DNA of 64,000 nucleotides from an uncultured Rhodospirillales bacterium (lineage in GTDB: Bacteria > Pseudomonadota > Alphaproteobacteria > Rhodospirillales > UBA2165), in assembly GCA_913055735.1 (NCBI GenBank), contig CAJXKD010000003.1, positions 6,561 through 70,560 of the forward strand, given 5' to 3'. Made by a program: the position numbers and the translations under genes. Every line of letters begins with the position of its first letter. The stretch's first letter is position 1. The notes below the pieces were generated by a model. The model ran no database searches, had not been told where the DNA came from, and saw only the letters and a list, made by a program, of their open reading frames with translations. Of the stretch, positions 1 through 64,000 are shown piece after piece.

Positions 1-780
1 GCGGTTCTGACGAACACCAAAGGGACGGCCGGGCCCAGTTCCGTCACCGGCACTACGGTCGTCTCGGAGGGCACGCCGTCGGTTCGAATTGGCACGTCCT
101 GGGTGGATGTGCGGCTTACATACACGACGAGCGTCCCCCAACCGGGTGAAATCACCCTGCTGATCACTTGCCCCAATGGGACAACGCAGCCGGCCAATCC
201 GGATAGGGTCGGCTCCGGCTATGTCGAATACCTGATCGACAATCCTACCCCAGGAACTTATACGTCATCTGTCGTGGTCGGTGCTGGACATGTAAGCAGC
301 ACTACGATCGGCGGCGTCGATCACAGCCAGCAAGCAAGCCTGACTTACACGGATCCGGGCGACGTGCGGGTAGGCGGTACCGTAACGGTACCTTGCCGGG
401 TCCTGGATGCCGACGGCTCACCGGTGGAACGGTGGAGCCTTTCGGGACATGTCGAGTCACCACTGATCGATCCCGATACGGCGCTTGCGCAAAACCGGGC
501 GGAGCTGGATGCGCTCGACCTTAAACCGGAGGAAGAAGACGGGGAAATCAGCGACAATCAACGGATGCTGACACTGGATCAAATACGTGGGCCGAACAAC
601 CCGGTGATCCCACGCGCCCAGCTTCCGCTGTCGATCTCACACGGCGAGGGCGAGAACCGTTTCAGCTTCACGCCGCAGACAAAGGGCACCCACATCGCGC
701 AATTTATGGCGACGGGACACGCGCCCAAGGCCGGACGCGATTTCAGCCTCGTGCGCGTCGCGACCATAGCAGCCGACTAA
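1..780 (+). CDS. hypothetical protein, 5'-partial (continues upstream of window)
   Basis: Frame 1 has no stop from nt 1 to the TAA at 778-780. The tracked ORF 103..780 (GTG start) is therefore probably only the tail of a longer gene. The sequence is Thr/Val/Gly-rich and strand-like (GTYTSSVVVGAGH, TVTVPCRVLDADGSPVERWSL), which suggests beta-sandwich repeats. It is the first gene of the co-directional cluster. No family recognised. Confidence 0.6.
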   Translation, partial: AVLTNTKGTAGPSSVTGTTVVSEGTPSVRIGTSWVDVRLTYTTSVPQPGEITLLITCPNGTTQPANPDRVGSGYVEYLIDNPTPGTYTSSVVVGAGHVSSTTIGGVDHSQQASLTYTDPGDVRVGGTVTVPCRVLDADGSPVERWSLSGHVESPLIDPDTALAQNRAELDALDLKPEEEDGEISDNQRMLTLDQIRGPNNPVIPRAQLPLSISHGEGENRFSFTPQTKGTHIAQFMATGHAPKAGRDFSLVRVATIAAD

Positions 781-805
781 AACGCGCCATGCGGGAAGGC
801 GCTGC

Positions 806-1513
806 ATGATGGGAACGCCGTCAACCGGCCCGGCCGGCACGTTCACGCAGTACAGTACGACGAAGCTGTACTGCTATCCGGACGTGACGAGCCCACAGTT
901 GTTTTACTGGTGCACCGCGGAGACGCTGCCGTCGGAGCCGTTTTCCATCGCGCAGGCATGGGGCGGCGGCGCCTATGCGGGCTGGTTCCTGTTCGTCAGC
1001 GACCCCGCCGTCAATCTCGCCAATCCGAAAGCGGTCAGCCAGGCGATGGGGAATCTCGCCGAACCACCGGCGCAGAACAGCGGCGGGTTCCTGTGGCTGT
1101 ATGTCGACGGCGGGTCCGACCTCACTCTCCCGGTCTCCGGTGACGTATTGGCGGCGGGTGCGGTGTTCGGTACCTCGTCGGGACTGCATCAGCTCGAACT
1201 GAAGAAAGGTGCACCAATAATCTTGCAGGGCGACGGAACCAGCTTCGCGATCCTGTATCCGGAAGGGCTTCCCCAGGCAGACCCGCCGGAGAAAAAAGCG
1301 GCGTTCCCCATCGTACTTGATCTGCTGGGGTTGAATGCGGGCCGGTTCTCGTTCACCGGGTTCCAGCCCTACGGCGACATTTATTATCAGTATGATTTGG
1401 TCGTCGATCCGCTGGATCCGGCCGGGAGTTCCAGCACCTTCGCGCGCTACGCGATCCAACTCGTCCCCACCGGCGAGGCGTTTCCCGCCTATGCCATTCG
1501 GCCGCTGTCGTAG
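806..1513 (+). CDS. hypothetical protein (235 aa)
   Basis: The ATG is preceded by GGGAAGG about 9 nt upstream. It starts 25 nt after the previous stop and ends 11 nt before the next start. Codon style matches its neighbours. The N-terminus carries STGPAGT, a GPTG-like motif. No recognisable catalytic or sorting motif. Confidence 0.7.
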   Translation: MMGTPSTGPAGTFTQYSTTKLYCYPDVTSPQLFYWCTAETLPSEPFSIAQAWGGGAYAGWFLFVSDPAVNLANPKAVSQAMGNLAEPPAQNSGGFLWLYVDGGSDLTLPVSGDVLAAGAVFGTSSGLHQLELKKGAPIILQGDGTSFAILYPEGLPQADPPEKKAAFPIVLDLLGLNAGRFSFTGFQPYGDIYYQYDLVVDPLDPAGSSSTFARYAIQLVPTGEAFPAYAIRPLS

Positions 1514-1524
1514 GGAGGCGCGCG

Positions 1525-4440
1525 ATGGCAGGTAACAGAGACCGGCTCCCGCAAAACCCCGACGGCCCCCTGGCCGCTCCCCAGAGTGCCGGTCCCACGC
1601 CCTTCGGGGAGCTGTGCTACGTTCTGCAGGACGAAACCGGCGAACGTTGCCAGCCGGTTGCCTTTACCGGCGAGCCGTCCGCCACCGGACCGTTCCTGTT
1701 TTCGTCTCCGCTGCGTACGATCTACAACGATCCAGTCTATCTGGAACCGCAGGGCGACGCGGGTTCCCGGAATTGTGTGCGGCCGAGCCCGACGGGTCCC
1801 ATGTATTATGCCGCGCCGAGCGGGTCCTTCACCCTGGTGATATCGGGAGAGACGGCGGGGCAGGGGAAAACCCATTACTTGTTGTGCGGTCTGTCCGGTA
1901 CCGAAAATATTGCGTTTCAGACCGGTGACGTGCTCACCCTTTTTCCGTCCAAGCCGGCTTACGCCGGAACGTTTCCCGTGTTCGGCCCCACCGCCACACC
2001 TCCGGCGGCGGGCGAAGATTTGCTCAGCGACCGGTACACGACATCCTGGGCCGTCGTGACCCCCGGACCGAGCAGCACGTCCGGAAAGACCACCTATTAT
2101 GCGCAGCCGCAGCAGGCGCCGTTGTTCCTTCCCGGCGCAACGTCGGTGACCGGGGCGACGGGGGCGACGATCCTCGACCTGTACCCCGCACCCGCTGCCG
2201 AGTTCGGTCCCACCGCCGCGGCCGGGCCGACCGGCCTATCCTTTCCGCTGTTTCCTTATGCCGGTGTCGAGAAGGTTGGTCCGACGTCTATGACCGACGG
2301 CATCCCCGCGTTTACCGCCGAGGACATGGAGCTTTTCGAGCAGCAGGTTCTGGGACCGACACGGCGTGCCGCCATCGCCGCGGCGGGCGGGACAGGTCCT
2401 ATCGGCGCCGCCGACGATGCGGGCGCGACCCTGACCACGACGCCGCAGGGTTTTCTGACTACCGTCAGCGGCCTGCAATGGCAGAAGGTCGTGCTCGCCA
2501 GCAGCAGTCCCACCGGGCCGGAAAACCCGCCACCGCTCCAGTTCACCGACCTGACCAAAGACCTTCAGAACGCGCTGCAGACCAATCAGCTTTTTCTCGT
2601 CGTGACAAAGAAGGCGCCGCTCGGGGCATTTCAGGAAATTCTTAGCATCGAGGGATGGCCGTTCATCTTCAACGTTGGATCGCCGTCGGGCACGACGGAT
2701 TTCTCCAACGTTCTGGTTTTTAAGTTCCGGCCCGGTGCGCTCGTCGACCTCGTCGCCTCGCCGTCTGCCTGGACACAGGCTGAGACCTTCAACGAGACGG
2801 AAAACGTCGCCCCCGTTTCGTCCTGGTTGCAGGCTTACTTCAGCCAAGCGCTGAGTTGGGTGAACGAGTATCCCGACTTTCAGGATTTCGTCGACATCAT
2901 CACCAATCCCGGTTGGACCGGTGTCCTCGCCCTCAAGACGACCATCGACCTAGACGAATTCCCGGCACAGCTCAAGGGACTGCTCGGCGGCATCGACCTC
3001 AGCGAGTTCGACGCACACCATGTCGGAATAGAGGTGAACTTCGTCGACGTGCAAGATGGCCAACTCGTCGCCCCGCAGAGTTCGCTATTCGCCCTGATCA
3101 ACTATGTCAGCCCGGCTTATGCGCACGAACACAACCTGCCGACCTCGGCGGGTGCAACAGGTACGACGGGCGGCACGGATCCGACCGGGCCAACAGGCGC
3201 GACGGGGCCGGCTGCCTCCGGCCCCTACGATTTCAGTGTCGAAGTGCTGCAGGTCCTGTTCGAGAATTCGAAGATCAAGGATTTCTTCAGCCGTATAAAA
3301 TTGACGGCGTCGAGTTGGTTCGACGAGCAGGCGACGGTAGAGACCGACGCGTCCGGCGCGAGCCTGCCGTCCTACGACATCGAACTCGACGGCCATTACG
3401 AGGACCATCACGGCCATCCCAGCTACACCTTCGTCACGGCCAAGGGACAGCATTATACGTTCGGACTCGACAGCGCGATCCTGAACTATCTGGAGGTCGA
3501 GAAGGCGCAGTTCGTCACCGAGCGCAGCAAGACGGCGACGGGTCCAACCGCCACGACGGACAGCATTCAGACGGCCTTCAACTTCTGGGGCTATATGAAT
3601 TTCAAGCCGCTGCCGGGCTTCGACATCTTCTCGTTCGGCAGTCCCACCGGCGCGGTCCAGGACGGGCAGGGGCTCTATTTCTCGAACCTGTCCGTCGGCA
3701 TGGACTTCGAAGTGATCAGCGGCACGGGTCCGACCGCGGGACCGCCCACCGTGCAGGACCGCGCTTTCACCTTCGAACCTAGCGGCATGGCGTTCGACCC
3801 GTCGCTCAGCACCTTGCGGCCCGGCAGTCTCCTGTCCGGGTTCCCGATGGCGATCCAAGGACTTATTCCCGGCGTTTCGGGGGCCAGTGGGCCGGGGCCG
3901 CAGCCGTCGGCGATGGGCTACCGCGCGATCACCTTGCCGCCCGAGGCACAGGTCGGGCCGCTCGGGAGTCAATGGTACGCGCTGCAGCTCCATCTCCAAA
4001 TGGGCAGCATGGGGGCGCTGGCCGCGAAGGCCGGGTTCGTCGGCAACGTGCTCGCCGCGTGGAGCCCGTCGGCCCCGGCGCAGGCGATGCTGGGCATCAA
4101 GCTGCCCGGCGGCGACAATTCCGGCTTCTCGCTGGAAAACGTCCTCAAGCTCAAGATCGGCGACATCGCCTTTGTGCAGGAGGCGGCGCCCACGGGCCCG
4201 ACCGGCGCCACCGGGGCGACGGGAGCAACGGGGCCAACGGGACCGGCCGGCGGCGGCCGCTACATGCTGCAGATGAAACATCTGGGGCTCAGCCTCGTCG
4301 GCGTCACGTTCCCGCCGCACGGCAACACGGATCTGTATTTGTTCGGCCCGACCGCGACGGCCGCGTCGCTGCACCCAAGCGATCTCGGCTGGTACGGCGC
4401 CTATGTCGGTCCCACCGCCCCCGGCGGGCCGACGGGTTGA
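1525..4440 (+). CDS. giant hypothetical protein (971 aa) with scattered GPT/GPTG motifs and short Gly-X-Thr collagen-like runs
   Basis: Long uninterrupted ORF with a GGGAGG RBS 7 nt upstream. I counted at least 15 GPT-containing motifs, plus runs such as GPTGATGATGATGPTGPAGGG, and it ends ...GPTAPGGPTG*. No N-terminal signal peptide, TM segment or true P-loop seen. No family recognised. Confidence 0.85.
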   Translation: MAGNRDRLPQNPDGPLAAPQSAGPTPFGELCYVLQDETGERCQPVAFTGEPSATGPFLFSSPLRTIYNDPVYLEPQGDAGSRNCVRPSPTGPMYYAAPSGSFTLVISGETAGQGKTHYLLCGLSGTENIAFQTGDVLTLFPSKPAYAGTFPVFGPTATPPAAGEDLLSDRYTTSWAVVTPGPSSTSGKTTYYAQPQQAPLFLPGATSVTGATGATILDLYPAPAAEFGPTAAAGPTGLSFPLFPYAGVEKVGPTSMTDGIPAFTAEDMELFEQQVLGPTRRAAIAAAGGTGPIGAADDAGATLTTTPQGFLTTVSGLQWQKVVLASSSPTGPENPPPLQFTDLTKDLQNALQTNQLFLVVTKKAPLGAFQEILSIEGWPFIFNVGSPSGTTDFSNVLVFKFRPGALVDLVASPSAWTQAETFNETENVAPVSSWLQAYFSQALSWVNEYPDFQDFVDIITNPGWTGVLALKTTIDLDEFPAQLKGLLGGIDLSEFDAHHVGIEVNFVDVQDGQLVAPQSSLFALINYVSPAYAHEHNLPTSAGATGTTGGTDPTGPTGATGPAASGPYDFSVEVLQVLFENSKIKDFFSRIKLTASSWFDEQATVETDASGASLPSYDIELDGHYEDHHGHPSYTFVTAKGQHYTFGLDSAILNYLEVEKAQFVTERSKTATGPTATTDSIQTAFNFWGYMNFKPLPGFDIFSFGSPTGAVQDGQGLYFSNLSVGMDFEVISGTGPTAGPPTVQDRAFTFEPSGMAFDPSLSTLRPGSLLSGFPMAIQGLIPGVSGASGPGPQPSAMGYRAITLPPEAQVGPLGSQWYALQLHLQMGSMGALAAKAGFVGNVLAAWSPSAPAQAMLGIKLPGGDNSGFSLENVLKLKIGDIAFVQEAAPTGPTGATGATGATGPTGPAGGGRYMLQMKHLGLSLVGVTFPPHGNTDLYLFGPTATAASLHPSDLGWYGAYVGPTAPGGPTG
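3151..3213 (+). repeat. in-frame Gly-X-Thr triplet run (GATGTTGGTDPTGPTGATGPA) inside the 971-aa gene
   Basis: Direct reading of codons ggt gca aca ggt acg acg ggc ggc acg gat ccg acc ggg cca aca ggc gcg acg ggg ccg gct. The G-X-Y periodicity has one Asp interruption. Confidence 0.8.
4195..4257 (+). repeat. in-frame collagen-like Gly-X-Y run (GPT GAT GAT GAT GPT GPA GGG) inside the 971-aa gene
   Basis: Seven consecutive G-X-Y triplets read directly from the codons. Thr occupies Y in five of them. Confidence 0.85.
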
Positions 4441-4454
4441 GAGGAGAGGATGGT

Positions 4455-5846
4455 ATGAGACCGCTTACCTATTTAGCAGTCGATCCACCGGCAACGCTTC
4501 CGCGGCAGGGGAACTCTGGCCTTCGCGTTGACCTCTTGACGATCTTGGCGCCGACCGGGGCTACGGTCGGCGGATACAAACAATACACGTTGCCCAATTA
4601 CGTACAGATACTTGGTTTTCTGCAGAAGATAGTCGTCACGAACGAGGGCGGCGATAGCCCGGCCGGGAATCCAATTACGGTGGACGGTGCTAAGGATATT
4701 CTTACGGAGATGACGACCACGCAGAACAATCTGGGGCTGTCTGCGATTTACGGCGCGTTCCGCCGCAACCTGATGTCGGCGTACGGCCAGTTCTGCTCAT
4801 ATTGCGAACTGCCGGTCGGATCGAGCGGGCTGGCCGTCGAACACTTGCTTGCCAAATCGGTTTTTCCGGATATCGCGTGTAGTCCCGGCAACCTGCTTCT
4901 GGCTTGCCCAATGTGCAATTCTTTCAAGGGCACGGCGCCGACGCCGACCGGAGACGACGCTTATGACTGGCCCGTCGACTGGGCCAACTCCGAACCAGCG
5001 ATTCCCAATCCCCCGGTAACGTGGGACCAATACGGACAGATCAAAAACGTTCTCTACAATGCCTATATGTGGCCGCTCTACCAAGCAGCCTACAAAAATT
5101 TCAATCGAGCGCTGATGTATCAGGAGGCTGCGGGCGGCGCGTTCCAGAAGGCTGCAGGTTCTTTCGATTTTGCCGGTGTATCGATTGTTTCGACGGCAGG
5201 CGGCGTAATCAAAGCGGTGCTGCCAGAGGTGGCGCCTGGCCCTGTGAGTTTTACCGTCCAGGTCTGGGTGACAAGCGGAATGGCGGATTTTATTGGCCCC
5301 GACTCGGTTCTCACAAGCGATCCCACATTTCCTGCCCCACCCGCAGGCGTAGATCCCAACAGCAAGCAAATGGTTCCAGCATACACCGATACCAACGGGC
5401 AGGGCATGCTGAACCTCAATAACGACGACGCCAGTCAATCCTATACCGACCGGCGTATGTACAACCGCACCCTGGCCTGGTTTGCCGCCCTTGGTGCCCT
5501 GGACCGCTTGAACGATGCGATGGAAATCGGCGAACCCGCCTACAATTTAGTGATGCAGGAAGTCGCAAGCAGTGCGACGACGTCCGGCTTCTTCTCGATC
5601 TGGTTCGCGGTTTTCAACGCGAATGCGCCGACTGCGCCCGGCGACTTCGGACCTGTTGCCAACCCGCCGCCCGACGACCCAGGCAACATTCCGGATGCCA
5701 CCGTCGATTTTGTCAACGGCACGGTCAAACACGCGTACCCGCCGCCGCCACCGCCTCCACCGGCGCCACCAGCGGGTGTTGGTTTCCCCGGCACCAACGT
5801 CATTAATACGATTCCCGCGCCACCGGCGCCGCCGGAGGAGGAATAG
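4455..5846 (+). CDS. HNH endonuclease-domain protein, paralogue 1 (463 aa), Pro-rich C-terminus
   Basis: ATG at 4455 (MRPLTYL) has a GAGGAGAGG RBS. The tracked ORF 3972..5846 extends upstream only by overlapping the previous gene out of frame. HNH/zinc-finger motif: FCSYCELPVGSSGLAVEHLLAK...NLLLACPMCNSFKG. The C-terminus is PPPPPPPPAPPAGVGFPGTNVINTIPAPPAPPEEE. Confidence 0.85.
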   Translation: MRPLTYLAVDPPATLPRQGNSGLRVDLLTILAPTGATVGGYKQYTLPNYVQILGFLQKIVVTNEGGDSPAGNPITVDGAKDILTEMTTTQNNLGLSAIYGAFRRNLMSAYGQFCSYCELPVGSSGLAVEHLLAKSVFPDIACSPGNLLLACPMCNSFKGTAPTPTGDDAYDWPVDWANSEPAIPNPPVTWDQYGQIKNVLYNAYMWPLYQAAYKNFNRALMYQEAAGGAFQKAAGSFDFAGVSIVSTAGGVIKAVLPEVAPGPVSFTVQVWVTSGMADFIGPDSVLTSDPTFPAPPAGVDPNSKQMVPAYTDTNGQGMLNLNNDDASQSYTDRRMYNRTLAWFAALGALDRLNDAMEIGEPAYNLVMQEVASSATTSGFFSIWFAVFNANAPTAPGDFGPVANPPPDDPGNIPDATVDFVNGTVKHAYPPPPPPPPAPPAGVGFPGTNVINTIPAPPAPPEEE

Positions 5847-5915
5847 AGGTATGAAACGATGCAATCTTCAGACACCGCTTGCGGTGGGCCGACAGGTTGA
5901 GAGGAGGCCATTGTC

Positions 5916-7331
5916 ATGAGGCCGATCACGAAAATAGCCCCCACGTCGGCTCAGTATCCGGGTCCTGCGAATTATGGAGTGAATCTTGGCAATCCGATTG
6001 TCACTTTTCTTATAAATTCTGGCGTCGTGCATTCGACGACACCGACTTCAATCACCTTTGCACAATACAATGCTGGTCTTGTTAAAATTCAGAACCGATT
6101 GGTAATGCGTAAGGGGAATAATCCTACTACATCTGAAGCTGGTGATCTTAAGGTTGATCTAACCACTAAAAGTGGTGGCGTTTTCGCACTCTCCTCAATT
6201 TATGGGACGGCGAGATTGCATCTGATATCCAATCTGGGCGCATTTTGCTCTTTTTGTGAAATGCCGGTTGGGGACAGTAACTTGGCAGTTGAGCACATGA
6301 TTCCCAAAGATAAATTTTTGATCGAAGCCACTGACTACGACAACTTTCTGCTTTGCTGTCCGACTTGCAATTCCTGTAAGGAAGAATTTCCATGCACTGA
6401 CAACTATAGCATACCTATTGGATGGGCGGACACAGCAATACCGCCATGTCCTGCCGGTACACTTCCCTTAAGTACCCGGACACTCAACAAATTTCCGAGC
6501 ACCGTCGGTTCGTATCAGCAACTAACATCGGTCCTCCGTAATGCCTACATGTGGCCTATATACCCTGGTGCATACAGAAATTTTCACCACGAAATTCAGT
6601 CGAACCCTAATTCTTTACCACTAACACACACACCGGCCCAGAAGACCACTTGGTTAGCTGGTTTTGTACCGGTTACGGCGGCGCCTGATCCCGCCAATGA
6701 CCGGATAACGGCCGTACAAGATGGACAGGTGACTGCAATCGTCGGCGGAGGGACAACCGCCGAGATTGTGCGTGTCAGGGTGAGTGGTGTGGGGGGAACG
6801 ATAGCCGCGAATTCAGTGCCCGCACCCAATCCCGCCGCGGTAGCTGGATACCCCTCAGCCGGTGCGGCTCCAAACAGTCATGCGATGGTTGAGAAAAGAA
6901 ATTCTACGACCGGGGATGGCATGCTCAATCTCAATAAGATGGACATCGATTGGAGTTTCTCTGATCGGCGGGTCGTCAACCGCACAAAGGCATGGTTCGC
7001 GGCTTTGTCCGCGTTTAACCGGCTGAACATCGCGCAGGGCGTCACCGGTGCCGCCAGTGCGGCCTACCAACTTATGTTACAGGAGGTTTGCAGTACCGCC
7101 GGAGCGATGGGTTTCTTCTCGACATGGGTCAGGGCTTTTGACGGTCAGGCGCCCGCGACGCCCGGTCCAACCGGTCCAATCCCTGGCGGGGCGCCGCCGG
7201 GTCCACCACCGCCACCCAACGTTGTCCCAAATGCTACGGTCGATTTCGTCATGCGATCCACCGGGAACGTTACTCCGGCACCCGCGGTTGTCGAATTTCC
7301 CGGCACCAATATCGCCAACACCATTCCCTGA
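5916..7331 (+). CDS. HNH endonuclease-domain protein, paralogue 2 (471 aa), mosaic GC content
   Basis: Starts MRPITKI with a GAGGAGG RBS. HNH motif: FCSFCEMPVGDSNLAVEHMIPK...NFLLCCPTCNSCKE. It shares blocks with paralogue 1: NAYMWP(L/I)Y, G(Q/D)GMLNLN, AWFAAL, VDFV...FPGTN(V/I)xNTIP. The 5' third is visibly AT-richer than the rest of the operon. Confidence 0.85.
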   Translation: MRPITKIAPTSAQYPGPANYGVNLGNPIVTFLINSGVVHSTTPTSITFAQYNAGLVKIQNRLVMRKGNNPTTSEAGDLKVDLTTKSGGVFALSSIYGTARLHLISNLGAFCSFCEMPVGDSNLAVEHMIPKDKFLIEATDYDNFLLCCPTCNSCKEEFPCTDNYSIPIGWADTAIPPCPAGTLPLSTRTLNKFPSTVGSYQQLTSVLRNAYMWPIYPGAYRNFHHEIQSNPNSLPLTHTPAQKTTWLAGFVPVTAAPDPANDRITAVQDGQVTAIVGGGTTAEIVRVRVSGVGGTIAANSVPAPNPAAVAGYPSAGAAPNSHAMVEKRNSTTGDGMLNLNKMDIDWSFSDRRVVNRTKAWFAALSAFNRLNIAQGVTGAASAAYQLMLQEVCSTAGAMGFFSTWVRAFDGQAPATPGPTGPIPGGAPPGPPPPPNVVPNATVDFVMRSTGNVTPAPAVVEFPGTNIANTIP

Positions 7332-7346
7332 ACGCGGAGAGAGGCA

Positions 7347-8207
7347 ATGAGACCATTGGACAAACAGATGCCACCCGTCTGGGAGGCCTATCCCGACGGA
7401 CAACGCGTGCCAACCGGTGTTGCGAATAACCACTTGCTCGACGCGGTCGGGGAATATTGCTCCTACTGCGAGATGCGGCTCGGCGGCGGGGCGATCCTGC
7501 ATCACAAGCTGCAGCGAGAGATGCCCGAATCCGTGCCGAAGGAGGATTGGCGGCACCTGTTGCTGATCTGCTACGACTGCCGCCGCCACATGACGGAAGA
7601 CGCGCTCACGCCGGACCGGCTCGATGATTACCTCTGGCCGGACGCCCACCCGTCCTTCAGCCTGCACGCGGACAGCCCGTTCAGGTACCGCCTGAAACCG
7701 GTTCCCTATGTCATCACCGACGAGGACGGCAGCCGGGAAGAACATGACGAGGAATTCGTTTTCGTCGAGGTCAATCCGGAGGCGGGCGCGGAGCTTCGGC
7801 GCAAGGCGGCCAACACCATTGAGCTGTTCAAGCTGAACAGCCCCTATTACGACGATTCCCGCCACATCCTGGAGGTGCCGCGCAGCGATCACCTGCAGGT
7901 GCTGTGCAACCGGCTGCAACAGCGCACGCAGGCGTGGACACGGGCACAGGCGTCGGTTTCCCGGGTCCGGCAAATGCGGGAGCTTCCCGAGGTGCGGGAG
8001 AACCCGGATCTGGAGCAACTCCTTCATCAGCAGATCACTCACACCGCGCACGGTAAGGGCAACTGGTCTGTGTGGATGACTGTGTTCTGGCAGGAATTGG
8101 AGGAAAAGGATGTGCTCGAACGCATCTTCCTTGAAATGCCGGAGGACAATCCCGGCTTCCACTTTGCCGGTACGCATTTCGGCCAACTGCGCTGGGAGGC
8201 GCTATGA
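7347..8207 (+). CDS. HNH endonuclease-domain protein, paralogue 3 (286 aa, short form)
   Basis: Starts MRPLDKQ. Motif: YCSYCEMRLGGGAILHHKL...HLLLICYDCRRHM (CxxC...HH...CxxC). It lacks the Pro-rich tail. Its stop overlaps the next start (ATGA at 8204-8207). Confidence 0.8.
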   Translation: MRPLDKQMPPVWEAYPDGQRVPTGVANNHLLDAVGEYCSYCEMRLGGGAILHHKLQREMPESVPKEDWRHLLLICYDCRRHMTEDALTPDRLDDYLWPDAHPSFSLHADSPFRYRLKPVPYVITDEDGSREEHDEEFVFVEVNPEAGAELRRKAANTIELFKLNSPYYDDSRHILEVPRSDHLQVLCNRLQQRTQAWTRAQASVSRVRQMRELPEVRENPDLEQLLHQQITHTAHGKGNWSVWMTVFWQELEEKDVLERIFLEMPEDNPGFHFAGTHFGQLRWEAL

Positions 8208-11200
8208 CCGGAAACAGTTCGCTCCTACAACAGCTCTACGACGCGCTGTTCCCGTCGGGTTGGGAGCCGGCGCCGGTCACGCTGGACAGCCCGAATGTGC
8301 CGGCCGCGATTACAGGTCTGTTCAAGTCCATGCTGGGCGGCAGTGCCGACAGCTTGACCGTCGACGGTATCGCCGCGAAACCGCTTGCGCCGGGCGACAG
8401 CCTCGTGTTCTCCGGGACGACCGTGTCCCTCTTCGCCGGCAACTCGGTCAGTGTCACGGCGACCTTCACCGAAGTTACCTCGCCTACGCCCGCGCTGGTC
8501 CTTAAGCTCGTAATGAGTCCATCGGGCAGCGTCACGCTCGACGGCCTGCTCACGGCCTACGGGATCATCCCGTCGTCGCTGACCGACGGCTATACATATC
8601 CGTCCATGGCCCTGCCCGGTGTCACATTTACATTCGACTCGCAGGCCCCATCGCTTGCTGTCGTCACGGGCGGAACGGCCAATCCGCTGCTTTCCGATTT
8701 TCCGTCGATCAAAAGCATCCTTCCCGCCGACTTGACGGCCGGCATCGACATCACCGTCGATCCATCGACGGGGTTGCGCAATTTCGCCGTCGAACTCAGC
8801 GGCAACATCACGCTGGGATCGACGCACACCGTGTCGGTCGGCATACCGCTTGGGCTTTCGACCGCGTGGCAGTTGCAGGTCCGCCCTGCGAGTGGCGGCG
8901 GGACCGGGTTCGATCTTTCGAAACTCGACATCGGTCCGTTCTCGGACGCGATCGGCGACATAACGGGCCTCATGCCGTCTTCAGTGACGAAAAAGATCCA
9001 GCTGCAGTATCTCGGCATCACCTTCTTTCTGAAACCGTCGCCTTCCATCTATTCCGCATCGATCATCGTTGCGACCACCGAACCCTGGAACATCGTTACC
9101 AATGTGTTTTCGGCGACGAGTCTCGCGTTATATGTCAACGTGCAGAAGAAATTCTCGGGTTCGGGCTACGACTATCACATCAAGTTCCAGGGCCAGGCGC
9201 ATATCGGCGCGCCGGGGGATCAGGGCTTCAACGTTCAAGTCAAAGCGACGCTCTCGCCCGGCGCCGATACGATTACCTTCACCGCTCGGGACATTACCGT
9301 CGAAAAGATCTGGAACACGCTGGAAACGGCTTTCGACGTCGACATAGACATGTTCCCGCCGGGCGTGTCGTCGCTCGCAACCGCGCTAGTGCTCGAATAT
9401 ATGCAGGTGGACATGACGGTATCCGGCGGCAGCGGCACGTTGCAGGGTACGGCTTTCACCGTGACCTATGAAGACCAGCTCAAACCGCCCTGGTTCCACA
9501 ACGTTTATCTGGACAGCGGTGCTAGCGTTTCCATGGCGCTTCAGCGCAATAATACGACAAAAAAACAGGAACTCGCCCGCGCGTCGGTGGAGGGCACAAT
9601 GGTGTTCGGGCCGGTCACGGTCGGCGTGGCCCTGACGCGGCCATCGGCATCCGTGGGGTGGGGACTTTCCGTCACGTCGGAAAAGGTTGTTCTGCCCTCG
9701 ATTTCGGACCTCGCGTCGTTCGCCGGTGGGGGCACGCTGGAAAACCTGTTGCCCGCGGGCGTGCGCAATACGGGCAATTTCGTCATTTTCGATCTCAATA
9801 TCGATGTGCATCTCGCCCGGCCGTATCTTCAGAACCTGTCTTTCACCCTGTCCTATTCCGATACCAGCCCGCCCTGGGTGCTGATCCCGCGCTATTTCTC
9901 CGTCGACGATGTCACCGTAATCGCCCATATCACCCCGCAGCCGTCGGGTACCGATGTTTTCACCGGTTATGTCAGCGGCATCGTAACCATCGCGGGCGTC
10001 GGCGTATCGTTGGCTGCGCAGAAGGATGCGGCAACCGACCCCTGGACCTTTACGGGAAAGACAATGAGCTCGATAACGGTCGAGCTTCAGGACATCGCGA
10101 CGGATTTCGGCATCCCGTCTGCGCTCGTCAGCGCGCTGCCTGCCAGCCTGACCGTCGAAAGTCTCGATGTCACCGCGGTGCCGTCGACCGGCGCGTTTTC
10201 TACCGATGTCACGATCACCATGGGAACAGACTGGCCGTTCGAGAGTCTTCAGCTCAGCGACGTCAGTTTCGATATTTCCCGCACAAAGGAACATGTCGAT
10301 GCGCAGATCAGTGGAAACATCGTATTGGGCTCGGGGCAGGGGGCGCCGACGCTTGACCTCACGGCCGACTACGACAGTACCGGAGGATGGACGTTCAGCG
10401 GTGGCCTGGCAGCCGCCGACAGCCTCAAGGCGAGTGATCTCTTAAGCGAGTTTTTGCCCGACCTGCCGTTTCCGGACTTGACTGTTAACCGGCTGAATTT
10501 CACCGGACAGCCGTCCACAAAGAGTTACACCTTCTCGCTCGCCTGCGACTGGAGCATCGATCTGGAGGGGTTGGACCTCGGAGATCTGGATGTGACGGCC
10601 TCGGCAAACCTCGTCTACGACGCCAAAAATAGTCCCGCGTATACCGGTAGTACGATCGAGGGAACGTTAGACTTCCACGGTCTCAGCCTGTCCGCCGGGC
10701 TGACGATCGAATCGGCGACCGGAAAAAATTATACGTTCGCCTTTCTGGGCGTGACGGGCGGCTACAGTCCCTCCGCGAACACCATCACCTTCTCGCTGGC
10801 GAACGAATCCGTCGGTGACATGGTCACGCTTCTGGTCAAAGCGGCGACCGGCCAGAACATCACCTTGCCGGAGCCATGGAGCGCGTTAAACGAGGTCGAG
10901 CTCAACGATTTCGAGCTTGTCTTCAAGGCCCCGCCGAGCGGCAATAAGACGGTGGAGCTTTCCTGCGATATCGGCCTCAACCTCGAAATTGCGAAAATCG
11001 AATCTTTCGGATTGCTCTACGACTGCACGACACGCAACGTGAAGGTTCAGATGACCGGTACGTTCCTCGGGTTGCCGATGGAGAGCAATCCGGCCTTCCA
11101 GAAATGGAACGCGAACGACCCCAGCACCGCGCCGTCGGTTCCCGGTAAGGGAAAGAATTATTTCGAGCTCAACCTGCTCGGCCTTGGCCAGCACATTGAA

Positions 11201-12802
11201 TTGTCACCGTCGCCCGATACGATGCAGCAGGCGTTGGCAGAATTGCGGGGGCTGTTCAACGAGCCCGGCGTGCCGCAAGACCTCACCTACAGTCAGCAAG
11301 CCGGATGGCTGATCACGACACAGTTCACTGTTCTTGACATGATCGAGATCGGCATCCTGTTCGACGATCCGAACATGTACGGGTTGTTGATCACGGTCAG
11401 CAAAGGCAATTTTCAAGGACTCGAATTCGAGGTTCTCTACAAGAGGATCAACGCGAACGTCGGTGTGTTCTATGTCGAGTTCTCTCTGCCCAACTATCTT
11501 CGCCATCTGCAATTCGGCGCAGTTTCGGTCACGCTGCCGGATCTCGGCGTGTGGATCTATACCAACGGCGGCTTCAAGATCGACGTCGGGTTCCCCTACA
11601 ACGATAACTTTTCCCAATCCGGCGGGGCACAGGTGTTCCCGTTCGTGGGGGCGGGCGGCTTCTATTTCGGTGTTCTCCACGGCGAGACCGATCCGCAACT
11701 CCCCACGATCACGGCCCCCCAGGGCGGAAACTTCAATCCGGTAATCGAGTTCGGTATCGGACTGCAACTCGGGCTCGGAAAGGGAATTAACAGGGGACCG
11801 GTGACCGCCGAGATCAAGATCGCGGTCGAGGGCATCCTCGAGGGCACGCTCGCTCCATATCATCCGTACAACCCGGACATCCATGATTCCGGCACAGAAA
11901 ACTTCTATTATTACCTGCAGGCTCAGATCGGTATCGTCGGCGTGGTCCGCGGCGCCGTGAATCTTGCGATAATCACCGCCAGCCTGAGCCTCGTTGCCAA
12001 GGTGATCGCAACCGCGATCATTGAGGCGCACAGGGCGATAGAGTTGGGCCTCACGGCCAGCGCCACGATCGAGGTGACGGTCACGATCAATCTCTGGCTG
12101 TTTTCGATCCACATTCATCTGCACTTCGATTTCTCGGTCAGTGAGCATTTCACGCTCGGCCATAACACGCTCGGTCCGTGGGATGCCGGTTATGTCGGTG
12201 CTGCGCCGCGTTGGAGCATCACAGCGTTCCAGGCAACGCTGCCGCCGCCAGCGCCGATGAACTGGCAGGCGCCCGCGCCCGTGGTGCCGCCGCAGTCCAT
12301 GGACCTCTATTTCGTTCCGAAGTTCACCGTCACGGCGGCCACGGCGTGGGAGGTACAGATGGAAGCGATGCTGCTTGTCGATGCGCCGAGCGCTAGCAAC
12401 CCCACGGCGGACACGTCGTTCAATCGCCTTTCCGAAGCACTTCTTCTCTGGACCTTCAACGCCCTGATCGATCCGACGAAGCCGCTCGACGATATCCTAG
12501 ATCAGGAAGTCACGTTGGACGGCATACTTGGTCTGCAGGCCTATATCGAAGCGCAGGATGACGGCGTGCCCGTGGAGACGATCACGCCCGACGATCTCGA
12601 GTTCTTCTTCAAGAACTATATGGACGTCGAAATCCATTCGGGCGCTTCGATGGTACCGCCGGCTGGCGGCACCTTTAGCGCCTTCCCGATGCTGCCATAT
12701 CTCGAAATGGCGACGCCTGCAAAAACGGTCGATTTCAGCCAGCCATCCTGCGACGGAAACTACTTCCGGCAGATTCGTGCGGCGTTCGAGGGCTGGGCAT
12801 GA
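8204..12802 (+). CDS. giant hypothetical protein (1532 aa)
   Basis: Uninterrupted 4.6-kb ORF with a GGGAGG RBS 5 nt upstream. It has ATGA start/stop overlaps with both neighbours. Ser/Thr/Gly/Val-rich strand-like sequence. A Gly/aromatic-rich segment (GGFKIDVGFPYNDNF...FPFVGAGGFYFGV) is followed by a long hydrophobic stretch (AVNLAIITASLSLVAKVIATAIIEA). No signal peptide or P-loop. No family recognised. Confidence 0.85.
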   Translation: MTGNSSLLQQLYDALFPSGWEPAPVTLDSPNVPAAITGLFKSMLGGSADSLTVDGIAAKPLAPGDSLVFSGTTVSLFAGNSVSVTATFTEVTSPTPALVLKLVMSPSGSVTLDGLLTAYGIIPSSLTDGYTYPSMALPGVTFTFDSQAPSLAVVTGGTANPLLSDFPSIKSILPADLTAGIDITVDPSTGLRNFAVELSGNITLGSTHTVSVGIPLGLSTAWQLQVRPASGGGTGFDLSKLDIGPFSDAIGDITGLMPSSVTKKIQLQYLGITFFLKPSPSIYSASIIVATTEPWNIVTNVFSATSLALYVNVQKKFSGSGYDYHIKFQGQAHIGAPGDQGFNVQVKATLSPGADTITFTARDITVEKIWNTLETAFDVDIDMFPPGVSSLATALVLEYMQVDMTVSGGSGTLQGTAFTVTYEDQLKPPWFHNVYLDSGASVSMALQRNNTTKKQELARASVEGTMVFGPVTVGVALTRPSASVGWGLSVTSEKVVLPSISDLASFAGGGTLENLLPAGVRNTGNFVIFDLNIDVHLARPYLQNLSFTLSYSDTSPPWVLIPRYFSVDDVTVIAHITPQPSGTDVFTGYVSGIVTIAGVGVSLAAQKDAATDPWTFTGKTMSSITVELQDIATDFGIPSALVSALPASLTVESLDVTAVPSTGAFSTDVTITMGTDWPFESLQLSDVSFDISRTKEHVDAQISGNIVLGSGQGAPTLDLTADYDSTGGWTFSGGLAAADSLKASDLLSEFLPDLPFPDLTVNRLNFTGQPSTKSYTFSLACDWSIDLEGLDLGDLDVTASANLVYDAKNSPAYTGSTIEGTLDFHGLSLSAGLTIESATGKNYTFAFLGVTGGYSPSANTITFSLANESVGDMVTLLVKAATGQNITLPEPWSALNEVELNDFELVFKAPPSGNKTVELSCDIGLNLEIAKIESFGLLYDCTTRNVKVQMTGTFLGLPMESNPAFQKWNANDPSTAPSVPGKGKNYFELNLLGLGQHIELSPSPDTMQQALAELRGLFNEPGVPQDLTYSQQAGWLITTQFTVLDMIEIGILFDDPNMYGLLITVSKGNFQGLEFEVLYKRINANVGVFYVEFSLPNYLRHLQFGAVSVTLPDLGVWIYTNGGFKIDVGFPYNDNFSQSGGAQVFPFVGAGGFYFGVLHGETDPQLPTITAPQGGNFNPVIEFGIGLQLGLGKGINRGPVTAEIKIAVEGILEGTLAPYHPYNPDIHDSGTENFYYYLQAQIGIVGVVRGAVNLAIITASLSLVAKVIATAIIEAHRAIELGLTASATIEVTVTINLWLFSIHIHLHFDFSVSEHFTLGHNTLGPWDAGYVGAAPRWSITAFQATLPPPAPMNWQAPAPVVPPQSMDLYFVPKFTVTAATAWEVQMEAMLLVDAPSASNPTADTSFNRLSEALLLWTFNALIDPTKPLDDILDQEVTLDGILGLQAYIEAQDDGVPVETITPDDLEFFFKNYMDVEIHSGASMVPPAGGTFSAFPMLPYLEMATPAKTVDFSQPSCDGNYFRQIRAAFEGWA

Positions 12803-15800
12803 CCAGCCTCACACCTCCACCCCCGCCTCCCGGCGCAACGGGAATTACCGCCGGCGCCACTGGGCCGCTGAACGCGTTTATGCTGATCGACTACATGAAC
12901 CTGATCATCAAGGAGGGCGTGAACGACGCGGTTTCGGAATTCCGTGCGACGACCGTTGTTCCCGGCACAACCGGACCGAAAAGCCTCTCGCAACTCGCCG
13001 CCGCCTATCCCCCGAATAGCCAAGCGCCGACTGGGGTTTCGCGTATCGTTCAGATTGCACAGGCGAATCAGCAGATCCCGCTCGCTACGGGAACGACGAT
13101 GACGTTCTCCGACGTTTCCTTCGTTCCGTCCCCGGGGGCGACGCTGGGCGGAATTGCACAACGGTTCGACGTTGCCGCCACCGCGCTTGCCAGCGTGGAA
13201 AACAATCCTCAGCTCAGCTATCAGACGTTGCCGTCCGGCGTGACCGCGGTTCAGCTTGCGGGACCAACCGGCGAGACGGCCGTCGGCGTGACCGGCGGCG
13301 CGTCATTCCAGGATGTCGCACGGCGGTACGGCATCACAGGCCCGACGGCAATCGACTCCGCGCTGATCTGGCCCAACCTGGATGTGGTGGATCGCTTGCT
13401 AGTGCCCGGACAGCCGGTACACATCCCGACCTTCTCGCAGGCTGTGACCGGACCAGTTTCTCTGGCTTCGCTCGCAGCGTACTACAACTTGTCGCTGGAT
13501 GCGGTTGCGACACAGAACGCAGATACGCCGATTTTCGGTGAAACCGCCTCGGTAGCGGTCCCCCAGGCGCAAACGATGACGGTCGGACATCTGATCAGTC
13601 GTCTGATGGCAGATGGGTTTGACCAGAAGATCGCCGGCCTGGCGGGACGTGCGCTGCTGCATGGTCTTCGCGTTCCCTATCCCGGCCAGAGGGCTGGTCC
13701 GCGGGTGGGACTGTTTGAAGTCACCGGTCAGCAAGTGGGCGTGTCCGGGTTGACGGCAGACAGCTTGGTGACGCTGGGCTACCCCGGGCCGACCGCGCCG
13801 GCGTGGCTTCATTTTGCGGCGCTGTCGCCGACCGGGGTGACAGCGCACGGAAGCAGCCTTCCCATCGGCGTTACGGGTGCGACCGGGACGACCGGCGCGA
13901 CAGGTATAACCGGAACGACCGGTGCCACGGGCCCTGCGCCGCATCCACATGTCGCCTTTCCGGTCGGTGTAACCGGCATGGCCTATATCGAGCGCCTCGC
14001 CGGTGCCACGGCGTATAGTCCGACCGGCAGTTTTGTAGAGTTGCAGCCGTATCATATCTATCAGCGAAGCTTCACGTTACCGCACAGCATCACATGGAAC
14101 GTGCCACAAAATCCACCCGGCCCTACCGGGATCGTTCCTGTTGGTCCGACCGGTTCGTATGGGAGCCCTGCCGCGACTGGCGATACCGGTGCGTCTCCGA
14201 TGGGGACCTATTTCATTCGGGCCTTCCCCAGCAAGCTTCGGGACCTGCTTCAGACGGGGGCAACCGGTTCTAAGACGACGCCTTTCTCGGTGATTAAGCG
14301 CGATAATCCGGCACCTGGTGCGACGGCGGCGGTGGAGCAGGTCACTCCATACGCATTCACAACAATGATCCAGGTGAATGTTTCGCAGGTGCCGCAGGAG
14401 AACGGAACCAGCGAATTCGTGTACGCCCTTCAGGGAACCAGCGAGGCCGATAAATCGCTGCTTGCGACGCTTCTCGCACAACCGATGGCGCCGCAGGCCA
14501 TCTTCCTACTCTATCCCGCGCGGGGCGCGCAGAAAGGCCAGAAAAACGCTCCCGTCGCGCTTAGTTCCGACCAGGAGCCAACGGCCTTCATTTTCCACAC
14601 CAACCCGACGACAACCTCCGTGCCGCATGGCGGCGAGATCTGGTCTGCAAACGCGCGTTTGCTGGCCGGGGGCGTAGTCAGCAGCCAAGCCGTCAATTTC
14701 CTTCAGCAGATATGGGAGGTTGACGAGGTGAACCAGGGTGGGTTCTACCTCTACTATCGTACGGCGGAGGGGAAGGGGCTGCCATCCTACCTGTTCAGCC
14801 AGAAGCCGAACGCGACGGTGACGGTCCTCATGCCTTATGGCGTTGCGTCGGAAAACACACCCTCGGGCCTCGGATACCTGATTCCGCGTTATGTGAACAG
14901 CATCGTGCTCGACACCGCCGCGAGCGCAAAAAATCAGGGCTTGTATGTTGAGCCCGTCGGGCCCGCGTCGGGATTTGATGCGGCGCTTCAGGTCAAGACA
15001 CCGACCATACATCCCGGCACGGTGGCATTTGAGATCAGCCGTCCAAACCCGAACTACGCGCCTGGTCCCACGGTGACGACAGCGCACGAACTCGATGAAC
15101 TCTACAGCATCGTCGAGGCGAACATTCCGGCACAGGCGGGTTGGGCGGCTAGCCGGCCCGGTCTGCCGGTTGGTCCGCGCAATCCCAGTCCCGGCATCAC
15201 CGCGGGACCCTCGCCGAGTTTTACCTATGACATCGGTTTCCCGATATCGCACCTTGCCATCGGACCGCCCGGCGTCACCGGTCCGACGGGCACCACCGGG
15301 CCGAGTGCGCTTAACAACCCGTATGCAGGTGTCGGCGAGACCCTCACCGTCCAGTTCGATCTGTTCGACATTTTTGGAAATACCCTGCGACCATCGGACG
15401 GCCCCGCTTGGCTTTCGACAACGACGCTGCCCGGCTACACCGATTATCTGGTCGGAATAGACAATTGGCCGCAGGTGGGCCGAAGCTATTCCGTCGACAG
15501 CGCGCAGAACATTCAGATCAACCTCACGTTTAATGCCAACTATTTCTATGAAATCTATGAGGCGGACAAGGGAACGCAGCCGGACTACGTCTCGGCCGTG
15601 CTTGATGCGGCGGAGACAGTGCAGCAAACGTTCGAAAAAATATACTACCAGCTCAGTCGTCCGGATGTTTCCGCGACCATCGTTACGAGCTTTGATCCGG
15701 ATAGCAGTAACGATGTGACGGTGTCGCTTCGCGATTTCGTGACGGCCTGCTGGGTCAAAGTCTGCGGGATCGTCGAGACGCTCCGGAAGAAGAGAGCCCT

Positions 15801-18369
15801 CTCGCCTACGACCCCCGTAACGCCGCCGCCGCTGTCGGGTCCTCTGTCCGATGACAGCGGTCTCGATATTTTCCCAATGACCGTCGGTCTCCGCATCGCA
15901 CGCGCGCGCAATATCGACCCAGCGTTCGCCGACGTTCCCGGCGTTCGGCAGGTCACGAGCTCCATCCCGCCAATGACACTTTCCGGGGCAACGGGCACGA
16001 ACCAGCTGGGGCCCTTTGCGCAAGCGTTCGAAGAAGCGTTTCCGGTCTTCAAGGTGGCAACCGGCGAGGCGTCCTCGTCGGCAACCGCGGCAGCTCCTGC
16101 CACCGGTGCAAAAGCGATATGGCTTGTTCGGCTGGGGGCGACCGCCGCTGATGATGGCATCTACCTGAACCTCCAGGATGATCCCATTTACTATGCGCCC
16201 AGACCTGTGGCAACCAGCCTGGTGAGCCGGACGGGCATTGCGATTTATGACATTGAGAAGGGGAAAACCCTTCAGCAGATGATTGATGCCGATCCGGGGT
16301 GCACTGGCGGGTACTGTCACCTCAAAAACTTTAGCGCCGTCGATCTTGGTACGCTCGCACGGCAGTTTCTTGCGGCGATCGATCAAGCGCTTGCCCCCGA
16401 GATGGCCGCCGCCGCCGCGATCGCCTCACCAGACGATTTTGCAAGCCTCATGTCATCCAAGGAAGCACTCGCGGCGATCTTGTCCACAGCGGACAGCGGC
16501 GGTCCGGCCACGACACCCCAGGTGATGCCGGTGTTCCAGGATTCCAAGCCTCCGGCAGGCGGTACGACGGCTGCCGGATCGGCGCTCGAGAACGAACTAC
16601 TGGCTGAGCTCAGCAACCTCCATAAGGTAGAGACAATTGTCCAATGTTCGGTGGAGTCCCATTGGAACAATCCGACGCAGACAGACAGCGTTGTGGAGTT
16701 TTTTGGCAAACTGTCGCCGCAGGTTCAGACGCCGAAGCCTGCGTTTGCGTTCTCCGGCTCGGCAATTCCGGTAACCCAGGGGGCGACGGCGACGCAGCTT
16801 ACAGCGTTGTTTAATGTCAATCAGACGCATCTCAAATCCTCCGGACCCACCGGAACCGGGGCGCCCGATTTCGTCGAAGACGCCACCTTCCATGTCACCG
16901 CACTAGCACACAACATTGGGCCGGGTGCGGTTACCGGATACCACAATACAGACTGGCTCTCCTTCGTCGAACCCTTCGAGCTGGGTAACGGCGTCGCGCC
17001 GGCCGTGACCGCGACGCCTCCGCCGCTCGGGTTGGATATTCCGTTGCCGCTGCGTGCCTATCCGACGGCGCCGTCACTGAAGGGGCAGGCCGACGTTCCT
17101 GCGCTACTGCAATTCGGCCAAGTTCCCAGCAATGCCGAGATTTCGATCAGCGATGCCGCGACTTGGACCTATGAGTACAGCTACCAGTACATTGGCGCCT
17201 CGCAAGACACGATTTCGACCTCTCTCCAATTCAACGTGGCTGGCACGACCGGTGCCGTTGGCTCATATCTCGGCATGGGCACGGACCTTGCTGCGGACTT
17301 GCTCCAGTTCGCTGCTATATATCCCGGGCTCGCCGCAGATCTCGCGCACCTGCCGGAGTTCCTTGAGGATAACCAAGCATCGACACCGACTGCTGTCAGC
17401 GCGAAACTTGCGCTTACGTCGCTTTGTCAGATCGCGGTATACGTCGCGCAAGCCTGGAAGGGGTGGTCCGAATTCCAACTCACTTACACTTATCAGTACG
17501 AAATCGAGCAGGCGCCTACCGGCCCGACTGCCGCCCCCCTGTTGTCCGTTCAGGTCAGCAAAGTACAGGGATCTTCCGGTATCTACCCCAATGCAGAAAT
17601 CCCAATGCCCGGGATAGAAATCGAGGGCTTCACCACGCATCCGACGCCGCCGATTTCTGCGACTACCGTTGGGCCCGGAGCGACGATGATGAATTACACG
17701 TTCTCCACCACCGGACCTAGCGGTCCCGTATATCTCGGCTGGGAGGATCGGGCATCGTACCCAATACGCACGGTCAGCTTCGCGGGGCTGAACGTGCTGA
17801 AACAGGAAAACGCCTGGGCCGGTGTCGGCGTTGTTCGAAACAAAGACCTAGAACGGACCGGCCCAACCGGCGGCTGGCGTCCGGTTGATCCCGCCTTCAT
17901 CTATGAGACCCCGCTGATCCGGTTCGTGAACGTGCTCAACCCGTTTCTGGACCCCGCGGGAGAGATTATTCTCTCTGACGAGTTCGACCCGGTAGAGAAA
18001 ACGCTCGAAGGCTACTTAACGGCGCTGTTTGCAAAATTGTTCAAAGACCTTTCGCCGTCAGCTTCGGTATTGGTTAAGCTGGCGGTGAGCTACGGCTATA
18101 TGCTGTCGGAGAACGATTTGCCGGTCGAATTGCCGATGTTTCTTACCACACCGCACAATTTTCCGCAGACCGGAGACCCCGCATATATCACAGCGGTGTC
18201 CGACCGGATAACATACTGGTTCAGTGAGCGCGGCATTAAGCCGGCGAAGGTTAGCAACGGTTTCATCGCGTTCGACCTGACAATCTTTTCGACGCTGAGC
18301 GAGAGCCAGCTTCCAATGTTGCGGCTGCGGCAGCTCCTGCTGTACTGCGACAAAGTGAATTGGAGCTAA
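12799..18369 (+). CDS. giant hypothetical protein (1856 aa) with N-terminal LysM-like repeats and GPTG / Gly-X-Thr runs
   Basis: Uninterrupted 5.6-kb ORF overlapping the upstream stop (ATGA). The N-terminus is MTSLTPPPPPPGATGITAGATGP. It has four degenerate LysM-like repeats, at least 20 GPT/GxTG motifs, and the run GVTGATGTTGATGITGTTGATGPA. No signal peptide seen. Confidence 0.85.
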   Translation: MTSLTPPPPPPGATGITAGATGPLNAFMLIDYMNLIIKEGVNDAVSEFRATTVVPGTTGPKSLSQLAAAYPPNSQAPTGVSRIVQIAQANQQIPLATGTTMTFSDVSFVPSPGATLGGIAQRFDVAATALASVENNPQLSYQTLPSGVTAVQLAGPTGETAVGVTGGASFQDVARRYGITGPTAIDSALIWPNLDVVDRLLVPGQPVHIPTFSQAVTGPVSLASLAAYYNLSLDAVATQNADTPIFGETASVAVPQAQTMTVGHLISRLMADGFDQKIAGLAGRALLHGLRVPYPGQRAGPRVGLFEVTGQQVGVSGLTADSLVTLGYPGPTAPAWLHFAALSPTGVTAHGSSLPIGVTGATGTTGATGITGTTGATGPAPHPHVAFPVGVTGMAYIERLAGATAYSPTGSFVELQPYHIYQRSFTLPHSITWNVPQNPPGPTGIVPVGPTGSYGSPAATGDTGASPMGTYFIRAFPSKLRDLLQTGATGSKTTPFSVIKRDNPAPGATAAVEQVTPYAFTTMIQVNVSQVPQENGTSEFVYALQGTSEADKSLLATLLAQPMAPQAIFLLYPARGAQKGQKNAPVALSSDQEPTAFIFHTNPTTTSVPHGGEIWSANARLLAGGVVSSQAVNFLQQIWEVDEVNQGGFYLYYRTAEGKGLPSYLFSQKPNATVTVLMPYGVASENTPSGLGYLIPRYVNSIVLDTAASAKNQGLYVEPVGPASGFDAALQVKTPTIHPGTVAFEISRPNPNYAPGPTVTTAHELDELYSIVEANIPAQAGWAASRPGLPVGPRNPSPGITAGPSPSFTYDIGFPISHLAIGPPGVTGPTGTTGPSALNNPYAGVGETLTVQFDLFDIFGNTLRPSDGPAWLSTTTLPGYTDYLVGIDNWPQVGRSYSVDSAQNIQINLTFNANYFYEIYEADKGTQPDYVSAVLDAAETVQQTFEKIYYQLSRPDVSATIVTSFDPDSSNDVTVSLRDFVTACWVKVCGIVETLRKKRALSPTTPVTPPPLSGPLSDDSGLDIFPMTVGLRIARARNIDPAFADVPGVRQVTSSIPPMTLSGATGTNQLGPFAQAFEEAFPVFKVATGEASSSATAAAPATGAKAIWLVRLGATAADDGIYLNLQDDPIYYAPRPVATSLVSRTGIAIYDIEKGKTLQQMIDADPGCTGGYCHLKNFSAVDLGTLARQFLAAIDQALAPEMAAAAAIASPDDFASLMSSKEALAAILSTADSGGPATTPQVMPVFQDSKPPAGGTTAAGSALENELLAELSNLHKVETIVQCSVESHWNNPTQTDSVVEFFGKLSPQVQTPKPAFAFSGSAIPVTQGATATQLTALFNVNQTHLKSSGPTGTGAPDFVEDATFHVTALAHNIGPGAVTGYHNTDWLSFVEPFELGNGVAPAVTATPPPLGLDIPLPLRAYPTAPSLKGQADVPALLQFGQVPSNAEISISDAATWTYEYSYQYIGASQDTISTSLQFNVAGTTGAVGSYLGMGTDLAADLLQFAAIYPGLAADLAHLPEFLEDNQASTPTAVSAKLALTSLCQIAVYVAQAWKGWSEFQLTYTYQYEIEQAPTGPTAAPLLSVQVSKVQGSSGIYPNAEIPMPGIEIEGFTTHPTPPISATTVGPGATMMNYTFSTTGPSGPVYLGWEDRASYPIRTVSFAGLNVLKQENAWAGVGVVRNKDLERTGPTGGWRPVDPAFIYETPLIRFVNVLNPFLDPAGEIILSDEFDPVEKTLEGYLTALFAKLFKDLSPSASVLVKLAVSYGYMLSENDLPVELPMFLTTPHNFPQTGDPAYITAVSDRITYWFSERGIKPAKVSNGFIAFDLTIFSTLSESQLPMLRLRQLLLYCDKVNWS
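12955..13566 (+). other. four degenerate LysM-like repeats (domain-level annotation within the 1856-aa protein)
   Basis: Repeats: KSLSQLAAAY...IAQANQQIPLATG; ATLGGIAQRFDVAATALASVENNPQL; ASFQDVARRYGITGPTAIDSALIWPNLDVVDRLLVPGQPVHIP; VSLASLAAYYNLSLDAVATQNADTPIF...VAVP. They fit the LysM pattern (S/T)L..IA..Y.(I/L)....L...N......L..GQ.(L/V).IP by eye. Not HMM-verified. Confidence 0.5.
13867..13938 (+). repeat. in-frame collagen-like run, 8 triplets (GVT GAT GTT GAT GIT GTT GAT GPA)
   Basis: Read directly from the codons ggc gtt acg ggt gcg acc ggg acg acc ggc gcg aca ggt ata acc gga acg acc ggt gcc acg ggc cct gcg. Confidence 0.85.
15262..15306 (+). repeat. in-frame collagen-like run, 5 triplets (GPP GVT GPT GTT GPS)
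   Basis: Read directly from the codons, in frame with the 1856-aa ORF. Confidence 0.8.
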
Positions 18370-18373
18370 GCGG

Positions 18374-20263
18374 ATGAAACTCAGCGTCGTTCTCTACACA
18401 GAGGGGCTTCCCTTTACCGGTAATACGCTGGCGACACAGTCGCTTGGCGGTGCCGAGACAGCGTTTATCTATGTTGCGCGCGAACTCGCGCGGATGGGGC
18501 ACGACGTGGCTGTTTTCTGCCACTGCACACAGTCGGGCGCCTTCGATGGTGTCGACTACCGCGACCTCGCCGCGTTTCCAGCATGGTGTGCCGGGGACAG
18601 GTGCGATCTCTTCATCTGCTCCCGCTATTTCGAGATCTTTGGCGCGCCGATCCCGGCCACCATGAAGATTCTGTGGTGTCACGATATGTATGGGCCGGAT
18701 CACTTCCAGCGGCTGGAAATGTTTTTGCCCCGCATAAACGAAGTGTATTGCCTTTCCGAATTTCACCGAAGTCATTTTATTCGGCACCTTCCGGCGTGGG
18801 AGCCGAAGATAAAGAAAGTTCACAATGGCATCGATTTTTCCCTCGTAAATGAAGTGTCGGGCGGGATCGAAGAATCTCACAAGGTTATGTATACGTCCCG
18901 CCCAGAAAGGGGGTTGCTGCGGGCCCTGGAAATTTATGAGCGACACGGCGATCCGACGCTGGAGTTTGTGGCTTGTACCTATGATTATCCGTGGAAGCAG
19001 GGGGGTATCGATGCCATTGAGCAGGCTTGTAAAGCCAGAATTGACGATCTCTGTAAGCGAGGCTTTCCCGTTGCGATGGGATCGTTTTCAAAGCGTGAGT
19101 TGTATCGCCATCTCACCGAAAGCAAGGCGGTTATTTACCCAGCCGAAGTCGCGGAGATTATGCCGATTTCCGCTTTGGAAGCATTAGCGTGTCGTACCGT
19201 TTATCTTGCACCCGACCACTCTGCCTTTCAGGAGATCGTTCCGTACGAGCGAATAGATCTCGAGAACACGGAACGATGGCTGGAACAGCTCCACAATGTC
19301 TTACATAACGACTCAATGCGGGCGGAGCTGGCCGAATATGGATGGCGGCACGTACAGTTCTACAGTTGGGCCGGCGTTGCCAAGACATTTACGAGTAGTG
19401 ACGCTCTGAACGACCTTCGGATCCTGCACACGTCAAAGGTAAAACAGGCCGATCCCAAGAATTTAAACGGCGTTGGCCCGTTGATAAGCTGCGTGATGCC
19501 CACCTGGGACGGGGTCATTTTGGCCAAGGAAGCGATCCGATGCTTCATCGGGCAACGTTACTCCAACAGAGAGCTTGTGATTGTGGCAGGTGGCAGTGAA
19601 CGCAGTCAACTGGCGGTCTCCTCTTATGTCTCGGGGCTAGGACGTGACGACATCAGATGCATATGTCTGCGGGGTGAGGGGGCGACGCTGGGTGACATGC
19701 GGAACATTGGTTTGGACAATGCAAGGGGGGAGGTCATTTGTCAGTGGGACGATGACGGCCTCTATCATCCGTCGCGGCTGGAAGTGCAAATCGGTGCCAT
19801 GCTTGATGCTGACGCGTCTGCCTGTTTTTTGACCGATCACCTGCAGTATTTCGCGATGCAGCAGGAGCTATTTTGGATTGACCGGACCGTCGAGGGACAG
19901 AATCATGGAGAGAGCGCTCAATTCGTCCCCTCGCTGATGATCGACAAAAATGCGGGATTTCGATATGTGGAACACGGGGATGAAGAGTTTGCCACGATTG
20001 GTGACGAAAGGCGTGATTCCATCACGGAACAGCTTAAAACAGTCAATCTGTCGCAGTACGGATATGTCTATATTTGCCGTAGTCATCCGAGAAGCACGCT
20101 ACCGGAAAAATATCACAGAAAGATAAATGATTATGCTGCTCCGGTAGACTACATGGCCCAGCGTTGTAGCGATCTCCTTCGGGCGCTGTCAGAATATCGA
20201 CTCCCAACTCCCATATCGGTCAAAGCGCGTGACGGCAGAGAGGTGATTAACTATCGGGTTTGA
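18374..20263 (+). CDS. bifunctional glycosyltransferase (N-terminal GT4/GT-B-like domain fused to C-terminal GT2/GT-A-like domain), 629 aa
   Basis: Starts 4 nt after the 1856-aa stop, with a GGAG RBS. The N-terminus has GGAETAFIYVARELARMGHDV, typical of group-1 glycosyltransferases. The C-terminal half has ISCVMPTWDG...ELVIVAGGS...CQWDDDGLYHPSRL (GT2 DxD-type). GC is visibly lower than in the giant genes. Confidence 0.75.
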   Translation: MKLSVVLYTEGLPFTGNTLATQSLGGAETAFIYVARELARMGHDVAVFCHCTQSGAFDGVDYRDLAAFPAWCAGDRCDLFICSRYFEIFGAPIPATMKILWCHDMYGPDHFQRLEMFLPRINEVYCLSEFHRSHFIRHLPAWEPKIKKVHNGIDFSLVNEVSGGIEESHKVMYTSRPERGLLRALEIYERHGDPTLEFVACTYDYPWKQGGIDAIEQACKARIDDLCKRGFPVAMGSFSKRELYRHLTESKAVIYPAEVAEIMPISALEALACRTVYLAPDHSAFQEIVPYERIDLENTERWLEQLHNVLHNDSMRAELAEYGWRHVQFYSWAGVAKTFTSSDALNDLRILHTSKVKQADPKNLNGVGPLISCVMPTWDGVILAKEAIRCFIGQRYSNRELVIVAGGSERSQLAVSSYVSGLGRDDIRCICLRGEGATLGDMRNIGLDNARGEVICQWDDDGLYHPSRLEVQIGAMLDADASACFLTDHLQYFAMQQELFWIDRTVEGQNHGESAQFVPSLMIDKNAGFRYVEHGDEEFATIGDERRDSITEQLKTVNLSQYGYVYICRSHPRSTLPEKYHRKINDYAAPVDYMAQRCSDLLRALSEYRLPTPISVKARDGREVINYRV

Positions 20264-20325
20264 GCAGCGGAGGCATCTATTTTCTGCCTCTTGTCCGATC
20301 CCTTATTTGCTTAAAGCAGACCTAT

Positions 20326-20379
20326 GAGCTTGCCTACTCGAACGAGTCTGCAAAATCCAAATCCTGCCCCCGCAACCAA
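20326..20379 (+). repeat. 54-nt repeat element, copy 1
   Basis: gagcttgcctactcgaacgagtctgcaaaatccaaatcctgcccccgcaaccaa. It matches 32292-32345 at 49 of 54 positions, with perfect 25-nt and 13-nt cores. It lies 63 nt after the glycosyltransferase stop and just upstream of a terminator hairpin. Confidence 0.9.
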
Positions 20380-20385
20380 TTTTAG

Positions 20386-20414
20386 CCCATTATCCCGTTG
20401 AGATAATGGGTTTT
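20386..20414 (+). terminator. Rho-independent terminator
   Basis: Stem cccattatc / gataatggg (9 bp), 7-nt loop, followed by TTTT. Confidence 0.7.
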
Positions 20415-20505
20415 CGCATTTCCGGTGCCGACATTTCCGAATTTGACGCGCGTCGTCCGCAGTTTAAGGAGCGGTCGTCAGGTCTAATTTCAATTTATTG
20501 GGGAA

Positions 20506-20548
20506 TGGTGCCGAAGAGGGACTCGACCCCTCGGCAGGGTGCCGAATC
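20506..20548 (-). other. tRNA 3'-end-like fragment (T-arm + acceptor strand + CCA); not an intact tRNA
   Basis: The minus-strand reading ends ...gaggg-gtcgagt-ccctc-ttcggca-cca. That is a perfect 5-bp T-stem, a 7-nt T-loop-like sequence (G instead of T at the first loop position), then a 7-nt strand and CCA. No matching 5' acceptor strand, D-arm or anticodon arm was found upstream. Confidence 0.3.
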
Positions 20549-20776
20549 TAGCCATAGCTTGCCTTCCAGTCCCATCAAAACACTGTTTTCTAGCAGTAGG
20601 GGTAATTTCGACACGAAATTGTTCGCGCCGCTACTACCGTACGTTTGTCGGACATTTTTCATTACAATTTCGTCATAACCCGCAAAAAATGCCCTTCATG
20701 AGTTCACAGCGTCACGAATCCATGGCTAAGTTCCAAATATTCTTTCTGTGTTGGTCGGAAATATTTGGAGATATGC

Positions 20777-23700
20777 ATGTTTCGTCGGTTCGGCACTGCG
20801 GCAGCTCTATTATTTGTTCTTACCTTTTCTTCATCGGAACTGCGCGCGCAAACGACGTCATCTGATTTGACGCAACAATTCTCGTCCCGGATCGGGGCGT
20901 TGGATGTCTTTTCGGGAGCGTCGTTGCAATCCGCAACGGAAACGACGCGCGGCGTCGATCTGACGTTCTCCGGTGGACAAACCGTTCATGCCTTTGCGCA
21001 ATCCGGGAACTCGGACGCTTATAACTATGCGCTCGCTTTGTCCGACACGACGTTCAACATCACGAGTTCCACCGCCGGCGCTGACTACCTCTCCGCTTTG
21101 TCCCTGTCCCAAGCCGTTTTCATTTATGCTGAGTCCGACAATCAGATTGCGGCCGCCGATCTGCCCTCCGCGGTTACGAGCCGTCTACAGCAGGTTGCCG
21201 CCGGGGCCGGAAATACCCTCTCCCTTCGCCGGGGCGTCAACGCTTTCGTTCAAATCGATTTCGGCAACTCGGTGCCGGGCCGGTTCCTGACCCAAGAACT
21301 GGGGCTGACCAATGTCAGCGAAGCTTTCAGCGGCATCCTGCCCGATGCGATCTTTGTGAGCCACCTCACGGGTGCCTCCCAGGAGGCCGCCCTTAGCGCC
21401 GAGAATTTCGCCCTGTCTGGCTCCATCGGGAAGCTCGCCTTAAAAGATGTGCCAACCGATTTCATCAAATGGCCGGGCACCTCGTCCCTGTCCCTCGCTG
21501 CCGACGAAACTGGCCTGGCGTTGAAATCCGAGTCGAGCATCGAGATGGTCGTCGCCGGTAACACATTACAATACGACCTTACCATCGAAGGCCGGTCCGC
21601 CGCCGGCGCCATGACGGGCAAGCTCGACGGCAAGCTGGAAGGACAAACGCTGATCAGCTTCGGCGGGGTGAGTGTGTCCGGGCTGGAGGTGACGGCGGAC
21701 AATACCGGCGATGGATGGGACCTGACGTTCAACGGCACGGCCGAGGTCGGCTCGAAATCCGTCGAGGCGGAAATCGAGTACACCCACGCCGGCCTTTCCG
21801 ACGCGACATTTGATGTGAAGGTGTCCTCCGGATTGACGCTCGCGGATCTCCTGCCCAGCGGCGTCAATCTGCCCGGTCTCTCCTCCATAACCATCGAAAA
21901 CGCCGCATTCGGCAGCGATCACATATCGGCGACGCTGGCCAGCGCGAACCACTCCTATGCCTTCGTGATGAAATCCGATGGCAACGGCGGCACCATCGCC
22001 ATCATCGAAGCCGACGCCCTGAACCTCGGCGAGGCGATACCCGGCGCCGCTTCGAGTTTCCTGGCAAATCTTAGCATCGTTCAGCCGGTTCTCGTCCTGG
22101 AGACCGGAACGACGGCACGGGAGCTTTCCTTTGCCGGGCTACCTGACGATATCCGCACAGCCCTAACGCGGTTTTCGGAGAATTCCGTTCAGTTGCAACC
22201 GGGGCTGAACGTTTTTGCCACGTTCGATCCCACCCAGTCACAGGCCGCATCCGTGTTGCAGCAGGTCGGCTTGAACCGTCCGCTGCCGTTGACCGGCGCC
22301 ATCGATCCGCAAATCCTCACCGATCTCGTGTCGCACGCCAAAGGCGCCGCCGCGCGTGTCAGTAATACATTGACCGCCGGAACGCTGCCGAAGATCGATC
22401 TCACGGTGCCGCTGCCGCAGTTCTCGATCCCTGGCACTCCGCAGGGCGGCGTGTTCAAGTCTCCGGAGCTCCGGATCACCCGGGGCGACGTCGAGAATTC
22501 CTCGACCGACGGCACCATCAAGGTGGCCGTCACCTCCGAGTTCGATATCACGGTGGCGGGCAGCCGTCTCGCTTTCCCGGGGGAACTCGATTTCGCGACG
22601 AGCAGCGGCAACGTGCCCGACCTTTCCTTCACCGGCAGCATGGCCAACGGCTGGTCGGCGGCATTCGGGGTTAGCTGGCTGCAGATCGACAGCCTCGATC
22701 TCGCAATTGCCTCCAAGGCGGCGGCCCAGGGAACGGGCCGCGATTTCAGCTTCGCCATGTCCGGTACTACCGATCTCGGCCAGAGCCAAGGTGTCGGTAT
22801 CGACGTTGATCTGACCGTGGAGAACAATCAGGTGGCAGGTGCGGAGTTCAAAATGAGCAACGCCCTCAGTCTCAGCGATCTGCCGCCCCTCGGCCATCTA
22901 CCGGCCGTCAGCAAGATCGGGCTCGCGAATCTCGACATCAAGATCGCGGGGACGGGCAACAATCGTGAGCTTGAGCTCTCGGGCGAGGTCAGCACCGCCG
23001 ACATTTTCAGTTTTCAGGGGCTGACGTTCGCGGGCGGCACCTTCCGCGCCCAGGAAAGCGGCCAGGGCTGGAATTTGAGCGTCGTCGGGAACGGCGACCT
23101 GAATTCGAAGGCGGTGCAGATCGATGCCAAGATCGATACGACGTCAGGTGCCAAGGACTACGCGGCGGATATCACCGGCGATATCAAGCTGTCCGATCTT
23201 GCCGGTTCCGTTGCCAGCGCGCTCGATTCGCTCACGGTCAATGAACTGCTGATCACCGGTGATCTGCTCGATGCCAAGGTAACGGTGGGCAGCGAATCCC
23301 TGGAACTCGCCCTGTTCAAGGCAGGGGACGCCGGTAACCGGTACTTTGCCCTTACCGCGGGTGAGATTGATCTCGGCAACGCCATCCCCGGGATCGGCTC
23401 CGCGCTCAACGGCGCGCTGCTCAAGGACGGCACGCTTGTTCTCGCCCGATCGGGCACGGATCTAACCGGCGTGTCGGCGGACGACCTCCCCGAGGGGCTG
23501 GCGACCGCCGTGACCGATGTTGCCGGCGGCACGATCGACATCAAGGCGGGCGTCACCGTGCTCGCGCAGCTTGACGTCAGCGGCGCGAACAGCGCCAAAC
23601 AGACGTTCGATACGTTGGCTGTTCCGGCGACGATACCCATCAAGGGAAGCATCGATCCGACAATGCTTGTGTCTGCCTTCGGCTCCGCCAGCACCCGCGC

Positions 23701-32371: not shown

Positions 32372-32393
32372 GGCCCGCTTCGGCGGGCTTTTT
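32372..32393 (+). terminator. Rho-independent terminator
   Basis: gcccgc-ttcg-gcgggc GC-rich stem with a tetraloop, followed by TTTTT. Confidence 0.8.
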
Positions 32394-32426
32394 CATGCCT
32401 GAAAAGGTGTGTTCCATTTTGTCAGT

Positions 32427-33554
32427 TTATTGGCCTGGTTTTATTGGCCTGGTCTGAAAGAACGGATCGAACGGTTTCAAAACCGGGACGGGCCGCAAAG
32501 TAACATCTTGGCTTTCCGCAGCAAACTCTTGGAACCAACTCAGCACCCGATCCAGCTTCTCGTAAAATGGGCTCTCCAAGGTGACAACCGCTTCTGGATC
32601 AAACGGGCCTGTTTCTGAAACAAGTGAACCTGTAAATGAATCCCAATGAATCGGAACAACCCACTTTGCCTTGGTGGCAAGCACCGTATTCTTCCAATAT
32701 TCTCGGGCTTTTTCTTTACACGTAAATCCCAATGCACCCACGCCTAAGAATATGGTGTCTGTCTCGAAACGCTTTGCATCGAGCTTTCCACTTATGTCCC
32801 CTGCCGTTGGCACGATCAGAATAGAGCCCTGTCGCAATTTCAAATGAGCCGCGACACTCACCCCCAGTTTCATCTGCGTGACTCTTGCCGGGAAAGTCCA
32901 ATCCGGGTCGGCCATGGCATTTTCCAAAATCTTGGAACCGAGATTATCTGAATGGGGGACCGTTACCAGCGTCACTAAAATTGGATGATAATCATCAAAT
33001 GTGAATTGCTTCGATTCTTCATCCAAAGGCTCATAGCTAATTTGCCCGCAACTGTCCGGGAGAAAACGCTTTGTTCGATCCGCTATTTGATTAACAACCG
33101 GACCGCCAACCAATGTTGCCCCCGTCACGCAAGCGATAAAGGGACTGTCCATTGCATGATCAAAATGGCCATGCATCACAAATACGGCGTCAAGATTGTC
33201 TTTGGCCGACGTCGAACCATCGCATCCTTCACTTAGCTGTACATCCATCGCGCACAAAGTCTTTTTGATCCGCGCCGGCGCCGGGGCGATCCGTTTGAAC
33301 AAAAAATTGTCGGGGCGGCTTAAATAGCCATCAATCATGATGGTTGCATCGCCATCTTTGATCAGAAAGCTGGAGACCCCTAAGAAGCGGACTGTGGCCC
33401 CTTGGTGAGATTGCCCGATTCCGTCGGGTTTATTGGAAGGATCATTCCAGAATTTACGGAATTCAGCGCCGCAGCCCGAAAGAAAAGCGAGGACTATTCC
33501 AATTAGTATGAGTTTAGACGTCCGCACATTGGCCGCCAAGAATATGCCCATCAA
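32427..33554 (-). CDS. MBL-fold metallo-hydrolase, lipoprotein/secreted
   Basis: HxHxDH-type motif VFVMHGHFDHAMD. N-terminal signal with lipobox (LIGIVLAFLSGC). GC is noticeably lower: 28 G+C in the 60-nt line I counted at 32641. Confidence 0.75.
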   Translation of the reverse strand: MMGIFLAANVRTSKLILIGIVLAFLSGCGAEFRKFWNDPSNKPDGIGQSHQGATVRFLGVSSFLIKDGDATIMIDGYLSRPDNFLFKRIAPAPARIKKTLCAMDVQLSEGCDGSTSAKDNLDAVFVMHGHFDHAMDSPFIACVTGATLVGGPVVNQIADRTKRFLPDSCGQISYEPLDEESKQFTFDDYHPILVTLVTVPHSDNLGSKILENAMADPDWTFPARVTQMKLGVSVAAHLKLRQGSILIVPTAGDISGKLDAKRFETDTIFLGVGALGFTCKEKAREYWKNTVLATKAKWVVPIHWDSFTGSLVSETGPFDPEAVVTLESPFYEKLDRVLSWFQEFAAESQDVTLRPVPVLKPFDPFFQTRPIKPGQ

Positions 33555-33860
33555 GAGTCCCCTCTTTGGGCTCGTTACATCCGCCCCAATTGCACAATTA
33601 AGAACAACACTTATTATGGGTAGTTCTGCACATTAATTCGGCTGATACTAGCGACATAATCGTTGCCGAAACGGCGGGCCAAAATCCGGGGTCAGGCAAG
33701 TCCTGGTTGTCGCGTAATTTCCCTCCGGGTCGTCGCTGGAACAGAACGATACTGTGTGGGAAGGCTTGCTGCTTCCAAAATCTCGTTGATATCGATCAAG
33801 GAACGGGTGTCCACTGCTCCGCTATCCTATGGCGATAAAACAAAGAGACAGGGTACGCGT

Positions 33861-34709
33861 ATGGTGAGCGAAGAGAGGCCCGCGCTTAGCGCGGTGACGC
33901 CGGCAAATCCGGGATCAAGCCAAACGGCCGGTTCCAAACAGCCGGGCGTGAACAAGGTGTCGGTCGACGACGTGCTGGAAGTCTTGGCGATCGGGTTCCG
34001 GGATTTCCGGACGGCGCCGCAATATGGATTGTTTTTCAGCGGCATCTATACGGTCGGCGGCTGGCTATTGATCCTGTTGCTGGTGCGTTTCGATCTGCCG
34101 TTCCTGGTCTATCCCTTGGCGGCGGGCTTCGCTCTGATCGCACCCTTTATCGCCAGCGGTTTCTATGTCGTGAGCCGGGGGCTCGAACCCGGCGGGTTGG
34201 GGGCGGATCAACGGCTCTCCTGGATCCTTGTTTTCGCCACCGTGCGGTCCATGTTCAGCCGCGATCTCGGCTGGATGGCCCTGGTGACAGGTTTTTCGCT
34301 GTTTATCTGGTTGGACATCGCGGCGCTGTTGTCCTTCGGCTTCATGGGCTTCCGGCTGTTCAGCTTTTCCGAGCTCCTCGACGTGATCTTCACCACCCCC
34401 ACCGGCTGGCTGTTCCTGTTGGTCGGCAATGCGGCGGGCGCGGCGATCGCCTTCAGTGTCTTTTCCTACTCCGTCGTCTCCATCCCCATGCTGTTCGACC
34501 GCGATATCGATTTCATCACCGCCATGCTGACCTCCGTGCGCTTTGTCGTCCTCAACCCCCGGGTGATGGCGGTCTGGTGCGTGATCATCGCTGTCCTTGT
34601 CGGGCTATCGCTACTGTCGGGACTGGTCGGCCTGTTGGTGGTGCTACCGGTGCTCGGCCACGCCACCTGGCATCTGTATCGCCGCGGCGTCGCGCCCGCG
34701 AATGTATGA
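33861..34709 (+). CDS. integral membrane protein (DUF2189-like)
   Basis: ATG 33861 (MVSEERP) is preferred over the tracked 33663 start. Several TM helices. GFALIAPFIASGFYVVSRGLEPG resembles, from memory, the conserved loop of the DUF2189 family. Confidence 0.55.
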   Translation: MVSEERPALSAVTPANPGSSQTAGSKQPGVNKVSVDDVLEVLAIGFRDFRTAPQYGLFFSGIYTVGGWLLILLLVRFDLPFLVYPLAAGFALIAPFIASGFYVVSRGLEPGGLGADQRLSWILVFATVRSMFSRDLGWMALVTGFSLFIWLDIAALLSFGFMGFRLFSFSELLDVIFTTPTGWLFLLVGNAAGAAIAFSVFSYSVVSIPMLFDRDIDFITAMLTSVRFVVLNPRVMAVWCVIIAVLVGLSLLSGLVGLLVVLPVLGHATWHLYRRGVAPANV

Positions 34710-34781
34710 TGTGGAATTGACCGCCGTCATTGCACGGGCCCAAAAACTCACTATTTTGGGCGGCAATCAGACGAGGTATTC

Positions 34782-35048
34782 ATGAACCATCATCACCGCA
34801 AAATACTCCACGCCCTGTTCGCTCATCCGGTCAACGCCAACATTGCCATGAAGGATGTCGAGAGCGTCCTGCGCGAGATCGGCGCCGAGATCAACGAGGC
34901 GCACGCCGGTAAACTCCACGTGACGCTCAACGGTCACAGCGCGAACTTCTCCCACGCCCAACACAGCCTGCCCAAGACCGAGGTGACGCAGATCCGGAAA
35001 TTCATCGAGACCTGCGGGATCGATCCGGAGCGCGACTATCCGCTCTGA
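34782..35048 (+). CDS. small hypothetical protein (88 aa), possibly HicA-like fold
   Basis: GAGG RBS 5 nt upstream of the ATG. His-rich, with a pattern loosely reminiscent of HicA (..L..LG......G.H..........H). No partner gene present. Function is not supported. Confidence 0.4.
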   Translation: MNHHHRKILHALFAHPVNANIAMKDVESVLREIGAEINEAHAGKLHVTLNGHSANFSHAQHSLPKTEVTQIRKFIETCGIDPERDYPL

Positions 35049-35060
35049 GCGCGAGCGCCC

Positions 35061-35675
35061 TTATCTGAGGCGCTTGATGTCCTCGGGCTGACTAATCGTC
35101 ACGTCCAGATCCTGAACCAAGCCGTCGGCGATGGCATAGACCCAGCCATGGACATGGAGTTCCTGGCCGCGGGCCCAGGCCTCCTGCACGAACACGTCGG
35201 TCGCGACGTTGCGCACCTGGCGGATGACGTTGAGCTCGCACAGGCGGTTGAGGCGCGCGTGCTCGTTGGGCAACGCTTCGAGTTCCTGGCGGTAATCGTG
35301 CCACACCTCGCGGATCGGATGCAGCCAGTGATCGACGAGGCCACGGCGCTGATTGTCGACGGCCGCCGCGACGCCGCCGCAGCCGTAATGGCCGACCACG
35401 AGGATATGTTTCACCCTGAGGACCTCGACGGCGAATTGCAGGACGGAGAGGTAGTTGGCGTCCTGCGGCGGGGCCAGGTTGGCGACGTTACGGTGGACGA
35501 ACAGTTCCCCGGGATCGAGGCCGACGATCTCGTTGGCGGGGACCCGGCTGTCGGCGCAGCCGATCCACAGATATTCGGGCGTCTGTTGACGCTCCAGCCG
35601 TTTGAAGAAGTCGCTGTCGGTGGCGACTTTGCCCTCGGCCCAGGCGCGGTTTTTGGCTTTCAGGTGATCCAGCAT
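35061..35675 (-). CDS. can: beta-class carbonic anhydrase
   Basis: Zn-ligand motifs CADSRV and HYGCGG, plus the N-terminal NRAWA...DFF..L...Q.P..LWIGC pattern typical of Can/CynT-type enzymes. Confidence 0.92.
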   Translation of the reverse strand: MLDHLKAKNRAWAEGKVATDSDFFKRLERQQTPEYLWIGCADSRVPANEIVGLDPGELFVHRNVANLAPPQDANYLSVLQFAVEVLRVKHILVVGHYGCGGVAAAVDNQRRGLVDHWLHPIREVWHDYRQELEALPNEHARLNRLCELNVIRQVRNVATDVFVQEAWARGQELHVHGWVYAIADGLVQDLDVTISQPEDIKRLR

Positions 35676-35776
35676 AGGTATCCCAAACAGTTGGTATCTC
35701 CGTCACTTGCGGGATCAAGCGGCGGAGGTCAAGTCCGTGATTATTCTAGGATAGTTTCTGTGTACTGGGATACCGA

Positions 35777-36277
35777 TTAGAAAGCCAGATCGTCCATCAC
35801 CGCATCGATGCCGGCGCGGCCGCATTTGTCGTCCAGTTCGCCCGATGGCGCGCCGGAAACCCCCACGGCACCGATGATCGATCCCGCGGCTTCGACCGGC
35901 ACGCCGCCGCCCAGCATCAACGCATCGGTAATGAAGTTGGCGCCATAGGCTTCTGAGCCCGGCTTCGTGTTTTCGGTGAGGCTCAGCGTGTCGGCGCGGA
36001 AACTCACCGCCGTCCAGGCTTTGCGGCGCGCGGTTTCCGGCGTGTGCGGCCCGGCGAACCGGTCGCGGATCATCACCTGCAACGTGCCGAACCGGTCGAC
36101 CACCGCGACGGCGATCTGGGCGCCTTCGTCGCGGCAGGCTTCCAGCGCGCCCTGTGCCAGCCTGACGGCGACCTCGGGTTTCATGACGTTAAACGAAACG
36201 AGCGCGTCGTCCTGTGCTTTCGCGCCGGTGGCGGCCAAAATTCCCAGTGCCGAAATGGCCAAGAGCGTTTTTCTCAT
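35777..36277 (-). CDS. GlcG/HbpS-like (DUF336) haem-binding protein, periplasmic
   Basis: Signal peptide MRKTLLAISALGILAATGAKA. Conserved AVAVVDRFG...R......A..KA.TA and GGGVPV...G.IIGAVGVSGAPSGELDDKC. Confidence 0.8.
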   Translation of the reverse strand: MRKTLLAISALGILAATGAKAQDDALVSFNVMKPEVAVRLAQGALEACRDEGAQIAVAVVDRFGTLQVMIRDRFAGPHTPETARRKAWTAVSFRADTLSLTENTKPGSEAYGANFITDALMLGGGVPVEAAGSIIGAVGVSGAPSGELDDKCGRAGIDAVMDDLAF

Positions 36278-36295
36278 TTCAAGTCCTCCCCCGGT

Positions 36296-37384
36296 TCAAC
36301 GAACGGTTTCACGGTGCGCCGTCTTGAAGATGCCGACGATCGATCCTTCGAGCAGATAGGACAGCCCCAAACGGGCGCCCAAGGCGATGGAGATCATGAC
36401 CACCGGCGCCGAGACGGCGAGGGTCGAGGCAGCCGCTACGCCTTGCCCGATGGTGCAGCCCATGGCGAAGACGCCGCCGACGCCCATCAAAAAGGCGCCG
36501 ATGATATGGCGGCCCAGTTCGCGGGCGTCGTCACAGGCTTCCCAGCGGACGTCGTGTTTTTTCCAGGCGACCGCGGCGGCGCCGATGCCGACTCCGACGA
36601 CCATGCCGACGCCGTAATCGGGCGCGACACCGGTAAAGGCGAGGAACTGGATGATGACGTCCCCGACCGGCACCACGAAGGAGCCGGCCTCGAGCTGAAT
36701 GGGATCGAATGACGTCGCCGCCGCCCACGACGTGATCGCCCATCCGGCGGCGATCACCGCGCCGATGACGATTCCGGTGCCGATGTCGGCATAGCGCTGG
36801 CGGTAGCCGCGATTGAGAAAGATCCACAGCAACAACGCGGCGACGACGGCGACGGCCGTCATCAACCGGGCGTCGAAACCGAGGGCGGCCGAGATAAGGC
36901 TGCCGATGGATTGATCGCCCGCGAAACTCAGATCGAGGGCCAGATTGTCGACGATTTGGACACGCCCTTGGGCAACCAGGCCGCGTTGTGCGGCGATGGC
37001 GGAAAGGCCGAGGATGATCAAGGCAACCAGCGACCGGAGGCTGCCACCGCCGAGCCGCACGAGGGCGCCGAACCCACAGGTCCCGACGAGGGCCATCCCG
37101 AACCCGAATGCTAATCCGCCGAGGATGGCGCCGGTCCAGCCGAAGTTCGGATCGAGATAAAAAGTGCCAGATAGGTCGATAAGGCCCGTGAGGGTCATGG
37201 CCTGGGTAGCGATGATGGCAACTGTCGCGGCAAGGACCCAGGTCCGCAGCCGGGTGCCATCATTGGCGTACCAATAACGCTCGAGAGCCGCCATCGTGCA
37301 AAAATGATTGTGGCGCGCCACTGCACCGATAACGACCCCGACCAATCCACCCGCGACGGGCAGAATCCAGGCGGCATCTACCAT
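36296..37384 (-). CDS. YeeE/YedE-family sulfur-compound transporter
   Basis: Multi-TM protein with the repeated conserved Cys loops of the family: NHFCTMAALE, LVGTCGFGAL, AMGCTIGQG. It sits next to the sox regulon. Confidence 0.85.
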   Translation of the reverse strand: MVDAAWILPVAGGLVGVVIGAVARHNHFCTMAALERYWYANDGTRLRTWVLAATVAIIATQAMTLTGLIDLSGTFYLDPNFGWTGAILGGLAFGFGMALVGTCGFGALVRLGGGSLRSLVALIILGLSAIAAQRGLVAQGRVQIVDNLALDLSFAGDQSIGSLISAALGFDARLMTAVAVVAALLLWIFLNRGYRQRYADIGTGIVIGAVIAAGWAITSWAAATSFDPIQLEAGSFVVPVGDVIIQFLAFTGVAPDYGVGMVVGVGIGAAAVAWKKHDVRWEACDDARELGRHIIGAFLMGVGGVFAMGCTIGQGVAAASTLAVSAPVVMISIALGARLGLSYLLEGSIVGIFKTAHRETVR

Positions 37385-37494
37385 TCGTGTACCTCCAAGA
37401 GCGGGATTTATTATCCCTTTTTTCGGCAGGCTAAACGCTATTGCCGGACTTTGGCAACCATTGGGCGCAGGTCGGGCGCCTCGGCGCGCGGTTT

Positions 37495-37860
37495 TTATTC
37501 GGCCGCAACTTGTCCTTCGCGCAAGGGCTTGCAGAAAAACTCATAGAGCGTTTCCACAAGCTCGGATACTTCCTCGCTGGCGATGGAATAATAGATCATG
37601 CGGCCTTCACGCCGGGTATTGACCAGCCGGTCGAACCGTAGCCGTGCCAATTGCTGTGACACCGCCGCTTGCGGCATCGACATGATTTCCTCGAGCTCGG
37701 AAACCGATTTCTCGCCCTCGCTCAGCAAGCAAAGGATCAGCAGCCGGCTTTCGTGCGACAGCGCCTTAAGCAGGTCACTCGCTTTGCGCGCTTGATCGAT
37801 CAGCGAATCCATTTCTTCCGTCGATATGTCGAGGTTCAGATTGGGCATCGTTGGCGGCAT
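37495..37860 (-). CDS. soxR: ArsR/SmtB-family transcriptional repressor (SoxR-type)
   Basis: wHTH signature LLKALSHESRLLILCLLSEGEKSVSELEEIMSMPQAAVSQQLARLR...RREGRMIYYS. Its position next to soxS, divergent from soxV, matches the Paracoccus sox cluster. Confidence 0.85.
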   Translation of the reverse strand: MPPTMPNLNLDISTEEMDSLIDQARKASDLLKALSHESRLLILCLLSEGEKSVSELEEIMSMPQAAVSQQLARLRFDRLVNTRREGRMIYYSIASEEVSELVETLYEFFCKPLREGQVAAE

Positions 37861-37949
37861 AACCTATGTGTCTCTCAATGATCGCTTGGCCTCTCAGGCG
37901 GGGCCATCTTATTAGAGTTCACTCAATTATAGCAAAACCCGCCGGGTAA

Positions 37950-38327
37950 TCACGGCAGTTTTGCAAGCATTTCGCCCAGCATGGGCCAGAAGAAATGGTC
38001 CCCGGGATAGCCCCGTAATCTAGCTATTTCCTGGCCGTTTTCGACCAAAATGAACGTCGGGGTATAGATATCCCCGGAAATCTCCTTGAGGTCCGCTGGC
38101 CAAATCTTCGTTATGTCAACGCGCCGGAGTGGGGCCCGCCGGCCTTCCTCGGTCTTGGGGTAGGCGGGCGCAATCTCTTCGTTCCAGCGGGCGCACCACC
38201 TGCAGCCCGGTTGTTCCAACATGATCAGTTCTGCCGCGCGGACAGTCGCGCCAGCACCGCCCGGGCTGAGCGGCCCGAGCGTGACGGTGAGGGCGGCGGC
38301 AACCGCAAACGCCAATTTTCCGATCAT
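37950..38327 (-). CDS. soxS: periplasmic thioredoxin-like protein SoxS
   Basis: CxxC motif (QPGCRWCARW). Signal peptide from the internal ATG 38327 (MIGKLAFAVAAALTV...). The tracked ORF extends to 38354 but has no RBS there. Confidence 0.8.
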   Translation of the reverse strand: MIGKLAFAVAAALTVTLGPLSPGGAGATVRAAELIMLEQPGCRWCARWNEEIAPAYPKTEEGRRAPLRRVDITKIWPADLKEISGDIYTPTFILVENGQEIARLRGYPGDHFFWPMLGEMLAKLP

Positions 38328-38351
38328 TGCCCCATTCGCGTTGTTGCTACA

Positions 38352-38371
38352 CATATGAAATATCGAATATG
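38352..38371. promoter_or_regulatory. candidate operator dyad in the divergent soxS/soxV intergenic region
   Basis: CATATgaaATATcgaATATG: an imperfect AT-rich inverted repeat (CATAT-N10-ATATG) in an otherwise GC-rich locus. ArsR-type SoxR is known to bind the soxS-soxV intergenic region in Paracoccus. This assignment is inference only. Confidence 0.3.
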
Positions 38372-38444
38372 TTGGCGTCTGTCGAGATGATTGGCTGATA
38401 CCGGAACGGAATCATGGCCAGCTTCGCTTTGGGAGAGACAGATT

Positions 38445-39179
38445 ATGCTGGATGCCAGCTTTGGCGGCGCATTCTTAGCCGGCCTTATTTCATTCGTCTC
38501 GCCCTGCGTTCTCCCCATCGTACCGCCCTATCTGGCGTACCTCGCCGGCATGACTTTCGAGGAACTCAAAAGCGACGCCAAATCCGCTGCATCGGCGCGG
38601 ATGATCATCATCTCGGCGGTCGCCTTCGTGCTCGGCTTCACGACGATATTTGTCGGCCTCGGCGCCACGGCGAGTGTAATCGGCCAATCGATCGCCCGTT
38701 ATTTCGATACGCTGTCGATTGTCGCCGGCGTCATCATCATCGTCATGGGGCTCCATTTCCTCGGTATCTTCCGGATCAGCTGGCTGTACCGCGAAGCACG
38801 ATTTCAGATGGCGTCCAAACCGGCGGGCCTGTTGGGTGCCTACATCATGGGGCTCGCCTTCGCCTTCGGTTGGACACCCTGCGTCGGTCCGGTGCTCGCC
38901 GCGATCTTGTTCGTCGCCGGCGCGGAGGATACGGCGGCGCGCGGGGCGGCCCTGCTGGCGGCCTATTCAGTGGGGATCGGCATTCCGTTTTTGCTCGCCG
39001 CTGTTTTCGCGGGGCGGTTCATCGATTGGGCAGCCAAATTCCGCAGGCATCTGCATCGGGTGGAGATGGCCATGGGTGGCATCCTGATCGTCACCGGGGT
39101 GCTGTTCATCACGGGCCAGATGTCGGCGATCGCCAACTGGCTTCTCGAAACCTTTCCTATGTTTTCAAATCTTGGATGA
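38445..39179 (+). CDS. soxV: CcdA/DsbD-family thiol-disulfide transporter SoxV
   Basis: ATG 38445 with a GGGAGAG RBS. Motif FVSPCVLPIVPPYL and a second Cys in GWTPCVGPVLA. Six-TM pattern. Confidence 0.88.
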   Translation: MLDASFGGAFLAGLISFVSPCVLPIVPPYLAYLAGMTFEELKSDAKSAASARMIIISAVAFVLGFTTIFVGLGATASVIGQSIARYFDTLSIVAGVIIIVMGLHFLGIFRISWLYREARFQMASKPAGLLGAYIMGLAFAFGWTPCVGPVLAAILFVAGAEDTAARGAALLAAYSVGIGIPFLLAAVFAGRFIDWAAKFRRHLHRVEMAMGGILIVTGVLFITGQMSAIANWLLETFPMFSNLG

Positions 39180-39190
39180 GGACAACGGTA

Positions 39191-39775
39191 ATGTTGCACA
39201 GATTATTGATCGCGGTTGCTCTGATCGCCTTTGCGTCGCCAAGCTGGGCGGCAACGCTGGGCGAGGACGGTTTGCACAAAGAAGATTGGTTTTCGATCAC
39301 GTTCCGCGACATCGGCGAGGACATCGAGGCCGCCGCGGAAGAGGGTAAGCGGCTGGTGCTCATCTTCGAACAGCGCGGCTGCATCTACTGCAAAAAGGTT
39401 CATGAAGAAGTACTGAGCGATCCGAGGGTTCGCGACTACATCAAGGCCAATTACAAGGTCGTTCAATACAATCTTTACGGGGACGAGGAGGTGACCGACC
39501 TCGACGGGTCGACGCTGACCGAGAAAACCGCGGGCCGTAAGTGGGGCATCGTGTTCACCCCGACGATCTTATTCATGCCGGAAAAAGTTCCCGAAGGACT
39601 GACCGCGGCGCAGGCCGCCGTCGCCACCATGCCCGGCGCGTTCGGAAAGGGAACCTTCCTCGATATGTTCACCTGGGTGCGGGAAAAAATTTACGAAACC
39701 GATGAGGATTTTCAGCGCTATCACGCGCGTCGAATTCGTGAGCGCCAGGCAAAGGGCAGTAAGAGCGCCGACTGA
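39191..39775 (+). CDS. soxW: periplasmic thioredoxin SoxW
   Basis: ATG 39191 gives the signal peptide MLHRLLIAVALIAFASPSWA. CxxC motif in EQRGCIYCKK. The tracked ORF 38414..39775 fuses this gene to an out-of-frame read through soxV. Confidence 0.85.
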   Translation: MLHRLLIAVALIAFASPSWAATLGEDGLHKEDWFSITFRDIGEDIEAAAEEGKRLVLIFEQRGCIYCKKVHEEVLSDPRVRDYIKANYKVVQYNLYGDEEVTDLDGSTLTEKTAGRKWGIVFTPTILFMPEKVPEGLTAAQAAVATMPGAFGKGTFLDMFTWVREKIYETDEDFQRYHARRIRERQAKGSKSAD

Positions 39776-39825
39776 TCCGAAGCAGCGGGCGAGGACATAG
39801 CCATTCCGGAAACAGATACAACATA

Positions 39826-39852
39826 TTCAAAAATTGCAATTTATGCATTGAA
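39826..39852. promoter_or_regulatory. AT-rich dyad upstream of soxX (candidate operator/promoter element)
   Basis: TTCAA-N17-TTGAA with an inner TGCAatttaTGCA, in the soxW-soxX gap. The analogous gap is a second SoxR target in Paracoccus. Inference only. Confidence 0.2.
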
Positions 39853-39928
39853 GGGGTTATCCATCGCCGCTACCATAGTCGACGACCTGCCCAAAAAGGG
39901 TAGGGGCAAAACAGGGAATGTGTGCCTC

Positions 39929-40387
39929 ATGTTTTTAACGAGAGTTGTTTTTGCGGCGGCGTTGCTGTTGGTCGGAGCCTCCTCGGTTCAGGCCATGGAC
40001 CTCTCGCCGGACGCAGTAAAGATCGAAGATGACGCCATAGAGGTGTCGTTGACCGGTAAGGAAGGCGATCCTGCGGCGGGTCGGAAGTATTTCGCCAACC
40101 GCAAGCTGGGAAACTGCCTAGCCTGTCACGCCAACAAGGAAATGAGCGAGCATCTGTTCCATGGTGAAGTAGGGCCGCCGTTGGACGGCGTCGCGGAGCG
40201 GTACACCCCTGAAGAGCTTCGGGCAATCGTCGTCAATTCGAAGGCCGTCTTCGGACCGGAAACGGTCATGCCCGGCTTTTATTCGTTGGATGTCGGGAAA
40301 GACGTCCGCAAGGACTTGGTGGGTAAGACGATCCTGACCGCGGAAGAAGTAGAAAGCATCGTCGCCTATTTGGTGACGCTGAAATGA
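39929..40387 (+). CDS. soxX: monohaem cytochrome c SoxX
   Basis: Signal peptide from ATG 39929 (MFLTRVVFAAALLLVGASSVQA). Haem motif CLACH. Its position is immediately upstream of soxYZ. Confidence 0.9.
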   Translation: MFLTRVVFAAALLLVGASSVQAMDLSPDAVKIEDDAIEVSLTGKEGDPAAGRKYFANRKLGNCLACHANKEMSEHLFHGEVGPPLDGVAERYTPEELRAIVVNSKAVFGPETVMPGFYSLDVGKDVRKDLVGKTILTAEEVESIVAYLVTLK

Positions 40388-40413
40388 AGCAAGAATTTGG
40401 AAGGAGAACGTCG

Positions 40414-40869
40414 ATGAACCTGTCACGACGCCAGGTGCTGACATTGTCCGCGAGCGCGGTTGCCGTTGCGGCAACGGGACTCGGACCGTCCGTCGTCTTC
40501 GCGGACGCGGCGGCGACCGAGAAAAGTATTGCCGCTTTTACCGGCGGCAAATCGCCCGCGACCGGCAAGATTACCTTAAACGCGCCGGAAATCGCCGAAA
40601 ACGGGAATACGGTGCCGATTTCGGTATCCGTCGACAGCGAGATGACCAAGGACTCTTACGTACAGTCGGTCATGGTGCTGGCTGAAGGCAATCCGAACCC
40701 CGGTGTCATCACCTTCAACTTCTCTCCCATGAGCGGTGAGGCGACAGCAACAACCCGTATGCGGCTCGCCAAAACCCAGAACGTCGTGGCCATCGCCAAG
40801 ATGAACGACGGCTCGGTCTTTATGGACAAGAAATTGGTGAAGGTCACGATCGGCGGCTGCGGCGGCTGA
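40414..40869 (+). CDS. soxY: sulfur carrier protein SoxY
   Basis: Tat signal MNLSRRQVLTLSASAVAVAA. The diagnostic C-terminal GGCGG* swinging-arm motif is present. GGAAGGAG RBS. Confidence 0.95.
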   Translation: MNLSRRQVLTLSASAVAVAATGLGPSVVFADAAATEKSIAAFTGGKSPATGKITLNAPEIAENGNTVPISVSVDSEMTKDSYVQSVMVLAEGNPNPGVITFNFSPMSGEATATTRMRLAKTQNVVAIAKMNDGSVFMDKKLVKVTIGGCGG

Positions 40870-40891
40870 TCGGCAGACGAGGAACACGAAA

Positions 40892-41218
40892 ATGGCAAAG
40901 CCAAGACCACGCGTAAAGCTCCCCAAGACGGCCTCGGCCGGCGAGGTGATTACGATCAAGACGCTTATCAATCATGTGATGGAATCCGGCCAACGTAAGG
41001 ACAAAGAGGGCAAACCGATTCCGCGCCAGATCATCAACAAATTCACGTGCGAATTTAACGGGACCCCGGTTTTCTCCTGCGATATCGAGCCGGCGATTTC
41101 CGCCAATCCCTACTTCGAATTTACCGCCAAGGTGATGGAAAGCGGAAAATTCAAGTTCTCGTGGGTGGATGACAACGGCGAAACCTATACGCACGAGCAA
41201 GGCATCCAAATCAAATAA
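40892..41218 (+). CDS. soxZ: SoxZ (partner of SoxY)
   Basis: 108 aa directly after soxY. Conserved-looking N-terminus RVKLPKTASAGEVITIKTLI.H.MESG. Confidence 0.9.
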   Translation: MAKPRPRVKLPKTASAGEVITIKTLINHVMESGQRKDKEGKPIPRQIINKFTCEFNGTPVFSCDIEPAISANPYFEFTAKVMESGKFKFSWVDDNGETYTHEQGIQIK

Positions 41219-41259
41219 GGATATCCGCACGGAAAGATGTGGAGCCGACTGGAGGTATC

Positions 41260-42123
41260 ATGTTGAAGAAGACGCGAATGTTGGCGGCGGTTGCCGCGGT
41301 CGCAGGTTTCGCTCTGGCGGGTTCTTATGCCGTGGCCGAGCCTGCTGATGACGATCTGGTGATCGATGGCACTATGAAGATGACGGTTCGTGCCAAGCCG
41401 CCCGAGGGACATCCGTTGGATGAGGTGCGGTCGGGATGGCTGTACAGGACCGAAGAGACGCGGGCCCTCGAAGAGGACACGTTCCAGAATCCCGGTATGC
41501 TCTATGTGGAGCGGGGCGAAGAGATTTGGAATACGGCCGACGGCAAGGCCGGCAAGTCCTGTGCCTCCTGCCACGGGGAGGCCGCGGCGAGCATGAAGGG
41601 TGTCGGGGCGTCCTTTCCGAAGTGGGATGCGGATGCGAAACGGCCGATCAACATTGAACTCAGGATCAACAAGTGCCGCCAAGAAAACATGCAGGCGGAG
41701 CCTTACAAATTCGACCATGCCGACCAAAAAGCGCTGACCACCTACATCAAGCATCAGTCGCTGGGAATGCCGGTATCGGTAGACCTATCGCAGGGCGACA
41801 TGCAGAGCTGGTGGGAAAAGGGCAAGGAAACCTATTACACCCGCACGGGACAGCTAAACCTGTCCTGCGCCTCTTGCCACGAGCTTAACAACGGCAAATA
41901 TATTCGCGCCGATCATCTTAGTCAGGGCAACGTCAACGGCTTCCCCACCTACAGGTTGAAGCAGGCCAATATGGTGTCGTTGCACAATCGGTTCCGCGGC
42001 TGCATTCGCGACACGCGGGCCGAATATCCGAAAGCCTTTACCGATGTCCTGATGGCGCTGGAAGTCTACGTGACGTGGCGCGGAACCGGCCTGTCGGTCG
42101 AAACGCCGGCTGTACGGCAATAG
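41260..42123 (+). CDS. soxA: dihaem cytochrome c SoxA
   Basis: ATG 41260 with a GGAGG RBS. Two CASCH haem motifs and the conserved RFRGCIRD cysteine. Signal peptide present. Confidence 0.93.
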   Translation: MLKKTRMLAAVAAVAGFALAGSYAVAEPADDDLVIDGTMKMTVRAKPPEGHPLDEVRSGWLYRTEETRALEEDTFQNPGMLYVERGEEIWNTADGKAGKSCASCHGEAAASMKGVGASFPKWDADAKRPINIELRINKCRQENMQAEPYKFDHADQKALTTYIKHQSLGMPVSVDLSQGDMQSWWEKGKETYYTRTGQLNLSCASCHELNNGKYIRADHLSQGNVNGFPTYRLKQANMVSLHNRFRGCIRDTRAEYPKAFTDVLMALEVYVTWRGTGLSVETPAVRQ

Positions 42124-42264
42124 CAAAGGGCTGCCGGCGGAGGATGCGCCCGCGGGCAGCCTGGATTTTTACCGGTCGGTGATGCCGGGGTCAGACGGCC
42201 TCATCGACCGGAACTTTTAACGCCGGAACTTTCAACGCCGGAACTTTCAAAGACTGGGAGTGCG

Positions 42265-43956
42265 ATGTTCTCGAGGCGCGAATTTCTCACGGCATCGGTT
42301 GCCCTGGGGGCAATTGCCGGGGTTGGCATGGAAGGTCTCTGGAGCCGTGCCGCGGCGCAGCAAGCGCTTTCCGAGAACGATCTGCTCGACGCGCCCGATT
42401 TCGGCAACGTCACGCTTCTTCATCTCACCGATATCCACGCACAACTGAAGCCGCTCTATTTCCGCGAACCGTCGATTAACATCGGCGTCGGCGAGGTGGA
42501 GGGTTTGCCGCCGCATGTGACCGGCGCCGACTTTCTCAAGATGTTCAATCTCAAGCCGGGCAGTCCCGAGGCCTATGCGTTGACGTCGGTCGATTTCACG
42601 GCGCTCGCCAAGGCATATGGCAAGATGGGCGGCCTCGACCGTATCGCCACCATCGCCAAACGTGTCCGCGCCGAGCGAGGCGATAAGGTGCTGTTCCTGG
42701 ATGGCGGCGATACCTGGCAGGGAAGTTATACGGCCAATGCCAGCAAGGGCGCCGACATGGTCGAGGCCATGAACGCCCTGGGGCTGGATGCGATGACCGG
42801 CCATTGGGAATTCACCTATGGCACCGACCGGGTGGAGGAGATCGTCGACACGCTCGATTTCCCGTTGCTGGCCGGCAATATCTTCGATGCGGAATGGAAC
42901 GAGCCGGCCTTCGAGGCCTATCAGATCTTCGAACGAGGCGGCGTCAAGGTGGCGGTGATCGGTCAGGCATTTCCCTATACGCCCATCGCCAACCCGCGTT
43001 GGATGATTCCCAACTGGAGCTTCGGTATTCGCGAGGACGAGGTGCGCAAGAACGTGGCCGCCGCGCGCGACGATGGCGCTGAACTCGTGGTGCTGTTGTC
43101 GCACAACGGTTTCGATGTCGACCGCAAGCTGGCGAGCCGTGTCGACGGTATCGACGTTCTCTTGAGCGGTCATACGCATGACGCGCTGCCCGAGCCGATC
43201 CGCGTCGGCAACACCATGATCATTGCGTCGGGGTCCAACGGAAAATTCATCTCGCGTTTGGACCTGGATGTCGCGGACGGTAGCGTCAAAGGCTTCCGCT
43301 ACCGGCTTATCCCCGTGTTTTCCGATGTGATCACGCCGGATCCTGAGATCAGCGCCTTGATCGACCGGTTGCGCGGTCCGCACGAGGCGGAGCTTCAACG
43401 CGAGTTGGGGCGCACCGAAACGCTTCTTTACCGGCGCGGTAACTTCAACGGCACCTTCGATGATTTGATTTGTCAGGCGTTGATCGCCGAGCGGGATGCG
43501 GAGATTTCCCTGTCGCCGGGATTCCGTTGGGGCACTTCCCTGATCTCTGGCCAATCGATCACCGTCGACGATCTGCACAATGCCTGCGCGATGACCTATC
43601 CCGAGGCCTATCGTTCCACCATGAGCGGGCAGCTGATCAAGGATATCCTCGAGGATGTCGCCGACAACCTATTCAATCCTGATCCCTACTATCAGCAGGG
43701 CGGTGACATGGTTCGGGTCGGCGGTATGGGCTACACGATCAACCCCAAAAAGCCCATCGGGTCGCGTATCTCGGATATGACGGTGCTGCGCACGGGCGAG
43801 TCTATCGATCCGAAGCGGAACTATGTGGTCGCCGGCTGGGCGTCGGTCAACGAAGGGACAGAGGGACCGCCCATCTGGGACGTGGTCGAGGCCCACCTCA
43901 AGAACAATCCAACGGTGAATATTGAAGAGAACCGGTCGGTCAAACTCGTCATGTGA
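42265..43956 (+). CDS. soxB: thiosulfohydrolase SoxB
   Basis: Tat signal MFSRREFLTASVALGA. Dinuclear-metal motifs LLHLTDIHAQ, GGDTWQGS, GHWEF. 563 aa, 5'-nucleotidase-like architecture. Confidence 0.95.
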   Translation: MFSRREFLTASVALGAIAGVGMEGLWSRAAAQQALSENDLLDAPDFGNVTLLHLTDIHAQLKPLYFREPSINIGVGEVEGLPPHVTGADFLKMFNLKPGSPEAYALTSVDFTALAKAYGKMGGLDRIATIAKRVRAERGDKVLFLDGGDTWQGSYTANASKGADMVEAMNALGLDAMTGHWEFTYGTDRVEEIVDTLDFPLLAGNIFDAEWNEPAFEAYQIFERGGVKVAVIGQAFPYTPIANPRWMIPNWSFGIREDEVRKNVAAARDDGAELVVLLSHNGFDVDRKLASRVDGIDVLLSGHTHDALPEPIRVGNTMIIASGSNGKFISRLDLDVADGSVKGFRYRLIPVFSDVITPDPEISALIDRLRGPHEAELQRELGRTETLLYRRGNFNGTFDDLICQALIAERDAEISLSPGFRWGTSLISGQSITVDDLHNACAMTYPEAYRSTMSGQLIKDILEDVADNLFNPDPYYQQGGDMVRVGGMGYTINPKKPIGSRISDMTVLRTGESIDPKRNYVVAGWASVNEGTEGPPIWDVVEAHLKNNPTVNIEENRSVKLVM

Positions 43957-44002
43957 TCGAACCGCAAGGCGCAAAGGACTTTTTGAAAGACGGAGCACAT
44001 GA

Positions 44003-45325
44003 ATGCCACCAAAGCCTGACAGGACCCGGACACAGGACGCCGTAAAAAGCGACACCGAGATGTCGGCCGGACCATCCCGCCGGCAATTGCTGAGCGCGGG
44101 ATTGGCCACCGGCGTCGGGGTCGCGGCCGCCGGCATGGCGCCTAAAGCGGTTGCGGCGACAGCCGATCCCGCCATCACCACCATTCAGGATTGGAACAAG
44201 TATCTGGGCGATGGCGTCGATGCCCGGCCCTATGGCGTGCCGTCGCCTTACGAAAAGGAAGCGGTACGGCGAAATGTCGCCTGGCTGACCGCCGACCCGA
44301 AATCGTCGGTGAACTTCACGCCTTTGCATGAGCTTGACGGGATCATCACACCGAACGGCCTCTGTTTCGAGCGTCATCACGGTGGTATTGCCGAATACGA
44401 TCCGGCCGAGCACCGCTTGATGATCAATGGTCTGGTGGAAACGCCCCTCGTTTTCACCATGGAAGATATCAAGCGGTTCCCCCGCGAAAACAAAGTTTAT
44501 TTTTTGGAATGCGCGGCGAATTCCGGCATGGAATGGCGCGGCGCTCAGTTGAACGGCTGTCAGTTCACCCACGGCATGGTGCACTGCGTCATGTATACGG
44601 GGGTGTCGCTGCGCCGGTTGTTGGAAGAGGCGGGTGTCCGGACCAACGGCAAATGGGTGCTGGCCGAGGGCGCAGATGCATCGGCCATGACCCGCTCGAT
44701 CCCGCTGGAAAAGGCCTTGGACGACTGTCTGGTTGCCTATCGCATGAACGGCGAGGCTTTACGCCCGGAACAGGGATATCCGTTGCGCCTCGTAGTGCCG
44801 GGCTGGGAAGGCAACATGTGGGTCAAATGGCTGCGGCGTCTCGAGGTCGGCGATCAACCGTGGCACCAACGCGAAGAGACATCAAAGTACACGGACCTGC
44901 TGGAGAACGGTAAGGCCCGCCGCTTTACATGGGTGATGGACGTGAAGTCCGTCATTACCAGCCCCAGTCCTCAAGCCCCCATCACCCATGGGCGCGGTCC
45001 TTTGGTGATTTCGGGCATTGCCTGGTCGGGCAACGGCACCATCAAACGAGTCGACGTGAGCGTCGACGGCGGCAAGAACTGGCGGACGGCGCGCATTGAC
45101 GGGCCGTCGCTTCCCAAGGCGCTGCACCGCTTCTATCTCGATTTGGATTGGGACGGCTCGGAATTATTGATCCAGTCGCGGGCCATCGATGAGCGGGGTT
45201 TCATCCAACCGACCAAGGACGAGCTTCGCGCGGCGCGCGGCGAAAACTCGATCTATCACAATAATGGTATCCAAACTTGGTACGTCAAAGCCGACGGGAC
45301 GGTCGAGAATGTTGAAGTTTCCTAA
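44003..45325 (+). CDS. soxC: sulfane dehydrogenase molybdopterin subunit SoxC
   Basis: Tat motif SRRQLLSAGLATGVGVAAAG. Sulfite-oxidase-family body (FERHHGG, ECAANSG, YRMNGE.L.PE.GYPLRLVVPGWEGN.WVKWL). Confidence 0.93.
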   Translation: MPPKPDRTRTQDAVKSDTEMSAGPSRRQLLSAGLATGVGVAAAGMAPKAVAATADPAITTIQDWNKYLGDGVDARPYGVPSPYEKEAVRRNVAWLTADPKSSVNFTPLHELDGIITPNGLCFERHHGGIAEYDPAEHRLMINGLVETPLVFTMEDIKRFPRENKVYFLECAANSGMEWRGAQLNGCQFTHGMVHCVMYTGVSLRRLLEEAGVRTNGKWVLAEGADASAMTRSIPLEKALDDCLVAYRMNGEALRPEQGYPLRLVVPGWEGNMWVKWLRRLEVGDQPWHQREETSKYTDLLENGKARRFTWVMDVKSVITSPSPQAPITHGRGPLVISGIAWSGNGTIKRVDVSVDGGKNWRTARIDGPSLPKALHRFYLDLDWDGSELLIQSRAIDERGFIQPTKDELRAARGENSIYHNNGIQTWYVKADGTVENVEVS

Positions 45326-46403
45326 GTTCCTGGGCGCATTGGCGCTCGCCGGGATCGCCATTTCGACCTCCGCCCAAGCCAGTGGCGACGTCGCAAAGGG
45401 CGAGAAATTGTTTAATCGGTGCAAGGCTTGCCATGCCGTCGGTGCGGGGGCCAAGAACAAGATCGGTCCGCATTTGAATGAGGTGTTCGGCCGTACGGCT
45501 GGAACCATCGACGGATTCAAATATTCGAGCGCAATGAAAAAGGCGGGCGAGGGGAATCTCGTTTGGTCCGAGGAGACCATCGATGAGTTTCTCGCCAAAC
45601 CCCGCACTTTCGTCAAGGGCACGAAGATGAGCTTTGCCGGCTTCAGAAAAGAAGCCGACCGTGAGAACGTCATCGCCTATCTGAAGACGTTTAGCGAAAC
45701 GGGCGCCGACGCGAAGGAAGAAGCCATGCCGGCTACCGAAGAGAAGATGGCGGCGGCTGCTCCTGCAGCCGCGCCGCGGCCTCTCGCGAAGGATGCGGAA
45801 TTGCCGTCGCATGGCGTTTTCCATCTCGGACGCCGCGCGACGGATGAGGAAATCGCGGCTTGGGATATCGATATCCGCCCCGATGGCGCGGGTTTGCCCG
45901 ACGGCAAGGGGACGGCGGCGGCAGGTGAACCCATCTTCACCGAACAATGCGCCTCCTGCCACGGCGATTTCGGTGAGGGCCGGGACCGCTGGCCGGTGCT
46001 TGCGGGCGGTTTCGATACGCTCCAAGAGGAGCGGCCCGAGAAAACCGTTGGCTCGTATTGGCCTTATCTTTCGACGGTTTACGACTATGTCCGCCGCGCC
46101 ATGCCGTTCGGCGACGCGCGTTCGCTGAGCGACGACGAGGTCTATGCTATTACCGCGTATATCCTCTATCTCAATGACATCGTCACCGATCTGGATTTCG
46201 AGCTGTCGAAAGACAATTTCTCGACCATCAAGTTGCCCAATGAGGCCAATTTCGTCGACGATGATCGGCCGGCTGAAACGCATTACACCAACAAAACCGA
46301 ACCCTGCATGCAGAACTGCAAAGCCGATGTCCGGATTACCGGACGCGCCCGGGTTCTTGATGTGACACCGGATGATGACAATCAGGGCGGCCAGATCGAA
46401 TAA
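45309..46403 (+). CDS. soxD: dihaem cytochrome c SoxD
   Basis: ATG 45309 gives the signal peptide MLKFPKFLGALALAGIAISTSAQA. It overlaps the soxC end by 17 nt. Haem motifs CKACH and CASCH. The tracked ORF start at 45189 lies inside soxC. Confidence 0.9.
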   Translation: MLKFPKFLGALALAGIAISTSAQASGDVAKGEKLFNRCKACHAVGAGAKNKIGPHLNEVFGRTAGTIDGFKYSSAMKKAGEGNLVWSEETIDEFLAKPRTFVKGTKMSFAGFRKEADRENVIAYLKTFSETGADAKEEAMPATEEKMAAAAPAAAPRPLAKDAELPSHGVFHLGRRATDEEIAAWDIDIRPDGAGLPDGKGTAAAGEPIFTEQCASCHGDFGEGRDRWPVLAGGFDTLQEERPEKTVGSYWPYLSTVYDYVRRAMPFGDARSLSDDEVYAITAYILYLNDIVTDLDFELSKDNFSTIKLPNEANFVDDDRPAETHYTNKTEPCMQNCKADVRITGRARVLDVTPDDDNQGGQIE

Positions 46404-46416
46404 CGGCCAAGGGCCG

Positions 46417-46734
46417 ATGCGGGCGCACATCTTCGGGATGTGTGCCGCCGCCGGTTTTTTTGTTTCCGGCGGCGCATCGGCCGAAGGCGATATCGCGCTC
46501 GGCCAGTATCTGTCCAGCGAGTGCGTGACCTGCCACCAGCTGTCCGGCAAGTCGGTCGGCGCCATTCCTCCGATCGTCGGCTGGCCTAGCGATCAGTTCA
46601 TCGCCGTTGTCGACTCTTACAGAAAGAAAGAACGCGACAACGAAGTGATGCAGACCATCTCGGCGCGGTTGAGCGACGAAGAGATCAGTGCCTTGGCGGC
46701 CTACTTCGGCAGCCTAAAGGCGCCGGACGAGTGA
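46417..46734 (+). CDS. monohaem cytochrome c (SoxE-like / flavocytochrome c small subunit)
   Basis: ATG 46417 gives a signal peptide. Single CVTCH motif. It lies directly upstream of the flavoprotein gene. Confidence 0.8.
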   Translation: MRAHIFGMCAAAGFFVSGGASAEGDIALGQYLSSECVTCHQLSGKSVGAIPPIVGWPSDQFIAVVDSYRKKERDNEVMQTISARLSDEEISALAAYFGSLKAPDE

Positions 46735-46782
46735 CGAAAAATACGTGCCTATCGGTTTCACAGCTTTGGAGGGGAGGCACCC

Positions 46783-48063
46783 ATGCTGAAGAAGATAAGT
46801 CGACGTAACTTCATGGTCGGAACATCGGCCGCCATCGGCGCATTGTCGCTTGGCGCACCGGCGGTTCTCGGCCAGGCCAGGCAAAAGGTCGTGGTGATCG
46901 GCGGCGGCCCGGCCGGCGCGACCGCGGCCAAGTATATCGCCCGCGATTCGCAAGGGGCGTTGGACGTCACCCTGGTCGAACCATCCACCCAATTCACGAC
47001 CTGTTTCCATTCCAACCTCTATTTGGGCGGGTTCAAGAGCTTCGACGACATCACCCATTCCTATGCCAAGCTGCCGGACTACGGCGTCCGGGTCGTGCAC
47101 CAACTGGCGTTGATCATCAATCGTGACCGCAAGAACGTCCGTCTGGCCGATGGCGCAGAGCTTCCGTACGACCGCTTGATCGTCGCGCCCGGCATTGATC
47201 TCAAGTACGACAGTGTTCCGGGGTGGGGGCGCGAGCACGAGCAAAAGATGCCCCATGCCTGGAAGGCGGGGCCGCAAACGCAGATCCTCAAGACACAACT
47301 CGACGCGGTTCCCAATGGCGGCGTTATCGTCATGGTCGCACCGCCCAACCCTTACCGCTGCCCGCCCGGGCCGTACGAGCGCGTGTCCATGATGGCCCAC
47401 GCCCTTAAGACCAGCGGCCGCGGCAACGCCAAGATCGTGATCATCGATCCGAAACCGAAGTTCTCCAAACAGGGGCTTTTCCAAGAGGGATGGGAAAACC
47501 ATTATCCCGGCATGGTCGAATGGTTGGATCCCGCGATCCATGACGGCCTCCAATCGGTCGATCCGGCAACCAATACGGTGGTGACCGGGTTCGAAACCTA
47601 CCGCAACTGCGCGCTGGTCAACGTCATCCCGGCACAAATGGCGGGCAAGATCGCCCGCGATGCGGGGCTGGCCAACGACTCGGGCTTCTGCCCGGTGAAG
47701 GCCGACAGCATGCAATCCGAAATCGATCCCAACATCTATGTGCTGGGGGATTCGTCGATTGCCTTTGCCATGCCGAAGTCGGGTTTCGCCGCCAACAGCC
47801 AAGCCAAGGTTGCGGCGATGGCCGTACGCGGCGAATTGACGGGCTCGCGCACCTTCCCGGCGCGCTTTGCCAATACTTGCTGGAGCTTGATCGATACCGA
47901 CGACACGGTGAAGGTCGGTGCGCACTATGCAGTGAAGGACGGCAAGATTGCGCCGGTGGATACCTTCATTTCGAAGACGGGCGAAGATGCCGATCTCCGC
48001 AAGCAGAACCAGGAAGAGAATCTCGGCTGGTACGCCGGTATTACCACGGATATTTTCGGATAG
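46783..48063 (+). CDS. soxF: flavocytochrome c sulfide dehydrogenase flavoprotein subunit (SoxF/FccB)
   Basis: Tat signal SRRNFMVGTSAAIGALSLGA. FAD-binding motif KVVVIGGGPAGATAAKY. Conserved redox cysteines (YRCPPGPYER). Confidence 0.9.
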   Translation: MLKKISRRNFMVGTSAAIGALSLGAPAVLGQARQKVVVIGGGPAGATAAKYIARDSQGALDVTLVEPSTQFTTCFHSNLYLGGFKSFDDITHSYAKLPDYGVRVVHQLALIINRDRKNVRLADGAELPYDRLIVAPGIDLKYDSVPGWGREHEQKMPHAWKAGPQTQILKTQLDAVPNGGVIVMVAPPNPYRCPPGPYERVSMMAHALKTSGRGNAKIVIIDPKPKFSKQGLFQEGWENHYPGMVEWLDPAIHDGLQSVDPATNTVVTGFETYRNCALVNVIPAQMAGKIARDAGLANDSGFCPVKADSMQSEIDPNIYVLGDSSIAFAMPKSGFAANSQAKVAAMAVRGELTGSRTFPARFANTCWSLIDTDDTVKVGAHYAVKDGKIAPVDTFISKTGEDADLRKQNQEENLGWYAGITTDIFG

Positions 48064-48082
48064 GTACGTTTCTTCCGAGCAA

Positions 48083-48119
48083 AACGCCGTCGCTTGTCTA
48101 AGCGGCGGCGTTCTTTTTT
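48083..48119 (+). terminator. Rho-independent terminator after soxF
   Basis: aacgccgtcgctt-gtct-aagcggcggcgtt: 13-bp stem with 1 mismatch, followed by cTTTTTT. Confidence 0.85.
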
Positions 48120-48141
48120 CGGGGACCGTCGGCGATCGTTT

Positions 48142-49539
48142 CTAACCGTAAGTACCGCGAGCGGCGGTTGAACTGGCGCGGCGTTCGGTCGGCCAAGCCT
48201 GGGCCCAGGCCATGCCCATGATCAGAGCATAGACGACCGTAAACCCCGGTATTTGGAGGCTGAAGTCGACCAACGCGTGGGCGGCGACCAGAACCGTGGC
48301 GGCAATGCCGAGCGCCGGATAGATCTTGCGCCGCCGACGCCGGAAGAAGCCCCGCACGCAAACGGCGAACATCCAGACGAAAGCCGCGCAGACGGCAACC
48401 GTTGCGGGGATGCCGATCTCCATGGCGAGTTCCAGATACGAATTATGGGCGCGCTGCCAGTTATTAGAGGAAATTTCGGGGACCTTGAACGCCATGAAGG
48501 CGCGGTTGAAGGTTCCGTAACCGGTGCCAACCAACGGCCTCGTTTTGACGGCCTCGATCGTCCGGCCATAAATTTTCAGGCGGACACTGCTGTCTTTCGA
48601 CGCATGTTGCATGCGTGCGGTGACAATGTCCCCGCTGAGCGTGAAGGTGAATGCGGCCGCCGCAATGCTGAGTGCGACAAACGTGAGACCGATGCGTCGC
48701 GGGACCAAATTGGCATAGAAAAGGATTCCGATGAAGATGAACAGCGCGACGGCGCTGCTGAAAAGGCCGGCGCGCGAATTGGAAAGCAGGAGCGCGGTTG
48801 CCATGCAAATGATGATCAGGGTCGGTATCCATGCGGTGCTGAAGACCCAATTCAGAATTTCCCGGGCACGTTGTTTTCGTGTAAGGCCCATTGGAAGGTT
48901 TCTGGAAATCAGATCGAATGTCATCGCGACACTCGCCAATAATCCGAGACCGGCGAAAGTGGCGAACGTGTTGCGGTTGACGAAGGTGCTCGTGAGATCT
49001 CCGAAATAGGCCCATTTGGGAAACCATAAAATGGTCTCGCTGCCGCTAAAGAACACAATGAGCCCGTAGGCGGCGTAAAGTCCCGCCGCATATGTGAAGC
49101 TTCGCAAAGCCAGGGCAGCGTTGTCAGCATCGCGGCAAAAACGGGCAGCGAGCCAGAACACACCCCCATAGGCCAAATAGCGCATCAGGCCGGTGCGTGT
49201 CGATTGAGGATCGACACTGATAGTGGCCGATACCTCGCGACCGAGGGTCCGGGAAGTTTCCGCCCAAATCGGATGCGCCAGCAGGTCAGCCGGCAGTGGG
49301 ACCGACTGCAGCCAAATCCAGAGCGCAATAGCCAGCCAAAGAATCAGACCCGGCATCATGCGGCGCAGAAAAAGCCGCGCCTCTGTCCCGGATTCCCTCG
49401 CCGTTAGAAACTCGGCAATGAGTAGACATCCAACCAACAAGGATAGAAGCGACCAGGACCACGGTCGATTGGACGCGAAAGGCAAGGGGGCCAGAAGGAT
49501 GGCCCCGAGAAATAAGAAAAATACGATACGATACGGCAT
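48142..49539 (-). CDS. O-antigen ligase / Wzy-like polysaccharide polymerase family membrane protein
   Basis: About 12 predicted TM helices. The loop LLSNSRAGLFSSAVALFIF is typical of the O-antigen ligase (Wzy_C) domain. Confidence 0.8.
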   Translation of the reverse strand: MPYRIVFFLFLGAILLAPLPFASNRPWSWSLLSLLVGCLLIAEFLTARESGTEARLFLRRMMPGLILWLAIALWIWLQSVPLPADLLAHPIWAETSRTLGREVSATISVDPQSTRTGLMRYLAYGGVFWLAARFCRDADNAALALRSFTYAAGLYAAYGLIVFFSGSETILWFPKWAYFGDLTSTFVNRNTFATFAGLGLLASVAMTFDLISRNLPMGLTRKQRAREILNWVFSTAWIPTLIIICMATALLLSNSRAGLFSSAVALFIFIGILFYANLVPRRIGLTFVALSIAAAAFTFTLSGDIVTARMQHASKDSSVRLKIYGRTIEAVKTRPLVGTGYGTFNRAFMAFKVPEISSNNWQRAHNSYLELAMEIGIPATVAVCAAFVWMFAVCVRGFFRRRRRKIYPALGIAATVLVAAHALVDFSLQIPGFTVVYALIMGMAWAQAWPTERRASSTAARGTYG

Positions 49540-49729
49540 GTGTTAGGGCATCGGGTGCCTGTGCGGCCTATAAGAACAGCAAACGGATGCTCGCCGGTCG
49601 AATTTCGTCAAAAACGGTTGTTTGATGACATCATGGCTTGATGTTGATCCTCTCTCCCTCTTTATTGCAAGGCCTGGTTCGCATATTGCCGGCCGTCACC
49701 ATTCAACATTACCAGAATAAACTTGCCCA

Positions 49730-50521
49730 ATGATAAAGAAGGTCGTCATTTCCGTTGTCATTCTCCTTGCCATTGGCATTGGCGGTTTCCAATGGCTTCG
49801 CGGCCAAAACGAGGTCCCCAGCGGCCCCGGGAGCAATCAGGTTTTTATAGCCGGCCAGCAGTTGCTTCAGGGGCAGCTTGGCGGTGACGCGGCCAAACTG
49901 GCGTTGTTGGTTGTGGGAGCGCATCCACAGGAAAATCGTTGGGCGATTCGGGGGTTGTTACGCGCCGAATCTGACACAGAATATACGAAACCCTTTTTCG
50001 GTGAGATCGAAACAATTTGCGAAAGTTGGCACTCATTGACCTGCTGGCAGCTGAAATCTTTGACCATCGACGGGAGGAGGCAGCTTGCGGCGAATCCCCA
50101 TCTACGGACCCGTGTCGCCCGTCAAGATCAGGAACCGGATATCCGTCCCAAGTTTGCAACGGCTACAGGTTCGTCCCCGGACCCTTCGGTGAAGAGCGGC
50201 GGCGTGCGTGTCGATCAATCGCGCAGCTCAATGTCTGGCGCTGCGGGCACCGCGAGTAGCGGGAATAGGTCATCCGCGACTGGAGCAGCCTCAGCCAAAC
50301 CGGACGGCAAGTCCGTCATCTGGCGAACCGTCAATGACCGGGTAAATGCGCGGAGTGGTCCGGGAACGGAATATAAAATCTATCTCCAGATGCCGTCACG
50401 GGTCGGGCTCCGGCTACTTAGGCGCGAGGGCGATTGGGGGTATTTCGAATATACCGGGCAGAATGGCCAAATCGGGAAGGTCTGGATTTCCATGGGCCTA
50501 GTGAAGGCCGACGCGGGATAG
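49730..50521 (+). CDS. membrane-anchored protein with C-terminal bacterial SH3 domain
   Basis: N-terminal TM (VVISVVILLAIGIGGF). C-terminal SH3b-like sequence: WRTVNDRVNARSGPGTEYKIYLQMPSRVGLRLLRREGDWGYFEY...GKVWISMGLV. Confidence 0.65.
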   Translation: MIKKVVISVVILLAIGIGGFQWLRGQNEVPSGPGSNQVFIAGQQLLQGQLGGDAAKLALLVVGAHPQENRWAIRGLLRAESDTEYTKPFFGEIETICESWHSLTCWQLKSLTIDGRRQLAANPHLRTRVARQDQEPDIRPKFATATGSSPDPSVKSGGVRVDQSRSSMSGAAGTASSGNRSSATGAASAKPDGKSVIWRTVNDRVNARSGPGTEYKIYLQMPSRVGLRLLRREGDWGYFEYTGQNGQIGKVWISMGLVKADAG

Positions 50522-50892
50522 TCCTGGCCGGGATTCCTGGGAAGGGATGCCTCTGATTGGGAACAACGATCCCCCGCCCCTTGAGAAACTGCCGAGGATA
50601 AACTGCCAAGAAATAGCGGAGATTCCTGCCGAAACTGAAGAAAATCTGCAACATAGTCACGCCAATTGTATCATTTTTATCACAAATTTAGCCGGATGGG
50701 ACAATTTTCTGCCGTTCCGGTGCGTTTGGCCGTATTTTTCGCGTTGCTTGGGCGTTGGCGCGCGGTATGTTAACAGCGGTTCATATACGTATTTGAGGCG
50801 CGATTGAGGGAAAGCTTTGAAGGGTCCGAATTAGAGGCCCGCGTTTTAATGAGTTTTCAAAAGGGGACGCCGTGTTCGCGGCGCACGCAACA

Positions 50893-51675
50893 ATGATCAA
50901 TAAACGTGCATTTATTTCCACCGGGTTGAGGGCGGTATGCGTCTCCCTGGTATTGGCGTCTGCAACGATGGTGTCGCAGCCGGCTATGGCTCAGCAACAG
51001 CAGCAAGCGCAACGCTCACCCCAGGTTCAGGCATTGCTTCAGCAGATCGCGGATTCAGCGGCGGCCGGGCAAGATGTTAGCGCTCTCATGCAGCAGATCA
51101 TCGAAGCAGCCGCAGCGGCGGGTGACGACATCGGCGGAGTTGCTGAAGAGGCAGTCCAATCCGCGATTCAATCGGCAGCTGGGGCGGGCCAAGATGTGGC
51201 GGCGGTCGCCGAAGCCGCGGCGGACGGTGCGGTGCGTGGTGCAGCTGCTTCGGGGCAGAACGTCGGGGTTGTGGCTCAAAGTGTTTCCCGAGGTGCGGTT
51301 CGGGCGGCGGTTCAATCTGGTCAAAGCGCGACCGCGGTCTCGCAGAGTATTTCCCGCGGTGCGGTTCGCGGCGCGGCCCAATCTGGCCAGGACGCGGGAG
51401 CAGTAGCGGAGAATGTCTCAAATGGTGCTGTACAGGCGGCAATTGAGACAAATCAGGACGTGGTGCAGATCACCAACAGCGTTACGCAGGGCGTTACAGA
51501 AGCAGGGAATGAGGCTGGGTTGAACGTTGCGGATCTTGGTGGCCGTGTAGACGCTGGTGGCAATCGTGCATTGACCGGCGATTTCGGGACGGCCGGCGAT
51601 GGCGATGGCGATGGCGACGGCGATGGCGACGGACTCGAAGGGGGCTTTGAAGATGATCCCGGAAGCGAAGCCTAG
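50893..51675 (+). CDS. secreted repeat protein (22-aa repeats, (GD)n tail)
   Basis: ATG 50893 gives a signal peptide (…VSLVLASATMVSQPAMA|QQQQQ). At least 5 tandem 22-aa units (GQ.V.AVA..VS.GAVR.A.QS). The C-terminus is GDGDGDGDGDGDG. Confidence 0.75.
   Translation: MINKRAFISTGLRAVCVSLVLASATMVSQPAMAQQQQQAQRSPQVQALLQQIADSAAAGQDVSALMQQIIEAAAAAGDDIGGVAEEAVQSAIQSAAGAGQDVAAVAEAAADGAVRGAAASGQNVGVVAQSVSRGAVRAAVQSGQSATAVSQSISRGAVRGAAQSGQDAGAVAENVSNGAVQAAIETNQDVVQITNSVTQGVTEAGNEAGLNVADLGGRVDAGGNRALTGDFGTAGDGDGDGDGDGDGLEGGFEDDPGSEA
51187..51516 (+). repeat. five tandem 66-nt (22-codon) diverged coding repeats
   Basis: Units: GQDVAAVAEAAADGAVRGAAAS / GQNVGVVAQSVSRGAVRAAVQS / GQSATAVSQSISRGAVRGAAQS / GQDAGAVAENVSNGAVQAAIET / NQDVVQITNSVTQGVTEAGNEA. 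Confidence 0.8.
51595..51630 (+). repeat. hexanucleotide microsatellite (GGCGAY)x6 encoding (GD)6
   Basis: ggcgat ggcgat ggcgat ggcgac ggcgat ggcgac, read directly. Confidence 0.95.
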
Positions 51676-51725
51676 GTCGGATCACCGGAAGTTTTAGATT
51701 AGTGCCCATGCTCGGAAAGAAGTAG

Positions 51726-53036
51726 ATGACAGCAGACATGGATATGGCAGGGAAGCTGGAGGAAATGGTAGGTAGGTCGATCGGTTATATGGCCGCCGTC
51801 TTTGCGGGAGTGTCAATGATATCTGTTGGTTCCGCGTCAGCGCAGACGCCGACGCGGTCCGGTGATGTCGAACAGCGGCAGCAACAGCGGGCGGGATCCG
51901 AAGACTACCGCCCGATCGGCGCACGCATCGGGTCTTTTCAGGTTTTCCCCCGGGTGGCGCTTTCCGAAGAACACAACGATAATGTCTATGCTGCGGCAAC
52001 AGACGAAAAATCCGATTTCGTCACGACGTTCAGTCCGTCGATTGGGGTTCAGTCGGATTTCGCGCGACATTCCCTAAATCTCAATGCCGGCGCCGAAATT
52101 GTCAGATATGCCGACTATGGCAATGATGATCACGAGAACTACAATATTTCAGTTGGCAGCGGCCTTGAGGCGACCCGCGCCCTCAATTTCGACCTGAGCG
52201 CGGCGTACCGTTTGGATCACGAGGACCGGTCGTCGCCCGATGACGCGGGGGGGATCGAACCCACGGAATACGATCGTACCGACTTGGCGGCCGGTGCCAG
52301 GTATCGGCCCGGCGTTGTTCTGTTGGGCCTACGCGGCGAGCGGCGGTCTTTTAACTATGACGATGTTTCGACGAGCGGCGGAACGACAAATAACGACGAC
52401 CGCGACCGGGACGAGTACCGTATCATCGGAGAAGTTGGGTATGAATATCTTCCCGATACGGATGCTTTCGTGCGGGTGACCTATGAGACCGTCAGCTATG
52501 AGGTGGAAGCCGCCGGAGACGATGGTGGCTTAGATCGTGATTCGAACGGCTACGAGGTCGTTGCCGGTACGGATCTTGATTTTACCGGGGTGACGACGGG
52601 CGAGATTTTTGCCGGTTACTTCTCCCGCTCTTACGACGATGCGACACTGAGCGACTCAAACGGCGTCGCGTTTGGTGGGAACGTGCGTTGGAACGTGACC
52701 CAATTGACGACGATACGGGGGGGGGTGTCGCGAGCGGTGCGGGAAACGACGACCGCCAATTCGTCGGGCTATGTCTCGACGGCCTTCAATGTCCGAGTGG
52801 ACCATGAATTTTTGCGCAATCTGAATGGCCGAGCTCAGATATCTTATTCGAAGGACGACTATGACGGCATTACCCGCGAAGATGACACCGTGGCCGCTTC
52901 TGTCGGTGCGCGGTATTTGATCAATCGCAATTTTAATGCCGATTTGGGTTATGAGCACCGGGAGCGGAGCTCCGATAGTGCCGGAAGTGACTATACCATC
53001 AACAGAATTCGCTTGGTGCTTACCGCCCAGTTCTAG
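51726..53036 (+). CDS. outer-membrane beta-barrel protein (exopolysaccharide-locus associated)
   Basis: Signal peptide (...MAAVFAGVSMISVGSASA|Q). The start is ambiguous among ATGs at 51726, 51765 and 51789. Alternating-hydrophobic strand pattern with Tyr/Gly/Asp-rich turns. Terminal aromatic residue ...LVLTAQF*, typical of OM barrels. Confidence 0.7.
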   Translation: MTADMDMAGKLEEMVGRSIGYMAAVFAGVSMISVGSASAQTPTRSGDVEQRQQQRAGSEDYRPIGARIGSFQVFPRVALSEEHNDNVYAAATDEKSDFVTTFSPSIGVQSDFARHSLNLNAGAEIVRYADYGNDDHENYNISVGSGLEATRALNFDLSAAYRLDHEDRSSPDDAGGIEPTEYDRTDLAAGARYRPGVVLLGLRGERRSFNYDDVSTSGGTTNNDDRDRDEYRIIGEVGYEYLPDTDAFVRVTYETVSYEVEAAGDDGGLDRDSNGYEVVAGTDLDFTGVTTGEIFAGYFSRSYDDATLSDSNGVAFGGNVRWNVTQLTTIRGGVSRAVRETTTANSSGYVSTAFNVRVDHEFLRNLNGRAQISYSKDDYDGITREDDTVAASVGARYLINRNFNADLGYEHRERSSDSAGSDYTINRIRLVLTAQF

Positions 53037-53165
53037 TTCAAGCAGAAAATTTGTTCGTCCTTCCGGTGACGGAAGGGGCGGCTTGATTGAGTGGCGGAAA
53101 GATTGAAGAGCGCAGGCGTGTGCGATAACGCACATTAGTAAACGGACACCGTTGGGAAGGATGAA

Positions 53166-53696
53166 ATGCGTTTCATCGCCGCTGCCCTTTTGACCATGAT
53201 GCTCATCTCGTCGACTGCATTCGCGCAGACGAACGATGTTCAATATACGCTGGGCTCAGGTGATCGGCTGCGTGTTACCGTATTCGGTGAGCCTGATCTG
53301 TCCGGCGAATTCGAGGTTGACGGAAGCGGACAGATCTCATTTCCGCTTATCGGCAATGTTCTGGTGAAGGACCAGACTCTTCGGGGAGCGGAAGACGCTA
53401 TTAAGGCGAAATTGCTCGATGGCTATCTCAAGCAACCTCGGGTCAGTGTCGAGGTTCAGAACTACCGCCCCTTTTACATCATCGGGGAAGTGCAGGAACC
53501 GGGCAGCTATCCTTACGTCAACGGCATGACTATCTTGAATGCGGTTGCCCTGGGCGGGGGATATACGTACCGGGCCAATGAAAAAGTCATGCTGGTGAAA
53601 CGAGCCAATGATCGGGAGGGCAAGGAAATAGAATTGCCTCCGGAATCCAAGGTGCTACCTGGGGACATTATTCGGGTAAAGGAGCGATTCTTCTAG
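53166..53696 (+). CDS. polysaccharide export protein (Wza/ExoF-type periplasmic domain, short form)
   Basis: Signal peptide. Poly_export signature Y.LG.GD.L.V.VFGEP.LSGEF.V...G.I.FPLIG.V.V...T......I...L....LK.P.V.V.V...RPFYI.GEV..PG.YP. Confidence 0.85.
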   Translation: MRFIAAALLTMMLISSTAFAQTNDVQYTLGSGDRLRVTVFGEPDLSGEFEVDGSGQISFPLIGNVLVKDQTLRGAEDAIKAKLLDGYLKQPRVSVEVQNYRPFYIIGEVQEPGSYPYVNGMTILNAVALGGGYTYRANEKVMLVKRANDREGKEIELPPESKVLPGDIIRVKERFF

Positions 53697-54571
53697 CCGT
53701 TGCCGTCCGCGGCATTCGTTTGGAGAAGCCGCTTCATATCCTCCTCCAAAACCAAGCAGGTAAGAACGCCCGAGAAATAGGCCCCCGTGTCGATACCGAT
53801 GCGGTTTTGGCGAAATTCCGATTTCTCGGTGATGGTATGCCCGTGAACGATAACTTTATCGTATAACCCCGTATACCCGATGAAAGGATCCCTAATCCAT
53901 CGCAGGTCGTGGGGGCGCTGTCGATCGAGGGGGCGACGCGGGTTGATGCCTGCATGAACGAACATATAGTCTCCGAGCACAAAAAAATCATAGAGCTCGG
54001 ATAGAAATCCGAGATGTTCCGCCGGTAATGCCTCACGCAGGGCGTTCGCGGCCGCTTGCAAACGATCGGGTGACGGCACGCCTGCATGGACGGTAACCCC
54101 ATAGCTCATGAGGGTTTCCATACCTCCATATTGAAGCCACCCCGCGCCATCGATCGGATCGTCCAAGAAGCTCAACATGGCTTCTTCGTGATTGCCTCTT
54201 AGAGCGAATTGACGGAAGCCGGCAAGGGGCCCTTTTCTCACCGTTTCGACGACATCACGGCTCTGCGGACCCCGGTCAATAAAGTCGCCCAGATAGATCA
54301 GAACCTTCTCCTTCGCCGTCTCTGCGGCGTCCGCGGCAATCATCTCGAGAAGCTTGAGCAGGAGATCCGCTCGGCCATGTATATCCCCCACAACATACAC
54401 GCGATGATTGTGGGGGGTGCGGGCCTGCTCGAGACGCATACCTGGGTCCGTGGGGCGTGCATTGCTCGAAGGCCGGTATCTGTCGGAATCTCCGTCAAAT
54501 ATTGATTTAAGTCTTTGAAAAATCATTATAAATTGTTTCCGACAAGGCGACCTTGCCTGGAAATCCATCAC
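53693..54571 (-). CDS. PPP-family (lambda-phosphatase/ApaH-like) serine/threonine protein phosphatase
   Basis: Metallophosphoesterase motifs in order: VVGDIHGR, LGDFIDRGP, LRGNHE, VHGH. Its 3' end overlaps the Wza-like gene stop by 4 nt (convergent). Confidence 0.85.
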   Translation of the reverse strand: MMDFQARSPCRKQFIMIFQRLKSIFDGDSDRYRPSSNARPTDPGMRLEQARTPHNHRVYVVGDIHGRADLLLKLLEMIAADAAETAKEKVLIYLGDFIDRGPQSRDVVETVRKGPLAGFRQFALRGNHEEAMLSFLDDPIDGAGWLQYGGMETLMSYGVTVHAGVPSPDRLQAAANALREALPAEHLGFLSELYDFFVLGDYMFVHAGINPRRPLDRQRPHDLRWIRDPFIGYTGLYDKVIVHGHTITEKSEFRQNRIGIDTGAYFSGVLTCLVLEEDMKRLLQTNAADGNG

Positions 54572-54820
54572 GCCACAATAGGCGGGATAAGGTGTAGCCG
54601 CAAGCCGCTATTGCGTTGATCTGCAATGTAAAAGAGGCTAGATTTCCGGCCTGCTCAAAGGAATTGGCGGAACCTCCCGAAGGTCGAGATAAGGGGCCGG
54701 GAAATTGGGTGTCGGCGCTGCGTCACGGGACGCGTTCCAACGAACGGTTTGGCGTCGGTTCGAATTTCAAAAATATTCGCTCACGAGGGCTGACCCTATT
54801 AACGAGTTGGCGAAAGAATA

Positions 54821-57103
54821 ATGCAAACAAGCAGTGATACCAGGGGCTCAGAATACGAACGCGACAGCAGCTATCGGCGGTCCTTTGACCGCATGCGTGA
54901 TATGGTGCCGTTCGGCCCGGAGGAGATCGATCTGCGTCAGCTTCTGCTGACGCTGTGGCGCCGTAAGATGGTTGTATTTTCGACCATTGCAGTTGTTACG
55001 GTGTTGACGGCACTTGTTCTGTTTCAGGTCGAGCCTCGGTATACAGCGACGGCGCAGGTGATGATCGATACGCGCCAATCGAAAGTTGTCGACATCGAAA
55101 GCGTCGTGTCGGGTATCTCGGCGGAAATGGCCACGTTGCTGAGCGAGGTTGAAGTTATTAGATCTCCGTCGCTGATCGCCCGGGTAGTTGAAAAGCTCAA
55201 TCTAACACAGGATCCTGAATTCAACGGGGCACTGCGCGAACCGTCTTGGACCGCAAAGATTCTAAATCTGGAGACCTATGTCTCGCGGGACCTTCTGGTG
55301 TCATTGGGGCTGCGGTCGCCCTCGGCGACGATGATAGCGGCGGATCGGGACGACCGTATAGAAAGCAGTGTCATTGGAGCAATCCAAGGCAGTATGTCGG
55401 TAAGGCCGGTGAACCGATCGCTTGTCATCTCCATCGCGTTTACCTCGACCGATGCGCGCAAAGCAGCCTTAATCGCCAACACCATTACCGATAACTATAT
55501 CGTCGATCAACTGGAAGCTAAATTCGAGGCCACCCGCCGGGCGACCACTTGGCTCAATGACCGGTTGGTCAGTCTCAAGGAAAAGCTGCGGGTCTCTGAA
55601 GCAGCAGTGGAGCGCTATCGCGTGGACGTCGCGGATAAGATCGGTCAGCAGAGTAGATTAACCGAACAGCAGTTGTCCGAGTTGAATTCCCAGCTTATTT
55701 TGGCGCGTGCCAAAGGCGCGGAAGCAAAAGCAAGGCTTAATCAAGTTGAAGACCTGTTGGCATCGGAAGGTAATCTCAATTCGGCCGCGGAGGTTCTTAA
55801 TTCTCCTCTGATTCAACGGCTACGTGATCAAGAATCGCAGGTGTTGCGGGAGATGTCCGACCTGAGTTCTCGCTATGGGCCGCGTCATCCCAAGATGATC
55901 AAAACCAATGCGGAACTTAAGGAGTTGAGAGCCAATATCGGACGCGAAGTTCGCAAGATTGCTTTCAGCCTCCAGAACGAGATGAAAGTTGCCAATGTTC
56001 GTGAGCAGACCCTCGAAAAGAGCTTGGCAGTGCTTGAGGGAAAAAGCGCCGAACAGAGCCGCGCCGAGGTCCGCTTGCGTGAATTGGAGCGGGAGGCTGA
56101 GGCCAATCGGCTACTTTATGAGAATTTCCTGTCACGCTTCAAGGAAACGAGTGAGCAAGAGGATCTGCAGCAGGCGGATGCCCGGGTCATCGCCAGGGCC
56201 AGCACGCCTTCCGGGCCGTCGTTCCCTAAAAAGAAACTGGTATTCATTCTCGCCATTTTCAGTTCCGCGCTACTCGGCGTGGCGCTGGTCTTCGTCCTGG
56301 AGCGCCTCGATAACAGTTTCCGGAGCGCCGAGCAGCTTGAGCAGCAAACGGGGCTCGCTTCCATTGGCATGGTGCCGCTGGTCGCGGGCATTGCCAACGC
56401 AAAGAAGATCGCACGGCATATTCTGGATAAACCGACATCGTCCGTCAGTGAATCGGTGCGTAACCTCCGGACGTCGCTCGTCTTATCGAAGGTGGATGAG
56501 CCGCCCAAGGTGATCGGCGTGACGTCGACGGTTCCATCGGAAGGCAAGTCGACATTAGCGCTTTGGCTCGCGGAATCCTATGCTAACTCCGGACAAAAGG
56601 TTCTGCTGATCGATGCTGATCTTCGCCGTCCAAAAATCTCGACCCTGCTCAATCTCGAAACGCCCAGCGGGATTATAGAGCTTCTGACCAATCAATGTTC
56701 CACTGAAGAGGCGGTCAAGCGCGTCGGCTCCACCGGATTGCACATCTTGAGTGCCAAACCGACCAAAGCGGATGCCCTCGACCTGCTTTCCTCGCAGCGC
56801 ATGGCCAATTACGTCAAAACCTTCCGCGAGCATTTCGATATGGTGATTATCGACTCACCGCCGATCCTTGCGGTTGCGGATGCCAAGGTAACGGGAAATC
56901 TGGTTGATAAGATTCTGTATATCGTCAAATGGGATAGCACGCCGCGCCAGTTGGTCCTGAGGGGGATCAAAACGGCCCACGAGGCAGGGCTGGATATCGC
57001 TGGGACGGTACTGACCCAAGTCAACTTGAGGAAGCATTCCCGTTACGGATACGGCGATCACGGCTACTATTACGGCAAATACAAGAACTACTATACGAGC
57101 TAG
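54821..57103 (+). CDS. polysaccharide co-polymerase / BY-kinase (Wzc/ExoP/GumC-like)
   Basis: N-terminal Wzz-like TM (LLLTLWRRKMVVFSTIAVV), a long coiled-coil periplasmic region, and a second TM. Walker A VTSTVPSEGKST. Walker A'/B LLIDADLRRP and VIIDSPP. C-terminal Tyr cluster YGYGDHGYYYGKYKNYY. Confidence 0.92.
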   Translation: MQTSSDTRGSEYERDSSYRRSFDRMRDMVPFGPEEIDLRQLLLTLWRRKMVVFSTIAVVTVLTALVLFQVEPRYTATAQVMIDTRQSKVVDIESVVSGISAEMATLLSEVEVIRSPSLIARVVEKLNLTQDPEFNGALREPSWTAKILNLETYVSRDLLVSLGLRSPSATMIAADRDDRIESSVIGAIQGSMSVRPVNRSLVISIAFTSTDARKAALIANTITDNYIVDQLEAKFEATRRATTWLNDRLVSLKEKLRVSEAAVERYRVDVADKIGQQSRLTEQQLSELNSQLILARAKGAEAKARLNQVEDLLASEGNLNSAAEVLNSPLIQRLRDQESQVLREMSDLSSRYGPRHPKMIKTNAELKELRANIGREVRKIAFSLQNEMKVANVREQTLEKSLAVLEGKSAEQSRAEVRLRELEREAEANRLLYENFLSRFKETSEQEDLQQADARVIARASTPSGPSFPKKKLVFILAIFSSALLGVALVFVLERLDNSFRSAEQLEQQTGLASIGMVPLVAGIANAKKIARHILDKPTSSVSESVRNLRTSLVLSKVDEPPKVIGVTSTVPSEGKSTLALWLAESYANSGQKVLLIDADLRRPKISTLLNLETPSGIIELLTNQCSTEEAVKRVGSTGLHILSAKPTKADALDLLSSQRMANYVKTFREHFDMVIIDSPPILAVADAKVTGNLVDKILYIVKWDSTPRQLVLRGIKTAHEAGLDIAGTVLTQVNLRKHSRYGYGDHGYYYGKYKNYYTS

Positions 57104-57106
57104 CCG

Positions 57107-57805
57107 ATGGCAGATGTGCGTAGGATTGTTGGCGGTGTCATCACGACAGGCGTTGCTGCGGCGATCCTGGTGCTTGCCATTCCCAATGCAGTGGTCAGCT
57201 TTCGTTTGTTGGGTGCCGATTGGGCATGGGATGGATTGATCAGCGGCGCGCGGGTGCCTGTCTTTGGCTTGACCGAGTTGCGGGGGGCGCTGAGGGACAC
57301 TCAGAAATGGCTGCCCTCGGGTGAAAATCTATATCGACAGGGCTTCACCGAACGCGGTCTGGCGAGGACTGAATTGCCCGGGACGCCAGACCGGGTGGCT
57401 TGGAACCAGGCAGCCGAGGGGGCGTTTGAAGCGGGGCTTTCGCGGGCGCCGTCCAATCCGCATGGTTGGGTGATGTTGGCGCATATGCGCAACGTCAATG
57501 GCGTACCGGAAGGTGGCGTGGCGGACGCGCTGCGAATGTCGCTTTTGACAGGGCCCTATCAGCGCGTATTGGCGCCGCTTCGCATCAGTACCGCGTTGGA
57601 CGTATGGGGAACGCTGGGGCCCGCTGATCGTGTCCAATTCGCAGAGCAAATCCGGTGGACCAACACGTTTAACCAGATACGGCTAATGGAAATCACGTTG
57701 CGGGACGACCGGTTTCGACCAATCGTCGTGGGCGCTCTCTCCGCCGATCCGAAAGCAATGGGAATTTTCGTTGAAGGTTTAAGAAGGTTATACTTATCGA
57801 AATAA
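57107..57805 (+). CDS. hypothetical membrane-anchored protein
   Basis: Starts 3 nt after the wzc-like stop. N-terminal TM (GGVITTGVAAAILVLAIP). No recognisable motif. Confidence 0.55.
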   Translation: MADVRRIVGGVITTGVAAAILVLAIPNAVVSFRLLGADWAWDGLISGARVPVFGLTELRGALRDTQKWLPSGENLYRQGFTERGLARTELPGTPDRVAWNQAAEGAFEAGLSRAPSNPHGWVMLAHMRNVNGVPEGGVADALRMSLLTGPYQRVLAPLRISTALDVWGTLGPADRVQFAEQIRWTNTFNQIRLMEITLRDDRFRPIVVGALSADPKAMGIFVEGLRRLYLSK

Positions 57806-57898
57806 ATAATATTAAGAGTTTTTTTTATTTATTTTTTTGGTGGTATTTTCTGGTAAGTACTTAAATAGAGAATAATTATCAAAATAATTCCAGGCGTT

Positions 57899-59329
57899 GT
57901 GCCGGGGGTGGATATGGATATCAGCTATGCATCTGACAAAAGTGATGCGCCAAGAATAATATATGCCGGAACACTCAAAAATCGGTCGTTAATGCGCTTC
58001 CTCGTTTTAGCTGGCGTTTTTTGCGGAGATTTGACCGTCATCGTCCTTGCGGCGTTGCTTGCATCAAAACTGCGTTTCGGTGCGTTTACTGCATCACCGA
58101 ATACCTTTGAACTGCTCGCCGCCGTTCCCTTACCGTACTTGATCGTCGGCATGGCGATACGGTCGTTCCAATTGACGTGTCTGCGAAGCAGAATATCGAG
58201 CATCCGCAATTCTATCGCCACCTTGCTTGTCACGTTCCTCGTTTTGATGATGGTAGCGTTCGCGCTCCAAGTGGGCGGCCAATACTCTCGCTTGGAAACG
58301 GGTTATATGCTTGTTCTCGCCTTGGTCGGGCTTACCGCATGGCGATATGTCTTATCGACGACCTTGCAGGGAAAGTTAGGGCAGTTCATTTCGCCGACGG
58401 TGGCTGTCCTCGGCGAAAAGACCGCCCTTGCCGATCCGTCTCTTAGGCGAAACGTCGTCCGGTTGATTGATGTTGATCAATATGGATGGCATGAAAAGCT
58501 CCACGAACCCCGGACACTTGACCATCTTGCCGAAACGGTTGGGGATGCTGAGCGCGTTCTGCTCGCCTTTGATGATCCTGATCGCAGGTGGGAATGGACG
58601 CAGATCGCTCGCATGATGGGACTGAATGCGGAAGTTTGGCCGCCTAAGTCATCCGACGTGGATGCCATCGCGATAAACAATTGGAACGGCCGGTCCACTT
58701 TGGTCATTTCTCATGGTCCGTTGACACCCTATGAGCAATTCTTGAAACGTACGATTGATTTGATCATTACCATTCCGCTGGTCGTTGTACTTTTGCCCCT
58801 CCTGGTCATTACTGCGCTTGTCATCAAGCTTGAATCGCCTGGTCCGGTGTTTTTCGTCCAACAACGGGTCGGGGAGCGGAACCGGCTGTTCAAGATGTTC
58901 AAGTTTCGGACGATGCGCCATGAACAGACCGATGCCGAGGGAAAAAGTTCCGTGGCGCCGGGGGACGAGCGGATCACTCGATTTGGTTCATTCCTGCGTA
59001 AATACAGCATTGATGAATTGCCGCAACTCTTCAACGTTCTACTGGGAACTATGAGTCTGGTCGGTCCTCGGCCACATGCATTGGGGTCGAGAGCGGGTGG
59101 TGAATTGTTCTGGAACGCGGTCGATGAATACTGGTTTCGGCACAAAATGAAGCCGGGCCTCACCGGCCTCGCGCAGATCAGGGGCTATCGCGGCGGTTCT
59201 ATCGATATAGACGATCTCAGGCGGCGGGTTCTCTCGGACATCGAATACATGAACAAATGGTCGATAACCTTGGATATGAAGATCATCGCAAACACCTTAC
59301 ATGTCGTCTTTACCAAGACAGGCTATTGA
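57899..59329 (+). CDS. polyprenyl-phosphate hexose-1-phosphate transferase (WbaP/ExoY-type priming sugar transferase)
   Basis: N-terminal TM bundle. C-terminal catalytic domain KRTIDL...LESPGPVFF.Q.RVG....F.MFKFRTM and DELPQLFNVL.G.MSLVGPRP. The start is ambiguous (GTG 57899 / ATG 57914). Confidence 0.9.
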   Translation: MPGVDMDISYASDKSDAPRIIYAGTLKNRSLMRFLVLAGVFCGDLTVIVLAALLASKLRFGAFTASPNTFELLAAVPLPYLIVGMAIRSFQLTCLRSRISSIRNSIATLLVTFLVLMMVAFALQVGGQYSRLETGYMLVLALVGLTAWRYVLSTTLQGKLGQFISPTVAVLGEKTALADPSLRRNVVRLIDVDQYGWHEKLHEPRTLDHLAETVGDAERVLLAFDDPDRRWEWTQIARMMGLNAEVWPPKSSDVDAIAINNWNGRSTLVISHGPLTPYEQFLKRTIDLIITIPLVVVLLPLLVITALVIKLESPGPVFFVQQRVGERNRLFKMFKFRTMRHEQTDAEGKSSVAPGDERITRFGSFLRKYSIDELPQLFNVLLGTMSLVGPRPHALGSRAGGELFWNAVDEYWFRHKMKPGLTGLAQIRGYRGGSIDIDDLRRRVLSDIEYMNKWSITLDMKIIANTLHVVFTKTGY

Positions 59330-59419
59330 CCGCCGGAGCCGGGATGTCGCAGAAATGGTTGTGATTCAGAATGTTGCCTCGTGTCGCGGTAAGGCTGGAC
59401 GGTAAATAGGCAGCTACGC

Positions 59420-60598
59420 GTGAAGATCGTACATGTCATCACACGCTTCATCCGTGGCGGCGCCGATGAGAACACGCTGCTGACATGCCTTGCGCAGGCC
59501 CGTCAGGGTCACGAGGTTACCCTAGTCGTCGGACGGGATTGGCATCCCCAAATGTGCGAACGTTTGGGAACGGCAGTAGCGTTTATCTGTCTTCCCAGCT
59601 TGGTGCGGGAGATCAATCTGCTCAAGGACATTCAGTGTCTTTTGCAGTTGCGCTCTCTTTTCCGCCGTTTGACACCGGACGTCGTTCATACGCACGAAAG
59701 CAAGGCAGGGATCTTGGGAAGGTTTGCCGCCTATGCCGCGAGAGTGCCGGTCATCGTCCACAGTGTACACATCCTGCCTTTCTTGAACGTCGGCAAGTTT
59801 GCCGCATTTTCATATGAAACCCTGGAAAGGATGGCTGGATGGACGACGAACCTTTTCGTCTATGTCAGTCCGGGAATGATGGAGGAATGCCGCGTACGGG
59901 GCATCGGCGCAAGTGCCGGACATGAGGTCATCGAAAGCGGTATCGATGTCGGCCGCTTTGTGACGCCGCCGCCGCCGCATGACGAATCTTCCTTGCTTGC
60001 CCCGCCGAACGAGGGCGGCGGCAAGCCGTTTGTGCTTCTGAGCCTTGCCGTACTGGAGAAACGCAAAGGCCATTCGAAGTTCCTGCCGGTATTTCGTAAG
60101 ATCGTTACAGAGCGTCCCGGTACTATTCTGCTGATCGCCGGAGATGGCAATGAAAGGCCGTCCCTGGAGGCGCAAACCCGTGACCTAACCCTTGAGCGTC
60201 ACGTGCGCTTTCTCGGCTTCAGGGACGACCCCGAAAGTTTGCTGTCGATTGCCGACGTGATGATTGTTTGTTCCGAGCGTGAAGGATTGCCCCGGGCCGT
60301 CGTTCAGGCGGGGATCGCCGGGGTGCCGACTGTTTCCACAGGCTTGCCCGGCATTGAACGGGTCGTGCGACATGGCGAAACCGGCTTCATAGTTCCGATC
60401 GAGGATATTTCGGCGATGAAACGTGCCGTGGTACGCTTGATCGACGAGCCAGCGCTTTTGCATCGTTTCCGGTCTGGTCTCGCGGCGGTCGACTTTGACG
60501 CGTGGAGTCTTAAAAGTACGGGCACCAGAATGCGTGGCGCTTACGTAGCGGCGATTTCGGCGCATGCTAAGCCAATCGATGCTGTTTGCAAAAAGTAG
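59420..60598 (+). CDS. glycosyltransferase family 4 (GT-B)
   Basis: GTG start. N-terminal MKIVHVITRFIRGGADEN. C-terminal EREGLPRAVVQAGIAGVPTVST (E-x7-E region). Confidence 0.85.
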   Translation: MKIVHVITRFIRGGADENTLLTCLAQARQGHEVTLVVGRDWHPQMCERLGTAVAFICLPSLVREINLLKDIQCLLQLRSLFRRLTPDVVHTHESKAGILGRFAAYAARVPVIVHSVHILPFLNVGKFAAFSYETLERMAGWTTNLFVYVSPGMMEECRVRGIGASAGHEVIESGIDVGRFVTPPPPHDESSLLAPPNEGGGKPFVLLSLAVLEKRKGHSKFLPVFRKIVTERPGTILLIAGDGNERPSLEAQTRDLTLERHVRFLGFRDDPESLLSIADVMIVCSEREGLPRAVVQAGIAGVPTVSTGLPGIERVVRHGETGFIVPIEDISAMKRAVVRLIDEPALLHRFRSGLAAVDFDAWSLKSTGTRMRGAYVAAISAHAKPIDAVCKK

Positions 60599-60664
60599 CG
60601 GCCGTCGTACAGGTGGGCTGATCAAGAATAGGGCTGAGCGAGCCTTTCCCGTTGCGCCCGTTTG

Positions 60665-61837
60665 CTAACGGATTCGCTCGGCAAACGATTTCCAAAATTG
60701 CCGGCGGACTTTGTCGAGACGGGAAGCATAAAACCGTTGAGCGGCAACAAAATTGGTTTTCGCTGCCTCCGAACGGAGTTGGGGTGTTTGTGCTAGTTGA
60801 AGCCATTGCTCGGCGAGAATCGTATAGTCGCCAGCCCGATGAATGAAGCGCTCCGGTAGCAATTCGGGCGTGCCGCCGGCGTTCGAGCCAAGAACCGGGC
60901 AACCGCGGCTCATCGCTTCGATCACGGCTCTTGGGAGCCCTTCCTGGAATGACGGCTGCAGATATATGTCTATGTCGTCGAGAAATGCCAAGATTTCTGC
61001 CCCTCTCGGGAGGACACCCCGGAAGACAACGTGTTTTGACAGATCAAGACTTTCGATCAGGTCTCTCCAAAGGTGATCGCCGCCTGGTCCCACGATTTCG
61101 AGCGTCATATCGATGTCGGCATCGCGGACAATGCGAAGGGCCCGGAGAGCGATATCCAGGCCCTTGGTCCGATGCGCGACGTTGGCGATCATGCCGGCTT
61201 TGAGAGGGCGAGCGCCGGCAATATTTTCAAACCTCGTCTCGAGGCATGAATTCGGTGGTTCGGGAATGTCGACGTTCGAAACGGCCGCCTGAGGTGCCGT
61301 CGAAGGATAGCGACGCTGTAGAAAACGGTCAGTGACGTAGAGGACTTGGTCGGCCATACCGACGGCATGGCGCATACGGGCCATTGCAATGGGGGCGTAC
61401 AAACGGCCTTGCCAATTGCTGTGGCGTTTCAACGCATCGAAGGCACATCCGACGACCTCGACGGCGGTGGGACGTTTGACATTTTGGGCCACCCGAACGG
61501 CCGCTATTCCGATTTCACTGGGAAGGCGGGCAATGACAGCGTCATGCTTTTCCAATAATCCTCGGAGCTGCCTATCGATTTCGAATCGGCCGAAGATCAG
61601 TGCCTCCAGGGATGACAAATTAGGTGCGGCGACAAATTCTACGCCGTCTCTCGAACAACGTAGGTGACCGCTCCCGTTGAAATCTGGGCCGGCCTCCGTC
61701 ATTCGGGAGAAAACCGTCATTTCGTCGAATGCCTCGAGATACCGGCCGAGGATCTTCGTATCGAATTGACCTGGTGACACAACGATACCGTCCGGTTGTC
61801 TGACGAAGTGGTGATCGTGCGCGAACAGGACTTTCAC
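60665..61837 (-). CDS. glycosyltransferase family 4 (GT-B)
   Basis: FQEGLPRAVIEAMSRGCPVLGSNAGGTPELL motif. Its start overlaps the stop of the upstream minus-strand GT by 4 nt. Confidence 0.85.
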   Translation of the reverse strand: MKVLFAHDHHFVRQPDGIVVSPGQFDTKILGRYLEAFDEMTVFSRMTEAGPDFNGSGHLRCSRDGVEFVAAPNLSSLEALIFGRFEIDRQLRGLLEKHDAVIARLPSEIGIAAVRVAQNVKRPTAVEVVGCAFDALKRHSNWQGRLYAPIAMARMRHAVGMADQVLYVTDRFLQRRYPSTAPQAAVSNVDIPEPPNSCLETRFENIAGARPLKAGMIANVAHRTKGLDIALRALRIVRDADIDMTLEIVGPGGDHLWRDLIESLDLSKHVVFRGVLPRGAEILAFLDDIDIYLQPSFQEGLPRAVIEAMSRGCPVLGSNAGGTPELLPERFIHRAGDYTILAEQWLQLAQTPQLRSEAAKTNFVAAQRFYASRLDKVRRQFWKSFAERIR

Positions 61838-62973
61838 CTCGGTAGAGCTCCGATCTGACGGAGGACGTGCAGATAAGCGTCCGCGATAGGCTCAATAGAG
61901 AATTCGTAACCACGCCGTATCAACCGATCCGGTTCCCGTGGCTCATCCAATGTCTCGTTCATGGCATCGGCAAAAGCCTCTGCATCCCCGACGGGCACTG
62001 ATCGACCATATTTTCCGTTCGCAAGAATTTCCGATGGGCCATACGGGCAATCGGTACTGACAACTGGTGTGCCGCAAGCGAGAGCTTCTGCTAATACATT
62101 TGCGAATCCTTCGAAGCGGGAAGACAATACGAACAGATCGGCCGCTTTCATAAAGGCGTACGGATTTTCCGCGAAACCGGGCATATCGACGTCTTCTTCG
62201 ATGGAAAGAGAGCGTACCAAGGCTTCCAAGTCTCGCCGGTCTTCGCCTTCGCCGAGAATGATAAGCCGTAGCGGGCGGCGTTGGCGTAGGATCGTAAATG
62301 CATGCAACAGCGTGGGATAGTCCTTTTGCGGGGTGAGTCGGCCGGCCGCCACAAGCACGGGAATGTCATTGTCCGTAAACCAGGGGTGCTGTGGCTCCGC
62401 ATCGCGCTCCCGTTCAAATCCAGGTGCGACGACGGGATTATGGATCACGACGACGGACTCCCGATCGATACACGCCAGCCGGACCAAGGACTCACCGACG
62501 CCTCTGGAAATCGCCACGATCCCATCCGCACGCCTAAGAAGCCGGCGTAAGCCAAATCCGATAAGTCTGTTTCGCCCCCCGGCACCATTTGCACCGAGGA
62601 ACTCAGGGTTGTTTTGTGCCGAGATCAACACCTTCGAAGGGAGCCGGGCAAGGATCCGGCTTACCAAAAGGACAAGGTCGGCATGATAAAGGGCGGATAT
62701 GATAACGGTTGGTCGGCGGCGGCGGGCATATCGCGCCAGTGCAGGGCCGGCGAAGACCATGCGGGGAACGTCTAGGACTTGTTTCGACACCCGTGGATCG
62801 AGCCGATGGAGGTAGTTGCCTGTGCCGCGACATAGAACCATATCTACATCGTGGCCCAGTTCAGCGAAACGGTTGGCAAGGTGCAGCATCGCCCGCTCTG
62901 CCCCGCCTCCGCCAAGCGCGGGTAAGAAAAACGCGATTGGGCTTTGACGACCACCGTTGTGAAGAGAGGTCAC
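61834..62973 (-). CDS. glycosyltransferase family 4 (GT-B)
   Basis: N-terminal GGGGAERAMLHLANRFAELGHDV. C-terminal FEGFANVLAEALACGTPVVSTDCPYGPSEIL. Confidence 0.85.
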   Translation of the reverse strand: MTSLHNGGRQSPIAFFLPALGGGGAERAMLHLANRFAELGHDVDMVLCRGTGNYLHRLDPRVSKQVLDVPRMVFAGPALARYARRRRPTVIISALYHADLVLLVSRILARLPSKVLISAQNNPEFLGANGAGGRNRLIGFGLRRLLRRADGIVAISRGVGESLVRLACIDRESVVVIHNPVVAPGFERERDAEPQHPWFTDNDIPVLVAAGRLTPQKDYPTLLHAFTILRQRRPLRLIILGEGEDRRDLEALVRSLSIEEDVDMPGFAENPYAFMKAADLFVLSSRFEGFANVLAEALACGTPVVSTDCPYGPSEILANGKYGRSVPVGDAEAFADAMNETLDEPREPDRLIRRGYEFSIEPIADAYLHVLRQIGALPR

Positions 62974-63063
62974 GCGAGTTCTTACCGTTTACTTACCTGA
63001 TCAGAGTGCAAGCTCATCGTTGAAATATCTCGACAGTGATATTTTTGCTTTTTTCACTCTATT

Positions 63064-64000
63064 TCATTTCCACTTTCGACAACGGTCACGGGCTAGAATG
63101 CAGGTGGCTTGAGGGACAATACTCTCCATATTTGGATTATTTTTTGCTAATACAGATAAATCCGATTCCCAAGGCACGATCAAGAAGCGGAATGCTTGAG
63201 AATTCAAAAAATTCCCCTTCTTCGGAGCCGAACCCCAATTTCGATAACAAATAGTAGAATAACCTGTATCCCCCATAGGCCGCCAATAAAAAGACGTGAA
63301 CTTGGTTTTTGCCGATACTATTTCCGACCTGCGCAAAGGGTTGTCAGAACCACGGTCGGCCATTCTTGCTGTTCGCCATATATTCATTAACCAATACATT
63401 GGGGCGCTTAAATAACGTTCAATCAGAATCATAGTGCCGCCAGGTTTCAAAACGCGGACAATCTCATCGATCGCATCGGGCCGTTTGCAATGATGGATGG
63501 TTGCGCGTGAAAAAACGAAATCGAATGCGTCGTCTTCAAACGGCAGGGTTTCGGCGGGGGCCGTGTGGAAGAAAACGCGATCTTGGTAGTCCGTGCCATG
63601 GGCGGCGTCTATTGCCCGGATACGTTCCAAGCAAAGCCGCTGGGACGCTGCCGAAACCTCAACTTGGTCCACCCGAGCGGGGCCATCAAATATCCAGTAG
63701 ATCAGATCCTTGCCCGATCCGCCGATATCCAAAATACGCTTGTCTGATAGGTCAAGTGATATGCCCGACTTCTCAACCGCTTGGCGGATCACCAGATAGC
63801 GCTCGTACCAAACTTTCACACCTCGTACCCGTTGGGCGGCTACTCGAGAAAGCGCCTCGATTTCCCGGTTGGCCCAGTTGTCCCAGATTGTGGCCTCGTC
63901 TTCGGCGAGGGCCAGCAGATCGTCGCTAACTGGAAAGCACCGCCAATCGTAGGCAACACAGCGTTCGGCCCCATGCCATTGGCCTATTTCCTGCCCCTGT
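63064..64000 (-). CDS. class I SAM-dependent methyltransferase (possibly 5'-partial at window edge)
   Basis: SAM motif I ILDIGGSG and post-I/II motifs (FDFVFS, LKPGGTMILIE). The tracked ORF starts at GTG 63819, but the same frame stays open to nt 63999 (…DEATIWDNWANREIEALSRVAAQRVRG-VKVW…). The true start may therefore lie beyond the window. Confidence 0.75.
   Translation of the reverse strand, partial: QGQEIGQWHGAERCVAYDWRCFPVSDDLLALAEDEATIWDNWANREIEALSRVAAQRVRGVKVWYERYLVIRQAVEKSGISLDLSDKRILDIGGSGKDLIYWIFDGPARVDQVEVSAASQRLCLERIRAIDAAHGTDYQDRVFFHTAPAETLPFEDDAFDFVFSRATIHHCKRPDAIDEIVRVLKPGGTMILIERYLSAPMYWLMNIWRTARMADRGSDNPLRRSEIVSAKTKFTSFYWRPMGDTGYSTICYRNWGSAPKKGNFLNSQAFRFLIVPWESDLSVLAKNNPNMESIVPQATCILARDRCRKWK

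Follow-up and report, generated by a model that had tools for sequence, protein, structure and literature searches.

A tRNA-integrated island of an uncultured Rhodospirillales bacterium carries a widespread, uncharacterised three-component cassette of giant proteins and nucleases in split, decorated form

The analysed window, a stretch of 64,000 nt, begins within a 25.0-kb operon of 11 genes, all co-directional. Positions 1-20263 hold the 3' 20 kb of this operon with nine genes, the first of which is truncated at the window edge. The 5' part of the operon encodes a GT2-TPR-GT2 glycosyltransferase, a collagen-like (Gly-X-Thr)n protein with a vWA domain and a vWA paralogue, and is followed by protein A (p235 and p971), three HNH nucleases, protein C (p1532 and p1856) and a GT4-GT2 glycosyltransferase. 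All window features described here lie on the forward strand. The reading frames are separated, in order, by 25, 11, 14, 69, 15, -4, -4 and 4 nt, with ATGA start/stop overlaps at 8204-8207 and 12799-12802, and a GGAG/GAGG-type motif is located 5-12 nt upstream of each start. A preliminary description of the locus had reported this spacing (-4 to 69 nt), the overlaps and the motifs, all of which were found in the sequence. It had also assigned about 65% of the operon to the 971-, 1532- and 1856-aa products, in agreement with the 64.6% of 20,263 nt occupied by the three largest genes, and had expected a unit larger than 20 kb, which the upstream sequence confirmed. The co-directional unit stands, but its count of ten genes has to be corrected to nine in the window and eleven overall. 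No operon protein contains a Walker A motif ([AG]xxxxGK[ST]), and none matches an ATPase in PADLOC, Pfam or NCBIfam. The same window also encodes an exopolysaccharide locus, a secretin and a secreted lectin giant.

The first gene in the window (1..780) is the 3' part of a gene for a 438-aa vWA and Ig-like protein, which begins 536 nt upstream of the window. It was identified by the Pfam models VWA and VWA_2, and its MIDAS motif DRSAS is intact. This protein is paralogous to the C-terminal part of p748 (40% identity to residues 317-748), a protein of 748 aa whose gene lies immediately upstream of the window. In p748 a short N-terminus precedes Gly-X-Thr repeats of about 270 aa, which contain 76 GxTG motifs and are followed by a vWA and Ig region; a signal peptide is absent. 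In this layout, in the missing signal peptide and in the linked glycosyltransferases it resembles BclA of the Bacillus exosporium nap and the collagen-like fibres of phages; it differs in that its head is vWA plus Ig-like (elsewhere Kelch or globular) and not C1q-like, and that an exosporium or phage context is absent. BclA and phage fibres are likewise made without signal peptides or transmembrane helices. Glycosyltransferase genes are located at both operon ends. The last one (18374..20263) encodes a 629-aa fusion of GT4/GT1 and GT2 domains, as recognized by Pfam, and its orthologue also closes the operon of Oceanibaculum. Collagen-like proteins with glycosyltransferases form a recurrent accessory module in about 18 related loci, where the fibre proteins carry vWA, Kelch or other globular heads. 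From this linkage we infer that the collagen-like threonines may be glycosylated by the glycosyltransferases of the operon.

Protein A is encoded by two genes. p235 (806..1513) is the detached N-terminal domain of family A: its residues 12-184 match an HMM built from the N-terminal 300 aa of full-length family members (>1050 aa), with an E-value of 4.7e-18, and orthologues occur in loci L006 and L008. The main body, p971 (1525..4440), is mostly beta according to its AlphaFold model (pLDDT 83.9, pTM 0.78). All 105 homologues of p971 are annotated as 'hypothetical' and none has a Pfam domain. Foldseek searches of the model against the PDB and BFVD returned no convincing match and no known fold. 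For A and the core of C, TM-scores were ≤0.16 for significant PDB matches and 0.28 at maximum, which reflects generic beta-sheet resemblance. Neither A nor C had a match in Pfam, NCBIfam, PHROGs, PADLOC or in PDB sequence and profile searches. Signal peptides and transmembrane helices were found in none of A, C and the collagen-like proteins, nor was a lipobox, a sortase signal or a recognizable T9SS C-terminal domain. p971 harbors Gly-X-Thr tracts at positions 3151-3204 and 4195-4248, where the pLDDT of the model drops below 50. Altogether 14 Gly-X-Thr-Gly tracts were counted in p971 and 26 in p1856, with 0-2 in other proteins.

Protein C is divided as well. Its N-terminal half is p1532 (8204..12802; model pLDDT 76.5), with repeated modules of a helix and a beta-hairpin followed by a conserved core that contains six strands of 18-21 residues and the motifs FEVLYKRI...GFPYN...GGFYFG. 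This core gave no convincing match in Foldseek or profile searches against the PDB. The C-terminal half, p1856 (12799..18369), aligns to residues 1280-3160 of the homologue P0025, with a main segment at 1651-3160 (E 3e-256). Judged from these alignments, A and C are each demonstrably encoded by split genes here. Tandem LysM-like repeats are located near the N-terminus of p1856 (about aa 55-260, positions 12961-13579). Pfam did not call these previously described repeats on p1856 alone, whereas the family profile A8 (positions 148-285) matches the solved LysM structures 4uz2 (1.7e-07), LytE (8.4e-06) and Ecp6 (8.2e-05), and Pfam recognizes LysM in P0025 (7.1e-08). The repeats are followed by about 1500 conserved aa with no characterised match; the longest Gly-X-Thr tract of p1856 lies at aa 357-381 (13867..13941). 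A neighbouring Pfam family of giants, DUF6603 (PF20248), found no mention in the literature searched. In locus L009, a 1677-aa DUF6603 protein is preceded by the same pair of long and short HNH genes and shares an N-terminal region of about 760 aa of repeat modules with p1532. Assignment of p1532 and p1856 to DUF6603 was rejected, as neither has a Pfam match, the hhalign probability for the p1532 core is 0.8%, and in L009 the A3 HMM stops short of the DUF6603 region.

Between A and C lie three nuclease genes. HNH463 (4455..5846; Pfam, NCBIfam, PADLOC) and HNH471 (5916..7331; Pfam, PADLOC) are two copies of a long PtuB/TIGR02646-like protein that share 36% identity; the HNH motifs are intact in both, as CxxC...EH...N...CxxC in HNH463. 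HNH286 (7347..8207; PADLOC, alignment) is a short TIGR02646-type protein with 64% identity to its orthologues, in which four zinc cysteines and the catalytic histidine are invariant and the Asn and CN..K positions are substituted. Pfam HNH matched HNH471 (471 aa) with 4.3e-06 and the protein upstream of it with 0.0034. All three proteins match the PADLOC PtuB model PDLC00315 (1e-26 to 1.6e-29), but reach only 16-26 bits against an equivalog cut-off of 150 for the NCBIfam PtuB model and 18-23 bits against 52 for TIGR02646. By sequence they are thus classed as members of the PtuB superfamily and not as equivalogs. They share with the PtuB proteins of Septu and retron Ec78 the N-terminal Zn-ribbon/HNH core (MRP...GEYCSYCE...EH...LL.C..C) and a C-terminal helix region (G.WSVWMTVF). 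However, the long copies are extended by Pro-rich tails and by inserted segments of 200-300 aa, and the partners A and C are unrelated to any Septu component.

The same arrangement recurs outside this genome. Its core consists of protein A of about 1200 aa, an enzyme slot B and protein C, a giant of 2800-4500 aa with LysM repeats, and minimal loci show the order A-B-C with nothing in between. A and C occur together in 76 of 86 fetched related loci, and the C core was found in 1210 cluster representatives and in about 330 loci of species-representative genomes from many phyla. The cassette is thus spread patchily over hundreds of bacterial species in monoderm and diderm phyla. Synteny was observed in Oceanibaculum nanhaiense, an ENA contig, many Bacteroidota, Acidobacteriota and other loci. 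The B slot is occupied by one of four classes: HNH, DNase I-like, ComEC-type metallo-beta-lactamase, or an enzyme of about 500 aa. In the DNase I-like class the catalytic residues are invariant and the profile matches DNase I (2.4e-13), and the nearest relative of the HxHxDH class is the ComEC nuclease domain (9.2e-10). One to four B copies are present per locus, in tandem, with arrays of two to four copies in 19 loci. Within the clade of the present locus the long HNH copies diverge fastest (35-41% identity, compared with 65-67% for A and 64% for HNH286). Comparison of the loci shows that B is an interchangeable enzyme slot, mostly DNase as predicted from fold, and that the 11-gene operon belongs, in split and decorated form, to a widespread three-component cassette that is uncharacterised.

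The giants had earlier been called unassignable. This holds for characterised families, but they do belong to large uncharacterised ones. The reports of giants lacking signal peptide, lipobox and Walker A motif, of three HNH nucleases, of Gly-X-Thr punctuation and of a terminal two-domain glycosyltransferase all proved accurate, and no phage sheath, tube, portal, integrase, ATPase or secretion system was recognized with Pfam, PHROGs or PADLOC. As profile, PDB, Foldseek and phage tblastn searches yielded no confident homology of the giants to a characterised machine, and as the genes are syntenic in many loci elsewhere, the designation as a candidate undescribed system stands. It is refined by the simpler three-component cassette of which this operon is a split-gene, decorated variant, by the interchangeable nuclease slot and by the tRNA-integrated island.

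The operon is the only cargo of a 25,960-bp island, which was acquired by horizontal transfer and has a tRNA-Met gene as its insertion site; the larger part of the island lies in the window. The island is bounded by an exact 24-nt repeat, one copy of which forms the tRNA-Met 3' end upstream (L003, 3617-3640); the other, attR-like copy (CAAATCCTGCCCCCGCAACCAATT) marks the right end at 20358..20381. No such repeat is expected by chance. Between the tRNA-Met gene and the first glycosyltransferase gene there is no ORF of at least 100 aa. In Oceanibaculum the operon starts and ends with the same genes and integrase genes come after it, and a Chitinophaga copy sits between two tRNA-Arg genes; nine copies of the gene set are located on plasmids or megaplasmids. 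The att-like repeats and the integrases beside the Oceanibaculum copy would fit an unrecognised virus-like or satellite element that has the operon as its structural or accessory module: the giants would build a particle, the collagen-like proteins would supply fibres for it, and the HNH enzymes would process DNA. Fibres of this type are known from phage tails, although the PHROG tail-fibre matches are confined to the Gly-X-Thr tracts, and the C core is present on four IMG/VR contigs. These matches lie at or near contig ends and may therefore be host flank wrongly included in provirus calls. Moreover, Pfam and PHROGs revealed no capsid, portal, terminase or replication gene in the island and Pfam no integrase domain, tblastn against 50,697 phage records found no match, BFVD offered no fold match, and most related loci do not adjoin tRNAs. 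A viral origin of this kind is very improbable.

Intracellular defence against phages or plasmids is a serious rival, which we nevertheless regard as unlikely. Here A and C would be giant sensors or scaffolds; on infection they would set the nuclease free or switch it on, so that the infection aborts or the foreign DNA is degraded. The PtuB matches and the retron/Septu HNH family TIGR02646 point to this function, and swapping of effector nuclease folds, patchy distribution across phyla, island and plasmid carriage and the absence of signal peptides are in line with it; no immunity gene would be needed. In Lysinibacillus, a plasmid copy adjoins DUF2726, HNH, vWA and DUF2075 genes. On the other hand, NTPases, helicases and Walker A motifs are absent, including the PtuA ATPase of Septu, and neither A nor C matches PADLOC. 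The flanking genes do not form defence islands: among 148 flanking proteins of 60 loci, no PADLOC family had more than two matches, and nearly all had one. Canonical LysM repeats that are conserved, collagen-like fibres headed by vWA or Kelch domains, dedicated glycosyltransferases and GH81 partners have no known role in cytoplasmic immunity, and tandem divergent effector paralogues are unusual in defence operons. Of the two possibilities raised previously, a defence module and an exported fibrous assembly with nuclease cargo, the evidence leans to the second.

An export of this kind might serve a cell-surface or matrix structure, in which a glycosylated collagen-like fibre layer is anchored to peptidoglycan by the LysM giant, uses an unrecognised export route and lets the nucleases act on extracellular DNA, either to remodel biofilms or to scavenge phosphate. 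This is consistent with the LysM, collagen-like, vWA, Kelch, TIG and GH81 domains (cyanobacterial-type loci come with GH81-domain giants), with the glycosyltransferases, and with the exopolysaccharide locus, secretin and lectin giant in the window. In many Bacteroidota loci a small paired gene set precedes A, and its second protein has a signal-peptide-like N-terminus. However, A, C and the collagen-like proteins carry none of the recognizable export or anchoring signals. A self-contained island that is mobile across monoderm and diderm phyla is unlike a housekeeping envelope structure, and swapping of nuclease folds suits conflict better than scavenging. We consider this explanation quite improbable.

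Favoured weakly, with somewhat less than an even chance of being correct, is a nuclease-carrying, glycan-binding complex that assembles in the cytoplasm, acts outside the cell and works like a bacteriocin. A and C would assemble into a large carrier that keeps the DNases inactive. Cytoplasmic assembly is suggested by the lack of signal peptides and transmembrane helices in A, C and the collagen-like proteins. The production of an uninhibited DNase in the cytoplasm speaks against this reading and calls for an explanation, for which sequestration by A or C is postulated. In the present variant the carrier would bear trimeric collagen-like fibres with vWA heads, glycosylated on threonine by the operon's own enzymes. 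Release of the complex would involve no signal peptide and would most simply come about by lysis of a subpopulation; LysM and fibre heads would bind GlcNAc-containing cell walls, and the DNase would be turned against a competitor or prey cell. The extracellular leaning is based on LysM in C, the collagen-like and glycosyltransferase accessories, the GH81 partners and the relatives of two B classes: DNase I and the ComEC nuclease domain, their nearest solved relatives, work outside the cytoplasm.

Such a complex would be of neither the phage nor the Tc type. Phage tails, tailocins and eCIS share with it cytoplasmic construction, fibres, release by lysis, cargo and frequent island location, but were rejected as no sheath, tube, baseplate, spike, tape-measure or AAA+ ATPase was found with Pfam, PHROGs or Foldseek. 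Tc (ABC) toxins are alike in logic only, with multi-subunit sets of several thousand residues without signal peptides, large all-beta assemblies and a variable enzymatic component. They were likewise rejected, since Pfam detected no RHS/YD repeats or VRP1, TcA, TcB or TcC domains; Tc structures were not matched by Foldseek, and the enzyme is a separate gene here and not a C-terminal hypervariable region. Nuclease bacteriocins (colicins E2/E7/E9, S-type pyocins) and CdtB attack other cells with DNases of the HNH or DNase I-like type, and an HNH-type DNase domain as in colicins and S-pyocins is present in HNH463 and HNH471. Colicins have no signal peptide and exit by lysis. In contrast to these bacteriocins, the locus lacks adjacent immunity and lysis genes as well as a fused domain for receptor binding or translocation, and its unrelated carrier proteins exceed theirs 10-20 times in size. 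Neither the operon nor the minimal three-gene loci contain a recognizable lysis cassette, secretion system or immunity gene; Pfam and PHROGs recognized no holin or lysin in the operon, and no small ORF separates its nuclease genes from C. Also counting against a carrier are the lack of a structural tie of A or C to any translocator in Foldseek, the defence effectors (PtuB of Septu and retron Ec78) that are the nearest named relatives of the HNH proteins, the roughly one quarter of B slots filled by the unassigned enzyme of about 500 aa, and the A-C interval without a B gene in six of 76 loci.

The A-B-C gene set is uncharacterised yet widespread, with two giant proteins without detectable known relatives flanking a swappable DNase. 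It is a possible, if doubtful, proposition that it represents a new class of protein machine, in which a cytoplasmic particle built of the two giants would sequester an exchangeable DNase or other enzyme, exit independently of a signal peptide, attach to cell walls by way of LysM and glycosylated collagen-like fibres and convey the enzyme into other cells. If true, this machine would have no relationship to phage tails, to Tc toxins or to any known secretion system.

The operon runs along the plus strand of window positions 1-20263 and comprises nine genes there (..780, 806-1513, 1525-4440, 4455-5846, 5916-7331, 7347-8207, 8204-12802, 12799-18369 and 18374-20263), one fewer than the ten counted in the preliminary description. 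The co-directional packing, ATGA overlaps, ribosome-binding sites, three HNH proteins, fused glycosyltransferase and lack of a Walker A motif reported there were borne out by ORF coordinates, a motif scan and domain searches. Successive genes are separated by 25, 11, 14, 69, 15, -4, -4 and 4 nt, two of these junctions are ATGA overlaps, and every start is preceded by a GGAG/GAGG motif. The three largest genes account for 64.6% of the region, and no protein of the operon contains a Walker A motif. Searches of Pfam, NCBIfam and PADLOC confirmed three PtuB/TIGR02646-type HNH proteins and a terminal GT4/GT1 + GT2 fusion, and returned no match for the proteins of 235, 971, 1532 and 1856 aa.

The DNA upstream of the window was obtained from JGI metagenome contigs with the same sequence (window position 1 equals position 9196 of contig L003). 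It supplies the 5' end of the window-edge gene, which encodes a 438-aa vWA + Ig-like protein, as well as a 626-aa GT2-TPR-GT2 glycosyltransferase and a 748-aa protein in which approximately 270 aa of Gly-X-Thr collagen-like repeats precede a vWA + Ig part paralogous to the 438-aa protein (40% identity). With these three genes, one of them the completed window-edge gene, the operon consists of 11 genes and spans 25.0 kb. Ahead of them lie approximately 800 nt of non-coding DNA, a tRNA-Met gene and an rRNA operon. Promoter and terminator scans gave signals at background level. Copies of the locus are 99.86-99.98% identical at strain level, which is too little variation for selection analysis. 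The collagen-like gene encodes 748 aa in one metagenome sample (L003, 6333-8579) and 754 aa in another (L004, 3680-5944), the remainder of the locus being 99.86% identical with a single gap; the number of Gly-X-Thr repeats thus seems to differ between populations.

The proteins without database matches belong to two large families. The 971-aa protein has 105 homologues of 1100-1250 aa in a word-index search, none of which bears a name or a Pfam domain. As the 235-aa protein matches the N-terminal domain of these homologues (E 4.7e-18), the two together represent a split version of one protein, termed A. An exhaustive HMMER search with residues 333-1532 of the 1532-aa protein retrieved 1210 cluster representatives, 859 of them below 1e-30 and most 3000-4400 aa long; those that carry a name are called 'hypothetical' or 'LysM peptidoglycan-binding domain-containing protein'. 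A word-index search with the same protein returned only the query despite homologues of 50-57% identity, which reflects a limit of the tool and is no sign of orphan status. Over its full length, the 1856-aa protein matches the C-terminal half of the giants (residues 1280-3160 of the full-length homologue P0025, main segment E 3e-256), and hence the 1532- and 1856-aa proteins are the two parts of a split giant, termed C. A and C are not paralogues (hhalign probability at most 0.12%). Membership of the 1532-aa protein in DUF6603 was rejected, Pfam, HMM and hhalign tests giving no demonstrable match. A DUF6603 giant holds the same position in one related locus; DUF6603 (PF20248) was not mentioned in the literature searched, and keyword searches gave nothing relevant.

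Syntenic loci in Oceanibaculum nanhaiense and on several metagenome contigs were located through homologues of the short HNH protein. A pattern scan of species-representative genomes yielded 330 stretches encoding a relative, mostly from Bacteroidota, with others from Acidobacteriota, Planctomycetota, Chloroflexota, Actinomycetota, Bacillota, Chlorobiales and several Pseudomonadota. A and C occur together in 76 of 86 fetched loci. The cassette, with 4500-6000 residues of conserved protein, reaches hundreds of species in at least eight phyla. In 70 of the 76 loci, one to four genes lie between A and C; they fall into four unrelated classes. Most frequent is a DNase I-like enzyme of the EEP fold (32 loci), in which all catalytic residues are invariant and whose profile matches DNase I (2.4e-13). 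A class of approximately 500 aa (18 loci) has no PDB or Pfam match; its motifs may recall an EarP-like GT-B fold. The third is an HxHxDH metallo-beta-lactamase (11 loci) with the ComEC nuclease domain as nearest relative (9.2e-10), and the fourth is the PtuB-like HNH class of the present operon (7 loci). A long and a short HNH protein are paired in every HNH locus, and the two long copies found here are 36% identical to each other. The short protein keeps four zinc-binding cysteines and the catalytic histidine, while the Asn and CN..K positions are replaced. The long HNH genes are the fastest-diverging of this clade, with 35-41% identity compared to 65-67% for A and 64% for the short HNH protein. 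In Streptomyces sp. P1-3 (L095), the gene for a giant of over 4000 aa comes immediately after that for A (1158 aa), leaving the slot between them empty; two unknown proteins (295 and 226 aa) are encoded upstream, and a YcaO/methyltransferase cluster lies nearby.

From 65 sequences, AlphaFold gave a confident model of the 971-aa protein (pLDDT 83.9, pTM 0.78), largely of beta structure with a long strand meander, in which the Gly-X-Thr tracts map to loops with pLDDT below 50. Foldseek found nothing below E 1e-3 for this model in PDB or BFVD. The model of the C core (pLDDT 76.5, pTM 0.40) contains repeated helix + hairpin modules and six strands of 18-21 residues. Its best PDB matches in Foldseek were LptD, SlpA and ApoB100 at TM-scores of at most 0.16 and rmsd of approximately 30 Å, a resemblance of the modelled core that is a generic beta-sheet likeness only. 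Profiles of A and the C core had no match among PDB sequences, and the C-terminal half of C matched LysM domains alone. An origin from a phage tail, tailocin or eCIS was rejected, as PHROG matches were confined to the Gly-X-Thr tracts, none occurred in phage genomes and no BFVD fold was found. The C core was present in four of 2.9 million IMG/VR contigs, in all cases at or near contig ends, and it is very improbable that the cassette is a module of an unrecognised virus-like element.

The locus forms an island at a tRNA gene. Its left border is the 3' end of the tRNA-Met gene, which follows the rRNA operon (tRNA-Ala, 23S, 5S) directly upstream (L003, 1-3640). The 24 nt around this end (CAAATCCTGCCCCCGCAACCAATT) recur exactly once, at window positions 20358-20381, 95 nt past the last stop codon, with zero occurrences expected by chance. 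The exact repeat at both borders delimits an island of 25,960 bp with the operon as its sole cargo; it contains no integrase gene. A search for the empty site, in which the tRNA-Met end would directly adjoin the right flank, gave two metagenome matches sharing the tRNA alone, with a pattern that extended merely 5 nt past the repeat. The Oceanibaculum nanhaiense operon begins and ends with the same genes as here and has integrase genes downstream, where an HTH gene and two tyrosine-integrase genes or fragments are located (L094, 23729-26267). In Chitinophaga sp. sic0106, two same-orientation tRNA-Arg(acg) genes (L015, 1549-1623 and 22665-22739) flank the entire cassette, there made up of collagen, A, two HNH genes, C and a large glycosyltransferase; the arrangement suggests a second tRNA-associated island. 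Nine plasmids or megaplasmids bear the cassette. On pBRH02, a conjugative plasmid of the Rhizopus endosymbiont Mycetohabitans rhizoxinica (L102, 389-15968), the giant of the cassette is split elsewhere (1114 + 2614 aa) and a recognisable nuclease between A and C is absent. Comparison of these loci shows A-B-C to be a mobile, conserved cassette in which B, the enzyme between A and C, is usually a predicted DNase of interchangeable fold.

Beyond the island, the window encodes a 3091-aa Ricin/Tectonin protein, a secretin, sox genes and an exopolysaccharide locus. The 3091-aa protein (20765-30040, plus strand), whose gene starts just past the border, has a signal peptide, about four internal modules of approximately 450 aa, a coiled-coil stretch, a Ricin-B lectin domain (1.3e-12) and Tectonin repeats (2.1e-23). 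It was rejected as part of the system, being outside the att repeat, absent from the Oceanibaculum locus and unmatched by the C-family HMM. Convergent with it is the gene of a 635-aa secretin (30101-32008, minus strand; Secretin 8.2e-26) with N-terminal TPR repeats, which may serve in the export of a nearby product, with no connection to the island detected. The sulfur-oxidation cluster (~38400-48100) encodes a thioredoxin-like protein, SoxA/TsdA cytochrome c, a SoxB-like 5'-nucleotidase/metallophosphatase, a molybdopterin oxidoreductase, a dihaem cytochrome c and a flavocytochrome c sulfide dehydrogenase, so that the host is probably a sulfur-oxidising proteobacterium. A PEP-CTERM-associated-type exopolysaccharide locus (~48100-64000) includes a Wzy_C/O-antigen-ligase-like protein, a BBP2_2 beta-barrel porin (3.3e-103), a Wzz-GNVR-tyrosine-kinase and a Bac_transf priming transferase.

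Accessory genes vary among the loci. Approximately 18 encode a collagen-like protein that lacks a signal peptide and carries a vWA, Kelch or unknown domain as globular head, and nearly all of these also encode glycosyltransferases; the C-terminal head of the Chitinophaga-type proteins has no PDB match. Short Gly-X-Thr tracts inside the 971- and 1856-aa proteins are specific to the present clade. In another 39 loci, A is instead preceded by a pair of small, beta-rich paralogues, of which the second has a signal-peptide-like hydrophobic N-terminus; all but one of these loci lack a collagen-like gene and none has a clustered glycosyltransferase. In L050, L075, L082 and other Bacteroidota loci the two proteins are 110-160 aa long each and have no Pfam match. 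Cyanobacterial-type loci contain an extra 1800-aa protein with a GH81 domain.

The swapping of DNase folds in one slot, the islands and plasmids, and the glycan-binding and fibre accessories mark the cassette as a conflict system of some kind. The cassette itself contains no NTPase, signal peptide, or recognisable secretion, lysis or immunity gene. The main alternative, intracellular defence with giant sensors and a PtuB-like effector, would account for the lack of signal peptides and of an immunity gene; it is nevertheless rather unlikely and leaves the glycan-binding and fibre modules, the absent NTPase and the neutral flanks unexplained; enrichment of the flanks in defence islands was not supported. 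LysM domains, adhesive-headed collagen-like fibres, dedicated glycosyltransferases, GH81 and DNase I/ComEC-type nucleases are typical of extracytoplasmic proteins, and fibres that lack signal peptides typically belong to structures assembled in the cytoplasm and then set free, among them phage fibres and BclA. These features tentatively favor, from domain context only, a released complex. It would be assembled in the cytoplasm, sequester the DNase, leave the cell, most simply via lysis, and then dock on cell walls and attack other cells. A surface or matrix structure is improbable.

Some components are familiar, namely the nuclease superfamilies of B and analogues of the collagen/glycosyltransferase module. 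Neither the complete cassette nor either of its two giants matches anything characterised in the libraries and literature searched. A cassette without detectable relative in PDB, the named families of Pfam, the defence catalogue or the searched literature represents a sizeable blind spot, and it would be new either way, whether as a nuclease-delivery particle, an NTPase-free defence system or an envelope structure. Direct tests are possible in culturable hosts of minimal three-gene versions, namely Flavobacterium, Chryseobacterium, Chitinophaga and Tenacibaculum, and the right reading would also give a function to more than 1000 giant genes now annotated as 'hypothetical' or 'LysM domain'.

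What the first reader, a model, noticed from the sequence alone, without database searches (positions are those of the whole stretch)
4455..8207. Three tandem, diverged HNH nuclease paralogues embedded between the giant genes, with no partner ATPase
Seen in sequence: three consecutive genes all start ATGAG(A/G)CC (M-R-P). All carry C-x-(Y/F)-C-E ... (E/H)H ... C-x2-C, with N-x2-K following the second CxxC in paralogues 1 and 2. This is the zinc-finger HNH layout (FCSYCELPV..LAVEHLLAK..NLLLACPMCNSFKG; FCSFCEMPV..LAVEHMIPK..NFLLCCPTCNSCKE; YCSYCEMRL..ILHHKL..HLLLICYDCRRHM). Paralogues 1 and 2 share downstream blocks (NAYMWPxY, GMLNLN, AWFAAL) and a conserved C-terminal tag VDFV...FPGTN(V/I)xNTIP, preceded or followed by poly-Pro tracts (P8 in paralogue 1). 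Paralogue 3 is a short form. From memory, the CxYCE...EH...CxxCNxxK signature and the short basic N-terminus resemble the TIGR02646/PtuB-type HNH proteins, which normally work with an adjacent AAA/ABC-type ATPase (for example Septu PtuA). I see no P-loop protein in this operon. Inference: these are either nuclease effectors of a defence-like system whose sensing or scaffolding is done by the giant proteins, or polymorphic nuclease cargo. The conserved C-terminal tag could be a docking motif.
Basis: partly seen in the sequence, partly recalled or inferred. Interest (0 to 1): 0.75.

Follow-up and report, generated by a model that had tools for sequence, protein, structure and literature searches.

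The report
PtuB-type nucleases wired to giant proteins
Three neighbouring genes encode relatives of the PtuB nuclease of the Septu anti-phage system, but they have lost the usual ATPase partner. Across many bacterial phyla they always sit beside an uncharacterised giant repeat protein, which points to an undescribed nuclease system whose biological role is still open.

Summary
H1 (4455-5846), H2 (5916-7331) and H3 (7347-8207) are homologous zinc-finger HNH proteins.

They are PtuB relatives over the full length, with both the HNH domain and the helical C-terminal domain. The MRP start and the FPGT(N) end are inherited PtuB features, not a new tag.

In about 60 genomes the canonical 230-aa relatives follow a roughly 440-aa Walker-A ATPase (PtuA). 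In about 20 loci from at least 7 phyla, and in 133 Ralstonia megaplasmid records, there is no ATPase. The order there is long HNH, short HNH, then a giant of 1100 to more than 2800 aa. The giants share 4-5 tandem repeats of about 135 aa and have variable C-termini.

The conserved unit is therefore a long plus short pair. H1 and H2 are a lineage-specific duplication of the long gene. H3 belongs to a short clade that has lost both Asn in 8 of 8 members and the His in 3 of 8, while keeping the docking domain. It is probably a pseudo-nuclease.

Best reading: the giant replaces PtuA as scaffold or sensor for the nucleases, in a conflict or defence system. This mechanism is inferred, not shown. The glycosyltransferase, VWA and collagen-like neighbours, and the near-universal presence in Ralstonia, keep a non-defence role open.

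Both AlphaFold models were unusable, and the giants match nothing known.

The parts
103..780 (+). 3' part of a 438-aa VWA-domain gene. The operon starts upstream of the window with GT2, then a 748-aa collagen-like/VWA protein, then this VWA gene.
   Evidence: 100% identical to L002 3549-4865 residues 214-438, which carry Pfam VWA. Its C-terminal domain is shared with the 748-aa collagen-like protein.
806..1513 (+). 235-aa protein with no known family. Conserved in L001 (44% identity).
1525..4440 (+). 971-aa protein with no known family. Its homologues lie directly upstream of the long HNH gene in L001, L008, L014, L017 and L027. It carries short G-x-T collagen-like runs.
   Evidence: BLASTP E from 0 to 3e-64. 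No Pfam, NCBIfam, PADLOC or PDB hit.
4413..4446 (+). 3' end of the 971-aa gene plus the ribosome-binding site. It is copy 1 of a 34-nt direct repeat that marks the H1/H2 duplication junction.
   Evidence: the repeat finder family D3 shows 85% identity to 5873-5906. Alignment. Absent from L001.
4455..5846 (+). H1, a long PtuB-like HNH protein (463 aa) with an intact CxxCE..EH..N..CxxCNxxK core and a PtuB C-terminal domain. It is the closer of the two long genes to the single long gene of L001.
   Evidence: (41% identity to the L001 long gene).
5873..5906 (+). Copy 2 of the junction repeat. It is a relic of the 971-gene 3' end plus ribosome-binding site, lying in the 70-bp spacer before H2.
5916..7331 (+). 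H2, the second long PtuB-like HNH protein (471 aa). The catalytic motifs are intact. It is the extra, more diverged copy, with an atypically low GC3 (0.52).
   Evidence: (Pfam HNH 27.2 bits, above the 21.4 cut-off).
7347..8207 (+). H3, a short PtuB-like protein (286 aa). The zinc finger and C-terminal domain are kept, but the catalytic Glu and both Asn are replaced. It is probably a pseudo-nuclease or adaptor. Its stop codon overlaps the giant's start codon (ATGA).
   Evidence: (PDLC00315 E 1.6e-29).
8204..12802 (+). 1532-aa giant, the conserved partner of the HNH pair. Residues 197-699 (nt 8792-10300) form 4-5 tandem repeats of about 135 aa shared by all the giants. The C-terminal half is specific to the lineage.
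   Evidence: (133 cluster representatives). No Pfam or PDB hit.
12799..18369 (+). 1856-aa second giant, translationally coupled to the first. It is conserved in L001 and partly fused into the L027 giant.
18374..20263 (+). 629-aa glycosyltransferase with fused GT4 and GT2 domains. It is the last gene of the operon.

Best explanation
H1, H2 and H3 descend from PtuB, the zinc-finger HNH nuclease of the Septu (PtuA-PtuB) anti-phage system. In this lineage the PtuA ABC ATPase is gone. The PtuB gene exists instead as a conserved pair, followed directly by a giant protein.

Anatomy of the module:
- The long form has intact catalytic residues, an N-terminal extension and an internal insert.
- The short form has the canonical PtuB length.
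- The giant's N-terminal half is an array of repeats of about 135 aa, and its C-terminal part varies (DUF6603, fn3/LamG, beta-propeller, LysM and others).

Specific to this window:
- The long gene has been tandemly duplicated to give H1 and H2.
- The short gene H3 belongs to a clade that has lost the metal-binding and structural residues but keeps the zinc knuckle and the three-helix C-terminal domain.

Proposed mechanism (inferred):
- The PtuB C-terminal domains, which dock PtuB between two PtuA tails in Septu and retron Ec78, now dock the HNH proteins to the giant. The 971-aa protein may also be a docking site in this sub-clade.
- The giant is the scaffold and sensor that keeps H1 and H2 silent until a trigger arrives.
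- H3 is a non-catalytic adaptor or brake.
- Once released or activated, H1 and H2 cut nucleic acid. The substrate could be DNA or tRNA, as both are reported for PtuB.
- The most likely biological role is a conflict or defence system.

Shown: the homology, the domain content, the state of the active sites, the absence of an ATPase, the conserved synteny and the duplication. Inferred: the docking, the regulation, the substrate and the defence role.
For: PtuB ancestry:
- PADLOC PDLC00315 (PtuB) scores E 1e-26 to 1e-29 for all three proteins.
- A PDB profile search puts PtuB and retron Ec78 HNH chains first.
- H3 aligns end to end with proteins that their sources name TIGR02646.
- hhalign of the long forms against PtuA-linked PtuBs gives probability 100%, E 4e-44, covering PtuB positions 19-198 of 230.

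The normal partner is verified: 56 of about 60 canonical relatives follow a roughly 440-aa protein with an N-terminal Walker A.

The partner is absent here:
- No Walker A is found in the operon.
- No PtuA-like gene sits beside any of the 15 GTDB loci of this type. The one Walker-A neighbour is RecF.
- The giants and the 971 family show no profile similarity to PtuA, and neither do the long-form extensions.

Conserved linkage to the giant:
- The order long HNH, short HNH, giant recurs in L001, L005, L006, L008-L017, L027, L038, L047-L049 and Ralstonia.
- These loci come from Pseudomonadota, Acidobacteriota, Bacteroidota, Actinomycetota, Gemmatimonadota and Planctomycetota.
- The H3 stop codon overlaps the giant's start codon.

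Active sites:
- All long forms keep CxxCE..EH..N..CxxCNxxK.
- The H3 clade loses both Asn in 8 of 8 members and the His in 3 of 8, but keeps the RT.AW, G.WS.W and F.GT motifs.

Duplication: the 34-nt junction relic, and L001 has a single long gene.

Role of the C-terminal domain in PtuB: PMC12673091 and PMC12819146.

The long HNH genes are the least conserved operon members between the window and L001, at 36-41% identity against 52-67% for the 971, 1532 and 1856 products and H3, and 44% for the 235-aa product. This fits rapid evolution.
Against: - No experiment or structure supports docking to the giant. Both AlphaFold models were unusable, with pLDDT 48 and 41.
- The giants have no recognisable fold or enzymatic domain.
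- The genomic neighbourhood is not a defence island. It holds glycosyltransferases, VWA and collagen-like proteins, a secreted lectin giant, a secretin, sox genes and EPS genes.
- C-terminal modules of related giants (fn3, LamG, LysM, collagen) are typical of extracellular proteins.
- The locus occurs in 133 Ralstonia records, against 137 that carry a flanking RND-transporter gene. It therefore behaves as a core gene rather than an accessory defence gene.
- NCBIfam TIGR02646 and PtuB scores are far below their cut-offs.
- In PtuAB the ATPase is required for toxicity and defence (PMC12819146), so an ATPase-less version needs a different control logic.
Confidence: 0.5

Rival explanations
1. The operon builds a large glycosylated, collagen-like and lectin-bearing structure, such as a surface fibre, matrix or adhesin. 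The PtuB-derived proteins serve that structure rather than immunity. They might act as assembly factors, nucleic-acid anchors or processors (for example of extracellular DNA), or as zinc-finger adaptors.
For: - Glycosyltransferases bracket the operon. A protein with about 270 aa of GPT/GMT triplets and two VWA proteins lie upstream.
- Related giants carry fn3, LamG, LysM, collagen and Laminin_B modules.
- The window's neighbours are a secreted Ricin/Tectonin giant, a secretin and EPS genes.
- The locus is nearly universal in Ralstonia megaplasmid records, and its giant is annotated 'hemagglutinin'.
Against: - No signal peptide or transmembrane segment is present in the 235, 971, H1-H3 or 1856 products. 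The 1532 product has a single hydrophobic stretch.
- The VWA, collagen-like and GT genes are confined to the window and L001 lineage, whereas the HNH pair plus giant is the part conserved across phyla.
- Catalytic residues are strictly kept in all long forms, so a nuclease activity is under selection.
- All characterised relatives are defence effectors.
Confidence: 0.25
2. The genes form a toxin-immunity or polymorphic nuclease set. H1 and H2 are toxic nucleases delivered to or used against competitors, and the catalytically decayed H3 is their cognate inhibitor.
For: - A dead paralogue sits next to live nucleases.
- The long forms are the fastest-diverging proteins of the operon, and one is duplicated.
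- One related giant carries a Hint domain.
Against: - In about half of the related loci the short paralogue keeps an intact active site, so the short copy is not generally an antitoxin.
- The HNH domain is not at the C-terminus of a carrier protein.
- No secretion-system, Rhs, PAAR or TPS features were found.
- Gene order and content are conserved rather than cassette-like.
Confidence: 0.1
3. It is an ordinary Septu system whose ATPase went unrecognised, being highly diverged, hidden within a giant, or encoded elsewhere in the genome.
For: The HNH proteins are clearly PtuB-like and keep the PtuA-docking C-terminal domain.
Against: - No Walker A is found in any operon product.
- hhalign of a 56-sequence PtuA profile against the giants' N-terminal regions, the 971 family and the long-form extensions gives probability below 1%.
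- None of 15 independent loci has an adjacent PtuA.
Confidence: 0.05
4. The genes are selfish homing HNH endonucleases inserted by chance between large genes.
For: PHROG HNH endonuclease families give weak hits on the core, at E about 1e-6 to 1e-7.
Against: - Synteny with the giant is strict across phyla.
- The genes are translationally coupled.
- The proteins are PtuB relatives over the full length rather than homing-endonuclease relatives.
- There is no match in the phage genome collection, and only one HNH-core match in IMG/VR.
Confidence: 0.03

Closest known systems
PtuB of Septu (PtuA-PtuB), and PtuB of type I-A retrons (Ec78/Eco7); TIGR02646 family
   Same: - Same N-terminal MRP start.
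- Same 4-Cys zinc-finger HNH core, CxxCE..EH..N..CxxCNxxK (intact in H1 and H2).
- Same helical C-terminal domain, with DRRxxNRxxAW, GxWSVWxxVF and FPGT motifs.
- H3 has the canonical length and aligns end to end.
   Different: - No PtuA ATPase, no retron RT or ncRNA partner. The genes are hard-linked to giant repeat proteins instead.
- The gene is present as a long plus short pair. The long forms carry an N-terminal extension of about 95 aa and an insert of about 130 aa.
- H3 has lost the Glu and both Asn of the active site.
- Scores fall below the NCBIfam cut-offs.
DUF6603-containing giant proteins (Pfam PF20248), uncharacterised
   Same: The giant of locus L048 carries DUF6603 (E 9e-150). 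It shares the N-terminal repeat region with the window's 1532-aa protein and follows the same HNH pair. 4 of 22 sampled family members carry DUF6603.
   Different: - The window's giant gives no Pfam hit.
- Profile comparison of its C-terminal domain with DUF6603 is not significant.
- No paper in the library mentions DUF6603.
Pseudo-enzyme paralogues acting as adaptors or regulators of active nucleases (general principle)
   Same: H3 keeps the fold-defining and partner-binding motifs while the catalytic residues decay across its clade.
   Different: No specific precedent in the PtuB family was found, and the role is only inferred.

Membership tests
PtuB / TIGR02646 HNH family | beta-beta-alpha-Me HNH core with a four-Cys zinc finger (CxxC ... 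CxxC) | tested here: met
   All three proteins have it: H1 C114/C117/C151/C154, H2 C111/C114/C148/C151, H3 C38/C41/C75/C78. The zinc finger is described for PtuB in PMC12673091.
PtuB / TIGR02646 HNH family | Catalytic His preceded by an acidic residue, plus the two Asn (..EH..N..CxxCN..) | tested here: met
   Met in H1 and H2. Not met in H3, which reads LHH..RHLLL..CRRH. Its clade lacks both Asn in 8 of 8 members and the His in 3 of 8.
PtuB / TIGR02646 HNH family | Helical C-terminal domain homologous to the PtuA-docking domain of PtuB | tested here: met
   hhalign of the long forms against PtuA-linked PtuBs covers PtuB positions 19-198 of 230, at probability 100% and E 4e-44. H3 aligns to the end of TIGR02646 proteins. 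The three-dimensional fold was not confirmed, because the models had low confidence.
PtuB / TIGR02646 HNH family | Score above the curated family cut-offs (NCBIfam TIGR02646 52.15 bits; PtuB NF041761 150 bits) | tested here: not met
   Scores are 16.6-25.9 bits. PADLOC PtuB model PDLC00315 gives 92-101 bits but has no curated cut-off. Pfam HNH is above its cut-off only for H2.
Septu system (PtuA + PtuB) | Adjacent PtuA ABC-type ATPase | tested here: not met
   No Walker A is found in any operon product. There is no PtuA similarity in the giants, the 971 family or the long-form extensions. Canonical relatives do have PtuA.
Type I-A retron (RT + ncRNA + PtuAB) | Reverse transcriptase and msr/msd ncRNA next to PtuAB | tested here: not met
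   No RT domain is found in any operon product by Pfam. The ncRNA was not searched for.
Polymorphic toxin / contact-dependent nuclease | Nuclease domain at the C-terminus of a secreted carrier, with a cognate immunity gene downstream | tested here: not met
   The HNH proteins are free-standing and have no signal peptide. The downstream gene is the giant, not a small immunity protein.
DUF6603 giant proteins | Pfam PF20248 domain | tested here: not met
   W_1532 has no hit even at E<=10. hhalign against the L048 DUF6603 region gives probability 0.5%. The N-terminal repeat region is shared with DUF6603-bearing giants.

The most novel reading that the evidence does not exclude
The long HNH, short HNH and giant triad is an undescribed, ATPase-independent conflict system that is widespread across bacterial phyla. 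A giant repeat protein with an exchangeable C-terminal recognition module has replaced PtuA as the sensor and scaffold for PtuB-type nucleases, and a pseudo-nuclease paralogue (H3) acts as a built-in regulator.
Probability: 0.35. Interest if true: 0.8.

Novelty: new variant of a known kind. Interest (0 to 1): 0.62.

Why it matters
PtuB is currently understood only as the nuclease arm of an ATPase-nuclease machine (Septu, retron Ec78), in which the ATPase is essential for control. This study finds a conserved clade, spread over many phyla, where the same nuclease is duplicated into a live and a decayed copy and is wired to a giant non-ATPase protein family that has no annotation and no literature.

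If this is a defence system, it adds a new control logic and a new class of giant sensor. If it is not, it shows a defence effector recruited to another cellular structure.

The presence of the triad in the genetically tractable Ralstonia solanacearum species complex makes the question directly testable. It also gives a first functional handle on about 130 clusters of orphan giant proteins, some of which carry DUF6603.

Tried and rejected
- AlphaFold2 of H3 and H2 with the only alignments the tool accepted (8 sequences) gave mean pLDDT 48 and 41. Foldseek on the H3 model returned only noise.
- The search for homologous proteins with the full giant found only the query itself. That query could not be made.
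- hhalign of the giants' N-terminal regions, the 971 family and the long-form extensions against a 56-sequence PtuA profile showed no similarity.
- hhalign of the W_1532 C-terminal domain against DUF6603 was not significant.
- hhalign of the giant repeat profile against the 3091-aa, 1856-aa, 971-aa and 235-aa proteins found nothing.
- PDB sequence and profile searches for the giant, the 971 family and the 1856-aa protein found nothing.
- PHROG 'tail fiber' hits fall only on collagen-like G-x-y triplets. I rejected them as compositional.
- The phage genome collection has no H3 relative. IMG/VR has one HNH-core-only hit.
- Sequencing-run search found only five DNA metagenomes (air and marine), so there is no expression evidence.
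- Literature searches for DUF6603, and for Ralstonia together with HNH and hemagglutinin, returned nothing.
- The first genome scan, with the 9-sequence alignment, failed because no block was conserved enough.

Full report
**1. Observation.** The region 4455-8207 holds three consecutive + strand ORFs: H1 (4455-5846, 463 aa), H2 (5916-7331, 471 aa) and H3 (7347-8207, 286 aa). All three begin with MRP behind a GAGAGG-type ribosome-binding site. H1 and H2 are 36% identical over their full length (BLASTP E 8e-68). H3 shares two blocks with them. One is the HNH core (E 2e-8 and 3e-7). The other is a C-terminal block, RTxAW...GxxSxW..VF (E 2e-7 and 3e-5).

**2. Operon.** The genes lie in a tightly packed operon:
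- Gaps between genes are 5-70 bp.
- The H3 stop codon overlaps the start of the 1532-aa gene, and the 1532 stop overlaps the 1856 start.
- Metagenome contigs carrying the identical genes (L002, L003) show that the operon begins upstream of the window. The full order is GT2 (626 aa), a 748-aa protein, a 438-aa VWA protein (its 3' end is window 103-780), then the 235-aa and 971-aa products, H1, H2, H3, the 1532-aa and 1856-aa products, and a GT4+GT2 glycosyltransferase.
- The 748-aa protein has about 270 aa of GPT/GMT collagen-like triplets followed by a VWA domain.
- No operon product has a Walker A motif.
- None has a signal peptide or a clear membrane segment.

**3. Family of the three proteins.**
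- Pfam HNH passes its cut-off only for H2 (27.2 bits against 21.4).
- NCBIfam TIGR02646 and PtuB give 17-26 bits, far below the cut-offs of 52 and 150.
- One PADLOC PtuB model, PDLC00315, matches all three at E 1e-26 to 1e-29.
- A family profile searched against PDB sequences puts PtuB and retron Ec78 HNH chains first (E about 2e-7, HNH core only).
- H3 aligns from its first to its last residue with 220-240-aa proteins that their sources name 'TIGR02646 family'.
- A profile of the long forms matches a profile of PtuA-linked PtuB proteins at probability 100%, E 4e-44, across PtuB positions 19-198 of 230. That span covers both the HNH domain and the C-terminal domain.

Canonical members also start MRP(I/V)xRG and end ...FPGT..C..CF. 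The MRP start and the FPGTN 'tag' are therefore inherited PtuB features.

Published structures show what these parts do in PtuB:
- PtuB is an HNH domain with a four-Cys zinc finger and a catalytic His.
- It also has a three-helix C-terminal domain that is clamped between the C-terminal tails of two PtuA subunits.
- Both the ATPase and the nuclease are needed for defence and toxicity.
- DNA and tRNA-Tyr have both been reported as targets (PMC12673091, PMC12819146).

**4. Usual partner.** A scan of one genome per GTDB species returned 80 loci. These fall into two classes.
- In about 60 loci (cyanobacteria, myxobacteria, Bacteroidota and others) a single roughly 230-aa HNH gene is immediately preceded by a roughly 440-aa gene with GDNGTGKT near residue 30. 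This is the canonical PtuA-PtuB arrangement, and 56 such ATPases were collected.
- In 15 loci the arrangement is different. These are from Mucilaginibacter, Blastocatellia (two loci), Longimicrobium, Asticcacaulis, Frankia (three loci), Jatrophihabitans, Acidobacteriaceae, Thermoanaerobaculia, Pyrinomonadaceae, Terriglobia, Schlesneria and Competibacteraceae. The metagenome loci L001, L005 and L006 show the same arrangement.

The second arrangement is as follows:
- The order is a long HNH gene (about 380-820 aa), a short HNH gene (about 256-320 aa), then a giant of 1100 to more than 2800 aa.
- No PtuA-like gene is adjacent in any of them.
- The only Walker-A neighbour, in L048, is RecF within a dnaA-dnaN-recF cluster.
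- A 971-like gene lies directly upstream in L001, L008, L014, L017 and L027.

The same triad is present in the Ralstonia solanacearum species complex:
- It is found in 133 Ralstonia megaplasmid records, compared with 137 that carry a flanking RND-transporter gene.
- In OE1-1 it is annotated 'HNH endonuclease | hypothetical protein | hemagglutinin' (RSOE_07340-07350).
- It is also present in GMI1000.

**5. The giants.**
- All the giants share a colinear region of about 530 aa, corresponding to W_1532 residues 190-720.
- This region is an array of 4-5 tandem repeats of about 135 aa. hhalign between windows shifted by 135 aa gives probability 98.7%, E 1.6e-16. In W_1532 the repeats lie at residues 197-318, 325-464, 462-592 and 587-699.
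- An exhaustive phmmer search of 1.84 billion cluster representatives found only 133 relatives, almost all 1200-4300 aa long.
- The C-terminal parts vary. DUF6603 occurs in L048 (E 9e-150) and in 4 of 22 sampled members. Others carry fn3+LamG, fn3+beta-propeller, LysM, collagen, FBA, Laminin_B or Hint.
- The window's giant, the 971 family and the 1856-aa protein match nothing in Pfam, NCBIfam, PADLOC or PDB.
- None of them resembles PtuA.
- No paper in the library mentions DUF6603.

**6. Anatomy of the HNH set.**
- Every long form keeps CxxCE..(E)H..N..CxxCNxxK.
- The short forms split into two groups. In ten loci the site is intact.
- In the other group (window H3, L001, L008, L014, L027, L047, L048 and Ralstonia) the acidic residue before the His, the structural Asn and the helix Asn are all replaced. 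The His itself is lost in 3 of 8, and one zinc ligand is lost in Ralstonia.
- That group still keeps MRP, the first CxxCE knuckle, LxPD, A..TI..F.LN, R...RT..W..A, G.WS.W and F.GT.
- A neighbour-joining tree without bootstrap groups the long forms together. It places the intact short forms with the canonical PtuBs and puts the decayed short forms in their own clade.
- H3 itself keeps the His and all four Cys, so residual activity cannot be excluded. Within its clade, however, selection acts on the scaffold and the C-terminal domain rather than on catalysis.

**7. H1/H2 duplication.**
- The closest relative locus, L001, has one long and one short gene. The third gene is therefore lineage-specific.
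- The last 30 nt or so of the 971-aa gene plus the ribosome-binding site (4413-4446) reappear at 85% identity in the spacer before H2 (5873-5906). The spacing is 1460 nt, which is one gene unit. L001 lacks this sequence.
- H2 is the slightly more diverged copy. Global identity is 42-45% to H1, to the L001 long gene and to P0002, whereas those three are 46-48% identical to one another.
- H2 also has an odd GC3 of 0.52, against 0.67-0.79 for its neighbours.
- It is unexplained why a non-coding junction is better conserved than the coding sequence. Gene conversion, a functional translation-initiation element, or very fast protein evolution are all possible.
- Between the window and L001 the long HNH proteins are the least conserved operon members. 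BLASTP identity is 36-41%, against 44% for the 235-aa product, 52% for the 1532-aa and 1856-aa products, 64% for H3 and 67% for the 971-aa product.

**8. Interpretation.** The following points are well supported:
- The three proteins are derived from PtuB.
- The ATPase is truly absent.
- The conserved unit is long HNH, short HNH and giant.
- H1 and H2 have intact active sites.
- H3 belongs to a clade with a decayed site.
- H1 and H2 arose by a local duplication.

The mechanism is inferred. All copies retain the PtuB docking domain, the partnership with the giant is strict and translationally coupled, and the giants' C-termini are exchangeable. On that basis I propose that the giant replaces PtuA as the platform that holds and controls the nucleases. 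In this sub-clade the 971-aa protein may share that role. H3 would act as an adaptor or brake. The most probable role is a conflict or defence system.

Several facts count against a defence role:
- The window's neighbourhood is not a defence island. It holds a secreted Ricin/Tectonin giant, a secretin, sox genes, and Wzy and Wzz.
- The operon's own accessory genes (glycosyltransferases, VWA, collagen-like) and the fn3, LamG and LysM modules of related giants have an extracellular flavour.
- The triad is nearly universal in Ralstonia megaplasmid records.

I therefore give the full mechanistic statement about 0.5. The main rival, at about 0.25, is a role in a glycosylated structural assembly.

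**9. Failures and limits.**
- The profile search for giant homologues in the large database could not be made.
- No RNA data exist for the window.
- The source organism is not among the GTDB representatives. The sox genes and the Oceanibaculum orthologue suggest a sulfur-oxidising proteobacterium, but this was not established.

**10. Verdict.** This is a new genomic and architectural variant of a known nuclease family, joined to an uncharacterised giant-protein family. It is of moderately high interest and can be tested directly in Ralstonia.

Noticed in passing
window 4413-4446 and 5873-5906: A 34-nt direct repeat (85% identity). The 3' end of the 971-aa gene plus its ribosome-binding site recurs in the spacer before H2. 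This non-coding relic is better conserved than the duplicated coding sequence, which is about 36-42% identical at the protein level.
   Followed up: partly
window 5916-7331: H2 has GC3 0.52 and GC 0.53, against GC3 0.67-0.79 for H1, H3 and the 971-aa and 1532-aa genes. This may reflect a foreign origin by recombination or relaxed codon adaptation. It was not resolved.
   Followed up: no
L002 1223-3469 and L003 1205-3469 (upstream of the window start): A 748-aa protein made of about 270 aa of GPT/GMT collagen-like triplets, then a VWA domain, then a C-terminal domain shared with the 438-aa VWA protein. It is 748 aa in one metagenome copy and 754 aa in another. Short G-x-T runs also occur in the 971-aa and 1856-aa proteins.
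   Followed up: partly
window 20765-30040 (+) and 30101-32008 (-): A 3091-aa protein with an N-terminal hydrophobic leader that looks like a secretion signal (judged by eye), long internal repeats, and a Ricin-B lectin plus Tectonin C-terminus. It is followed, convergently, by a TPR-secretin gene. No detectable relation to the 135-aa repeat of the HNH-linked giants.
   Followed up: partly
window 42265-45325, 48142-49539, 54821-57103: SoxB-like 5'-nucleotidase and SoxC-like molybdopterin oxidoreductase genes, an O-antigen ligase (Wzy_C), and a Wzz/GNVR/ParA-type chain-length regulator. The host looks like a sulfur-oxidising, EPS-producing proteobacterium.
   Followed up: no
L091 (Ralstonia solanacearum OE1-1 megaplasmid) 14001-24013; also L089, L092: The HNH-pair plus giant triad (370 aa, 289 aa and 2657 aa) is present in 133 Ralstonia megaplasmid records. 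Four co-oriented hypothetical genes follow it. In the Po82 copy (L089), two of these appear by eye to share a conserved N-terminal block, and the second has what looks like an ADP-ribosyltransferase-type ExE motif (not tested). A type III effector gene lies divergently upstream.
   Followed up: partly
L048 1535-4930: In the Competibacteraceae genome the triad sits directly after dnaA-dnaN-recF. A gene for an nSTAND1 NTPase with WD40 repeats lies just upstream of dnaA.
   Followed up: no
L011, L012, L038: In these loci both HNH genes are of the long-like type (about 360-420 aa) and cluster with the long clade. The 'short' partner has therefore been re-expanded or replaced at least once.
   Followed up: no
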